A stretch of 64,000 bases of DNA from Eledone cirrhosa (lineage: Eukaryota), in contig OZ024752.1 in assembly GCA_964016885.1 (NCBI GenBank), positions 37,758,001 through 37,822,000 on the forward strand, read 5' to 3'. Shown here piece after piece: positions 1-64,000 of the stretch. Every line of letters starts with the position of its first letter. Position 1 is the stretch's first letter. Made by a program: the position numbers and the translations under genes. The notes under the pieces were generated by a model. That model was given only the letters and a program-made list of their open reading frames with translations, was not told the DNA's origin and did not search any database.

Positions 1-275
1 TGCATCACCGATATAAAGTATATTATGATGATGATGATGATGATGGCAGTAGAACACACAACTAATATACTTTAGTGTGTTATATTTTCAGCCCCACCAC
101 CATCATCTGTTTGAATAAATATCCTGCTTTGCTTTTCATCTCTCTCTCTCTCTAGATATATTATTGTTATTAACACTCTACTTCTTAAGGATACCAACTA
201 TGAAGAAATACCAAACATAGAATCCCACATCGGCTGTCGGATCCAAATTAGCATTGAGTGCTCAAAGATTATACA

Positions 276-327
<52 letters not shown>

Positions 328-524
328 TAAGAAAGTAATTTTTTTTATTATATCTCACATGGGTAAAAATATAGGGAAAAGAAGTTGAAAGTTCAATTGG
401 AGTCTTTAAGAAGATTTATTTACTGGTTTCACAGTTTCATGATTTTTAAAAGTTAAGTGAGATGGAGATGGTGGCTATGCTGTGATGTCTCACATCTGAC
501 GGGTTGGGAAATTTCTTTCTATTT

Positions 525-560
<36 letters not shown>

Positions 561-2669
561 TTAAGGCAGAAAATTGGCAGTCCTTAGAGCATCAGATAGA
601 ATGCTTTGTGGAATTTGTTTCAGCCCTCCGAGTTCCAAATTGCTGAGGTCAACTTTGCCTTTCACCCATTCAAGGTCGATAAAAAAGTACCAGTCAAGTA
701 CTGGGGTTGATTCTTCCTCTATACCTCTTTCTCACTCTCTCTATCCTTCTGTGGAAGAAATATTTAAATATTTAAACTTGGAGAGGCTCTGTCAGGTTTT
801 AAAAAGCCCTAGAAGTGCTCTATGTCAATATGCTGTCCCTACAACTGCATCAGAAGTTACGGGACCATACATTCATACATATATATATAAGTACTACAGT
901 GCCTGAAATCTTTTCTAGGTTATATTGATTACAATTACAGAAAAAATGTCATAAATTTGTATTAAAACATTAAATCAACAAACAGGGTAACTGAATTTGT
1001 ATGAAAATATTTTTATTTATTTTAATGTTGAATCCCAATTTTAATTTTACACAAACTTAATTGTACATGATATCGCAGGAAATTAATTGCTGTAAAAATG
1101 AAAACAAATAATTTATTCAATATTTTATTTACATGGAAATCTTGAAATAAAATTCATTGTAAATGTTTTAATCTCCATTTGTAAATTTCTAATGAGTGTG
1201 TTTGTGTGTGTGTATTATATATATTCCATTTATGTTGGATGGTCTAACTAATAGTAGATCTAGTCATTCAGATTAGCAGATCATCATGTAATAAGCAAAA
1301 GCACTCAACGTTATGCATATCATGATCTGATGACATTAGCCTGTCAGCCATAGAAATACGTATTGTGAATTTTGCAACATTAAAGAAATACTAGGAATCC
1401 GGCCTCCTTTTTTCATTGTATATATACACACATATATATATATATATATATACATACATATATAAAATAACATGTAGGACAAATAAAAGTCACAGAAAAT
1501 TTGGAAAAGACGGATATATGGACAGTTCGTGCTCATCTGTCCTCTTCTGGGAATCGGTTTCAGATGCTTCAAAAGACAAGACTATTCTTCCCAATGCATC
1601 ATTAGTATTTAAAGGAAGATAGCTATGATATTTTGGATGAAAACACAAACAAGATGAAATATCTACAAACTAATACAGTACAGGAGAACTGCTACAATCA
1701 AATGCAGCACATATGTAGGCAGGCAACAGTCAGAGGAATAGAGATCACTAGAAGTTAATTTGAGCAATGATCCTGCAATTAATAAAAATAGTAGACATAT
1801 AGAGATGAAACAGAGTGAATTGACCAGTCCGGTGGTTAAATTACAAAGGGATGAGAGAAAAGGGCTTGATTGTAAGGTGGTAGGTAGGACAGTAGTATGA
1901 ACAGAAAGAGAGATAGACTGTAGGTAAGAAGATGCTACGATTTTCAATGTATATATATATACATACATACATACATACATGACCGTTTCACAGATGAGTG
2001 GCTCAGAATCTATATTAATGCTATGGACCCAACTCCAACCTGATCTGCTCTTCAGACTTGTTCATCAAGCAAAGTCAAATATATATGCTAAAATCTTCAA
2101 CATAAATTTAGATATTCTAAAGCACCAATGAGACAATGATGGGACTCACATGAATGGACCTATCTCTCTTTTTTCTATCTTAGAATTTCTACTATCACTA
2201 TAACGCAGACGTTCAGACAGGGGAGGTAACTCTGACAAGAAACCTACAACTTGTAACAGTCTACCAGCAACAGATGTCGTTAGAGTCAATGTAACTGGAA
2301 AATACTTATGGAGACTTTCCAACGTATGAAGGACAGTCATTTTGTGAATGGAGATATATTTGTACATGATAGAAATGCTAAATGGATACTGTACAACCCA
2401 GCTGGTCAAATCCACAGCTGGATATTTGGACACTACATTTAATTTTGGACAGTTCAGTTCACATAACCATCAAGAGTAGATACCACATCTTTTAAGAATA
2501 TTACCTGAGATAGATCGGCATCCTATATTTAGAAGGAAATTGGAACTTTAAGTACATTATTACATTAACGTACAGTATGATTGATTGGAGAAAGAGTAGA
2601 GAACAAGACAAACTGTGTTACAGTATTCGGTTAAGTTTTGATCTTAAATCATTATTACATTAGAGCATT

Positions 2670-2980
2670 GAGGGCGGTGGATTGGCAGTATCGGTAGAGT
2701 GTCGGACACCATGCTTTGACGCATAGAGTTACGGCCCTTGCCATTCTGTGTTCAAATCTCGCCGAGGTTAACTTTGCCTTTCATCCTTATGGGGTTGATA
2801 AATTAAAGTACCAGTAATACACTGGGTAATTGCTGGCCTTGTGCCAAAAGTAGAAACAATTATTTATAGGAAATCCCGCCGAGGTTGACTTTGCCTTTCA
2901 TCCTTACGGGGTCAATAAAATAAAGTACCAGTAATGCACTGGGTTATTGCTGGCCTTGTGCCTAAAGTAGAAACAATTAT
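2670..2980 (+). mobile_element. tRNA-derived SINE family A (representative; more than 12 copies in window, both strands)
   Basis: GGCGGTGGATTGGCAGTATCGGTAGAG...GTTCAAAT box-B-like head, core GAGGTTAACTTTGCCTTTCATCCTTACGGGGTCGATAAAATAAAGTACCAG; other copies near 7890, 8920, 9245, 11200, 13485, 14700, 39710, 42620, 45080, 49050, 53113, 54035. Confidence 0.85.
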
Positions 2981-3527
2981 TACATGGCTGGATTAAGGCC
3001 TTTAGTCCTGTAACATTTACATTACTCTATATATACTATTATATTTTCATAGTAAAGGCTTTACCTCACATACATATCTCACATAATATTGAATCATTGA
3101 GATTTTGATACTATTCATTTTGAGAACAATACCATAACATCAGTATGAGGGGCTGGTTACAGCTGGTTTGAAAAGAAAGCGGTGAGAGAATTCTGGCCCT
3201 AAAATTATATAACAAAAAAAAACTCTAATATGCTGTATTATTTTATCCTGGAATGTACAAATGAGGGCTGTGATACAACTTATTTACCAAAAATAATGTT
3301 GAGGGTAAAACACACTTGATCTCCACAACAGGAAAATTGGAGAGGTAACTACTATATTAAATCATCGTTAGCTATTTTAATCTTTGATAAAAAGGGGTTT
3401 ATAACTTCAAATTAGTTCTGTTCTTTAACAAGATATATATCCTTATCTATCTTAATCTATGATAAAAAGGTATTTATAACTTCAAATTAGTTCTGTTCTT
3501 AAATGAGATATACATTGCTATCTATTT

Positions 3528-3744
3528 TACCGTATATACTTGAATATAAGCCAGCAACCCCTATTTTGTCTGAGAAATGGGCAAAAATCCAAACCCCATT
3601 TATAAGCTAAGGCAGCTAATCAACACATTGTTTAGATGGCATATATAAGCCAACCTCCCCATTTTACTATCAAATTTTTGTGTGTGTGTGGGGTGGGGGG
3701 TGGGGGTCACATAACGTGTGGCTTATATTCGAGTATATACAGTA
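3528..3744. mobile_element. pogo/Tigger-type MITE
   Basis: TA-CCGTATATACTTGAATATAAGCC ... GGCTTATATTCGAGTATATACAG-TA; second copy at 12618-13134 is interrupted by a SINE-B. Confidence 0.8.
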
Positions 3745-4247
3745 ATCTATGATAAGAAAAAGAATTTAGAATTTCAAATTAGTTTTGTCTTTTAACAAGA
3801 TATACTTTGATGCATATTTTAATCTATGATAAAAAAATTAAAAAAGGGATTTATAACTTCAAATTAATTCCGTCCTTTATTGAGCAATATAGATGAAACC
3901 TGAGAAATGAAATGTTTAACCATGCAATGATTTGGAGAACCAAATTTCATATTTTGTGCCAACATCATGAATTCTTCCCAAATTTAATCTTGAAAGTTTC
4001 TACGGTTTTATGGGGACGGTGGGGGTCAGACTAGTGTGATTTGTAATGAAGTTTGATGATGAAGGATGAGAAACTCTGCGTAGCAACTACTACAGATTCA
4101 GTTATGAATAAATGTGTTTTATATATATATATATCATCATCATCATCATCATATATATATATATATATATAATCAGGTACATTATATTTAATACCTGTAA
4201 TTGAAAATTATAATCATCTAGTATCAGAAAAAAAAATAATGAATAAA

Positions 4248-4319
4248 TCAGAACGATGAAGCTCCAGTCAATTTTCTCATTTGCTCCAAAGACAACCAAA
4301 ATGTTAGAGACCACGGCGC
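4248..4319 (-). CDS. SLC25A27: UCP4 terminal coding exon 10
   Basis: CAG acceptor; APWSLTFWLSLEQMRKLTGASSF-TGA; the ten exons sum to 939 nt (312 aa + stop) with consistent phases. Confidence 0.95.
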   Translation of the reverse strand, partial: APWSLTFWLSLEQMRKLTGASSF

Positions 4320-4489
4320 CTGTAAAGAAAAAAATGAATTATAATAAATTATTGATAAGTTTCAGAAGGCTGGTACAATGTAGTAGAAATATATAAAGGG
4401 CAAAGGATGGCAAATAAAACAAAAGAAAGTTATATTTTATCCAGTATATTTCAACATGATATTTCAAAGCTAGGACCCTCTTTTGAAAT

Positions 4490-4860
4490 GTGTTATAAAA
4501 ATTGTTAACCATGTTGCCAACAACAACCCTGAGTACCTTTTTGATTTCCATGTGTCTAACACACGTGGACATGCCCACAAAGTAAGAAAACAGCACAGTT
4601 TCCATGACTTTCGGAAACATTTCTTCACGCTCAGAGTTGCTGAAGCATGGAACAAACTACCTGCATCAGTTGTTAGCTGTCGAGACACTGCATCCTTTAA
4701 GGCCTCCATGCTTCCCGAGATCCGCCAACACTACAGCTAATACATACACACATGTACTTCCCTGACATTTGTCTATTATTCTATGTACTATACATACACC
4801 TTTGACGAGTTGTAGTGCACCTGAGCACTTTACACAATAATTTCATTATTATATTATTAT
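4490..4860 (+). mobile_element. CR1/L2-type LINE 3' end
   Basis: TRGHAHKVRKQHS..FRKHFFTLRVAEAWNKLPASVV..TASFK followed by 3' UTR and (ATT)n tail. Confidence 0.85.
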
Positions 4861-5156
4861 AAATGATTTATAAGTTTCAGAAAGCACTACAATGCAGTAG
4901 AAATATATAAAGAGCAAAGGATGACAAATAAAACAAGTTAATGTTTTACCCAGTATATTTCAACATGATATTTCAGGGCTAGTACCCTCTTTTCAAATGT
5001 AAAATGAAAACAGTTCAAAACAAAAACGAATGATTGATGTGTTCTTCCCTAACTTGTCTAAGTGTCTTAAAGTGGAGCCGTCATGGTAGCCAATCAAAAA
5101 GAAGATAACATTGTAAAGTTAGACAAAAAATAAAATATAGATTGAAATATACGTAC

Positions 5157-5259
5157 CATTCTTGCCCAAGTTGGAAAAAATCCTTTATATAAAGACCAAA
5201 ATCCTTCTGTTTTTACAGTTTTTGTCAGACAATCCCAAGAGGATGAGTAGATTAAACCT
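5157..5259 (-). CDS. SLC25A27: UCP4 coding exon 9
   Basis: CAG/GTACG boundaries; [34 protein letters not shown]; 103 nt. Confidence 0.95.
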
Positions 5260-5610
5260 CTGTAAATATATGTATAATGGATGAACTGAGAGAAAAACCA
5301 AGTATAAGAGGAATCAGCACTTTCTATTAAAGTCAGATATATTTTTATATTAATGTTAATGATAAAGAATAAATTATAATAATAATAATAATATATATAT
5401 ATATATATAAATTTTGATGATTTAGTGTTAAAGAATAAAAACTAATGATAAAATATATTTTTTTAAATGAGGCTTTTCCCTGTGGGTGTGTGACCCTAAG
5501 CTACAGCTTAGAGGTAAGTCCACCACTGAATGAACATGATCTAAAGAAATGTAGATTCTTCTCTGATAACTAGATACCCCCGGATTACCAATCACAAAAA
5601 TGTAGCTTAC

Positions 5611-5700
5611 TTTCCATGTTTTGTTGGTTGGTTCATTATCCTTGTTTTCACAACATCAGCTGGGGTCCCTAATGTAGCAGCAACAACTCCTGATAAAACA
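5611..5700 (-). CDS. SLC25A27: UCP4 coding exon 8
   Basis: CAG/GTAAG boundaries; SVLSGVVAATLGTPADVVKTRIMNQPTKHGK contains the third carrier signature; 90 nt. Confidence 0.95.
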
Positions 5701-6412
5701 CTGAAAGAGAATTGAAACCCAGTTATTTACATTTCGTTCACTCTTATGATTTCTATTGTTGGCATTTATGTATTTTTCAAATATACATAGCAAAGGTAAA
5801 AACAACTCAGAATAAACTCTACACCCTCAATTGAACAACTATTTCAGCTCCACTTTGTTATTCTGTGTTCTTGAGTGGTTAACTCCGTATGTCACATGGT
5901 TTTATTTGTCATTAAAATTTTGGATAGGTATTCATTTTGGCTTTCATCATCATCATCATCATCATCATCACCGTTTTACGTCCGTTCTTCCACGCTAGCA
6001 TGGGTTAGATGGGTTGTCCTGTTGTGGGCAGTGTCTGGTCGGCTGACCATGCCTTGCTCATACAGGAACTGATTTGGCTTGATTTCTACAGCTGGATGCC
6101 CTTCCTAACACCAACCTCATTTACAGTGAGTGCTGGGTGCTTTTTCGTGGCGCCTACACGTCCACTTTACAGTGTGGGGTGGGTGCTTTTTTGCCGTGGC
6201 ACCTCCACGACCACCTTGCAGTGGGAGGGTGTGGGGGCATATTGTCTATATGCTTCAGCTTGTACCCATGGGAGGTCGGGTACTCTGTATTACTTTGAGA
6301 GTTGTAATTGGGTATCTGAATTCAAATACCGCCAAGGTCAACAAAAAAAGTACCAGTTTAGTACTGGGGGATCAATTCTTCCTCTATATCACTTTCTAAC
6401 TTTCAGCATCTA

Positions 6413-6790
6413 GCTGTACGTGGACCCTGTACAGTTGAGATCCTCCACAAGATCAAAACGTTGGTGGTGGCCTGTCTGAGGAAGGAGCCCCGCGAGGGGA
6501 AGTTGCTGTTGCGGCAGGTGTTGTTGGCCATCGTCCACGAGAATGCTTTTGCAGTCTTGTCTGCAGGGCACAGGCCCTTTTACCGCCGTGCCCTAGGCCC
6601 CGAGCCCAATCATCCTTCCCCGCCCCTTCTGTGACGACTAGAGCCCTTTCCTGTTTTTTTTTCTCTCATTTTTTTTTCTCTATATTTTCCTATTTTACAT
6701 TCCATTCTTTCTTCTCAATCTAAATTTTCTTTTTTTTCTTTCTCTATTAAACTGTATTTACATTTATATATTCCATAAATAAAATTTCAA
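6413..6790 (+). mobile_element. 3' fragment of a restriction-like-endonuclease (CRE-like) non-LTR retrotransposon
   Basis: GC-rich patch translates AVRGPCTVEILHKIKTLVVACLRKEPREGKLLLRQVLLAIVHENAFAVL, resembling the G-GP...PRE...QR.S.AI.RGNA..VL C-terminus; pyrimidine-rich UTR ending AATAAAA. Confidence 0.55.
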
Positions 6791-6838
6791 AATTAACTGA
6801 AGTATATACTGAGGAAGATGTTATTGCTACAGGTTTAC

Positions 6839-6923
6839 CTTGATAGAAAATGTGTCACGACATTGTCTTTTAATGAGGTATGTTTTAAAATCATATGCTT
6901 GCTCGTGTCATAGGTCGCTAAAT
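6839..6923 (-). CDS. SLC25A27: UCP4 coding exon 7
   Basis: CAG/GTAAA boundaries; DLATYDTSKHMILKHTSLKDNVVTHFLS; 85 nt. Confidence 0.95.
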
Positions 6924-7372
6924 CTGAAACAAACAAAAGAAAAAAAATGTTTACATGAAGTCGGTTTATGTAATGTACTGTATTTAACAAGCCAGAAACA
7001 TTTGTCAAATTCAAATAAAACAATCATTTACATATATTGTTGTGTGTGTATATGTGTGTGAGTGTGTATGAGTGTGTGAGAATGTGTATGTGTGAGTGAG
7101 TGTGTATGTATGAGTGAGTGTGTGTGTGAGTGTGTGTCAGAGTGTGTGAGTGAGTGTGTGACTTGTGTAAGTGAGTGTGTGTGTGTGTGTGTGTGTGTGA
7201 AAGTATGAGTGTGCGTGTGAGTGAGTGAGAGTGTGTATATGTGCATGTGTGAGTGTGTGTATGTGCATGTCGAGTATGCATGTGTGAGTGTGAGAGCATT
7301 ATTGGCCCTTCCCTCTGAACACTGCCACCCCTACTCCTACCCTAATATGTTGTCCACATTGTGGTCCTGTCC

Positions 7373-7841
7373 TTAACCCTTTAGCATTCACATTACCCTA
7401 TATATATAGTGTTGTATTTTTATGGTAAAGGCTTTATCCTACATAATATCTTACATAATATCAAGTATATGAGATTTTGATGTTATTTCAGTCTTCACCA
7501 CTACCATCAAGACTCCTACTGTTACACAGTCTTCACCATTACCATCAAGACCCCTACTGTTAAACAGTCTTCACCATTACCATCAAGACCCCTACTGTTC
7601 CAAAGTCTTCACCACTACCATCAAGACTCCTACTGTTCCACAGTCTTACCCTATATATAGTGTTGTAATTTTATGGTAAAGGCTTTATCCTACATAATAT
7701 CTTACATAATATCAAGTATATGAGATTTTGATGTTATTTATTTTGAGAACAATACATGAGTAGCAAATTACGACTGGTTTGAACAGAAAGAGGAGATAGA
7801 ATTCTGGTCAGATATGGCCGGTTTAAATGCTAAAGGCTTAA
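7373..7841. mobile_element. piggyBac-like MITE with internal duplication and 38-bp x4 tandem repeat
   Basis: TTAACCCTTTAGCATT ... AATGCTAAAGGCTTAA; repeat at 7489-7645. Confidence 0.8.
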
Positions 7842-8184
7842 GGATGGAGAAGATGTATAGTTGTATATTTAGAATACTTCGCTTCACATAATAATTGTTT
7901 CTACTTTAGGCACAAGGCCAGCAATTACCCAGTGCATTACTGGTACTTTATTTTATCGACCCCGTAAGGATGAAAGGCAAAGTCAACCTCGGCGGGATTT
8001 GAACTCAGATCGTAAAGGGACGTAACTATGCTGGAAAGCATGGCGTCCGACCCTCTACTGATACTGCCACTGTTCTTTAACATCATCCGATGAAAGTTTC
8101 AACCACTGTATGTCAAAGACAACACAAATTAACAGGTAATATACTATTATATATATATATATGTACACTAATAATAATAATAAT

Positions 8185-8640
8185 AAAACAGCACAGCTCC
8201 CTTGACTTTCGTAGACATTTTTTCACGCTCAGAGTTGCTGAAGCATGGAACAAGCTGCCTGCATCAGTTGTTAGCTGCTGAGACACTGCATCCTTTAGGA
8301 CACTCATGCTTCTCGAAGTACGCCAAGACTGCACCTGATGTACCCCTTCCATACACATGCACACGTGTGTATCATGACTCGTGCACTGTTCATTTTACTG
8401 ATGTTTGTGCATTGCCCTATGTACTGTACATGCACTTTTTGATGAGTTGTGGTGCACCTGGGCACTGTACACAAAATTTCATTATTATTAATATTATTAT
8501 TATTATATCATGACTCATACACTGTTCATTTTCCTGACATTTGTGCATTGTTCTATGTACTATGCGTGCGTCTTTGATGGGTTGTAGTGCACCTGAGCAC
8601 TGTACACAATAATTTCATTATTATTATTATTATTATTATA
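8185..8640 (+). mobile_element. CR1-type LINE 3' fragment with duplicated 3' UTR
   Basis: FRRHFFTLRVAEAWNKLPASVV; two (ATT)n tails. Confidence 0.8.
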
Positions 8641-9897
8641 ATATCAAGTATATGAGATTTTGATGTTATTTATTTTGAGAACAATACATGAGTAGCAAAT
8701 TACGACTGGTTTGAACAGAAAGAGGAGATAGAATTCTGGTCAGATATGGCCGGTTTAAATGCTAAAGGCTTAAGGATGGAGAAGATGTATAGTTGTATAT
8801 TTAGAATACTTCGCTTCACATAATAGTAATTACAAACAATATTGACAGCATATTTTAACCTTTCATTGCCAAATTTCTAATGAAACATGCAGACTGTGAT
8901 TTTCAAATAATTTTTTAAATAATTGTTTCTACTTTTGGCACAAGGCCAGCAATTATCCCAGTGCATTACTGGTACTTTATTTTATCGACGCCGTAAGGAT
9001 GAAAGGCAAAGTTAAACTCGGCAGGATTTGAACTCAGAACGCAAAGGGCCACAACTCTATGCTGCAAAGCATAGTGTCTGAGGCTCCAGTGATACTGTCA
9101 ATCCACCGCCTTTTGAAAATAATAAAACATTTGGAGGGATTAAATGTTTGTTTCTACATTAGGCACAAGGCCAGTAAATTGAGGGGGGGGGGGGGCATAA
9201 CTCTATGCTGCAAAGCATGATGTCCGACGCTCTACCGAGCGATTTAATAATTGTTTCTACTTTTGGCACAAGGCCAGCAATTACCCAGTGCATTACTGGT
9301 ACTTTATTTTATCGACCCCGTAAGGATGAAAGGCAAAGTTAACCTCGGCGGGATTTGAACTCAGAATGGCAAGGGCCGTAACTATGCGTCAAAGCATGGC
9401 GTCCGACCCTCTACCGATACTCGGCTATTTAATAATAATAGAGAGTTTCATTAATGACTAAGTCACAACTGAAGCTGCTAGCTTCACAGTAAATATATAC
9501 TTGAACTCAGAACGTAAAGGGCCGTAACTCTATGCCGCAAAGCATGGTGTCCGACGCTCTACTGATTCTGCCAATCCACTTCCCTATGATAATAATAATG
9601 TTTATGGGTAGCAATGTCTATAGTGATGACGAAATGAGGAATTTATTTGATTTTGTCTAGTTGAATCATCATCATCATCATCATCATCGTTTAATTTAGA
9701 ATATTTTGTATTTGTACCCAGTACTCACTGTAAATGAGGTTGGCGTTAAGGGCATCCAGCTGTGGAAATCAAGCCAGAATCAGTCGTGTATGAGCAAGAC
9801 ATGGTCACCTGGCCTGGCATTGCCCACAACAGGACAACCCGTCTAACCCATGCTAGCGTGGAAAATTGACGTAAAATGGAGGTGATGATGATATATG

Positions 9898-9953
<56 letters not shown>

Positions 9954-10368
9954 CTATGTTGGTACCACAAAACACTCAGCCCACACTGTAAAAGACACCC
10001 ACCACACACTGTAAATGTGGTTGGCGTTAAGAAGGGCATCCAGCCGTAGAAAACCAGTCAGAAACGGGTCCCATATGAGCGAGACACAGTCACCTGACCC
10101 AACTTGCCTCTAAATGAGACAAACCCGTCTAACCCATGCTAGCGTGGAAGATAGACGTTAATTGATGATGATGGTGATGATGTCTAATATTTTAGATCAG
10201 TCAGGAAAGAAAACACACCCACACTGGTATCACAACAAATGCACCCAGCATAACCTGTAAGGTGGTTGGCGTTAGGAAGAACTGCCAGCCATAGAAACCA
10301 TGCTCAATATGGAATATAACATGCAAGATAGATCATTCTAACATTATTGTACCGCCCATGTTGACTAT

Positions 10369-10826
10369 CCTGAAAATCCGCCTCTTCATTGCTGTAGTGG
10401 AGTCTGTGCTGCTGTATGGGTCTGAGACTTGGACACTGACCAAGAGACTCACTCAGATGGTGGATGGGTGCTACACGAGAATGCTGAGGATGGCTCTGAA
10501 CATTAATCAGTATACACTGAGGATGAAAAACTCAGAGCTGTATGGGAGCATCCCAAAAGTCAGCTCAAAAGTGACACAGAGGAGACTGAGGTTGGCTGGA
10601 CATGCTCACCGACATCCAGAGTTGACATTGCACTCAGTGCTCCTTTGGGAAACCCTACATGGACACACTAGAAGAGGAAGACCAAGGTTAACATATGTTG
10701 ATGCCCTAAGGACAGACACTGGTCTGTTGGAGATGCAGGATATGGCAGCGATAATGAGGGACAGAGACCGCTGGAGAGAACTCATCCATGGATCTCGGGA
10801 ATTTTACCCGCCTTAGATAGATAGAG
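10369..10826 (+). mobile_element. 5'-truncated RTE-like LINE with target-site duplication
   Basis: Open frame with VESVLLYGSETWTL...RRLRLAGH...RRGRPRLT (RTE-type RT C-terminus); (TAGA)n tail; ATGTTGACTAT duplicated at 10358-10368 and 10827-10837. Confidence 0.88.
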
Positions 10827-10838
10827 ATGTTGACTATT

Positions 10839-11500
10839 TTTCACGCTCAGAGTTGCTGAAGCATGGAACAAACTACCTGCATCAGTTGTTAGCTGTCGAG
10901 ACACTGCATCCTTTAAGGCCTCCATGGAACAAACTACCTGCATCAGTTGTTAGCTGTCGAGACACTGCATCCTTTAAGGCCTCCATGGAACAAACTACCT
11001 GCATCAGTTGTTAGCTGTCGAGACACTGCATCCTTTAAGGCCTCCATGGAACAAACTACCTGCATCAGTTGTTAGCTGTCGAGACACTGTATCCTTTAAG
11101 GCCTCCATGCTTCCCGAGATCCGCCAACACTACAGCTAATACATACACACATGTACTTCCCTGACATTTGTGTATTATTCTATGTACTATACATAAAAGG
11201 CGGTGGATTGGCAGTATCGGTAGAGAGGGCGGTGGATTGGCAGTATCGGTAGAGGGTCGGACGCCATGCTTTCCAGCATAGTTACGTCCCTTTACGATCT
11301 GAGTTCAAATCCTGCCGAAGTTGACTTTGCCTTTCATCCTTACGGGGTCGATAAAATAAAGTACCAGTAATGCACTGGGTAATTGCTGGCCTTGTGCCTA
11401 AAGTAGAAACAATTATTCTATGTACTATACATACACCTTTGACGAGTTGTAGTGCACCTGAGCACTTTACACAATAATTTCATTATTATCATTATTATAA
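10839..11500 (+). mobile_element. CR1-type LINE 3' fragment with internal ~62-bp x4 tandem expansion and nested SINE
   Basis: Repeated ATGGAACAAACTACCTGCATCAGTTGTTAGCTGTCGAGACACTGCATCCTTTAAGGCCTCC; SINE at ~11198-11415. Confidence 0.8.
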
Positions 11501-11573
11501 ACCAGCTTGTTGTACATTAAACCATGCAATACCTCTACAAGGAATTAAATTATGTTAAAGAACTTTATTGTAC

Positions 11574-11686
11574 CTCCCATGTTGACAAATCCAGCTCGCT
11601 GTACATTTGGTATCCAGCCTTTCCAAAGTCCACGTATACCTCCCTCAGCAGTTATTTTACATAATGCATCATACATATTTTTTACT
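11574..11686 (-). CDS. SLC25A27: UCP4 coding exon 6
   Basis: CAG/GT boundaries; VKNMYDALCKITAEGGIRGLWKGWIPNVQRAGFVNMG; 113 nt. Confidence 0.95.
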
Positions 11687-11824
11687 CTGCAATTATAAAA
11701 GTTATGGTACAATTTATTCAACAAAGTAAGAAAAAAAATATATATATATATATATATATGTATGTATATATATATATAAATGAAAATAGAGAAATTAATG
11801 TAAGCAAAAAGCCGACAATAATTC

Positions 11825-11896
<72 letters not shown>

Positions 11897-11901
<5 letters not shown>

Positions 11902-12285
11902 CACATGGCTTAGTGGTTAGAGCATTGGGCTTGCAATCGAAAGGTTGTGAGTTCCTTTCTCAGACCGGGTGATGTGTTGTTTCCTTGAGCAAGACACTTT
12001 ATTTCACATTGCTCCAGTTTACTCAGCTGTAGAAATGATATGATAGAGACTGGGGTCCCTATCATTCCACTGCAAAGTGGTCGTGGAGGTGCCACGGAAA
12101 AAAACCACCCAGCACTCACTGTAAATGAGGTTGGTGTTAGGCAGGGCATCCAGCTGTAGAAATCAAGCCAGAATCAGTTCCCATATGAGCAAGACAAGGT
12201 CAGCCAACCGGACACTACCCACAACAGGACAACCCGTCTAACCCATGCTAGCATGGAAGAACGGACGTAAAACGGTGATGATGAT
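11897..12285 (+). mobile_element. tRNA-derived SINE family B (representative)
   Basis: GAGGCACATGGCTTAGTGGTTAGAGCA (A box)...GGTTGTGAGTTC (B-box-like), (ATG)n tail; near-identical copies at 12772-13100, 13858-14190 and 61629-61966 (minus). Confidence 0.85.
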
Positions 12286-12295
12286 GATATATATA

Positions 12296-12407
12296 TACAG
12301 GGTATCCCAAAAACTGTATACACACTTCAACAGCATTCTAATAAATATTACCTGTACAGGTAATCAAAGTGTGTATACATTTGGGGGGGGGGGGGACAGA
12401 CACACCC

Positions 12408-12411
<4 letters not shown>
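12296..12411. mobile_element. Tc1/mariner-type MITE
   Basis: TACAGGGTATCCCAAAAACTGTATACACACTT ... AAGTGTGTATACATTTGGGG..CACCCTATA inside (TA)n. Confidence 0.65.
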
Positions 12412-12444
<33 letters not shown>

Positions 12445-13211
12445 TATAAGTAGTCAGAAATTCTCAGGAGAGCTGGGGACAGCAGCAGGTCTTCAGAGAA
12501 GAACCCCCAACAACCAAGTGTTTCAGAAGTTAGGGGCTGAGACACTCATGTGAGGGGGGTTTCTTCTCGGAAGACCTACTGCTGTCCAGCTCTCCTGAGA
12601 ATTTTTTACCACCTATATGCCGTATATATTCAAATATAAGCCAATCCGAATATAAGCTGACTGCCCACCCCTTATTTTATATCTGAGAAATGGGTAAAAA
12701 ATCCAAACATTGTTTAAATGGTGAATATAAGCTGACCCTCCTCCCCCATTTTACCATTGATTTTATTTTGGTCATGGCTTAGTGGTTAGAGCATTGGCCT
12801 TGCAATCGAAAGGTTGCGAGTTCAATTCTCAGACCGGGTGATGTGTTGTTTCCTTGAGCAAGACACTTTATTTCACATTGCTCCAGTTTACTCAGCTGTA
12901 GAAATGATATGATAGGGACTGGAGTCCCTATCATTCCACTGCAAAGTGGTCGTGGAGGTGCCACGGCAAGAAAGCACCCAGCACTCACTGTAAATGAGGT
13001 TGGTGTTAGGAAGGGCATCCAGCTGTAGAAATCAAGCCAGAATCAGTTCCTGTCCCACCCTTGCAAGCAGGGAAAAGCGGACGTAAAATGAAATGATGAT
13101 TCCTTGGCTTATATTCAAGTATATATATACAGTAATTACGCATACAAAAGCAAAATGGATTCAAAGCTTTAACAAAAATAGTGAAATTGAAATCAAAATA
13201 TAAATTCTCAC

Positions 13212-13334
13212 CTGACTGGGTTTCCTAAGAGTCTATTTTTGCCTTCCATTTGCATCCGTACTTTAACAAGATCTGTAGGACTGGCAACAAACTGTCCTAA
13301 CATACCAGCTGTTAACCCACAACATGCGGCTTTC
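13212..13334 (-). CDS. SLC25A27: UCP4 coding exon 5
   Basis: TAG/GTGAG boundaries; [41 protein letters not shown] contains the second carrier signature; 123 nt. Confidence 0.95.
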
Positions 13335-13699
13335 CTAAGGAAAGGAAACAAGAGCTATAGCAATAGTAATTGTTGTTACATTTGGCACAAGGTCAGCAAT
13401 TTGAATGGAAGAGGCAAGTAAAATAATTTCAAATTTCTGGCCTTGTGCCAAATCTAGAAACAACAATAACAACAATAACATTAATAATTGTTTCTACATT
13501 TGGCACAAGGCCAGCAATTATCCCAGTGCATATCGACCCCGTAAGGATGAAAGGCAAAGTTAACCTCGGCGGGATTTGAACTCAGAATAGCAAGGGCCGT
13601 AACATTAATAATGATAATAATTGCTTTTGTTGACCATGTGGGCTTAAGATATTGGGGACAGTACAAAGGTGAAATACAAATATGAAGAGTTTTGTTTAC

Positions 13700-13784
13700 C
13701 ATACAGGAAGCATTCCATCAGCATTTTTATGGAAGACATTATCTCTGAGAATCTCATAGAAGCTCATACGACATCCAGTGTAGA
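13700..13784 (-). CDS. SLC25A27: UCP4 coding exon 4
   Basis: CAG/GT boundaries; VYTGCRMSFYEILRDNVFHKNADGMLPVW; 85 nt. Confidence 0.93.
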
Positions 13785-14576
13785 CTGAAACAGAAAATAT
13801 AAAGATTATATTAGAGTAAAATCAGACATTAAGTGATGAAGAAATATTGATATATTGGAGGCACATGGCTTAGTGGTTAGAGCATTGGCCTTGCAATCGA
13901 AAGGTTGTGAGTGAGTTCAATTCTCAGACCGGGTGATGTGTTGTTTCTTTGAGCAAGACACTTTATTTCACATTGCTCCAGTTTACTCAGCTGTAGAAAT
14001 GAGATGATAGGGACTGGGGTCCCTATCATTCCACTGTAAAGTAGTCGTGGAGGTGCCACGGCAAAAAAAGCACCCAGCACTCACTGTAAATGAGGTTGGT
14101 GTTAGGAAGGGCATCCAGCTGTAGAAATCAAGCTAACATCAGTTCCCGTCCCACCCTTGCCAGCAGGGAAAAGCGGACGTAAAATGATGATAGATGATAG
14201 AGGAAGTAATAGACGAAAATATACCAATTTCTTTCTTTAAAGTCCCGACTGCAGCTTTGCCAAATTGCTTTACAGCAAATGCACTATAGAAGTACACCAT
14301 TGCTGTGAGGTTAATACGTCTTATCAAGAGACCTCTCAGATAGTGGTCTGTTTCTTGACCCAATATATATATATATATATATATCAGCAAAAAATGCACA
14401 CAGTAAGCAGTTGTTTAGCATGAACAGAAAACTGTATTTCTACCTTTTCAGCCACCTTCCTGCATTAGGGAGACCTGGGACTACATCTCCCACATGTCAT
14501 GCTTATTTTCTCTTATTGTTTTAAGCGTTTGCTTATATTGCTTAATAATATCAGACTTGATGTGTGAGTGTGTGTG

Positions 14577-14658
<82 letters not shown>

Positions 14659-14900
14659 AGCCGACTGTGGTCTCCACACCAGATACAGCAATAAAAATGT
14701 AATTGTTTCTACTTTAGGCACAAGGCCAGCAATTACCCAGTGCATTACTGGTACTTTATTTTATCGACCCCGTAAGGATGAAAGGCAAAGTCAACCTCGG
14801 CGGGATTTGTACTCAGATCGTAAAGGGACGTAACTATGCTGGAAAGCACGGCGTCCGACCTTCTACCGATACTGCCAATCCACAAAAATGTAATACTCAC

Positions 14901-14963
14901 CAATATGTCTTGTAAGTGCTGGAGTGACTCCCTGCCATAATTTTAGAAAGCCTTCTTCTTGAG
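14901..14963 (-). CDS. SLC25A27: UCP4 coding exon 3
   Basis: CAG acceptor, GTGAGT donor; AQEEGFLKLWQGVTPALTRHI; 63 nt, phase 1-1. Confidence 0.95.
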
Positions 14964-15177
14964 CTGTTTAAGTATAAAAAAATATATAATTGTTATCATC
15001 TTATATATATATACATATATATGAAGGAAATTGTAGTTTACTCTAAGCATTGCTTAGTGAGGTATAAACGTTTGGAGTTAGAAGGCTAGAACAATGCAGG
15101 TATGGCTATAGAATATAAATACAAATGCAAAAGATATCGCTGACAATTAGTCTTTTACTTTAAATTTATTTGAATAT

Positions 15178-15212
15178 CCTTAAGTTTCAAGATAATATCT
15201 CTTCTTCAGAGG
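15178..15212 (-). ncRNA. Minimal hammerhead-like motif in UCP4 intron 2 (sense strand)
   Basis: CCT-CTGAAGA-A-GAGAT(ATT)ATCTT-GAAACTTA-AGG. Confidence 0.55.
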
Positions 15213-15721
15213 GAAGTAAAGGGGTTAATCCAGTGTTCTAATTAGCTTGCCAAGTCATGCTGACAGGAAATAGTATATATATATATATATAGTAATAATA
15301 ATAAAATTGAAGACTAAAATCCAAAGAGGGCTCGATAAGGAAAATATATATCAAATATATAAGAACCGTAGAGCAAATATTTATTTTAATAAATATATAT
15401 ATATATTTCGAGGTTCAAATTCGTCTACGGAACAGGTTTGGATTTTGAAATTTAAATCTGTCCAGGAATCATGGCCGTTGCCAATATAAGCTTGTCTTTA
15501 TTGACTTATATCGAGACAGACAAATTGTATTCACTTTAATTAGTTTATTTCATTAATAGCTAACTTTGTCTGTTGCAATGTAAACACGTTTCGTGTTTAT
15601 CATATATTTTAATGTATATATATATACACGGAGACACAAAGCAGAATTTGTTTACAAATGGCTAGCGAATTTGAAAATTGCGTAGTAACATGTGCTTACA
15701 CCATAAGCACATGTTACTACG

Positions 15722-15756
<35 letters not shown>

Positions 15757-16084
15757 CACAGTTCAAGAGTAACCAATCTTAAAGAGAGAGATGGAGATAG
15801 GAGAGGAGAAGAGAGATTGGTGAATTAGTTAGAGGCCAAAGCGTGAAGGCATGTGCTCAATGTGCAATATGCAGTGGAAGGCAGCAAGGTGGCTGGGTTC
15901 ATGCAGAGGTTAGAGAGCTGGAAATATTCATTAGTTAAGCAAAACAAGACCCCAAATTTCACAAGGAAGACATTATTAAAAGATTGTCAACATAGTTTTA
16001 GTTTAATGTAAGGAATGTAGAGAATAAAATTTGTGGTCTTGTTTTGCTTAACTAATGAATATATATATATATACATACATGTGC

Positions 16085-19000
16085 TGTGGGCCTCACACTA
16101 GCAGGGATCACGGCAGTGGGCCTCACACCAGTGGGCCTCAGACCAGTAGACCTCACACCAGTGGACCTCACACCAGTGGATCTCACACCAGTGGACCTCA
16201 CACCAGTAGGCCTCACACCAGCAGGGATCATGCCAGTAGACCTCACACCAGTGGACCTCACACCAGCAGGGATCATGCCAGTAGACCTCACACCAGCAGG
16301 GATCATGCCAGTAGACCTCACACCAATGGGCCTCACACCAGTGGACCTCACACAAGTGGACCTCACACCAGTGGATCTCCTACCAGTAGACCTCACACCA
16401 GCAGGGATCATGCCAGTAGACCTCACACCAGTAGGCCTCACACCAGCAGGGATCATGCCAGTAGACCTCACACCAATGGGCCTCACACCAGTGGACCTCA
16501 CACAAGTGGACCTCACACCAGTGGATCTCCTACCAGTAGACCTCACACCAGCAGGGATCATGCCAGTAGACCTCACACCAGTAGGCCTCACACCAGCAGG
16601 GATCATGCCAGTAGACCTCACACCAATGGGCCTCACACCAGTGGACCTCACACAAGTGGACCTCACACCAGTGGATCTCCTACCAGTAGACCTCACACCA
16701 GCAGGGATCATGCCAGTAGACCTCACACCAGTAGGCCTCACACCAGCAGGGATCATGCCAGTAGACCTCACACCAATGGGCCTCACACCAGTGGACCTCA
16801 CACAAGTGGACCTCACACCAGTGGATCTCCTACCAGTAGACCTCACACCAGCAGGGATCATGCCAGTAGACCTCACACCAGTAGGCCTCACACCAGCAGG
16901 GATCATGCCAGTAGACATCACACCAGTGGACCTCACACCAGTAGGCCTCACACCAGCAGGGATCATGCCAGTAGACCTCACACCAGTAGGGATCATGCCA
17001 GTAGACCTCACACCAGCAGGGATCATGCCAGTAGACCTCACACCAGCAGGGATCATGCCAGTAGACCTCACACCAATGGGCCTCACACCAGTGGACCTCA
17101 CACCAGTGGACCTCACACCAGTGGACCTCACACCAGTGGATCTCCTACCAGTGGACCTCACACCAGTGGACCTCACACCAGTGGACCTCACACCAGTAGA
17201 CCTCACACCAGTGGACCTCACACCAGTGGACCTCACACCAGTAGACCTCACACCAGTAGACCTCACACCAGTGGACCTCACACCAGTAGACCTCACACCA
17301 GTGGACCTCACACCAGTGGACCTCCTACCAGTGGACCTCCTACCAGTGGACCTCACACCAGTGGACCTCACACCAGTGGACCTCACACCAGTGGATCTCC
17401 TACCAGTGGACCTCACACCAGTAGACCTCACACCAGTGGACCTCACACCAGTGGACCTCACACCAGTGGACCTCACACCAGTGGACCTCACACCAGTGGA
17501 CCTCCTACCAGTGGACCTCACACCAGTGGACCTCACACCAGTGGACCTCACACCAGTGGATCTCCTACCAGTGGACCTCACACCAGTAGACCTCACACCA
17601 GTGGACCTCACACCAGTGGACCTCACACCAGTGGACCTCACACCAGTGGACCTCACACCAGTAGACCTCACACCAGTAGACCTCACACCAGTGGACCTCA
17701 CACCAGTGGACCTCACACCAGTGGACCTCACACCAGTAGACCTCACACCAGTGGACCTCACACCAGTGGACCTCACACCAGTGGACCTCACACCAGTGGA
17801 CCTCACACCAGTGGATCTCCTACCAGTGGACCTCACACCAGTGGACCTCCTACCAGTGGACCTCACACCAGTGGACCTCACACCAGTGGACCTCACACCA
17901 GTGGACCTCACACCAGTGGACCTCACACCAGTGGACCTCCTACCAGTGGACCTCACACCAGTGGGCCTCACACCAGTAGACCTCACACCAGTGGACCTCA
18001 CACCAGCGGACCTCACACCAGTGGACCTCACACCAGTGGACCTCACACCAGTGGACCTCCCACCAGTGGACCTCACACCAGTAGACCTCACACCAGTGGA
18101 CCTCACACCAGTGGGCCTCACACCAGTGGACCTCACACCAGTGGACCTCACACCAGTGGACCTCACACCAGTGGACCTCCTACCAGTGGACCTCACACCA
18201 GTAGGCCTCACACCAGTGGACCTCACACCAGTGGACCTCACACCAGTGGACCTCACACCAGTGGACCTCAAACCAGTGGACCTCACACCAGCAGACCTCA
18301 CACCAGTGGACCTCACACCAGTGGACCTCACACCAGTGGACCTCACACCAGCGGACCTCCCACCAGTAGACCTCACACCAGTGGATCTCCTACCAGTGGA
18401 TCTCCTACCAGTGGACCTCACACCAGTGGACCTCACACCAGTGGACCTCACACCAGCGGACCTCACACCAGCGGACCTCACACCAGTGGACCTCACACCA
18501 GCGGACCTCACACCAGTGGACCTCCCACCAGTAGACCTCACACCAGTGGACCTCACACCAGTGGACCTCACACAAGTGGACCTCACACCAGTGGACCTCA
18601 CACCAGTGGACCTCACACAAGTGGACCTCACACCAGTGGACCTCACACCAGTGGACCTCACACCAGTGGACCTCACACCAGTGGACCTCACACCAGTGGG
18701 CCTCACACAAGTGGACCTCACACCAGCGGACCTCACACCAGTGGATCTCCTACCAGTGGACCTCCTACCAGTGGACCTCACACCAGTGGACCTCACACCA
18801 GTGGACCTCACACAAGTGGACCTCACACCAGTGGGCCTCACACAAGTGGACCTCACACCAGTGGACCTCACACCAGCGGACCTCACACCAGTGGATCTCT
18901 TACCAGTGGACCTCACACCAGTGGACCTCACACCAGCGGACCTCACACCAGTGGATCTCCTACCAGTGGACCTCCCACCAGCGGACCTCACACCAGTGGA

Positions 19001-22000
19001 TCTCCTACCAGTGGACCTCACACCAGTAGACCTCACACCAGTAGACCTCCCACCAGTGGACCTCACACCAGTGGACCTCACACCAGTAGACCTCACACCA
19101 GTAGACCTCACACCAGTGGACCTCACACCAGTAGACCTCACACCAGTGGACCTCACACCAGCGGACCTCACACCAGTGGACCTCACACCAGTGGACCTCA
19201 CACCAGCGGACCTCACACCAGTGGACCTCACACCAGCAGACCTCACACCAGTGGACCTCACACCAGTGGATCTCCTACCAGTGGACCTCACACCAGTGGA
19301 CCTCACACCAGCGGACCTCACACCAGTGGACCTCACACCAGCGGACCTCACACCAGTGGATCTCCTACCAGTGGACCTCACACCAGCGGACCTCACACCA
19401 GCGGACCTCACACCAGCGGACCTCACACCAGCGGACCTCACACCAGTGGACCTCACACCAGCGGACCTCACACCAGTGGACCTCACACCAGCGGACCTCA
19501 CACCAGTGGGCCTCACACCAGTGGACCTCACACCAGTGGGCCTCCTACCAGTGGACCTCACACCAGCGGACCTCACACCAGTGGACCTCACACCAGCGGA
19601 GTTACACCAGTGGACCTCACACCAGTGGGCCTCACACCAGTGGACCTCACACCAGTGGACCTCACACCAGTGGACCTCACACCAGTGGACCTCACACCAG
19701 CGGAGTTACACCAGTGGACCTCACACCAGTGGACCTCACACCAGTAGATCTCCTACCAGTGGACCTCACACCAGCGGACCTCACACCAGTGGATCTCCTA
19801 CCAGTGGACCTCACACCAGCGGACCTCACACCAGCGGACCTCACACCAGTGGACCTCACACCAGTGGACCTCACACCAGTGGATCTCCTACCAGTAGATC
19901 TCCTACCAGTGGACCTCACACCAGCGGACCTCACACCAGCGGAGTTACACCAGTGGACCTCACACCAGTGGACCTCACACCAGTGGACCTCACACCAGTA
20001 GACCTCACACCAGCGGAGTTACACCAGTGGACCTCACACCAGTGGGCCTCACACCAGTGGACCTCACACCAGTGGATCTCACACCAGTGGATCTCCTACC
20101 AGTGGACCTCACACCAGCGGACCTCACACCAGCGGACCTCACACCAGTGGACCTCACACCAGTAGACCTCACACCAGTAGATCTCCTACCAGTGGACCTC
20201 ACACCAGCGGACCTCACACCAGCGGACCTCACACCAGTGGACCTCACACCAGTAGACCTCACACCAGTGGACCTCACACCAGTGGACCTCACACCAGTGG
20301 ACCTCCCACCAGTGGATCTCACACCAGCGGACCTCACACCAGTGGACCTCACACCAGTGGACCTCACACCAGCGGACCTCACACCAGTGGACCTCCTACC
20401 AGTGGATCTCACACCAGTGGACCTCACACCAGCGGACCTCACACCAGTGGACCTCCCACCAGTGGATCTCACACCAGCGGACCTCACACCAGTGGACCTC
20501 ACACCAGTGGACCTCACACCAGCGGACCTCACACCAGTGGACCTCACACCAGTGGACCTCACACCAGTAGACCTCACACCAGCGGACCTCACACCAGCGG
20601 AGTTACACCAGTGGACCTCACACCAGTGGACCTCACACCAGTGGATCTCCTACCAGTGGACCTCACACCAGTGGACCTCACACCAGCGGACCTCACACCA
20701 GTGGACCTCACACCAGCGGACCTCACACCAGTGGATCTCCTACCAGTGGACCTCACACCAGCGGACCTCACACCAGCGGACCTCACACCAGTGGACCTCA
20801 CACCAGCGGACCTCACACCAGTGGACCTCACACCAGCGGACCTCACACCAGTGGACCTCACACCAGCGGACCTCACACCAGTGGGCCTCACACCAGTGGA
20901 CCTCACACCAGTGGGCCTCCTACCAGTGGACCTCACACCAGCGGACCTCACACCAGTGGACCTCACACCAGCGGAGTTACACCAGTGGACCTCACACCAG
21001 TGGGCCTCACACCAGTGGACCTCACACCAGTGGACCTCACACCAGTGGACCTCACACCAGCGGAGTTACACCAGTGGACCTCACACCAGTGGACCTCACA
21101 CCAGTAGATCTCCTACCAGTGGACCTCACACCAGCGGACCTCACACCAGTGGATCTCCTACCAGTGGATCTCCTACCAGTGGACCTCACACCAGCGGACC
21201 TCACACCAGCGGACCTCACACCAGTGGACCTCACACCAGTGGACCTCACACCAGTGGATCTCCTACCAGTAGATCTCCTACCAGTGGACCTCACACCAGC
21301 GGACCTCACACCAGCGGAGTTACACCAGTGGACCTCACACCAGTGGACCTCACACCAGTGGACCTCACACCAGTAGACCTCACACCAGCGGAGTTACACC
21401 AGTGGACCTCACACCAGTGGGCCTCACACCAGTGGACCTCACACCAGTGGATCTCACACCAGTGGACCTCACACCAGTAGATCTCCTACCAGTGGACCTC
21501 ACACCAGCGGACCTCACACCAGCGGACCTCACACCAGTGGACCTCACACCAGTAGACCTCACACCAGTGGACCTCACACCAGTGGACCTCACACCAGTGG
21601 ACCTCCTACCAGTGGACCTCACACCAGTGGACCTCACACCAGCGGACCTCACACCAGTGGACCTCACACCAGCGGACCTCACACCAGTGGACCTCACACC
21701 AGTGGACCTCACACCAGTGGACCTCACACTAGTAGACCTCCTACCAGTGGATCTCACACCAGTGGACCTCACACCAGCGGACCTCCCACCAGTGGATCTC
21801 ACACCAGCGGACCTCACACCAGTGGACCTCACACCAGTGGACCTCACACCAGCGGACCTCACACCAGTGGACCTCACACCAGTGGACCTCACACCAGTAG
21901 ACCTCACACCAGCGGACCTCACACCAGTGGACCTCACACCAGTAGACCTCACACCAGTAGACCTCACACCAGTAGACCTCACACCAGTGGACCTCACACC

Positions 22001-22209
22001 AGTAGACCTCACACCAGTGGACCTCACACCAGCGGACCTCACACCAGTGGACCTCACACCAGTAGACCTCACACCAGTGGACCTCACACCAGTGGACCTC
22101 ACACCAGTAGACCTCACACCAGTGGACCTCACACCAGTGGACCTCACACCAGTAGACCTCACACCAGTGGACCTCACACCAGCGGACCTCACACCAGCGG
22201 AGTTACACC
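16085..22209. repeat. 15-bp minisatellite (consensus CCAGTGGACCTCACA), ~400 units, in UCP4 intron 2
   Basis: Direct tandem periodicity; variant units GGGATCATG, GATCTCCTA and 14-nt GGAGTTACA. Confidence 0.99.
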
Positions 22210-22301
22210 TTTGAGTGGCCAACTCTGACATGGTAGCTGAAAGTAGAAAACCATCTTACAGCTCTTAGTGAACATTAACTAGGAAAGTATCCAAAACTTA
22301 C

Positions 22302-22421
22302 CTATTCCAACAGCTGTCTTGATCATCCCTCGATATGGACTAGGTTTGCTGTTGGAGCATTTTGATGCTAGTTCTCCTTGGATTTGAAGTCTGGTTTTCG
22401 TCAAGTCAAGAGGATAAGTAA
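22302..22421 (-). CDS. SLC25A27: UCP4 coding exon 2
   Basis: TAG acceptor, GTAAGT donor; [17 protein letters not shown]...[12 protein letters not shown] contains the first carrier signature PxDxxKxRxQ; 120 nt, phase 1-1. Confidence 0.95.
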
Positions 22422-23850
22422 CTATATTATAAAATGAAAAAAAAAAAAAAAAAATGAAAATAATATACAGGATGCCCTAGCATGGCCTCAGCCGGATGTT
22501 AGGAACAGGTGAAAAAGTAAAAGAGGGTGTATCAAAAGAATCATCCAGTTTTATTTACAATTTTAATAAATGCTCAATATGTAAATAACTTTATAAAAAT
22601 TTCTAAAAGTTTATAGTATCTTTACTGGTGGACAGATCTTTGTGAAAATTTGCAGTTCTAGGATTTTTTTCAACATGCTGACGCATATGTGTATGTGCAT
22701 ATGTATACATTTCTATGTATGAGTATATAAATATAAACATGTAAACACAGACACATTTACAAAAATACACACTCACAGAAACACATACACAGCATAACAA
22801 ATGGGACGCCAGCCACTATATTGCTATAGTTTTTTCACCTCGCCCTGCTTTGCTTTTACACACACATACATTTACGCAGGCAACAGATGTAAAGAGAGAG
22901 GAGTAGTATGAGGTAGTCAAACTACTCCTATCTCTTTACGCGTTGTGACAGAATCACATATTTATATATCGATTAGAGTAAATGCTTCAATTTTTTATGT
23001 GATGCAATCATTGTGTTGTTTCATACTTTTCAAGAATGTCTTGCTAATGTAGTTTCATGTGGTACAGGAGATTAAGAGTAAAACTTTATATTCATACATG
23101 TATTGTACAAGTTACTGCATGATTATATGGTCATTTGTTTAAAAAAATATAGCTTTTTTGAAACACACTCTATATATTTGATGTCAAAGCCAAAATGGAA
23201 TCCCTCCAAAGTGTCTTTATTATATTTATATATATATATATATATATAAAAACATGAGAAGAAAGAAGAATACTGCGTGGTTGCACATAGGTTACATATG
23301 ATAAAAATAGTCCTTCGTCAGTGATTTTCCAACCATCATTGGTATTTCATCGCGTTAAAAATCATTATATATATATATCATTGTACAGATTAACCTGCAC
23401 AAATAATAAATATTTGCTCTATGGGTTTTATATATATATATATATATATAAAATATATATATAATCCTTATCGTTGCCCTCTTCGGATTTTTAGTCTTCA
23501 TAATTATTATTACTATAACATCATCATCACCGTTTTACGCTCATTCTTCCACGCTAGCATGGGTTAGACGAGTTGTCCTGTTGTGGGCAATGCCAGGTCA
23601 GGTGACCATGTCTTACTCATACCGAACTGATTCTGGCTTGGTTTCTACAGCTGGATGCCCTTCCTAACACCAACTTCATTTACAGTGAAGTACTGGGTGC
23701 TTTTGTACTGTGGCACCTCCCCGACCACTTTACAGTGGAAGAGGGGTGGGGCACACTGTCTATATCCACGAGTTGGAGTGGCTTTTCCAGCGTGTCGCCC
23801 TTGCTGTCCTCCGGGGAAAACGCCTTCTCCATCCTGTCCGCCGGGGCTGT

Positions 23851-23881
<31 letters not shown>

Positions 23882-24127
23882 GGGCTTCGCGTAACATTCC
23901 ATATTTAAGTAAGTAAAAGTAAATATGTATGGATAAATGATAGTGTAAATACTGTCCGGGTAAAGATTATAGAAAGTCTCTGGATATGTCAGTTATCAAT
24001 ATGGCGTTCTATCTTACTACATGGTTGCATACCGGATCTTAATTCATAATAAAGAAAACGAATTGATCCTTTTCTATTAATCCAGGGAATTGAAAATTGG
24101 GTAACAGGGTTTATAGACTGAAAACTG

Positions 24128-26930
24128 AAATCATTTGATTTGCTTCAGCTTGTATCTGTGGGAAGTCATTTGATTTGCTTCAGCTTGTATCTGTGGGAAA
24201 TCATTTGATTTGCTTCAGCTTGTATCTGTGGGAAATCATTTGATTTGCTTCAGCTTGTATCTGTGGGAAGTCATTTAATTTGCTTCAGCTTGTATCTGTG
24301 GGAAATCATTTGATTTGCTTCAGCTTGTATCTGTGGGAGGTCATTTGATTTGCTTCAGCTTGTATCTGTGGGAAATCATTTGATTTGCTTCAGCTTGTAT
24401 CTGAGGGAAGTCATTTGATTTGCTTCAGCTTGTATTTGTGGGAAATCATTTGATTTGCTTCAGCTTGTATCTGTGGGAAATCATTTGATTTGCTTCAGCT
24501 TGTATCTGTGGGAAGTCATTTGATTTGCTTCAGCTTGTATCTGTGGGAAATCATTTGATTTGCTTCAGCTTGTATCTGTGGGAAGCCATTTGATTTGCTT
24601 CAGCTTGTATCTGTGGGAAGTCATTTGATTTGCTTCAGCTTGTATCTGTGGGAAGTCATTTGATTTGCTTCAGCTTGTATCTGTGGGAAGTCATTTGATT
24701 TGCTTCAGCTTGTATCTGTGGGAAATCATTTGATTTGCTTCAGCTTGTATCTGTGGGAAGTCATTTGATTTGCTTCAGCTTGTATCTGTGGGAAATCATT
24801 TGATTTGCTTCAGCTTGTATCTGTGGGAAATCATTTGATTTGCTTCAGCTTGTATCTGTGGGAAATCATTTGATTTGCTTCAGCTTGTATCTTTGGGAAG
24901 TCATTTGATTTGCTTCAGCTTGTATCTGTGGGAAATCATTTGATTTGCTTCAGCTTGTATCTGTGGGAAATCATTTAATTTGCTTCAGCTTGTATCTGTG
25001 GGAAATCATTTAATTTGCTTCAGCTTGTATCTGTGGGAAATCATTTGATTTGCTTCAGCTTGTATCTGTGGGAAATCATTTGATTTGCTTCAGCTTGTAT
25101 CTGTGGGAAATCATTTGATTTGCTTCAGCTTGTATCTGTGGGAAATCATTTGATTTGCTTCAGCTTGTATCTGTGGGAAATCATTTAATTTGCTTCAGCT
25201 TGTATCTGTGGGAAGTCATTTGATTTGCTTCAGCTTGTATCTGTGGGAAATCATTTAATTTGCTTCAGCTTGTATCTGTGGGAAATCATTTGATTTGCTT
25301 CAGCTTGTATCTGTGGGAAGTCATTTGATTTGCTTCAGCTTGTATGTGGGAAATCATTTGATTTGCTTCAGCTTGTATCTGTGGGCAATCATTTGATTTG
25401 CTTCAGCTTGTATCTGTAGGAAGTCATTTGATTTGCTTCAGCTTGTATCTGTGGGAAGTCATTTGATTTGCTTCAGCTTGTATCTGTGGGAAGTCATTTG
25501 ATTTGCTTCAGCTTGTATCTGTGGGAAGTCATTTGATTTGCTTCAGCTTGTATCTGTGGGAAGTCATTTGATTTGCTTCAGCTTGTATCTGTGGGAAATC
25601 ATTTGATTTGCTTCAGCTTGTATCTGTGGGAAATCATTTGATTTGCTTCAGCTTGTATCTGTGGGAAGTCATTTGATTTGCTTCAGCTTGTATCTGTGGG
25701 AAGTCATTTGATTTGCTTCAGCTTGTATCTGTGGGAAATCATTTGATTTGCTTCAGCTTGTATCTGTGGGAAATCATTTGATTTGCTTCAGCTTGTATAT
25801 GTGGGAAGTCATTTGATTTGCTTCAGCTTGTATCTGTGGGAAGTCATTTGATTTGCTTCAGCTTGTATCTGTGGGAAATCATTTGATTTGCTTCAGCTTG
25901 TATCTGTGGGAAGTCATTTGATTTGCTTCAGCTTGTATCTGTGGGAAGTCATTTGATTTGCTTCAGCTTGTATCTGTGGGAAGTCATTTGATTTGCTTCA
26001 GCTTGTATCTGTGGGAAATCATTTGATTTGCTTCAGCTTGTATCTGTGGGAAGTCATTTGATTTGCTTCAGCTTGTATCTGTGGGAAGTCATTTGATTTG
26101 CTTCAGCTTGTATCTGTGGGAAGTCATTTGATTTGCTTCAGCTTGTATCTGTGGGAAGTCATTTGATTTGCTTCAGCTTGTATCTGTGGGAAATCATTTG
26201 ATTTGCTTCAGCTTGTATGTGTGGGAAATCATTTGATTTGCTTCAGCTTGTATCTGTGGGAAATCATTTGATTTGCTTCAGCTTGTATCTGTGGGAAATC
26301 ATTTGATTTGCTTCAGCTTGTATCTGTGGGAAATCATTTGATTTGCTTCAGCTTGTATCTGTGGGAAATCATTTGATTTGCTTCAGCTTGTATCTGTGGG
26401 AAATCATTTGATTTGCTTCAGCTTGTATCTGTGGGAAATCATTTGATTTGCTTCAGCTTGTATCTGTGGGAAGTCATTTGATTTGCTTCAGCTTGTATCT
26501 GTGGGAAGTCATTTGATTTGCTTCAGCTTGTATCTGTGGGAAGTCATTTGATTTGCTTCAGCTTGTATCTGTGGGAAGTCATTTGATTTGCTTCAGCTTG
26601 TATCTGTGGGAAATCATTTGATTTGCTTCAGCTTGTATCTGTGGGAAGTCATTTGATTTGCTTCAGCTTGTATCTGTGGGAAATCATTTGATTTGCTTCA
26701 GCTTGTATCTGTGGGAAATCATTTGATTTGCTTCAGCTTGTATCTGTGGGAAATCATTTGATTTGCTTCAGCTTGTATCTGTGGGAAGTCATTTGATTTG
26801 CTTCAGCTTGTCTCTGTGGGAAATCATTTGATTTGCTTCAGCTTGTATCTGTGGGAAATCATTTGATTTGCTTCAGCTTGTATCTGTGGGAAATCATTTA
26901 ATTTGCTTCAGCTTGTATCTGTGGGAAGTC
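24128..26930. repeat. 35-bp tandem satellite (TCATTTGATTTGCTTCAGCTTGTATCTGTGGGAA[A/G]), ~80 units, in UCP4 intron 1
   Basis: Head-to-tail copies with no spacers. Confidence 0.99.
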
Positions 26931-27094
26931 AGGTCTTCTGTATTATATATATATGTGTGTGTGTGTGTGTAGCTACAGTTACAGGCAGTGTGCTGTTCAA
27001 AGCATTCAATGCTGTTACGAGGTCTATCTTGTGTTTGGTTGTATTCCAGAGTTAAGACAGTTGTGGTGTGCAGAGTGTAAATAAAAGTCACTGT

Positions 27095-27158
<64 letters not shown>

Positions 27159-27492
27159 AACGAGTAGGACCCCGACGGCTGAGCTCAAGCCATTTCGACA
27201 GCTAATTCTGGACTAAAAAGATTTTAGTCCAGAATTTAGTCGAAATGGCTTGAGCTCAGCCGTCGGGGTCCTACTCGTTCCTATTACCCACTCTACTACC
27301 CTAAATATTGAGTACTTTGGTGCGTTATGGTCCATCTGGTTCCTTACCACATTTCTTCGTTATATATATATATATATATATGTAAAAGTAGGTTGGATCG
27401 AAGTCACTGTTGCAGCATATATATAAACTTTATTGGCATACTCCAATCATTTCAATATTGATCAGCTCAGGGTTCAGTTTTAATGCCAATAA

Positions 27493-27527
<35 letters not shown>

Positions 27528-27567
27528 GATATTAAATAAATTGAAACTATATTTATAAAACCATATT

Positions 27568-27632
27568 TATTTCATTATACATATTTCAGGGATACCAAAT
27601 TAAAATATGGTATGCCTTCATCAGACAAAATA
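27568..27632 (-). ncRNA. Minimal type-I hammerhead ribozyme motif (intact core)
   Basis: Minus strand reads TATTTTGT-CTGATGA-AGGcATACCA/TGGTATcCCT-GAAA-TATGTA-TA-ATGAAATA; stems I and II pair. Confidence 0.7.
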
Positions 27633-27791
27633 CAATATATAAACAGTTTTATAAATAGACATTGACGTACCCTATTAAATGCAACCATTATTTTTGGAAG
27701 CTGTCTGGACAACTATCCAGACAGCTTCCAAAAATAATGGTTGCATTTAATAGGGTACGTCAAAATTATTTATAAAACTGTTTATATATTG

Positions 27792-27856
27792 TATTTTGTC
27801 CGATGAAGGCATACCATATTTTAATTTGGTATCCCTGAAATATGTATCATGAAATA
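27792..27856 (+). ncRNA. Hammerhead motif, mirror copy with core substitution (CCGATGA)
   Basis: Palindromic partner of 27568-27632; U4->C change in the catalytic core. Confidence 0.55.
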
Positions 27857-28266
27857 AATATGGTTTTATAAATATAGTTTCCATTTATTTAATATCGTAT
27901 ATATATATATATATATATAAACTTTATTGGCATTAAAACTGTACCCTGAGCTGATCAATATTGAAATGATTGGAGTATGCCAATAAAGTTTATATATATG
28001 CTGCAACAGTGACTTCGATCCAACCTACTTTTACATATATATATATATATATATATATATAACGAAGGAAATGTGGTAAGGAACCAGATGGACCATAACG
28101 CACCAAAGTACTCAATACTTAGGGTAGTAGAGTGGGTAATAGGAACGAGTAGGACCCCGACGGCTGAGCTCAAGCCGTTTCGACGGCAAATTCTGGACTA
28201 AAATCTTTTTAGTCCAGAATTAGCTGTCGAAATGGCTTGAGCTCAGCCGTCGGGATCCTACTCATT

Positions 28267-28344
<78 letters not shown>

Positions 28345-30488
28345 GATCATCATCATTTTACATCTGTTGTTCCATGCTTGCATGGGTTTGGCGGGTCTTT
28401 CTCAGTACAGCATCTCTCCACTTGTCATCTCCATAAGCTTTAGCAATCTTCAATCAGCTCTCATAACTTCTATCCAGGTCTTCCTTTACCGCGTCCTCCC
28501 TCCACTGGGATTACATGGCATTTCTTCATATATATATATCATCATCACCATCGTTTAACGTCCATCTTCCACGCTAGCATGGGTAGGACGGATTGTCCCT
28601 TTGTTAGGGATAAGGTCGGGGACCGTGATTTGCTCATTCGGAACTGATTTGGCCTGGTTTCTGCAGCTGGATGCACTTCCTAACACCAACCACATTCACA
28701 GTGTATCCTGGGTGCTTTTTGCCGCGTTCCCTACACAACCACTTTACAGTGTGGACTGGTGCTTTTGTCATGACACCTACACAACCACTTTACACAGTTA
28801 ACTGGGTGCTTGCTTTTGTCATGACACCTACACAACCACTTTACAGTTGACTGGGTGCTTGCTTTTGTCATGACACCTACACAACCACTTTACACAGTTG
28901 ACTGGGTACTTGCTCTTTTCATGACACCTACATGCCCACGACAGTAGGCTGGGCTCTTTTGTCGTGACTCCAGCAGGGATCAATTTATAGAGGAAGTTGG
29001 GAACTTGGGTGAGGCGGGGAAGAAGCCTGGGAAATTGGGAACGTAGGTATAAGGGAGGTTTATAGGAGGGGAGATGGTAGCAAATGGTGTCATATATATA
29101 CAGAGACAATCCCCCACCATCCCTACCTCAATAATATATGCCTGGGCAATACAGGAGAAAGAGATTTCTCTGACATGCAGAGATTTCTCTGTATGCCTCC
29201 ACATGGTCCCAGCAGACAGACTGTTAATCTGTTTGCCAACCTTTAGCAAGGCTTAGACTAATGAGATAACAAGGTAGGCTAAATCCTCAAGGCATGGTTT
29301 CTACTACAAACACTATCACTTCTGCTCTGTAAAATGATAAGATATAAATATAAATCTAATTTGAACAGCTGAATGACATCTAGATAATACACAAAATAAC
29401 AAAGTTCAAACTAATTGTCTTAATATGTATGAAAATCTTCAGACAGCTTTTATTAATTTGTCGTCATCATCATCATCTTTTACATTGACACGACAATCTC
29501 TCCTGTCTAACCCATGGATACAACAATGAATGCGGGACAGACTCTCTATCTGATCTCACACAATGCCATTGACATAACAAAAAGCACTAGGTCCACCCTG
29601 TATGCTGATTCGGTGTCACAACAACAAAAGCACCAATTTCATCCTGTATGGTAGTCATGCTGGAGACATGACAAAAAGCACCCAGTCCACTCTGTAAAGT
29701 GGTCGTGTTGGTGATATGACAAAAAGCAGCCAGTCCACACTGTAAAGTGGTTGGCACTGGGAAGGGTATCCAACCAAGCCAAAATACAGATCCATATGAG
29801 CAAGGTGGGTCTCCAGATTTGATAACCTGTTTAACCCATGCAAGCAAGGAAAAATAGATATTAAATTATGATGATGATGATGATGATGCCTTTCAAAAGC
29901 TGGCCTGATTAGCCACCAATGAATTCAAAAGGCCAAACAAAAAGTTGACTACAGTAAGTGCACCACAATAGGTAGCGTAACACAGTTCACAAGGGAAGAT
30001 CTGCAAATCTATTGGTAGATATAAAATACACATCAGCATATTGATGTGTATATATATATATATATATATTATATTATATTTAGAGTTATAAACTCAAACA
30101 GTCTTTTACAATTAATTAGCTCAAAGAAAGAAGCATTTCCGAGCCGTATTGCCAATATGGGTTTGTTTTTATTGATTTATTATTTTAATAATAATAATAA
30201 TAATGAAATTATTGTGTACAGTGCTCAGGTGCACTACAAATGGTGTCATATATATAGCAAATGGTGTCATATATATACAGAGACAATCCCCCACCATCCC
30301 TACCTCAATATATTTATTTGAATTAGTTTATTTCATTCTAGCTAAATTGGTCATTTGCAATACAAACACTTATGTGTTTATCATATATTAATTTATATTA
30401 ACTTGTATATATATATATATCATCATCATCATTTCATTTTACGTCCGCTTTTTCCCTGCTTGCAAGGGTATATATATATATATATATA

Positions 30489-30675
30489 TTTTATAGAAGG
30501 AGCTTCTACAGGACTAGTACTGTTTTATTCAGATGAAATCTTCCTGAAGATTTCATCTGAATGAAACAGTACTAGTCCTGTAGAAGCTCCTTCTATAAAA
30601 TAAAAAAATTTTACTCTGCCATGTATTGAGTACCTTACTTACTGTGGTTATCCCCGACTCAACCCGGGACCTACG
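30489..30675. repeat. Short foldback element whose inversion axis coincides with a hammerhead core
   Basis: Arms 30489-30600; CTGAAGA at 30544, GAAAC at 30563; 3' tail ACTCTGCCATGTATTGAGTACCTTACTTACTGTGG nearly identical to the 35240 copy; bounded by (TA)n. Confidence 0.8.
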
Positions 30676-33555
30676 TATATATATATATATATATATATGT
30701 AGTTTTGTTTGTAAGATTAGTGACCAAGTCCTGCTTGTACACTTAATTTGGACTTGGTTTCTACGTCTGGATACTCTTCCTAATGCCAACTACTTTACAG
30801 CATATACTGGGAGAAGTGTTTCTATGGTTGGATGTCCTCCTCCCCTAATACAAACCACTTTATAGCATGTACTAGGAGCATGGTTTCACAGCTGGATACT
30901 TTTCTGAACACCAACCACTTTATCATGACTCCAGCACTACAACCTTACAAGTTGAACTGAGAGTGCTTTTCGTTGTGGCACTAACACTTTACAGGGTCAA
31001 CTGGGTGACACACAGTCACATGATGGGCTTTCCACTTTCCATCTACCAAATTTCACTTAAAAGGAATTAGTTAACTCCAGTGCTATAGAAGAGTGGCCTA
31101 TTGGTAAGGGTGTTGGATTTATGATCATAATGTCATGAGTTTGATTTCTGGACTGAGTTGTGTGTTGTGTTCTGGAGCAAAACACTTTATTTCCCATTGC
31201 TTCAGTATAGCCAGCTGTTGCTGGGAGTTTAACCCTGTGATGGACTGGCATCCGGTCCAGGGGGAAGTTTTGTACTCCCAGTTGCTTCATACCACGGAAA
31301 CCAGGATAAACCTCAGCCTGATGATCCTCCAAGCTCGAGACAGACTTTAGAATGCTATAGTAGAAGATATTTTCCCAGATCAAAACTAAAACAATATGGA
31401 TGAGAACTTCTTAACACAGCCATAGCTACAAGTGACATATTTTTTTTATTGGTCTCTTTCAATCTACTCCCACAAATTTTCTACCTTTGCCCAGAGCTAG
31501 TTAAGAAAAGTCAGTGGAAAAGTTGCATATGACAACACTATTATGCCAAAATATGGTGCTCCCTCATTTGAGAAATTTTAAATCTTCAACTTTGTTAAGT
31601 TAAACTCGAAAACCAAGTACAGTCAGAGACCCTTTAGCTCCTTCCCACATTCTGGGTATTGTGGCAAAGGTGAGGATCACTGCATCTGTAGCTGAACGGA
31701 ATAAAGTTCTAAAGTATCAAGAAGTATATACTATTTTACCTGTTCCAGCCATCCGGGTGAGGACATCCTGTGGCACCACCCTTACTGAAACTATATTTTT
31801 TTAGATCGTGACGTACGTGGAGTTTGGGGTAGCTGAGCCGCAGACGAGGCTCGCCTTACATATCAAGTGTAGACCGTATGGGTGCTTGGCTATTCCAAGC
31901 ACTCTAGCAGTGCTACGCGAGTGTGTTGGAATTATTAGAGGCAAACGCCAGCGTCACTCGTGAAATCTGAGTGTGCGTGCTTCCTTCTACTTTTTATACA
32001 ACATATTATATAACGAGCTAATAATTGTTTCTACTTTAGGCACAAGGCCAGCAATTACCCAGTGCATTACTGGTACTTTATTTTAACGACCCCGTAAGGA
32101 GCTAATAATGGCTTCTTAAAACCAAAATGAAAATTATAGAGTGCGTGTGCTTTTATTGGCAACATGACCATCCACAAATATAACAATATATATATATTAA
32201 GAATGCATTTTTTAAAACAGAATGCATGCAAATAAACGCAATATATATACATATAATTCTTTTTTAATAGAATGTGTGCAAATAAACGCAATATATATAT
32301 ATATTGCGTTTATTTGTATACATTCTATAAAAAAAAAAAACTATTAAAAGACCTTTTAATAGAAAAAAATCTTTCGTCGTCAATGGAATAATATTGATTT
32401 ATTTAGCTGGTTGTTGGTTGTAGTTACAAACCAACAAAGAGCCTAAATCCCATCAAAGAGCACAGCCGATGTTAGTAAACAAATGACACGACTGTCTATA
32501 CAAAAGTACGGGTGACTTTTATAATTCGTTTGACGAGCCAATTGGTGTCTCAAAGGGACTGGTCGACCTACTAGAAATAGCAGCGAAATCTTTGTTTGTT
32601 ATATATATATATATATGTATTATATTTATAAGGTTCCTAATAATAATTGATTACATGTATTTTTTCTATTTAATCTTATATATTTGTTATATGATAAGGA
32701 AATACTTACAGCAACCTAAAAATAAAAAATAAGCAAGCTAACGCTTGATGTAGTTAGGAATATATCTTTTATTAAGATTTAATAAAGAAGAGAGGATGGT
32801 CACAAATGGAAAGCTTTTGATCACAATTCTCATTGATGAGGGCCAGCCTGAAGTTAGTTTCGTTTTCTCATTGCAAAGGAAGTAAAATTAACGAAAACAT
32901 AACCAATATTTAAAAAAAAACATAAACATTGTCTAAATTCATTGGGAGATGACAATAAATATATTTATATTAGGAATATATAGTTATTTAAATATTATAT
33001 TCTAATGGAAGAACATGTGAAATGGCAGAGGAAATATAAATTCATTTACACCGCAATAGCAACATGCTCATTTTCTGTTTTTACTTATTATAATTGTTTC
33101 TACCTTTGGCACAAGGCCAGCAATAGCCCAGTGCATTACTGGTACTTTAATATCGCTATTTTTCTTTTTAAAAACCGCTGTATTTGTTTTGCTTATTTTC
33201 CGCTTGACTTCAACGAATCCGCCCATCTTCAATGTGTATTGCTTAATATTTTCCCCCTAAAATAAACGACACCGTAACACGTGTATGTTGTTAATAATCA
33301 GCGTATTGTAACTTTTATTAAATGGCTTTCTCTATATTTGAAACTTTTCGTCTATCTCTCTTTCTCTCTCTCTATCTATTTATCTAAATAGCGTAACATT
33401 TACATTAAACATGACATATAAACAATAACTACTTTATCTATATTTCTTTCTGTGAACGACCGAAAAGAATAGAGCATAGTACAAAATAAAACAAGAATAG
33501 AAGAGAAAAACATGAGTTTTGTTATAAAATAACACAAACATAAAGTTAATCTTAC

Positions 33556-33640
33556 CAGTTTCAGCCACAACAGCTGAGACAGACGAAAGTAAATATTTAA
33601 AAGCAAATTCGTTATATTTGTTGCCATCTTTCACCAACAT
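33556..33640 (-). CDS. SLC25A27: Mitochondrial uncoupling protein 4 (SLC25 carrier), coding exon 1
   Basis: ATG at 33640; encodes MLVKDGNKYNEFAFKYLLSSVSAVVAET (TM1 start, UCP4-like K(F/Y)LLS..AxVAE); G|GTAAG donor, phase 1. Confidence 0.88.
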
Positions 33641-34081
33641 CACAGCAATTTTTTAAATACTTTTTAAAAGACTTGCTGAGGAAATTAGTACCACACTTAC
33701 TTTATCAATTCCTCTACTGAATAATCTGGTGTATAACTATCACTCATACCCGCCCTAACCCAGATTTCTGAGCTGTATTTATAAGTAAACACATTTGTTT
33801 TCTTCCACGGTAGTTAACTATATTGACTGTCACAAGATATATCCATTGACGCACGAAACGGTCTAATGACTACACTTCTAGTTTAATTACTGAAAATCGG
33901 AATGTTTTATGTTTTATTTTTAGATTTCACTTATATTTTCCTATTAGAAGCATTGTTCTTATAATTATCATTTTAATGCCCTGAGCATTAAAAGGATAAT
34001 TATAAATAATCATGAAAATACATTATGAGCTCAATTATCTAGTATCATTTTAATTATTCTGGCAGGTACAGGATACAACAA

Positions 34082-34118
34082 CCAGACATGTTTCGATTAT
34101 ATTAGATCTCTTCAGCGA
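34082..34118 (-). ncRNA. Minimal hammerhead-like motif upstream of UCP4
   Basis: CTGAAGA-GAT(CTAATATA)ATC-GAAACATGTC; palindromic ACATGT stem III with GUC triplet; stem I weak. Confidence 0.5.
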
Positions 34119-35180
34119 AGCATAGACTTCACTGTACTTGCCGACGTTGTGATTAGAGAATCAATATGTATATGTACAATATTATGTAAGAGTTGGAATA
34201 GACAATAGCATATTTAACAGAATAAATTTGTATTTAGCCCTAGGTAGGCTTTTTTTTTTTTTTTTACTGTTCCTTTTTATGATAGCAGTATATGATGTGA
34301 CGGAAATTTCGCTGCTATTTCTAGCAGGTCATTTGAAGGTAAGTAAAGCGGTTTCCTTGTTAACATGAGAAATTATAATTTTTATTTCATAGATTTGATA
34401 AACACGACTTTCGGCTCAGACAGATGCACACATACAGGGGCGGCGAAAGCATTTCTGAATATTGGTAGTGATGGAGGTGTGGTGGGAGGTGGAGGTGTGT
34501 GTGTGGGGGGGGGGGGGTTAGTAATTGTGATTAGTTTAGCTCTTTGCACTCTAAAATGTCAAGAAAATGCAATTTGAGTTCAAGGAGGTCATATTACATT
34601 TACAACTTTCAATAATCATAAAGTGATTATAGCAAAATGACCTATGAAATCTGTCTCTGAACACATACTAGCAATTGGCAAATAGTGATATGTGGAGAAA
34701 AAGTTATGACATGACAAAAAAAAATTATTATGAAGGTTAACATAATATATTACACTGTTATTATCAAATATCAACCAAGGTATAAAAGAAAACTTCGATA
34801 TGCGATAAACATAACATGTACATAAATTGTAGCACATTTTACAAATAGATGTGTTTTGGTAGTTTAGGGAGAAAAATGTGATTATTGCACATACACACCC
34901 CTACCCCCAGTTCCACCGACCCTGATTCATCACGGAAAAAAACCCCAGTTGATGGATGTGAATCCGAAATATATAGGGACTATTAAATCTCTCCCAAGGT
35001 AACTCTCTCTTGTGTTGTTATTTTTATTTTTATCCTTTTACTCTTCCCTCCATTCTACACATCTCACACATCTTATACACACCACGCATCTCAACGTACA
35101 CCCACTTACATCTCTCTCTCCACCACCGGACCTTGTTACCCGGAGATTTACCCATTTGCATTGTCGAGGCTTCCAAACGA

Positions 35181-35239
<59 letters not shown>

Positions 35240-35240
<1 letters not shown>

Positions 35241-35430
35241 AGTTTTAATATAGAAAAGCTTCTACGGGACTAGAACTGTTTCATTCGTGAGAAATCATCA
35301 GCCTGATGATTTCTCACAAATGAAACAATTCTAGTCCTGTAGAAGCTTTTCTATATTAAAACTTTTATACTCTGCTATGTATTGAGTACCTTACTTACTG
35401 TGGACACCCCCGATTGAACCTGGAATAACT
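35240..35430. repeat. Second copy of the short foldback hammerhead-core element
   Basis: Arms 35240-35364 centred on C35302; CTGATGA begins immediately on both strands; same 3' tail as the 30489 copy. Confidence 0.8.
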
Positions 35431-35487
35431 TATATATATATATCAATGATATTAAATAAATGGAAACTATATTTATAAAACCATATT

Positions 35488-35548
35488 TATTCTATTATAT
35501 ATATTTCAAGGGTACCAAAATTTTGGTACGCTCTCATCAGATAAAATA
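35488..35548 (-). ncRNA. Minimal hammerhead ribozyme motif
   Basis: TATTTTAT-CTGATGA-GAGcGTACCAAAATTTTGGTACcCTT-GAAA-TATATA-TA-ATAGAATA. Confidence 0.72.
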
Positions 35549-35657
35549 CAAAGTTTGTTTTATAAATATTGACATATCCATGAAGAAGATCTTAACAGTT
35601 CAAGTTGTTCCTGGATAGTAAAAGGAAAGATCCCTTTTGCTTATATATATATATATA

Positions 35658-36048
35658 TATATTAATAAAAGGAATTCCAACTTTGTCTGATTTACTCGTT
35701 TTATTTACAATCCTTTAACATTTATAATGGTATTATAATGAAATAGTATGATAGAATATTAAATGTTAAGTGTTAATTGAACAAGTACTTTCATGCTTTC
35801 GCAATCTTCAGGTTCATAATGTGTGGTGCCAGTCGAGTTTACAATTTTCAACTGTTGAAAATTGCAAACTTGACTGTCACCACACATTATGAACCTGAAG
35901 ATTGCGAAAGCATGAAAGTACTTGTTCAATTAACACTTAACATTTAATATTCTATCATACTATTTCATTATAATACCATTATAAATTTTAAAGGATTGTA
36001 AATAAAACGAGTAAATCAGACAAAGTTGGAATTCCTTTTATTAATATA
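35658..36048. repeat. ~390-bp foldback palindrome next to (TA)n
   Basis: Near-perfect inverted arms centred on T35853. Confidence 0.97.
35890..35928 (+). ncRNA. Minimal hammerhead ribozyme motif (identical mirror copy on minus strand at 35778-35816)
   Basis: TGAAC-CTGAAGA-TTGC(GAAA)GCAT-GAAA-GTAC-TT-GTTCA: 5-bp stem I, GNRA-capped stem II, palindromic AGTACT stem III. Confidence 0.75.
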
Positions 36049-37688
36049 ATCTTCTATACACAATCATACACACCCGTGTATATTTATCTATCTATATATA
36101 TAGATATATATATACAGAGAGTGAGAAAGAAAGAGTGAGAGAGTATTGTAGTTCTATACATATGTGCACATGTCAACTATTCGAACACGATCCACTGGAT
36201 ATGCAACAGAAGTAAAATGAACGCCGAAGCTCGGATGAACTGAGAGAAAAAAAAACTGGCCATTAGAATAGAATTGCGTGTGTGCAGACACTTTCATAAA
36301 AACCTAGTCAAGGGGAGGTAACCAGATTTGTATGTATGGGTGAGTGTACAGCGTATGATAGTTTATGCGCGTGTGCGAGTTGGTATTTTCTGGTTGTTGC
36401 CCCGAGCAGACGAAAACTATTCTCTGTTCAACAAATCCATTCAAAGAGTTTGGGCCTATCTCGATCTTCAGGTTATCTCAGTGACAACTTCCTAACCATA
36501 GAGCCACGTTAAAATATATATAGGGTTATTAATAAATAAATATATATATATATTGATATTTTTTAATCAAGTTTTAATATATTGTAATCCTTACAAGATA
36601 AAATCAAAGCTAATTATATATATACACATATATATATACACACACACACACATATCGTCTGCCTGTCACACACCTCGTGGATTGTCTCTCGCTGTCGACA
36701 ACTGGTCGCAGGTCTGTCCTGTGAGGCATTTTTAGCCATCGCTTTCTTTGACGGCATTTTGCTGTTCTAACGATGAGTTTTCTCATTTATATATATATAT
36801 ATATATGCATACATATTCTTTGTTTATGTTCATACACAGAACGGGAAAACGCTAACTTTGGTTTCAATATCTAGTAATGATCATCTCCCCAGACTGTACA
36901 CAGTACAGGGAGGTGGCCTTGAAAATTAAGGTACCCTTTTTTTTTTTTTGTTCTGAGTATGAACATAAATATATAAAAAAATATATATATACATATATGC
37001 GGGTACGAGACTATGCACAATATATACGTATGTATATGTACCAGAATCGAACATGCTTCACTAGATTTATAACGACGAGTAACTGAACGACGAACACCGG
37101 ATGATTTCAGAGAAAAACTGAGCACAGGAAGATAAATGCGTGTGTGTAGATATTTGGTTCAAATGTAGTCAAAGGGGAGATAATCAAAATAAATCTTATG
37201 CAGTCAACTGTCGTCTGTTAAACCTGTTAAAGCTCCTTGAAACTGATAATAACATACATTTGTAGCAATTGAATGAATTAGAAAAGTTTGAGTGTTAATA
37301 GTTGGATGGAGACTCGATGATTTCACCATTTACCCTCGTTATAAACCCCGTATAACATACCACTGTCAGTGACTCTTGTCTTTTCCAACATCCAAGATTA
37401 ACAGAATAAACTTCTGAAATAAAATGTTTTATAAAACTACCACAGAATTATAATTATTTTTACCTATATAAAATTACTTGATGTCACCCACAGTGACAAA
37501 TATATACACTCCCCAAATATACCCGTTTTATGACGACAGAGAGAGAGAGAGAGAGAGAGAGGGGGGAGAGAGAGAGGTAATATATTAGTATATTCTGTGA
37601 GAATCCTACCGTAACCCATTCAGATGCAATAACTTGTAAGGAACAAAATTTGTTGATAAGTGTTTGCTTTCTCCATCGTAAATTTCTG

Positions 37689-37753
<65 letters not shown>

Positions 37754-37981
37754 CGCGTCTGTTTGTTTAACCAGGCATCCGCTCGGCCGAAGCCGACCTC
37801 GAACGAAAGTCGACCTACCCTCAATTAAGCCAACAAGGTATCGTTTTATGTATTGATGATACTGTGCACTGTATCCTTCAGTAGCTTTTTTAAAAGGGAG
37901 ATTTGGCTGCTATTTTTAGCACATCTCAACGGGTGAAAGTCCTTATGCGATCGCTCAATATAGCAGATAAATATTCCTAAA

Positions 37982-38025
<44 letters not shown>

Positions 38026-38204
38026 TTTTCTTTATTAACCACAAGGGTTCACATAAAGTAGACATTAAGGACAGTACAGGACAATACAGGACGGTACAAA
38101 TGGGCATTTCTGCGTGTAAAAAAACAGAGGTTGAAATAAAATAACAAAGAAAAATTCCCCAATAGGGGGGAGACTTCCAAGGGACATTTGTGGAGAAAGC
38201 CCAT

Positions 38205-38575
38205 TAAAATAATAATAATAATGAAATTATTCTGTACAGTGCTCAGGTGCACTACAACTCATCAAAGGTGCATGTATAGTACATAGAATAATATACAAAT
38301 GTCAGGGAAGTGAATAGTGTATGAGTCATGATATACATGTGTGCGTGTGTATGGAGGGGGGATATTAGGTGTAGTGTTGGCGAATCTCGGGAAGCATGGC
38401 GGTTTTAAAGGATGCAGTGTCTCGACAGCTAATAATTGATGCAGGTAGTTTGTTCCATGCTTCAGGAACTCTGAGCGTGAAAACAATGTTTCCGAAAGTC
38501 ATGGGAACTGTGCTGTTTTCTGACTTTGTGGGCATGCCCAAGTGTGTTAGACACATGGAAATCCAAGCAACCAAA
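38205..38575 (-). mobile_element. CR1-type LINE 3' fragment
   Basis: FTLRVPEAWNKLPASIISCRDTASFKTAMLPEIRQHYT on the minus strand; same family as 4490. Confidence 0.82.
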
Positions 38576-38719
38576 TGTCTTTAAATACATATAAAAGTTA
38601 ACTTATCGAACTTACCTTGGCTGTATTCCATCATAACAGCACATTCAGCTTCCCAGCATCTTGTATAGTCTAAGGTAAGTAGGTATTCTCCATTCATAAA
38701 TGTCCACCCCCACCACCCC

Positions 38720-38755
<36 letters not shown>

Positions 38756-39306
38756 GCAGTTCAAAATTCGACAATCCGGATGCTGGTTAATCCATGGTAA
38801 TCCGTGATCAGGGTAATTATCCAGGTCCGAATGCTAGCTGGGGCGCGTAAGCGTGGAAAATAGTTGATAAATTAAACAAAACAAACACAGGGATGCAAAA
38901 ATACAAAGTCATATTAGGTTCACGCTAGAAGGAAGTGGATGTGTGTTTGAATGTCTATGGTACTAAAACATCAATGCATCTCTCCACCTTTAAGCATTAA
39001 CAACATGAGATTAAAAAAACGTTGGAGTTCCCTCCTAATACTGAGCCTCACTTTCACTAAGGATCTCTCATGTCTAATGTACATTACTAAACATGGTTGT
39101 AACTGCTTTTAACAGACTAGCTCTTCTCTTCAGCACCGTTGGACAAGGATTAAATTATGTCCAAGGCAAATAGAAGAAAACGATTTGTATAGGACAGTTG
39201 GGATTTGAGGTAAGCTAACATATTCAAAATATTGTCGCCGGTGATAGCGAGGCTAAGTCGTGGAATAACCAAGTATCTTCACTAGGAGCATCAACTGATA
39301 CGTGTA

Positions 39307-39381
<75 letters not shown>

Positions 39382-39444
39382 ATGTATATATATGTATGTG
39401 TGGATGTATACATGTATGTTTGTATGTCTATATATATATATGTT

Positions 39445-39502
<58 letters not shown>

Positions 39503-40441
39503 TATACATATATATACAAACATAGTATCAACAGACTGCGTACGTGTGTGTAATTATGATTCCAATCTGGTGCTGGTGACATGGTGAATTACTCCCAATA
39601 CAATCGATTATCACTTGTTACAATACTGATAATTCTGTATTGTAACAATTCGGATAAGTCTTTATTTTTCTCATGGTGGGTGTCTCAAGTAATTTATTTG
39701 AGTTTAAAATAATAATTGTTTCTACTTTAGGCACAAGGTCAGCAAATACTCAGTGCATTACTGGTACCTTATTTTATCGACCCCGTAAGGATAAAAGGCA
39801 AAGTTAACCTCGGCAGGATTTGAACTCAGACCGTAGAGAGACGTAACTATGCTGGAACGCATGGGGCCCGACTCTCTACCGATACTGCCAATAAAATAAT
39901 AATGATTATGTTGTAGTTTCTTTTGTTTATCTTGGACGTGATGAAAAGGCAAAAGAGTCACTAACAGTGGTTTTCTACCTCTAATACAAGGGTAAATGGT
40001 AAAAGCATCGAGTCTCACACCAGAGACTGTTAATATTCCAGCTTTTCTAATTCATTCAATTGCTGCTAATGTATATTATTATTAGTTTTAAGGAGTTTTA
40101 AACTGGTTCAGTACCACTCAACAGATGACATTTCACTACGTAAGACTGGTTATCTCCCCTTGACTACATTTGAACCAAATATCTGCACACACGCATTTAT
40201 CTTCCAATGTTTAGTTTTTCTCTCGAATCAACCGGTGTTCGTCGTTCAATTACTCGTACGTTACAGATCCAGCGCTGTATGTTCGATTCGTACATACACA
40301 CACATACTTCTACACACATACACACACACACAAATATATATATCTATATATATATATATATATCTATATATATATATATATCAAATTATAAAATATGAGG
40401 AAATAATAACGATGACTTATCTCTCTCTCTCTATCTCTCTT

Positions 40442-40475
<34 letters not shown>

Positions 40476-40609
40476 AGGTAGATCAGGAATAGAATGCTAT
40501 CTGCCTCTGTATTTGAAGGAGACATGTGTAAATCAATTAAATAATGTATTAAAGCTGGGACAAGGGCAAAGAGTTTTGTGTTATTATCAGAGAGGCCTAC
40601 AACAACCTA

Positions 40610-42430
40610 GCCCACCAACATCTCAACGACAACAGTCTCTACTCGGAAGTCACTATAATTACACCTGCGTTGATAGAAAACCGGATCAACACCGCCTGGA
40701 CCAAAATCTGCGACCGACGAAGGCTCCCGAAGGGATTCCGGTATAATTACATAACGAGAAACAGCAGGCTGCCTAACTTCTACCACCTGATCAAAACTCA
40801 CAAAGAAGGACCCGCCCTGAAAATTAGACCCATTGTCTCCAGTGTTGAAGGACCATTTTATAAAATCTCTTGGCTTCTGTCCAAGGTTTTAAAGCCCCTG
40901 TTGACAACCTTCCCTGGCCACGTTTACAGCTCGGATGATGTTATCCACCGACTTAACCAACTAGAACTTGACACCTTCAAATCCAACAGGTACGCCTTCA
41001 GCCTAGATGTAGTATTCCTCTACACATCGGTAACTGCACTCCCGGCAGTGGACATACTCACTGAATGTGTCGGTTTCAGCGACCTGGATTGTAAACAATG
41101 CCTTTTTCAACTACCTGGGTCAAACCTACCGACAGACCGCTGGACTGCCCATGGGATCCAGCCTCCCGGGTTTACTGGCCATTTTCGAATCTTCCAACAA
41201 TGTTGACAATAACATCAAGTTCAGCATTGAACATCCCACCGACTCCGGGTCCCTCGCCTTACTCGATTTCAGACTGAACATCTCTGATAGCGGTGATATC
41301 CACACCGATTTCTACCGCAAAGCGACCAATAGGGACCTGTTTGGGCATTACAAATCTGCCCTCCCCAACAGCTCTAAAAGAAGGTACACCTTCAACGAAA
41401 TGGCTCGCATACACAACCAATGTAGTGACGCTGCTAATAGAACCACCCATACCAGACGATTCGACAAAGAACTAGACATTAACAGCTATCCAGCTTCCTT
41501 CTCCACTCCACTATGAAACCCCAGATCCAGAGACCGGACCAACACAAACAGCAGTTGCTTCTTCAAGATCCCACATCCAGCGAGGAAACCACCAACGCCA
41601 TACGCAAAGCCATCAGAAGAGAGGGCCTCAATATCAAACTAGTTCACTCTGGACCTTTCCTGCGCAGATGCCTCTCCACAAGACAACACCCCAACGTGGA
41701 TAACGGATGCACCCTAGAAATTGCCCCATCTGCAACACTATTTGGTGCTTACGTACCTACGTAGTATACTGGCTAGAATGTAACAAGTGCAATCTATTTT
41801 ACATAGGCAACACTATTCGACCGTTACCCCCCCCCCCCCCCCCCCCATTAAACAGCATGTTAACACCAACTCCTCTTCCTTCCGCAAACACATCATCAAA
41901 TGCGGAAACCGGACAACATTGCCACCACAATCTTAGCTACCGAACGCAGTATAGGCACGCTGAGAATTAAGGAAGCTCTCTTAATCAAGCAATTAAAACC
42001 TAGGACCAATAATCGAATGGAAAGAAGTGCACCAGAATGGCTAATTTAAAAGCCTGTATTCCAACATCCCAGCGGCCAGTTTCATTCTTTCTTTCAAATT
42101 AAATCTATGTCCTCACTAAGCAAACACTACACACATACACATATTTCCCGTTTTATTATATACATATTCGCACACACCTTTGACTACATAAACTTACATT
42201 CATGTACACATATACAAAGATCCCACTAAGCACACTTACATTCACGCACACACATACACATATCATACATTTCACAACGCGCACGTTCGAAATTATAACG
42301 TCTTTTCATTTCATTTCACTTAAATCTGCTCTTCAAACAAGCAAATCAACTCTGATCGATCTTTTAAGTCTCTTAAGGATACTCCTTTGATAATGGGTTT
42401 TTAAACATGAAAATATTTCGGATTATCAAA
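40610..42430 (+). mobile_element. Decayed Penelope-like retroelement (RT + GIY-YIG endonuclease)
   Basis: Frameshifted segments LPNFYHLIKTHKEGPALKIRPIVSS, SLDVVFLYTS, YRQTAGLPMGSSL, IKFSIE..LALLDF..TDFYRKAT and VVYWLECNKCNLFYIGNTIRPL; YVDD region absent; decayed hammerhead-like motif at 42383-42422. Confidence 0.9.
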
Positions 42431-42920
42431 TTTGCTAAGGTAAGATTCTTTGTTATCTTAGCAATCTTGATTTTCTTTCTAATGCATTGTATGGTTTTCA
42501 AAATGATTTAAATTTGTGTTTCATATGTATGTGTGTGTGTGTGTTTGTGTGTGTGTTGTACTATGAAAACAAAAGACCAAGTTTAGTGGTTAATCAGTTC
42601 ATTATTTTACGATCGTTTCGGTGGATTGGCAGTATCGGAAGAGAGTCGGACGCCATGCTTTCCAGCAGAGTTACGTCCCTTTGCGGTCTGAGTTCAAATC
42701 CTGCCGAGGTTAACTTTGCCTTTCGTCCTTACGGGTCGATAAAATAAAGTACCAGTAATGTACTGAGTAATTGCTGGCCTTGTGCCAAAAGTAGAAACAA
42801 TTATTTTACGATCGTTTCAGAAAGTTGATCTTGATAAATCGACATAGTGACTAATTGATAGTAGTTATGTAACTCTACATCATTAGTCTCGATACTCCAG
42901 ATCATTCTTACCGTCTTAGA

Positions 42921-42966
<46 letters not shown>

Positions 42967-43023
42967 GACTGCCAAGACTGGAATTGAACCATCAGCACAG
43001 TTGAGGTATGTCAGACATCAATT

Positions 43024-43089
43024 TATTTTATCTGATGAGGACGTACTGATGAAATAGCTCAGTACCTCTGAAATATGTATAATAAAATA
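43024..43089 (+). ncRNA. Minimal hammerhead ribozyme motif
   Basis: TATTTTAT-CTGATGA-GGAcGTACTGA/TCAGTACcTCT-GAAA-TATGTA-TA-ATAAAATA; perfect 8-bp stem I. Confidence 0.75.
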
Positions 43090-43422
43090 TATTTGATCAC
43101 ATAAATGTCTATATTTATTAATATTTTGAAGTAATCATCATCATCATCATCGTTTAACGTCCATCTTCCACGCTTGCATGGGTTTGGACAGGAGTTTTCC
43201 CACTTGAGGCAAGATTGGTTGTCCTGCTCGTATAGGACTGTCTGGCGGGTTTTCTACGGCTGGATGCCCTTCCTAACACCAACCACGTTTACAGTGTGGA
43301 CTGGGAGGTTTTTACCGTGTTACCTACACGGCCAATATATATATATATATATATACGTTTCGGACATAAGCCCTTCTTCACGCGAAAAGTGTGTGGGAAG
43401 AGAGTTCCAAGGGTGTGTAAGA

Positions 43423-43469
<47 letters not shown>

Positions 43470-43590
43470 AAGGTAATGGAATGATTATATTGTGTTGTTT
43501 ATTACATAATTAAATAGCTCTGTGCTATACATAGAGCACTCTTCTTTCCTTTACCTTTTCCATAGAAATACTTAACACACACACACACAC

Positions 43591-43662
<72 letters not shown>

Positions 43663-44070
43663 TTATGTAATAAACAACATAAGATAATTATTTCATTTAC
43701 CAGTGGTTTCTTGAAACCAAACAAATCTGCTTTCAGTCATCAGAATGAAAAAATCCTGGTCTACATAACTATTAAGCTCTGTAAGCTACATAGAGCACTC
43801 TTTTTTCCTGGACCTTTCCGACAGAATTACTTCATTTATATATATTGTTTATAGTCTTAATTAATGGCATCTAACTTTCTGTTTTTGCCAATTAAATATA
43901 CATTTATTTACATTGTTTTAGTTGTTTATTTCTATAGTTCTTAATTTGTCGACTAGTTTTACTACATTGAGTTACTAGGGTAATATACTTCAGTGAGAGA
44001 TCGAACCCAGGTAAACTTTTCTATTGAATGGAAAGCGATTGGGTAATTTCTGGCAACGTCAGCATCGTTA

Positions 44071-44082
44071 CAAAATGGCGGC
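44071..44082 (+). promoter_or_regulatory. YY1-type promoter/initiator motif of the TMF1-like gene
   Basis: CAAAATGGCGGC in a locally CpG-richer segment ~1.6 kb upstream of the ATG-bearing exon; candidate donors follow (AG|GTTTGT ~44113, CAG|GTAACA ~44178). Confidence 0.55.
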
Positions 44083-44824
44083 TCCTACGCTAACTTTATG
44101 TTTCTTATCTAGGTTTGTCACCTTCAAATAAGACTTTCGTGAATATAACAGTAGATATAATTATTTACCATGACCAGGTAACATTTCAAACAGTTACTCT
44201 ATTATTTAAGATTTGCTTCATTGTGGTCCTACAACTAATAATAATAATATTAATTGTTAAAACATTACCTTCATTATCACGATCACTTCCGTCGTCTTAA
44301 AACAGAAATTCGTATAATTTCGACATGTCTTTGTATATTTTGTATTATTTATCATTCGTTTATATATGTCTTTGTGTCGAGTTATCTAAAAAAAAGACAA
44401 AACGTAGTTTAATTTATTTGTAAACGATATGGATGTTTTAGGTCAAATATGTTTTTGACAAGTTGTAGTAGTCGTTTTGTTAATGACATACATTAGGACG
44501 AAATCGATGTTTTCTCTCTTCTAATTTACATTTATTTATATTCAAAAGTCATCGATAACTGCATATGTGAATGAATAGATCTTTTCAGCATTCCTTGATA
44601 TAAAAATCTATGCGAAAAAACCCAACCAATTTAAGATAAATAAATCCGTCTCTTAAATGTTATTAGTATAACGTAAATAACGTAAATAGTATTTGTTGTC
44701 GACTTAATGTCAGTCTTAGATTATCATATGACAGCATATTAATCATATATGATGGCTGTTAGTGTTGCATTAAAAGTATCTTTTGTCGGAATGTAAACGT
44801 TTTATGTATTTCCTCATTCATATC

Positions 44825-44877
<53 letters not shown>

Positions 44878-45728
44878 TGCAGGTATGTTCAAGGTGGGGG
44901 TGTTGATCAAAATCTCCTACTGTCATTTTAAACCAACAAAATAGATGCGGAACAAAGTAACATTTTCATAAAGATAGGAATAAAAAACATTAAACAAATG
45001 GATCTATTAATTTATTAAATTAGTATAATTAAAGATTAAAGAAAGTGAAATAGAACCGAGTATTATATTAATGCTTTCATGGTGGATTGGCAGAATTGTT
45101 AGAGAGTCCGAATAAATGCTTTGCACTACATTTAGTCGCAGCCCTTTATGTTCTCAGTTCAAATCCCGCCGAGGTTAGCTTTGCCTTTCAATCCCTACGG
45201 GGTCGATAAAATAAAGTACCAGTCACGTACTGGGGATCGACAGCTTCCTGAATCCCTCATCTGACCATTACTCATAAGCTGGCTACCGAGTCGCAGCTCA
45301 TCCGTCTTCATTTTGTGCTGAAGCCGTTGGTCCCTTGAAAGATTGTCACAAAGTGACTGGGGAGCCCCATCTATCCCGGTTTTTGAAATCAGAGTGATCC
45401 TTCTTTTAGATAGACTGCCAACCAAGACTAACCAGTTCTGTTTACCTGTTTGTTTCTTTTTACACACTGTTGGATGACCGTTGACTCCCCAGAGTTTCTA
45501 CTTAAATTAAAATCTTCCAACATGGTTTGATATAAGAACCTTTTGTTATATTATAAACATTGGCAATACTTACAACATGACCATCCCTAAATATAACTGT
45601 TAGATTTTAATTTAAATAGGAACCCTTAAATACGGGTGATTTTAATTACATGGGAATTTTAATTGCATCTTGTATTTCTTGGTTTTATTTCTAGATCTAC
45701 CTATTAAAGCTGGATTAAGTTCTAAAAA

Positions 45729-45831
45729 ATGAGTTGGTGGGATTCACAGAACTTTGCTGACTTAGCTTCTAATGCATTGAGAAATGCACAGAAAAAAATT
45801 GATAAAGTACTTGATATTCAAGATGAAAAAG
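45729..45831 (+). CDS. TMF1: TATA element modulatory factor 1 (golgin TMF), first coding exon
   Basis: MSWWDSQNFADLASNALRNAQKKIDKVLDIQDEK matches the conserved TMF1 N-terminal MSW...A..AL..AQK.ID.VLDI motif; acceptor TAG at 45692-45694, donor G|GTAAA. Confidence 0.9.
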
Positions 45832-46377
45832 GTAAACAAAAAGGTTAGTCTATGTTTTATCTCTTTAATTCATACACCACAACATGAGGTCAACTTTGTC
45901 TTTCATCCATTCGAGGTCTATAAAAAAAAAGTATCAGCCTAGTACAGGGGTTGATTCTTCCTCTATATCTCTTTCTCACTTCCTCTCTCTCACTTTCTAT
46001 CTTTCTCTGGAGGACATCTGCTGTGTTCAGATCTGGAGAGGAATGGGTTCTGCCAGGCTTAAAAATTCCCAAGAAACACTGCATGCTATTGCAGCACCCC
46101 TACAACTCCATCAGGAGTTATGGGTCCATCCATTCATCAAAAGCCATTTTCCTTCATCTATTTTCAGTGTTCACGTAGCTATAGGTGAATGCACATGGCC
46201 TAGTGGTTAGGATCTTGTGCTTTTGATCTTAAAGTTGGTGTTAGATTCCCTGAACAGTTGGCACATTAAGTCCTTGAGCAAGACACATCATTTCATGTTG
46301 CTTTAATTCATTCAGTTGAAAATTAGTACCTCTAGCAGCAGCTGGGAGTTTACCTTGTTATGGATTGGTATCATGTC

Positions 46378-46725
46378 CACATTTACAGTGTGAAGTGGGT
46401 GCTTTTTGTCGTGACACCAACACAACCACTTTACAGTGTGAACTGAACACTTTTTGTTATGACACTAACACAACGTCTTTACAGTGTGGACTGGGCTCTT
46501 TTTGTCATGACACCAACACAACCATTTTACAGTGTGGACTGGGCACTTTTTGTTATGACACCAAGACAACTACTTTACAGTGTGGACTGGGCACTTTTTG
46601 TCATGACTCTAATACAACCACTTTGCATTGTGGACTGGGTGCTTTTTGTCGTGTCACCGAAACAACCACTTTACAGTGGGAACTGAGCACTTTTTGTTAT
46701 GTCACCAACACGACCATTTTACAGT
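46378..46725. repeat. ~48-bp tandem repeat of a dispersed repeat sub-unit (ACTTTACAGTGTGGACTGGG...TTTTGTCATGACACC)
   Basis: About 7 diverged units in the TMF1 intron; similar units at 28735-28930. Confidence 0.88.
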
Positions 46726-46866
46726 TTGTAAAAATTTGTGAACTATTCTCTAAAGCAAGAATTTCTTTTATTCTAGAAAATTGTAATTATAGTTTAGTGT
46801 TTTTTCATAAATTTATTTGTGTTTTAAATTCTACTAAATGTATAATTTTTTATTCAATTTTTATAG

Positions 46867-48867
46867 ATCCTAGATCTTCAAAAAAAGAGTTAGACGACTC
46901 CAGTTGGTCGACTTGGCTTCCTTTTGATCATGAGAAATTAACTTCACCTCGTAGTTCTTGGTCCTTGCCATTTGGTTTGAAAACCGAACCTGAAAATGAT
47001 AGCTTTTTCACCCAACAACCAAGTTCACCTGTCACACAACAAGCTCCAAAACAGACCAACTTACCTGTCATTTATCCTACTTCGTCTTCTTCTGAGAAAG
47101 AGATATTAACTCAGACGGAAGAGACAAGTGAAGAACTAAAAGGTGACATTTCTCAGCATACTAATTCGGAAGCTGACACAGGTAATCATCAGGATAAAGT
47201 TGAAGTAGACCAAACAACTTTAGAAGCTTTAGACGAAAATAAAAGTAAGAAAGATGAAAATATCTCATTATTTGATCCAAAAGAAAATAAAATGGAATCT
47301 CCCAAAGAGGATTCCTTTGTAGATATTTCTTCAGTTGGATCGAGTAACATTTCATTCGATAGTGAAAAGTCTAATTTACATGGACCTGAATTGGCAGAAG
47401 AAAGTAAATCAACCATGAATATAACTTCCCCTGCATTTGAAGAGATGTCTTCAAATGTAGACTCATCTATAGAGATTTTAAAAAGTCCTACTGAATATGT
47501 TCAACAAAGTTCATTTGAAGAGCTAGAATCTGAGGTAAAATGTGATGATAAGAGAGAAAGTGTACCTGATTATGAGAGTTCTCTTTTAGCTGTATGTGAA
47601 AAGACTGATTCCGATAACATTGAGAACTCACTTCAAGCAAATGATTCTTATTCAGAGCCTACAGATTCAAAAGACAATAATAGCAAATCATCTCATCAAA
47701 GCTTTCATTCTGATCAGAATAATGTGGAGCCCTCTGATTTAGATTTACAAAATGATGAACCTGTGGAAATTGAAAACCAAATACTGGAGCCTTCAAACAA
47801 TTCCTATGATAAAAATGAAAATGCTGGAGTTGAGTTGAATGCAGAATGCAATACTGCTAGTGGTACTGATGTTCAATCCTGTGATAACTCAGATCAGGTG
47901 GATATTACTTGTGAATCTTTAAATAGTTTTCAAACTATAGTTAGATCACAAACAGACAGTAATATAACTAATGAATCTGATGTAGTGGAGGCTGTTGAAA
48001 GCTGTGATATAAGTAGATTTACTCAGTCTTCCCCTCAAACCGAAATGGATCCTTCACCTCCTTTAGCTTCTGAATCGGTCGATGGAACTTGCCTCGATAC
48101 GCTTTCAGAAGAAGAAGAAAAATCGCAAAGAGACAATGAAAAGTGTTTAAAAGAAGATTCTGAAACATCTTTAAGTAACAAACAAGATCTTGAAGAATAT
48201 AGTCAGTTAAGTCCAATTGTGGAGGTAATGGAGGAAAGTACCAACAAGGCAGATTGTTATGAAAGTAAAATTGACAGCAGTGCTAATACAAGCAGTTGTT
48301 CTTCTGAGACTGTCATAGAGAAGGTTTCTACGAGTACAGAAACTGAAGGAAAACAAGAACTAGAAGCTACTGGTACAGAGAGTATCATGTCTTCCTCTTC
48401 CAATAGTTCCTATGTAAAATGTCTGATAGAAGAAGCTATGGAAGAGGCTCGTTCTGAGCACAGTGATAGCCATTCAAATTCAGCTGACCGATCAGAGAGT
48501 TCTAAAACAGAGTCAGAGCATAATAGCGAAAAAAGTGTTAGCGGCCATGACTCTGGAGATGAAATAGACACAACAACCTCATCAGATATTGAAATAATAT
48601 CTACGCCGACACCGAATGGGGAGCGTGGTGAACGTTTGTTTGATTTATCTCCCTTACGAATAACATTACACAAAAGCTTACGCCGGCACAGTCCTGTCCA
48701 TGCCCACCAACGATCAGATAGTCAATCAAGTTCTAGTACGTACAGCAAATGTGGAGAATCCGAGCAATTAAGTCCAGGGCGTGATAGTTTAGAACGACAA
48801 GATCTAGAATCTGGAGATGAAAGTAAAGATGGTGCTACAGCTTCGGTTAAAGAAGAACCAAATAGTG
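46867..48867 (+). CDS. TMF1: TMF1 large acidic/Ser-rich exon (2001 nt, phase 1-1)
   Basis: TTATAG acceptor, G|GTGAGT donor, open frame continuous with the previous exon; includes SGHDSGDEIDTTTSSDIEIISTP. The first ~167 aa of track ORF 46365..48917 are intronic. Confidence 0.88.
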
Positions 48868-49999
48868 GTGAGTACCTCTTCAATATTCATGGTCGATTGA
48901 TAGAATCGGTAGAGTGACAGACAAAGTGCCATGTGGCATTTAGTTGGGGGGGGGTCCTTTATATTCTGAGTTCAAGCCCTGCCAGTATCAACTTTACCTT
49001 TCATCCTTCCTTCCATTATTATCATCATCATCATCATCATCATCATCAGTGCGGTGGATTGGCAGTATCGGTAGAGCAGAGGGCAGTGTATTAGCCATAT
49101 AGATAGAACATCAGACAACATATAGTTATACCCCTTTATGTTCTGAGTTCAAATCCTACCGAGGTTAGCCTTGCTTTTCATCCTTACAGGGTCAATAAAA
49201 TAAAGTACCAGTAATGCATTGGGGTCGATTTAATCGACTTTACCCTGCTCCCAAATTGTTAAGATTTTTACTATGTTGCAAGCAAAGCCCAAATCTACTG
49301 CACCAGGGTCCAAAGACACTCCCTCAAGTTGTCATGCAAACCAGGGAATTAATAACCTTCCTTAGTTTGTATATCTTGTTTTTTTTTTGTTTCTCAACTG
49401 TAAGAAGTACTAGATACTTCTCCTAGTCTGTCATAGCTTCTGAGCTCTATACAGACGTTTAAATTGATTAAATGAATAAATAAGTTATAAATGATAATGT
49501 GACATTTAACATTTATTAAAAAGAACTAAGTCATAGGTATATCACTTATATATTGGTGTTTTATATATTCTAGATTAAGGATATATATATATATCATCAT
49601 CATCATCATCATCATTTTATGTCCGCTTTTCCCTGCTTGAAATGGTGTGGGATGAATTAAAATTTAAACAAAGAATTTCAGCTTTCACCCTATAATTGTT
49701 TCTACTTTTGGCACAGGGCCAGCAATTATCCAGTGTATTACTGGTACTTTATTTTATCGACCCTGTAAGGATGAACTCAGATCGTAAAGGGACGTAACTA
49801 CGCTGGAAAGCATGTCTGACCCTCTACCCTATAATGGGATCTTCTAAGTTTAATCTGTACTAATAATAAATATTTGCTATACAGTTTATATATACTTTTA
49901 TATATATATATATATATATGCAAAAGTTTTATTTAAAATTGTTGGGTTACAACAAGTAAATATTTTATAACTGATATAAAGCACTCAACAAGTTTTGGA

Positions 50000-50034
<35 letters not shown>

Positions 50035-50086
50035 CCTTATTGAGCCCTCTTCAGATTTTGGTCTTCGTAATTATTATTGCTATACA

Positions 50087-50241
50087 TACCGTAATTCCCG
50101 GCGTCGAGGACGCACCCTAATTTTGACAACCAAAAAATTTGAGAAAAAAATAATAAGCAACCTTCGGCCTCCAGGACGCATAATAGATTTTTTAGACTTA
50201 TTTTAGGAAAAAAGTACCATCTTCAATACCGGGAAATACGG

Positions 50242-50243
<2 letters not shown>
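50087..50243. mobile_element. pogo/Tigger-type MITE
   Basis: TA-CCGTAATTCCCGG ... CCGGGAAATACGG-TA. Confidence 0.8.
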
Positions 50244-50305
<62 letters not shown>

Positions 50306-50373
50306 GCACACACATATACACACATATATACATACATTACATTATTTACATATTGATATTTCATATATTCTAG

Positions 50374-50438
50374 ATAAAGATTCTTCTGAAGTTCCTTTAG
50401 ATGTGAAAGATGCTTGTCATCCACAAAAATTACTTAAA
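50374..50438 (+). CDS. TMF1: TMF1 next coding exon
   Basis: TAG acceptor, AAA|GTAAGT donor; DKDSSEVPLDVKDACHPQKLLK; phase 1 to phase 0. Confidence 0.8.
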
Positions 50439-50853
50439 GTAAGTAACTGCCATTCTCAAAATATTTTATTATTTTTCCCCCACCAAATATTCATCTCTAA
50501 TATTCCATGCATTTAATTATTTATTTATATGTGATTTCTAATGTTTTGCTTTCACTTCTTTCAATTTTATGTTCTTGAAGTTTGAGTAACTCTTGCAACT
50601 GCTCGTTATTAAATATGCTGACACTTGGCATAAATTACTTCAGTGTAGCATTGAAAAGATTGATTTTATTCCATTGAGGACTGATGTACTATACATGCAC
50701 CTTTGATGAGTTGTAGTGCACCTGAGCACTGTACACAATAATTTCATTATTATTATTAATATTTTCATGTATGTAAAAAAAGCAAATGACACAGAAATAA
50801 ATGACACAAGAAATATATATATTAGTTTAACGCTTGAAATAATAGGAAAAGAG

Positions 50854-50889
50854 TCCTAACGTTTCGGACACTTGTCCTTCATCAGAAGA
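50854..50889 (-). ncRNA. Minimal hammerhead ribozyme motif
   Basis: TCTT-CTGATGA-A-GGAC(AAGT)GTCC-GAAACGTT-AGGA; palindromic ACGT stem III. Confidence 0.68.
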
Positions 50890-51431
50890 TAGAATGATAA
50901 ATAAAAGATGAAATAGAAAGATAGCGAGTGAGAAGAGGAAGAAGGAATGGGAAAGAATCACACATGCATATTCAGTTAGCCATTTTGAGCAAAGACTTTG
51001 TTACAACATTTGTCAACATACTATGTAAATTAAAGCAACAACAACAAAACCATACAAGGATATACTATCTGATAAAGGCTACTTGCCTTACCTATAATTT
51101 CCTATTGTATTATTAACATATTTAAATAAAAGGCCCAAATCTACTGCACGACAAACAGCAAAATGTTTTGAAATTTCAAAATCCATTTTATAGATTTAAA
51201 CAAATTTGTCAATAGCTATGGATAATATATTAACATTTTCTTTATGTTAAAGAAATAATCTAAAATATACAGATCAATATGTCAAAGACATGACAGCCTC
51301 TCTAGTATTGATGATCTGTATGATAAACACACCCAGTACACGCAGTAAAGTGATTGGTGATAGGAAGGGCATCCAGTCATAAAGATCTTGTCAGACTAGG
51401 GGTTGGGAGAAGCCCTGAGTCGTGTCAAGGA

Positions 51432-51635
51432 TATGACAGACTCCCTAGTGTTGGTAATCTACATGATAAACACACCTAGTATATGACAGACTCCCTAGTG
51501 TTGGTAATCTACATGATAAACACACCTAGTATATGACAGACTCCCTAGTGTTGGTAATCTACATGATAAACACACCCAGTATATGACAGACTCCCTAGTG
51601 TTGGTAATCTACATGATAAACACACCCAGTATATG
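51432..51635. repeat. 50-bp tandem repeat x4
   Basis: TATGACAGACTCCCTAGTGTTGGTAATCTACATGATAAACACACC[T/C]AGTA. Confidence 0.92.
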
Positions 51636-52404
51636 TGGTTAAGTGGTTGGTGATAAGAAAGGTATCCAGCGGTAGAATTCTTGCCAAAAAAAGGGTTGGG
51701 AGGACCCTCAGTTGTTTCAAAGACATGACAACCTCACTTGTACACTTGTTGGGGCATCAACCGTACATAAGCGAGATGACAGATTCTTGACCTGCCTGGG
51801 AGAACAGTGGCTCCACTTCAGTACTGACTTTGCCTAGGTAGACCAGTCCAACCCTTGATAGCAGGGAAAATGGACATTAAAACAACGACGATGATGATGA
51901 TGATGATGATGATGTGTCATCCTGGAAATCATGGCAGCACTAAGTCAGTTATTCACCAGGTGGTTGTTATTTAAACCCAGATCAACTCCAATCAAACAGA
52001 TCTATAGTCAAAGGCATTCCAGTTGTGACCATCACATCTTTTTTTGGTGTGGGGTATTTAGGACTACACAACTGAATTCATTCAATGTTGTGCCCTTTTT
52101 ATTTTTTATTTTTTCGGCAACAAATTAACAGAGTTGTTAGGGCATAGTATTTGTTCTGTGCTCTGAGTTCAATCCTGCCAAAGTCAACTTTAGCTCTAAT
52201 CCCTTCAGGGTTGATAAAGGATGTACTGATCCAGAGCCAGATGTTTGATGGAATTGTAAATGGGTTGATATCTGGTCGGCTTCTGTACTTTCCAAATTCA
52301 AATTCCGCCTCCTTCTGCCAGGAGTTGCGACCAGCAAATAGTATTAACTAAGCTCTCTGCATATAGTTTGTATATAATGGTAAATAAAAGGTGTCACGAC
52401 AAAA

Positions 52405-52865
52405 AAACACACAGTCCACGCTGTAAATGTGGCCATGTAGGCAACACGGTAAAAACCTCCCAGCCCCACACTGTAAATGTGGTTGGTGTTAGGAAGGGCA
52501 TCCAGCTGTAGAAAACCCGCCAGACAGTCCACGCTGTAAATGTGGCCGTGTAGGCAACACGGTAAAAACCTCCCAGCCCCACACTGTAAATGTGGTTGGT
52601 GTTAGGAAGGGCATCCAGCTGTAGAAAACCCGCCAGACAGTCCACGCTGTAATGTGGCCGTGTAGGCAACACGGTAAAAACCTCCCAGCCCCACACTGTA
52701 AATGTGGTTGGTGTTAGGAAGGGCATCCAGCTGTAGAAAACCCGCCAGACAGTCCACGCTGTAATGTGGCCGTGTAGGCAACACGGTAAAAACCTCCCAG
52801 CCCCACACTGTAAATGTGGTTGGTGTTAGGAAGGGCATCCAGCTGTAGAAAACCCACCAGATAGT
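52405..52865. repeat. Tandem array (~4 x 115 bp) of a SINE/LINE-tail segment
   Basis: Repeated ACAGTCCACGCTGTAAATGTGGCC...GGAAGGGCATCCAGCTGTAGAAAACCCGCCAG. Confidence 0.92.
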
Positions 52866-53186
52866 CCTATGCGAGCAAGACAACCACTCTTGCCTCAAGT
52901 GGGAAAACCCCCGTCCAAACCCATGCAAGCATGGAACACGGACGCTAAACCTGATGATGATGATGATGATGAACACATATAAAGTATTTCAGATCAACTT
53001 CAACTTTTTTCTCAGTTACTCCAGTAGTAAGATAAAGATGATTCTCGGTCCTTTGAACCACGTTCTCCCTGTAGAGCATTCCGCTATATAATGTTCTCTT
53101 TACATTATTATATTGGATTGGCAGTATTGGGAGAGGGTCGGACGCCATGCTTTGACGTATAGAGTTACGGCCCTTGCCATTCTGAG

Positions 53187-54015
53187 TTCAAATCCCGCCG
53201 AGGTTAACTTTGCCTTTCATCCTTACGGGGTCGATAAAATAAAGTACCAGTAATGCACTGAGTAATTGCTGGCCTTGTGCCATAAAGTAGAAACAATTAT
53301 TATATTTCAAATCCCACCGAGGTTGACTTTGCTTTTCATCCTTACGGGGTCGATAAAATAAAGTACCAGTAATGCACTGGGTAATTTGCTGGCCTTGTGC
53401 CATAAAGTAGAAACAATTATTATATTTCAAATCCCACCGAGGTTGACTTTGCTTTTCATCCTTACGGGGTCGATAAAATAAAGTACCAGTAATGCACTGG
53501 GTAATTTGCTGGCCTTGTGCCATAAAGTAGAAACAATTATTATATTTCAAATCCCGCCGAGGTTGACTTTGCTTTTCATCCTTACGGGGTCGATAAAATA
53601 AAGTACCAGTAATGCACTGGGGTAATTGCTGGCCTTGTGCCTAACGTAGAAACAATTATTATATTTCAAATCCCGCCGAGGTTGACTTTGCTTTTCATCC
53701 TTACGGGGTCGATAAAATAAAGTACCAGTAATGCACTGGGTAATTTGCTGGCCTTGTGCCATAAAGTAGAAACAATTATTATATTTCAAATCCCGCCGAG
53801 GTTGACTTTGCTTTTCATCCTTACGGGGTCGATAAAATAAAGTACCAGTAATGCACTGGGGTAATTGCTGGCCTTGTGCCTAACGTAGAAACAATTATTA
53901 TATTTCAAATCCCGCCGAGGTTGACTTTGCTTTTCATCCTTACGGGGTCGATAAAATAAAGTACCAGTAATGCACTGGGTAATTGCTGGCCTTGTGCCTA
54001 AAGTAGAAACAATTG
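53187..54015 (+). repeat. Tandem array (~7 x 120 bp) of the SINE-A 3' portion
   Basis: Head-to-tail TTCAAATCCCGCCGAGG...GTAGAAACAATTATTATAT units. Confidence 0.95.
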
Positions 54016-55796
54016 TTATATTTATAAAGTATGAAGGGCAGTTGATTGGCAGTATCAGTAGAACATCGGACACCATGCTTTGGGGCTTAGTTACAGCTCT
54101 TCACATTCTGAGTTCAAATCCTGCCATGGTTAGCTTTGCCTTTCATCCTTACGGGGTCGATAAAATAAAGTTCCAGTAATGCACTGGGGGGTCGATTTAA
54201 ATGACTTTCCCCTCCCCACTAAACAACTGCTGGCCTTGTGCCAGGTCTTTTCTAGCACTGTTTACCAGTGTTCCTTCCATTCATCATCATCATTTTTACA
54301 TCTGTTTTTTTTCTATTCTTACATGGATTAGATGAGTCCTGTCTCTTTACTGCAGTGTCCCACAACTTGTCATCTCCATTGTGAGGTTTAGCATTCTGAG
54401 ATCAGTGTTCCCATCTTCTACTCATCTCCTCCTCACCCTACTACCTCTACCACTTCACCCAGTGATGATGATGATGATGATGATCATCATCATCATCACC
54501 ATCACCATCATGCATTACATGTTCCCATCAGCACAATCTTCTTTCTTGTTCACTACATCTGATTTCTCTTGTACCTAGTTTTTCTCTCAGCTCATCTTTA
54601 CTTCCAGCAGAACATTTCTTCCTAACCTTTGCACATCATCTGGCTTCAATACCCATGCCTTACTGCCATGCAATAACATACTTCTCTATGATATACACAA
54701 ATATACAATTACTGATACATCCTTACTGACTTATTATTGTCTTTATGCTAGGGTTTTTTTTAATAAACATTTTACAATTCTGGTCCCCTGAAGGATTGCT
54801 TATGTCCCATTTCATTGTTGAAATAAAAATCCTTAAGCCCAACACAGCAACATTTCTCTAAACCTTTTCCCCATATATTCTGAATTCAATGTATTTTATA
54901 TCATCGGTTCTCTTCATATTGAACTTAGGTTTTCTAAATAAACAAAAACCTATATTACGCCTTCTACTGCTTTTTCTACCACTACGACAATGGTAACTGC
55001 TTGTATGACTGGCTAGTCGTGCCACTGCCACTCAGGCAATCCCAGTTCACTTATCTCTCTTATATCTTCTCACTTATCACCCATATTCTATCTCTTCTTA
55101 AGGGTTCTGCTCTCCCAAAACCATTTTTCTCACTTCTTTCTCTTCACAATGTCAAACTTCTGGAATTTCTTCCCGTGTACATTACATATCTTTCCTACAT
55201 CCATCAACTTAAAACTGTTTAAACGGATTATTAACTATCTTGGTGTCACCAGTGAAATCCATGGACACTGCCTCGTCCTTCACACCAAAAAACACAGCAA
55301 AAAAAAAAAAGCTCCTCTAGTTTAGAAACAATATATGTAGCCGATCTCTTGGACGTTTAAGCACTGAGAATATGAAGTTAATGTAGAGGATGATGCATGT
55401 GTTTCTACGTGATCACATCACCCTTTGCATAAGCTCTTTAGTTTAGACTTGCATGTGTGCATTACTTGCAGTAGTAAACACACTTAATGCTCTAGGAGTT
55501 TTGGCATATCATTGTTATACATACATACACACATGCATGTATATGTGGTATATATAAAATACAACACTATCAAACTCTAGACGCTGCACCTTTAATTTTT
55601 GGGGGATTTTTCTTTCAAAAACTGTAGACTTAGATTTTTTCCTTTCAACTTTTTTAAAATATTTTTTTTTTCCTTTACTGCTGAATTAGGGTTTCTGAAC
55701 TCGTTGGCACCTTATTAATTTATTTGTGTTTGTTTTTTGGGTTTAGCTGCATGTTATTACTAAATTTTATTTTGGTCTTACGATTGCCAATTATAG

Positions 55797-55832
55797 GAAT
55801 TGAACCCTAGGCAAACAGTGGAATTCTGTAAG
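55797..55832 (+). CDS. TMF1: Candidate 36-nt in-frame cassette exon of TMF1
   Basis: TTATAG|GAATTG...TGTAAG|GTAAGT; phase 0-0, encodes ELNPRQTVEFCK; TACTAA branch-like and TGCATG motifs upstream. Confidence 0.5.
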
Positions 55833-56029
55833 GTAAGTAAATAAAGTTACTGTTGGGTCACTACAAGAATTGTGGTGGTATTTTTTGGACACACACACAC
55901 TCACACATATGTATATGTATATATATATACACACACAAATATGTATATATATATAGGTATATATATGTATGGTGGGTTTTTTTAAATTCATTTATCTTTT
56001 ATAGTGTATGTATGTAATATACATACATG

Positions 56030-56650
56030 TGTATGTGTGTAATATACATACATGTGTATATATATACATACATGTGTATATATATATACATACATGTGTA
56101 TATATATACATACATGTGTATAAATATACATACATGTGTATAAATATACATACATGTGTATAAATATACATACATGTGTATAAATATACATACATGTGTA
56201 TATATATACATACATGTGTATAAATATACATACATGTGTATATATATACATACATGTGTATAAATATACATACATGTGTATATATATACATACATGTGTA
56301 TATATATACATACATGTGTATATATATACATACATGTGTATATATATACATACATGTGTATAAATATACATACATGTGTATAAATATACATACATGTGTA
56401 TAAATATACATACATGTGTATATATATACATACATGTGTATAAATATACATACATGTGTATAAATATACATACATGTGTATAAATATACATACATGTGTA
56501 TATATATACATACATGTGTATATATATACATACATGTGTATAAATATACATACATGTGTATATATATACATACATGTGTATAAATATACATACATGTGTA
56601 TAAATATACATACATGTGTATAAATATACATACATGTGTATACATACATA
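56030..56650. repeat. 20-bp minisatellite (TA[A/T]ATATACATACATGTGTA), ~30 units
   Basis: Direct periodicity. Confidence 0.95.
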
Positions 56651-58372
56651 CACACACACACATATATTTACTTGAGGACTAATATATTGTAGGCTATGAA
56701 TAGATAAATATACAGAGGTGGTGCCATGATAAAATGCACCCTGTATATTCTGTAAAGTGGTAGTGCTGGTGCCATAGTAAAAGCACCTGGTACACTCTGT
56801 AAAGTGGTTGGCATGAGGAAGGGCATCCAGCCATAAAAGAAAAAAAAAACCCATACCAGTAATAGAACACGCGGCAATATGTACACAATAATTTCATTAT
56901 TGTTTATGTGGTGTAACCTGGCTAGTCCCAGACCATGATGACCTGACCCATCTATGCCAGCATGTAAAATAGACATAAAAATGGTGATAATTATAATAAA
57001 AATGATATCCATATGTATGTTTTGTCTTTGCTGTGAAATTAGTCCAACCTCAACCCCCGAGGGACTTTTTTATTTTTTTTTTTTGCATCTTGAGGGTGAG
57101 GATTGTATTGATCCAGTTTCATTGATCTAAAACACAATCCATCAATATTTAACACCCCACCACCACCATTACCATCATTAAACTATCAATTATTGTAGCT
57201 AAAGGCTACTTATTAAAACTCAGACAATACAAGCCAAACCTCAGTACGGAGCTGTTGTCAGGAGCAATGGCAAATAATTGTGAATTGTAGAGAGAGTCTT
57301 TGTCAGGAATGTTTGACTGTGGTTGCAATGATGATGATGACATAATTAAAATATAATCAAAACTTACAACATACCCAGCATATTTACAGGGTTGACAGTC
57401 TGGCAATAATTACACACATTTTAAATGTATAATAACATACATTTTAAACTACATGCAGTAATTCATACATATGCTTACCTTTTACAAATAATATTTATTT
57501 TTCTACTTCAACCTATTCCTATTGATTTTTTCTTTATTTATTTCCCTTTTCATTGTTTTTTGTTTAAACTCTAAAACTACTGCATCTGTTGCTGTTTATA
57601 CCACCACTGCCACCATACTATTACTACTACTACTAATACTACTACTACTAAACTGTTTATTGCTTTTGGCCTTGTTATTTTACCTTTTTTTAATTAAGGT
57701 AATACAAAACTATATCCAATCAAAGATCTCTCCAACTGCTTTTTAATTACATTGTTAGCTCAGTTATATTTACTGTGTACTGAGGGAAGCAGAATTCGTT
57801 AATAACACAGCCTGATTTAATCCCAACTTGAAATAATTACTAGGATTTGTAATTGATAAAACATTAAATTACACTTATTTTGATCCTAAATGTTGCTAGA
57901 ATTATTCTGTCCAAGAACTATGTCTCTTTTAACGTCCTGTACCACATAAAACCATATTACCAAAACATTCTTGAAAACTACTAAACAGTACTATGACTGC
58001 TTCATTAAAAATTAGTCTTTGCTTTAGTTTACTGCAAATTTTCACAATGATCTGTCCACTAATAAAGATACTATAAACATTTGAATTAATAGACCCGTTT
58101 TTTTTTGGGGGGGGGGGTTAGATATTTTCTACTTAATCATTACAGGTTGTTAAGAGTTAAACAACTATTAATTTATTATACATTGATTTATTTGGACTAG
58201 TGTCATTATCTTGGTTGTTGTACCCTCAAGACTTTACAACAACAAATGTTTTAAGGCTATATCCTCTGCAGGGGCTAGCCTAGCATATCTCATAGAATTT
58301 AATAATCCCTTATCTCAGAAATTCAGATAAAATGTTATCTTGTCTAGAGAGCTCAGATTCGCCAGCCATATG

Positions 58373-58580
58373 TATGAGGGTCAGCTGAGAAGTTCACAGG
58401 CTGACTAAGATACTCTCATGGAATGACCAAATGAGAGTTTATTTTTTTAACATAGTCCCTCCTCGGAAAGAAGTACTCCAGTTATTAATAAGGAGGGTTG
58501 AAATTAATGCATGCATGACTTCACAGCTCTAGCATCACTCCTTCATTGTCAACCTATGAACTTTTCAGCCCACCTTTGTA
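58373..58580. mobile_element. mariner-type MITE
   Basis: TATGAGGGTCAGCTGAGAAGTTCACAGGCTGAC ... GTCAACCTATGAACTTTTCAGCCCACCTTTGTA; imperfect TIRs with TA ends. Confidence 0.7.
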
Positions 58581-59044
58581 CAATCTTGTATATTTACTTA
58601 GTAATTCTTCCATCACTACTTTGGCAAGTTATGCTAGACTGGTGAGATGATAATAAGACTAAAACATCTAGAGAGATGTTTCCTACACTTAGCAGAATCA
58701 ACAAAACAATATCAATTATTAATATGCTTGATAATTTTATTTTATAGAATATATCATGTAAATACAGTTTAATAGAAAAAGAAAAAAAGAAAGTTTAGAT
58801 TGAGAAGAATGGAATGTAAGATAGGAAAAATATAAAGAGAAAAAGAAAAAAAACTGGAAGGGGGTGGGTGGGGGGTGGCAAGGACTCTAGTGTCACAAAA
58901 GAATGAGGAGGGGGTGATTGGGCTCTGGGCCTAAGTATGGTGGTAAGGCGGCTGCGCCCTGCAAACAAGACTGCGAAAGCATTCCCACAGACAAATATTG
59001 ATTTTTGATTTTTTCCTCATCACAATTATATTTTAGTTAACTAT

Positions 59045-59273
59045 TTAACCCTTTAGCATTTAGAGTACTCTATATATACTATTGTATTTTAATCGTAGAC
59101 TCTTTATGTCACGTAATTATCTCACATGATATCAAATCTATGATATTTTAATACTATTTATTTTGAGAACGATGCCTTAACATAAGTATGAGCAGCTAGT
59201 TACAGCCGGTTTGAACAGGAAGAGGTGAGAGAATTTTGACCAGATATGGCTGGTTTAGATGCTAAAGGGTTAA
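59045..59273. mobile_element. piggyBac-like MITE
   Basis: TTAA-CCCTTTAGCAT ... ATGCTAAAGGG-TTAA termini; related copy at 7373-7841 and partial copies near 3000-3200 and 8640-8772. Confidence 0.85.
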
Positions 59274-62200
59274 TGCTCCTTGTATTAAATATATTGACAT
59301 TTACTAAATTCCTTTCAAGTAGTTTATTACTGAACATAGTACGTTAATGGAATGCTGGCATTCTGCATATTTATTTAGTTGGTTTTCAATATTTTATCTC
59401 TAGATGTGCTCCATTCACCTTCTTTATCTATCAAGTTTTTTTTTTTACTTTTCTATAGTAAATATATAAAACACTATTTGCAGCACTATATTTATTATTC
59501 TAATATTCTATTACGTGTTTCAGCTGAAATGCTGTGGCACCGCCATTATGGGAATATTCTCTCTTTTTTTTTTTTTCCTTTCATAAATTACTTGTGAGAT
59601 TTACTTCTAACAGTCAAACACTCATTTTCTTTATCTCTTCATAATAAGGCCACCCATCTCGCAAAATACGGTTCCACTATGAGCAGGGTATGGCACAGTC
59701 GACTAGCCAGATCTTCCTCATAACGGGACCGCCCAGTTCCCACACTGTAAATGTGGTTGGTGTTAGGAAGGGCATCCAGCCGTAGAAACCAAACCAAAAT
59801 ACAGTTCTGTTTGAGCAAGATACAGCATTGCCAACTGGCCAGACTTGTCTCATAACATGGACGACTCGTGCAAGCATGGAAAAATAGATGCTAAATGGTG
59901 ATGATTATGATGTTGATGATAATGATGCCAATATGGAAAAATAGATGTAAAATAATGATGATTATCACATAATCATTCATTATATAATTATCTTCTTTCT
60001 AATAATTTCCAATTACATTATTCCATAATCATTATTGGTTTGTATTTGTATAAAGCTCAGTTTTTCTACATCATTGAAGAAGCCCACTCAGAAATTAAAT
60101 TGTAGCAATCATCATCATTATCATCATCACTACCACCATCATCATCACCACCATCATCATCACCACCATCATCATCATCACCACCATCATCATCATCACC
60201 ACCATCATCATCACCATCACCACCACCGTTTAATATCTGTTTTCTCTGCTAGCAAGGGTGGGACGACAATATAAAAAGCAAAAACTAAATGTTACACTGG
60301 CAAGATAAATTATATCTCAAATACTGTTTGATAAATATATGTGACAAATATTTATTTTTCAGGAAACATTTCTATTTTTCTATGTTCTTGTGAACCAAAT
60401 GAGGTTTAAATATGTGTTTCATTTTGTTATACTTACTATAAATTTATTCCTGCTGCCATTCATGGGTTGGATGAGTCCTTTTCAACACACTGTCTCTCTC
60501 TACTTGTTGCATTCTTTTATGTATTGTGCTTCCCATGATTTTGGCAGGGTTTTTTTTTCTGGCTGGAAGCCCTTCCTACCACAGACCACATTACGTGTGG
60601 ACTGGGTGCATTATTTGTGCAACCAGCTCTAGAGAGGTTGTCTTACTGGATGCAAGAGTCCTCTTCACCATATATCAGTTTTTATTCAGAGTGTCTACTC
60701 TCCTACGCGGGTTGCCTTCACTATGGCTTACAGAGTCCACGTCTGCTAAACATTTTGATAAGTTTACTTTGAGCTCTCTCAATTCTAGAGTTTGTTTCCG
60801 CATTTAGAATTTATTCTTTAATACTTCACCAGGGAAGGCCTTATTGTTCACATTTCTTGGTGAGTATGAAGTCTATCTGGTTTGCAAGTTCACCAGATTG
60901 GTAACTTACTAGGGAACTAGCTGGGTTTTTTTGAAGTTAGTGTTACAAATGCATCACTTGCATCACTACGCTATAGAAAGGGTCCAGGAGGACTCTTCAG
61001 TTGTGTCAAAGACATGACAACCTCCCTAGTGCTGGTGCCATGATTAAATGCACTCAATACACTCTGTTAGTTACAGGAATGCAGGTAAGTGAGATGTACC
61101 TCCCAGCCCATCTGAGAGATCAGTGACTCATACTAAGTACTGTCTCAGTCTGTGATGACCTGTCCATCCCTCACTAGCAGGGAAAAGATTATGATACTAG
61201 TGGTGTGGTGACAATAAGCCTTCAGCTTTCCCCTTCATTCCTTGTATAATATCTATAGCTAACACATACAACAGAGTAGTCATTACTAAATTCATCTACT
61301 ACTTTGTGGTGACATGATAAAACCTTTCTATCTCACACAATCCAACATTAACTGCCTCAGTTCTTCACCAAATAATTCTGTATCTTCCTCAATGACTTTC
61401 TTTAATGTCTTGACAGGTCTTCCACATTTGCGTTTCATGTTAGTGGACTCCCATAGTAAACATTTTGTAAGCAGGTTTGTTGCCTCTCATGACATGACCT
61501 GCAATTTGTAGACGCCTGATACAGATGGTATTGCTAAAGGGCGGGAGGTTGCTGTAGAGAATTTTGTTTGTAACATACATGGTCAAGAGGTTTGCCGAAT
61601 TATATCCTTCTTAGCATTCGTGTGTATTTCATTTCATTTCATTTTTACGTCTGCTTTTTCCCTGCTTGCAAAGGTGGGACGGGAACTGATTCTGGCTTGA
61701 TTTCTACAGCTGGATGCTCTTCCTAACACCAACCTCATTTACAGTGAGTGCTGGGTGCTTTTTTGCCGTGGCACCTCCACGACCACTTTGCAGTGGAATG
61801 ATAGGGACCCCAGTCCCTATCATCTCATTTCTACAGCTGAGTAAACTGGAGCAATGTGAAATAAAGTGTCTTGCTCAAGGAAACAACACATCACCCGGTC
61901 TGAGAATTGAACTCACAACCTTTCGATTTCAAGGCCAATGCTCTAACCACTAAGCCATGTGCCTCCATAGTAACCATCTAAAGTTTTGGTGATGGGTATT
62001 CACAGGAATATAGTAAGATTGATTCCACTGTAGCTTTGAATAATCTTTTGTGTTTATGTTAGATTTCCACACCTTATCTAACAAGTCGTCAAAGTATTGC
62101 CTAACATGTCTATAAAAGTCATGTGCTGTGTTTATAGAGGTTGCTGCCATTTGTTATTGAAGTAGTCAGAAAAAAGGCTTTCTAGAAATGGGGGGGGGGG

Positions 62201-63596
62201 GGGGGCTCATCAGTCCTAACTATGGGTCACATGCATAGATAATCAGTGCTGTGTTTTGTTTGTTTGTTTGTTTAATTATTTTGAATTATTTGAATTATTT
62301 TGTAACATATTCTAACTACTTTATTTACTTTATCCAGTTCTCTGCCAAAAATATTTTTCTGTACTAAAAAAAGTTTTACACAAGTAAATTTAAAAAAATT
62401 TTAACTCTTATTATTATATTCATTTATCTCTGTATATCTTGCTTTTTGTTTCTCAACTGTAAGAAGTACTAGATACTTCCCTTGGTCTGTCATAGCTTAC
62501 TAGCTCTATACGGACGTTTAAATTTAATTTTAATTCTTATTTTTATATTCATTTATCTCTGTATATCTTGTTTTTTTATTGTTTCTAAACTGTAAGAATT
62601 GCTAGATATCTCTCCACTAGTCTGTTGGGCTTACTAGTTCTATACGGACGTTTACATTGATTTATATTTTCACTTATCTCTGTCTATCTTGTTTTTTGTT
62701 TCTCAACTGTAAGAAGTACTAGAATCTTCCCCATAGTCTGTCATACTTTACTAGCTCTATACGGACGTTTAAAATGATTAAATAAATAAATAAGTTATAA
62801 ATGATAAATTATATATTGGTGTTTTATATATTCTAGAGAAAGGATTTTTAATATTTTTTTTTATTTTATTATATATTCACTTATCTCTGTCAATCTTTTT
62901 TGTTTGTTTTGTTTCTCAACTGTAAGAAGTACTAGATACCTCTCTAAATCTGTTATGGCTTACTAGCTCTGTGTATGTATAGACCCATAACTTTTGAGGA
63001 AGTTGTAGGGACACTGTATTGACATACAGCATTTTTAGGGCATTTTTAAAAACCTGGTGGAGTCCATCTCCTCTCCAGGTTTGAATACAGCAGATTTCTT
63101 CCAGAGAAGGATGGAGAATGAAAGAATGAAAGTGAGAAAAAGATATAGAGGAAGAATTGACCCAGTACCGAACTGGTACTTTTTTTTTTATCGACCTTGA
63201 ATGGATGAAAAGCAAAATTGACCTCTGCGAGATTTGAACTCAGAAAACAAAAAGCTGAAATGAATACAGCAAAGCATTCTGTCCAACATTCTAATGACTG
63301 CCAATTTGCCGCATAAAGGTATTTATGATATGGAAGAAATCTGCTGTATTCAGACCTTGAGCGGAGATGGGATCTGCAGGTTTTAAAATGCTGTAGAAAC
63401 TCTGTATGTCAATACAGTGCCTCTACGACTCCCTCAGGAGTTATGGGACCACGCATGCATATACCTTTATATACAAGTCTATTATGAGTGACGCTATATT
63501 AGTGCTACAGCTAATAAATTAGCAATAGTTACATAGCAGTTGAGACACTGGCAACTTGTTTGATTTCGACTAAGTGCTAGGTGCTTCAACTACAAA

Positions 63597-63783
63597 TACA
63601 GTGAAATTCCGTTATAACGAAATTCACGGGGTATAAAAAAAAATTCATGGTAACGAAAAATTCTTTATAACAAGATTGACCAAAACAAATCGAGTGTTTG
63701 TTTGTTATTACCTCAAGGATTGAAAAAATGTTATACTGAAAAATTTGTTATAATAGTATTGTTATAACAGAATTTTTCTTGTA
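63597..63783. mobile_element. Tigger-like MITE
   Basis: TACAGTGAAATTCCGTTATAACGAA ... TTGTTATAACAGAATTTTTCTTGTA. Confidence 0.65.
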
Positions 63784-64000
63784 TCTAAAAAAAATGACAA
63801 TATATGGTTGGCCTCAAAAGTTGTTATTCAAAATCATTAGCATGTTTTAACATCTGTTAACATTATATAATTTTATCATAGATTTTTTTTTTCCTTCTAC
63901 TTATACATTTTAACATAATTTTATCTTATAAAAGAAAATTTCACCAACTATAATATACAAAAACTAACAAATTATATTGTTTTTATTTTCTCAAATAACT

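Follow-up and report, generated by a model that had tools for sequence, protein, structure and literature searches.

As a stretch of 64,000 nt of Eledone cirrhosa DNA (GCA_964016885.1, contig OZ024752.1, 37,758,001 to 37,822,000, forward strand; hereafter the window) contains many short hammerhead-like motifs, we were interested whether these belong to separate non-autonomous, retrozyme-like families or to Penelope-like elements (PLEs), both of which a first-pass annotation had invoked, and how the short modules around them came about. A type I descriptor, tolerating an additional base after A9 or a U.U closure of stem II, led to nine complete motifs in the window, whereas 200 local dinucleotide shuffles, the control that this annotation had suggested, averaged 0.025 with at most 1. 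A stricter descriptor gave 4 against 0.18, and bare cores numbered 19 against 5.1; the hammerhead-like motifs of the window are real. As Rfam returned no hammerhead match among the best 150 of 224 rows for the window, and no hammerhead model matched two motifs searched singly, the descriptor was used instead. All 13 places listed beforehand hold the described motifs, save for coordinate convention. Seven of the eight called intact pass the descriptor (cores 27624-, 34115-, 35540-, 35811-, 35895+, 43032+ and 50885-). The exception is 15209-, which lacks a palindromic stem III at this locus; the core of 4/4 related copies seen reads CCGAAGA. The motif at 30544+, called mutated or truncated, is in fact complete; its stem III is a hairpin of 4 bp, and the cut is predicted about 15 nt further along. 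The description as mutated or cut does hold for 27810+, 35303 (both strands) and 43385-. At 42387 later damage is indeed present, but the U3-A8 core variant itself is typical of its family. The association with (TA)n also held, with 10/13 cores at most 200 nt from a (TA)5+ tract compared to 30% of random positions, and instead of the at least four flanking families claimed, at least seven were found in the window; genome-wide, copies run to thousands per family, with about 7,000 for B. The features are as follows.

15082..15277, minus strand: pLTR-like stub of family F; core at 15209, palindromic stem III damaged
27154..28271, no strand: nested, locus-specific palindrome of 1.1 kb; stacked X, Y and A2 stubs split by (TA)n; centre 27712
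27515..27709, minus strand: arm of family A2 with a short 3' end and a complete hammerhead at 27568-27632
27716..27897, plus strand: mirror arm of family A2, likewise with a short 3' end; the core at 27810 is mutated to CCGATGA
30480..30675, no strand: head-to-head insertion of family C (Hydra-type), left arm short, right arm tailed; complete hammerhead 30540-30594 on the plus strand; centre about 4 nt inside the predicted start
34030..34170, minus strand: family E, an old dispersed repeat; weak hammerhead 34082-34118
34937..35194, plus strand: PLE-1 3' stub, matching at 95% a copy whose RT/GIY-YIG frame has 881 aa; hammerhead-like fold, overlooked earlier, whose core is the aberrant CAGTTGA (34946-34952)
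35234..35430, no strand: head-to-head insertion of a second subfamily of C, left arm short, right arm tailed; both hammerheads damaged
35443..35642, minus strand: arm of family A1 (Hydra-type), running from ACTATCC to the short end, with a complete hammerhead at 35488-35548 and, on the opposite strand at about 35631-35642, a partner that is tail only
35658..36097, no strand: head-to-head insertion of family B (Neptune-type linker), left arm short, right arm tailed; the centre, 35853, coincides with the predicted transcription start; complete hammerheads on the minus (35778-35816) and plus (35890-35928) strands
40553..42520, plus strand: decayed PLE; broken RT and GIY-YIG frames, 3' UTR, U3-A8 hammerhead remnant (core 42387-42393)
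42964..43134, plus strand: family A3 stub; complete hammerhead 43024-43088
43355..43419, minus strand: stub of family D2; core with a mutation at C3 and truncated by (TA)n
50816..50906, minus strand: family D1 stub; textbook minimal hammerhead 50854-50889 with a bulge after A9, G10.1-C11.1 and an ACGT palindrome

The decayed PLE that had been announced for the window was thus located at about 40553-42520; it is the parent of the motif at 42387 and of none of the others, and Pfam found no match on its broken pieces. The palindrome at 27.1-28.3 kb was also considered as a composite mobile unit, and no further instance was present among 40 scored of 1198 candidates. The search pattern for family E was too tight (1 match); relatives are 72-93% identical over partial matches.

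Long copies of families B, A1, C and D1 extend upstream into PLE reading frames. Directly above the B module lies a frame of 775 aa (RVT_1 E 2.9e-6, below Pfam's cut-off; GIY-YIG E 3.3e-6), and Pfam assigns an RT plus a GIY-YIG at the C terminus to B and PLE-1, with one domain each slightly below cut-off. For A1, EN frames were detected at 6/30 loci chosen for upstream sequence (L081, L084, L085, L086, L088, L098) and an RT frame in L311; the coding link of C is L134/L310, with a frameshifted, partly readable frame, and that of D1 a single locus, L170. The A1 and C frames gave no Pfam match; their assignment comes from reading motifs and from BLASTP, in which the two match at 41%, and that of D1 from motifs. 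The A1 frames have a CxCx5C linker, no CCHH, and CxxC and CxH beside conserved E and N, which is the definition of the Hydra clade (PMC8557442); the assignment of A and C to this clade is by motifs and by eye comparison to Hydra-1_Obim. An RT followed by GIY-YIG in the module-bearing element, characteristic of EN+ PLEs, was found for B, PLE-1, A1, C and D1. Insertion in (TA)n or AT-rich DNA, another such trait, was also observed. Full-length copies show the tail and then the ORF, and a pLTR-ORF-pLTR partial tandem with the hammerhead in the pLTR is present in L061, L062, L070 and L309. Target-site duplications are masked by (TA)n. Judged by sequence, the B, A1, C and D1 modules are 5'-shortened pLTR ends of protein-coding PLEs, as their long copies reach PLE frames. 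The earlier link of the motifs to PLEs was right, with four families reaching RT/GIY-YIG frames, and separate retrozyme-like families find no support for these four; A2 and A3 are tied to coding elements by homology to A1 alone.

The 5' boundary was followed in the first 100 B copies on C1, chosen by a downstream word independent of the hammerhead. Their 5' ends fell at -2..+2 (37), +3..+12 (24) and -107..-3 (0), with 22 of the remaining copies long and 17 beginning further down. Hence, the 5' end of 61/100 consecutive copies lies at -2..+12 relative to a site that has a TATA box 31 nt above it, and that of 0/100 in the 105 nt above this start site, where position 0 was set with the boundary already in view. 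The TATA is found at -31 in 14/14 distinct B upstream variants and at -29 in 3/3 variants of C, of which 18 of the first 25 copies begin at -2..+12. For A1 the boundary is blurred (20/39 at -2..+12, 7 at -11..-4, 9 lower, 3 long) in a sample biased to best matches, and D1 ends are scattered 2-148 nt above the core in 18/19 copies, with no sharp wall. A splice acceptor (CAG) at the A/B boundary was considered and dropped, as bases upstream of the AG are retained in the copies and the site is missing from C. In contigs of three sequencing runs of unknown kind, the summed depth of X1 was about 1-7e4 above the predicted start and 3.6e5-1e6 below it; this was not counted as evidence, as X1 may itself be the source sample and depth does not measure copy number.

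The modules sit in (TA)n as head-to-head pairs with one tailed and one tail-less arm. This asymmetry was observed in 15/15 classifiable B pairs (19 found, 4 with an unclassifiable arm) and 16/17 C pairs, with binomial p of about 1e-4 (B, computed for 14/14) and about 3e-4 (C), and similarly in 10/11 pairs of PLE-1 and 15/16 of A1. Pairs with both arms short also occur (L009, L051, L216 and the window palindrome at 27712). In the first 100 matches listed for B and for C, every neighbour within 1 kb was head-to-head (16 and 18, respectively), and the single close pair among 100 D1 matches lies on the same strand and joins two different subfamilies. An inverted 5'-truncated copy with a one-sided tail, as known from EN+ PLEs, is thus present.

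Most stubs of the best-sampled family end at the predicted transcription start and are therefore likely run-off copies of the front of the RNA of the element, and not a separate ribozyme element. Our main reading, with a probability of about 0.75, is that the modules are 5'-shortened pLTRs of several coding PLE families, likely made when enzyme-cut (TA)n primed two run-off cDNAs. A Pol II promoter predicted within the 3' UTR (with CCAAT plus TATA for B and TATA for C) would set the RNA start above the hammerhead core, by 44 nt in B and by 6 nt in C. Judged from the genome, each end of the cut target would prime at one of two start sites between which the tail lies, and two priming sites would give one short-ended and one tailed arm, in agreement with the in vitro result for Poseidon (PMC11167929). 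Priming in the 5' pLTR copy would yield a cDNA of 40-270 nt that stops where the RNA begins, comparable to retroviral strong-stop DNA, and priming in the 3' pLTR copy the long insertions, while the two cDNA ends may join through microhomology or brief snap-back to the head-to-head palindrome. In retroviruses and LTR elements, priming near the RNA 5' end leads to minus-strand strong-stop DNA, a short cDNA ending at the RNA start. The primer there is a tRNA but would here be cut genomic DNA, so that the short product becomes fixed in the genome. The stubs are predicted to have no upstream TATA box and to be mostly sterile by-products, and the ribozymes would be passengers here, with most templates uncut. 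For the wider proposal, that PLEs integrate by two-ended priming with fixed roles, that the most frequent outcome is a strong-stop-like cDNA reaching the capped 5' end, that the stubs map family starts and that cut-site copies are fossils of in vivo cleavage, the odds appear even. Among the copies beginning at the predicted cut site is L309, an 8.4-kb head-to-head pair of full-length B elements. Among the listed results of a search of openly accessible papers, no start-bounded or two-ended priming model of PLEs appeared.

Some families or subfamilies may instead be truly non-autonomous, a promoter-bearing terminal pLTR, or a stub with the upstream (TA)n as TATA substitute, being transcribed alone and copied in trans by PLE enzymes. 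Many stubs do lie directly behind (TA)n, pLTRs work in trans in Adineta (PMC3846280), and for E, F and D2 no parent ORF was traced. Moreover, one B subfamily, which includes the copy of the window, accounts for 38/79 of the start-bounded but 2/26 of the long copies (p 1.5e-4), so that some trans mobilisation from ORF-less source loci is possible for this subfamily. As a general explanation we consider it doubtful, since short and long B copies have alleles and haplotypes in common: both alleles of 17/18 sites and most common haplotypes occur in both classes, and 48/79 short copies are at most one site from a long copy. It would also alter the source locus and leave the priming mechanism unchanged.

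A published model (Arkhipova et al., 2013; PMC3846280) would make the palindromes from a single cDNA by fold-back or self-priming on an antisense template. On this reading, the endonuclease would trim the tail of one arm, and the fixed boundary would be a fold-back hot spot and no RNA end. The short palindromes, the snap-back additions at junctions and the similarity of the two arms (1.7 differences at 15 sites compared to 5.4 between random copies) would fit, but 5/15 pairs differ at at least 3 shared polymorphic sites (4/15 are identical), figures that fit either one RNA or two. At 6 A1 loci the partner arm is tail-only and has no overlap with the main arm, so that neither can have templated the other. 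As many start-bounded B copies without mirror arm abut (TA)n directly at the same boundary, and its TATA-like spacing is kept in two unrelated families, such a fold-back origin is unlikely. Classical non-LTR retrozymes, whose tandem hammerhead units self-cleave to monomers, circularise and reinsert, share with the modules the short non-coding units with type I hammerheads and a derivation from pLTRs (bioRxiv 10.64898/2026.07.22.740005). They are a highly improbable source here: head-to-tail repeats, with hammerhead-bearing units of 150-450 bp in tandem, are absent from the window and from the first 100 listed matches each of B and C, a start near the predicted cut site was seen in only 4/100 B copies, from 3 insertions (expected 0.9; p 0.06), and the 3' ends fall at the two PLE start sites and not at the cut. 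Nor do most B copies appear to form a non-coding lineage apart from a coding parent, as haplotypes are shared with the long copies; one B subfamily and E, F and D2 may do so.

The basic anatomy of the modules is already published, octopus included, where Hydra-1_oBim is listed as a Hydra element with hammerhead (Craig et al., 2021, File S2; PMC8557442). As far as the accessible parts of the EN+ PLE accounts go (PMC8557442; PMC3846280), heavy 5' truncation, an inverted 5' copy, a tail at one end, a bias to (TA)n targets, and a hammerhead with TATA/Inr-like motifs in the pLTR are common to both. Less ordinary are the sharp TATA-spaced boundary of B and the same kind of boundary in C, 29 nt below TATA; the same parts of these accounts describe variable 5' ends, in contrast to the one site of most B copies, attribute solo pLTRs to recombination or deletion, and do not count tail asymmetry per pair, as was done here. 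Poseidon from Anolis, in vitro, cuts and extends both strands, has two internal start sites and uses uncut RNA (Frangieh et al., 2024; PMC11167929). It resembles the modules in the two start sites bounding the tail, the AT-rich target and the tail at the ORF start, but belongs to another clade than the Hydra-type and Neptune-type linkers found here, and the accessible text reports no strand bias of start sites, whereas the genome indicates one start site per strand. The origin of inverted, tailed PLE insertions has been called an open question (PMC8557442; PMC11167929). With young families, intact frames and thousands of insertions, this genome would allow exact predictions of the RNA start and of the strand-specific start site, and the insertion ends also predict how rarely cut RNA acts as template. 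If two-ended priming is true, thousands of stubs map the transcription start of each family in genomic DNA. This genome also cautions that hammerhead counts in such genomes mostly reflect PLE debris and not retrozymes.

The motifs themselves show the three-helix core, palindromic stem III and covariation of minimal type I hammerheads. Pairing was 97.9% of 280 cells compared to 38-53% in slid controls, 8/20 pairs changed on both sides across subfamilies, and the core columns are invariant save N7 in sequences selected on the core. In energy folds, the hammerhead was not the best monomer structure for C, D or E. Some of the core variants may already have been described by Lunse et al. in 2017. 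The CUGANGA/GAAA core, palindromic stem III, additional base after A9 and U3-A8 variant are all found in minimal PLE hammerheads, as are solo copies and opposite-strand pairs at distances of 100-700 bp, as far as the accessible text describes them (Cervera and de la Pena, 2014; PMC4209133). Different from these, C has a hairpin stem III, PLE-1 has CAGUUGA, and A, B and C have R.U or U.U in place of the conserved G10.1-C11.1, which is present in D. Metazoan non-LTR retrozymes, likewise short, non-coding, pLTR-related type I hammerhead units, are described in the accessible parts as head-to-tail tandems of 150-450 bp expressed as circles, whereas the modules here occur singly or head-to-head and can be traced to coding elements (PMC7229834; bioRxiv 10.64898/2026.07.22.740005). 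A U.U at the base of stem II is also present in axolotl HHR_Amex2, which cleaves (PMC7229834).

The hammerhead-like motifs of the window are real. Cores, sound or damaged, were present at all 13 places named in a first-pass annotation of this DNA. With a strict type I descriptor four motifs were found, compared with 0.18 in 200 local dinucleotide shuffles of the window, and a descriptor widened to permit an unpaired base after A9 (precedent in PMC4209133) or a basal U.U pair in stem II (precedent in PMC7229834) found nine versus 0.025 (maximum 1) in 200 such shuffles. Seven of the eight motifs previously called intact pass the widened descriptor, while 15209- fails on stem III; 30544+, taken for truncated, is complete under it, and a complete motif absent from the earlier list was detected at 4996- (window 4960-5000, minus strand; core TTGAAAA). 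Of the Rfam and descriptor search proposed at that time, the Rfam part gave no hammerhead among the 150 of 224 rows listed for the window, nor for two motifs searched singly. The suggested association with (TA)n stands, as 10 of the 13 cores lie at most 200 nt from (TA)5+, compared with 30% of random positions. Relatives of family F, one of the groups into which modules were sorted by flanking sequence, all had the core CCGAAGA (L010, L021, L092 and L180, single loci elsewhere in the genome), and the perfect core of the family F copy at 15209 (-) may be a CpG decay product.

Pairing of the A-type stems was scored in 14 variants hand-picked from different subfamilies and reached 97.9% of 280 cells (slid controls 38-53%), and two-sided changes affected 7/9 pairs of stem II and 1/3 of stem III; because the variants are relatives chosen for their core, this reflects conservation of the stems and not activity. 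The stem III palindromes of all loci compared differ as a set (TATATA, TATGTA, TACGTA, TGCGCA, CCGG, GTAC, CTAG, CATG, TGCA, CG), which matches the expectation for dimer-forming hammerheads of Penelope-like elements (PLEs). Energy folds recovered stems I and II in A and B; the hammerhead fold was not obtained in energy folds of C, D and E. In PLE-1, a PLE family related to the decayed PLE of the window, the core reads CAGTTGA (U4 to A, A6 to U; window 34946-34952 (+), also L061 and L062) with the hammerhead stems kept, and could be either an inactive ribozyme or an active one of unusual sequence. Module X forms another family; its long copies (L178, L204, L266, L322) allow a type I reading with core TTGA(A/G/C)AA or CTGAGAA, in which stem II is long and stem III stable; the window copies (27154-27284, 28139-28271) are without the core. 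Module Y (window 27385-27496, 27920-28034) is an old family with 1,198 candidates; in its relatives a CTGATGA stands some 30 nt upstream and the GAAA is distant, which is not a plain type I order. L074:169-1331 is a minisatellite whose ~42-nt units come from the inner A1 hammerhead region and lack the core CTGATGA.

Judged from their sequence context, the hammerhead modules are the ends of coding elements in the families traced (B, A1, C and D1). Upward of the module, long B copies hold a CCAAT/TATA region and, beyond it, an RT and GIY-YIG frame whose linker is CX4CxxC. L309 (G000:C1:21871500-21881200) holds two full-length B elements, nearly identical and arranged head to head over 8.4 kb; in both, a 476-aa frame overlaps an RT/EN frame of 775 aa, and the 775-aa frame is matched by Pfam RVT_1 and GIY-YIG. 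Of 30 loci found by searching with the sequence above one A1 copy, six had a frame that carries the diagnostic features of the Hydra clade (CxCx5C linker, CxxC and CRH; PMC8557442), the RT part being present in L311. Family C is linked to a frame related to that of A1, and D1 to a CX4CxxC frame at one locus; a Pfam search of the A1 and C frames gave no match. A2 and A3 would be joined to coding elements through their homology to A1. The decayed PLE reported previously is indeed present at 40553-42520, but of the motifs only that at 42387 descends from it; its first-look relatives number 7,968, and the frames in some exceed 840 aa. PLE-1, with frames of up to 881 aa and a stub (a 5'-shortened copy of the terminal repeat, pLTR) at 34937-35194, is young, and family E, with relatives 72-93% identical over partial matches, is old. 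Exact-pattern searches of the 3.0-Gb animal genome, whose repeats look octopus-like, gave 6,005 matches for the B core, 5,497 for C, 9,721 for the D-type minimal hammerhead and 1,898 for the PLE-1 core, with 0 for each reversed control; A1 had 602 candidates at first look.

Each family has two 3' ends, one short and one with a tail of 40-90 nt, after which the ORF follows in full-length copies. Opposite-strand pairs combine one short and one tailed arm in 15/15 classifiable B pairs (19 found), 16/17 of C, 10/11 of PLE-1 and 15/16 of A1, where the B and C counts exclude copies with <120 nt upstream or <200 nt downstream and include L203-L222, chosen because they were already pairs. All four window insertions at 30480, 35234, 35443 and 35658 obey this rule, and the palindrome at 27712 is an exception. 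At 27154-28271 the unrelated stubs A2, Y and X are mirrored jointly, with an A-type 5' boundary at the centre and each arm finishing at the X short end. This could stem from copying of a read-through RNA at both target ends or from an inversion at the DNA level; among 40 scored of the 1,198 candidates none was a second copy. Of 15 polymorphic sites in common, arms within one insertion differed at 1.7 and random copies at 5.4 (64 of 74 copies passed an 85% filter), with 4/15 pairs identical and 5/15 differing at three or more sites, which fits either one template RNA or two.

The 5' ends of B were taken from the first 100 copies on contig C1; these were selected on a word that lies 71 nt downstream of the predicted cut, so that the sample did not need a hammerhead. 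Position 0 was set at an adenine 44 nt upstream of the core; relative to it, 37/100 began at -2..+2 (21 at 0), 24 at +3..+12 and none at -107..-3, while 22 extended beyond the reference and 17 began lower. All 14 distinct B upstream variants have a TATA word at -31, and all three C variants have one at -29 from the boundary of that family; the C boundary coincides with the first nucleotide of stem I, and 18 of the first 25 C copies begin at -2..+12. The copy boundary of B and C is the predicted transcription start. The A1 boundary is blurred and without TATA box, and no 5' boundary was seen in D1 copies. The predicted promoter differs from that of D. virilis, which is internal and TATA-less (PMC2377424).

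Most likely, these insertions arose by two-ended cutting and priming at (TA)n with one start site per end. The enzyme would cut (TA)n on both strands and each end would prime at one of two start sites, and the Anolis protein cuts and primes both ends in such manner in vitro (PMC11167929). Priming in the 5' pLTR of the RNA would bring the cDNA to the RNA start within 40-270 nt, leaving stubs without upstream promoter that would mostly be dead ends; the two cDNA ends would be joined via short palindromes and snap-back additions, both of which are seen at the junctions. Self-priming on an antisense template is a published alternative (PMC3846280); at six A1 loci the partner arm is a tail fragment without overlap with the main arm, which a single folded-back cDNA cannot produce. 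Retrozymes form head-to-tail units of 150-450 bp (PMC7229834; bioRxiv 10.64898/2026.07.22.740005), and the retrozyme-like system suggested earlier is not supported for B and C, where neighbours <1 kb apart were head-to-head in 16/16 B and 18/18 C cases among the matches listed. Starts near the predicted cut (+73) were found in 4/100 B copies from three insertions (+70..+76; 0.9 expected, p 0.06). The arms of one of these, L309, begin at about +73 and +81, with the junction near the predicted ribozyme cut, a hint of a cut RNA template and no more. An ORF-less source locus acting in trans has room in one B subfamily, because it makes up 38/79 short but 2/26 long copies, although B haplotypes are common to both. 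Already published are hammerheads in pLTRs (PMC4209133) as well as the inverted copies, the tail on one side only, the insertion into (TA)n and a hammerhead-bearing Hydra element of octopus, Hydra-1_Obim (PMC8557442); in the literature searched, with few subscription papers, no paper was found on start-bounded stubs or fixed-role two-ended priming. The system is of a known kind, to which a mechanistic signal that can be counted is added.

Other features of the window are:
5094-5255 and 11548-11700, minus strand: exons of a mitochondrial carrier gene (Pfam Mito_carr)
16114-22201: minisatellite, 15-nt unit, 406 copies, internal inversions
24127-26931: minisatellite, 35-nt unit, 80 copies
46320-48917, plus strand: open frame of 865 codons, acidic and serine-rich, no Pfam match

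The last of these looks like a large host exon, which may be TMF1-like.

Follow-up and report, generated by a model that had tools for sequence, protein, structure and literature searches.

A hammerhead-bearing palindrome of Eledone cirrhosa: a probable head-to-head pair of 5′-truncated Penelope-like element ends in a TA microsatellite

The palindrome at positions 35658 to 36048 of the window, the 64-kb stretch of Eledone cirrhosa DNA analysed here, carries a small hammerhead motif in each arm and no coding part, which raises the question of what it derives from and how its two halves came to face each other. An inverted-repeat search of the window placed the arms at 35658-35852 and 35854-36048, bearing out the exact coordinates of an earlier note on this DNA. 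The arms are 195 nt each and 98% complementary, with T35853 between them (391 bases in total), and four pairs are mismatched (35719/35987, 35829/35877, 35835/35871 and 35841/35865). We consider it very probable that the locus is a head-to-head pair of 5′-truncated 3′ ends of a high-copy family, inserted into a TA microsatellite by the enzyme of a Penelope-like element (PLE), and it is probably inert. Its parts are these:

35642..35657, no strand: (TA)n tract, left side of the presumed target (from the sequence)
35658..35852, minus strand: left arm, a 5′-truncated 3′ end of the repeat family, its short, tail-less end set against (TA)n (repeat comparison)
35778..35816, minus strand: mirror copy of the type I hammerhead motif, identical (motif search)
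35851..35855, no strand: axis, ACTGT on the plus and ACAGT on the minus strand, a candidate microhomology joint
35854..36048, plus strand: right arm, a 5′-truncated 3′ end of the same family as the left arm
35890..35928, plus strand: type I hammerhead motif (motif search, conservation)
36049..36079, plus strand: one-sided tail of ~30 nt, in which family sequence continues to a second 3′ end
36080..36115, no strand: decayed TA-rich tract, right side of the presumed target (from the sequence)

The palindrome is thus not the whole of the element, which reaches beyond 36048 because a 30-nt one-sided tail follows. TA tracts lie on both flanks, and a target-site duplication is not readable within (TA)n. 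The minus-strand ACAGT at the axis is the repeat family's own sequence at that place, as seen in organisms B and C. When the arm and tail were compared with the window by self-BLAST, only the mirror arm was found and no further copy, and the three reading frames of arm plus tail all contain stops.

Outside the window the arm is abundant. Eight of 20 sequencing runs were aligned, X1, X4, X5 and X6 on 35400-36300 and X18, X19, X3 and X7 on 35854-36080; X1 and X3 possibly come from the window's own sample, and the family is present under four organism labels, A as well as B, C and D. In X1, summed contig depth in the arm bins was 94,000-782,000, and over 36144-36298 it was 21-133, a contrast of three to four orders of magnitude, contig depth being no copy count. 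About 2,450 raw reads of the arm were found in each of X18 and X19. A single-copy arm was one of the things that, in the earlier note, would together have told against its reading; in these runs the arm is a high-copy repeat.

The contigs also show where copies of the family end. Among the loose ends listed (the best 24 of 309 and the best 24 of 355), the short 3′ end at 36048, followed by (TA)n, was seen in 36 contigs of X1, 4 of X5, 3 of X6, 29 of X3 and 35 of X7. Also among the ends listed is a second 3′ end, behind 36077 and 36078 in X3 (3 contigs each) and at 36079 in X7 (10 contigs, then (TA)n), and contigs of X5 and X6 extend to 36069-36074. There are thus two alternative 3′ ends 29-31 nt apart, both running into (TA)n, with the tail on the right arm only at our locus; because the family has both ends, 36049-36079 is read as an optional family tail. 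A hairpin before the short 3′ end (about 35992-36054) was not clearly better than chance, with z of -1.38 and -1.61 and 20 and 9 of 200 shuffles as good.

At the other end, contigs of X5 and X6 run on upstream of 35854 without a mirror, and their loose ends terminate in ...CATTACA. One X5 contig matches 35854-35954 without any difference and then continues for 284 unmirrored letters; in X1, two contig records have long unaligned parts. The upstream continuation was read in letters in organisms B and C, not in A. Because these other copies continue upstream without a mirror, the axis marks a truncation point in a longer element. The RAD-seq reads break at AATT sites near 35860, 35931, 35984 and 36030 and for that reason are unable to show the axis; their loose ends at AATT sites were taken as library chimeras and not used.

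These properties are those of a truncated, inverted insertion of an endonuclease-bearing (EN+) PLE: the sequence is multi-copy, its 5′-truncated copies stand head to head, the tail is optional, the target is AT-rich or (TA)n, and a hammerhead lies in the terminal repeat. Published PLE insertions include strongly 5′-truncated copies, some of them inverted, with (TA)n as target and a tail of 30-40 bp at one end (PMC8557442). Also described are pLTRs inverted head to head, their junctions palindromic and one of the two bearing a 31-bp tail, for which self-priming was proposed, and short palindromes at pLTR 5′ ends (PMC3846280). The locus shares with these insertions (PMC3846280, PMC8557442), as the available parts of the reports describe them, the inverted terminal pieces, the palindromic junction, the one-sided ~30-nt tail and the AT-rich/(TA)n target, in which no duplication can be read. 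It differs from them in consisting of two terminal pieces only, from which a clade (Penelope/Poseidon, Neptune, Nematis, Hydra) is not assigned. In Octopus vulgaris, PLEs have been reported to be abundant and partly recent (PMC13282606). The Penelope-like reading of the earlier note is therefore upheld by the multi-copy arm, both PLE-type 3′ ends and the (TA)n site. The surprise that it implied is not, since both the 5′-truncated inverted copies that lack a coding part and minimal hammerheads paired across opposite strands are already in print. A MITE or fold-back DNA transposon family would be symmetric throughout, with terminal inverted repeats at each end, which does not agree with the one-sided tail and the unmirrored copies.

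No coding element tied to the arm was found in the window, and a decayed gene some 40.5 kb into it has no DNA in common with the arm and belongs to a different family. That gene, at 40553-42050 (+), had 34 protein matches of the RT + GIY-YIG kind among 316 candidates, and its relatives carry PF00078 and PF01541. A Pfam search of three of its fragments returned nothing, and its PLE nature is accordingly taken from the protein matches, not from Pfam. It shows frameshifts, a DKG motif, and RT and GIY-YIG-like remains. Neither the hammerhead pattern nor the 3′-end pattern was found in the viral, metagenome and prokaryote genome contig collections.

The hammerhead motif is 39 nt long. Stem I (TGAAC/GTTCA) has 5 bp, the core consists of CTGAAGA (CUGAAGA) and GAAA, stem II has 3 bp with a GAAA loop, helix III is the palindrome AGTACT, and cleavage is predicted after 35923 (U17 of a CUU triplet). 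All of the core (C3 U4 G5 A6 N7 G8 A9, G12 A13 A14 A15.1, U16.1 H17) and the closing stem I are present. The G10.1-C11.1 pair of the published consensus (CUGANGAH G...C GAAA) is absent and U35902.U35913 stands in its place, because of which the motif is a variant of the consensus, not a member. A natural stem II beginning with U10.1-U11.1 has been described, and it is the best tolerated mismatch there (PMC3088659). A strict descriptor (CTGA.GA, stem II of at least 3 pairs, GAAA, a perfectly palindromic helix III, H, and stem I of at least 5 pairs) matched three times in the window, at the two motifs of the palindrome, which are not independent of each other, and at 35540 (-); it matched in none of 100 block-wise dinucleotide shuffles of the window. 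Rfam, at its gathering score, matched nothing in the 64-kb window.

Metazoan PLEs carry minimal hammerheads of low, dimer-dependent activity in their pLTRs, mostly as truncated singles, with dual ones about 100-700 bp apart on opposite strands (PMC4209133). Our motif resembles these type I hammerheads in that its core is CUGANGA and GAAA, its stem I is short and its palindromic helix III depends on a partner, and also in the large families and opposite-strand pairs. Compared with those in the accessible part of that report, it differs in the U.U for G10.1-C11.1, the 3-bp stem II and the CUU cut triplet, and its two copies stand 73 nt apart in place of 100-700 bp. In predicted folds, two 39-mers reach -16.4 kcal/mol in a double-hammerhead layout versus -4.2 per monomer, with a dimer helix that over-pairs (A14 is also paired with U17); the monomer fold is no better than shuffles (z -0.31).

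In the raw reads, 1 of the 39 motif positions varies at 3% or more compared with 24 of 148 flanking positions (a provisional Fisher p = 0.03; 37 rows used among the 40 listed of 58, three tail rows left out), and none of the 14 positions that vary at 10% or more lies inside the motif. The single variable motif position is a change of A15.1 to C, at 4-4.5%. Among the changes listed for other organisms are insertions in loop II (X5, X7), an altered outer pair of stem I, and U17 to A, an allowed letter, at 20% of depth in X7. In X4, a listed change at 35919 (22% of depth) breaks the palindrome of helix III unless compensated. This change, the U.U pair, the pairing of A14 with U17 and the unremarkable monomer fold speak against activity. 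The hammerhead reading of the earlier note thus holds in the form of a conserved, dimer-type motif, with identical, outward-pointing copies in the two arms at 35890-35928 (+) and 35778-35816 (-).

The same note had stated that the transcript of either strand contains one motif, which is true as far as it goes; in each, however, the motif is predicted to be buried, because its antisense copy precedes it in the same RNA. Read-through RNA of either strand is predicted to form a 195-bp hairpin of about -291 kcal/mol, and in the fold of the whole palindrome the pair probabilities of stems I and II are 3e-48 and 4e-16. Nor can the two motifs partner each other in one RNA, as they lie on opposite strands. 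If these folds are right, the question of cleavage at the locus is probably moot, and its read-through RNA would likely serve as a substrate for RNA editing, not as a ribozyme.

How might such a head-to-head pair arise? A GIY-YIG endonuclease would nick both strands of (TA)n, and each free end would serve as a reverse-transcription primer within the element RNA, the first at 36048 and the second at about 36079. Both reverse transcriptions would stop near 35853, and the two cDNA ends would anneal through the near-palindromic ACAGT, by 4 of 5 bases, and be sealed. Since both arms continue past the predicted cut site, by about 70 nt on its upstream side, the RNA copied would not have been cleaved; the hammerhead of the parent element would act as a dimer and at a slow rate. 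In vitro, a PLE protein nicks and extends both strands and begins reverse transcription within the RNA, at two positions that set the tail, and hammerhead cleavage is not required for insertion (PMC11167929). The protein in question is that of the anole Poseidon element PAc, which our locus resembles in the two start sites defining a tail and in the AT-rich target; we also count as likenesses that both strands are extended and that insertion does without hammerhead cutting (PMC11167929). It differs from PAc, in the portion of the report available, in that the PAc reading frame starts at stem II, where our arm has stops in all three frames. Provided that the locus is a PLE insertion, such two-ended priming in (TA)n is the route that we would somewhat favour, and a self-priming fold-back, which fits the junction equally well, would be a less probable candidate of real weight. 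Joints near the predicted cut site (35770-35923, depth 83, and 35784-35854, depth 22, one contig each) were too few to serve as a sign of cut templates.

At each of the four arm mismatches it is the left arm that carries a letter other than the commonest one of the family. Two of its letters are family variants at 12-14% and 19%, and a third occurs at 3-4.5%. This gives a weak hint that one enzyme dimer used a separate RNA molecule as template for each arm, a hint weakened because one of the two more frequent variant sites is a CpG.

The palindrome does not stand alone, four further TA-flanked palindromic stubs lying within 9 kb of it. The two neighbouring hammerhead-like modules of the earlier note are present: the one at 35540 (-) is complete, and in the one at about 35303 (+) the 5′ strand of stem I is cut off by its own palindrome axis. 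The stubs 30487-30602 and 35234-35370 form one family, other than that of the arm and 79% alike, with a one-sided tail of about 60-70 nt (with tails, 30487-30670 and 35234-35428); their turning point lies right at the CUGA of their hammerhead, and these hammerheads, which have a long helix III, show U.U at 10.1/11.1 as well. A palindromic stub at 27154-27284 has a mirror at 28139-28271, within a 1.23-kb palindrome (27098-28327, 95% alike) whose axis at 27710-27715 falls inside a hammerhead-bearing PLE-type end. Besides TA tracts, the arms of this larger palindrome repeat in mirror image a mini-palindrome of 62 nt and a second palindromic stub, 131 nt long and with a one-sided tail of ~80 nt; the inversion has copied a whole nest of flanking stubs, and one of the mirror hammerheads there has CCGATGA in place of CTGATGA. 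A third hammerhead-bearing family (35431-35585 (-), 27511-27662, 27753-27913 and 43024-43124), with ATATATAT or ATATGTAT as helix III, is more abundant than the arm in X1, with summed depth of up to 3 million. A complete-looking hammerhead-like motif at 43743 (-) has a palindromic ACCACTGGT-like helix III and ends in (TA)n, and a degenerate one lies at about 34921-34978 (+). Short palindromes of 47-76 nt occur at 15677-15725, 32260-32335 and 33959-34005.

Could the palindrome itself be the mobile element, a non-autonomous unit with a fixed axis that a PLE enzyme copies whole from the transcript of either strand? An A in place of T at the axis, as expected where such a unit is read from the other strand, accounts for 19,245 of a summed depth of 43,432 in X1, where 22 contigs have it, and for 129 of 192 in X4, where 8 do. 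Joints at other turning points reach depths of only 2-83 (5 of 10 joints listed), and the turning points of the two 79%-alike stubs coincide to within about 3 nt. The A suggests that the axis recurs in many copies, the reach of the A-contigs into the left arm lying outside the table; none of these contigs was seen in X5 or X6. However, the family's own upstream ACA could have been aligned across the axis, and one X6 contig that lies on the left arm does not cover the axis; there are also copies that run on upstream unmirrored and joints that turn elsewhere, and an RNA with a fixed 5′ end would give a fixed axis as well. For these reasons we think a self-copied palindrome quite unlikely. That a mirror unit of the PLE terminal repeat with a fixed axis and at least hundreds of copies forms a self-propagating, strand-indifferent retroelement, seeding 195-bp double-stranded RNA hairpins into introns, is likewise unlikely. 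A search of titles and abstract openings, mostly from journals other than subscription ones, found none on a fixed-axis palindromic PLE derivative, on twin priming in PLEs or on octopus hammerheads.

Animal retrozymes are derived from pLTRs in a preprint (bioRxiv 10.64898/2026.07.22.740005), and the arm might instead be a piece of a non-LTR retrozyme monomer, from a tandem hammerhead repeat for which a small circular RNA is the template, mobilised by PLE proteins. With those of metazoans (bioRxiv 10.64898/2026.07.22.740005) it shares the type I hammerhead, the relation to pLTRs and the absence of a coding part; its palindromic helix III and very high copy number also speak for such an origin. 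Retrozymes are defined, in the available text of that report, by tandem units each with a hammerhead, whereas here there is no tandem and a single arm per strand. Moreover, the upstream stretch of 284 letters in X5 has no match in arm or tail and shows no wrap-around, so that any monomer in organism B would have to be longer than about 510 nt, and no joint going back was found among those listed; such an origin seems to us very improbable. A switch selected by the host, cutting RNA independently of strand for the carrier gene or the divergent gene beside it, could be imagined from the position of the palindrome between the divergent start codons 33640 (-) and 45729 (+), possibly in a 5′-untranslated intron. 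Against it, the fold is predicted to be shut in read-through RNA, the locus is one of very many copies in a window crowded with similar stubs, and its arms differ by only 2%, as expected of a recent insertion, leaving the idea hardly credible. Near-perfect palindromes are also a known class of artefact, and no contig among those listed spans the whole stretch. Yet the four arm differences, the tail on one side only, the outer ends that are both family-wide ends and the recovery of 81% of sampled words in X1 make a fold-back chimera of assembly or library a practically negligible prospect.

Read as a PLE insertion, the palindrome is one more copy of known retrotransposon debris, of small importance alone. 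It is also clean material on how PLEs make inverted copies, by fold-back or by two-ended priming; if many copies share the axis, the alternatives become a mirror unit that propagates and inversions that arise de novo where the RNA has a fixed 5′ end. Long double-stranded RNA drives heavy A-to-I editing in octopus (PMC5625713), and palindromic stubs may be a source of such RNA for editing, a link that is putative.

The window around the locus is microsatellite-rich, with 38% G+C. The palindrome lies 2.0 kb from the start codon, at 33640 (-), of a mitochondrial-carrier gene, in agreement with the distance of ~2 kb in the earlier note. PF00153 was found on both of the two exon ORFs tested of this gene, which we take to be UCP4. 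The gene starting at 45729 (+), for which Pfam gave no match, presumably resembles TMF1. Judged from sequence only, an acceptor-like site near 33676 (-) and a donor-like site at 37609 (-) make a non-coding first exon and a 5′-untranslated intron of the carrier gene possible, and the palindrome could lie inside that intron; a CpG-richer patch at 37600-38000 is a candidate bidirectional promoter shared by both divergent genes. A link between the palindrome and the carrier gene is not supported by the tests run. Long minisatellites at 16086-22209 and 24127-26931, with a 15-nt-based unit and a 35/70-nt unit, lie in introns of the carrier gene, where they give long repetitive open frames.
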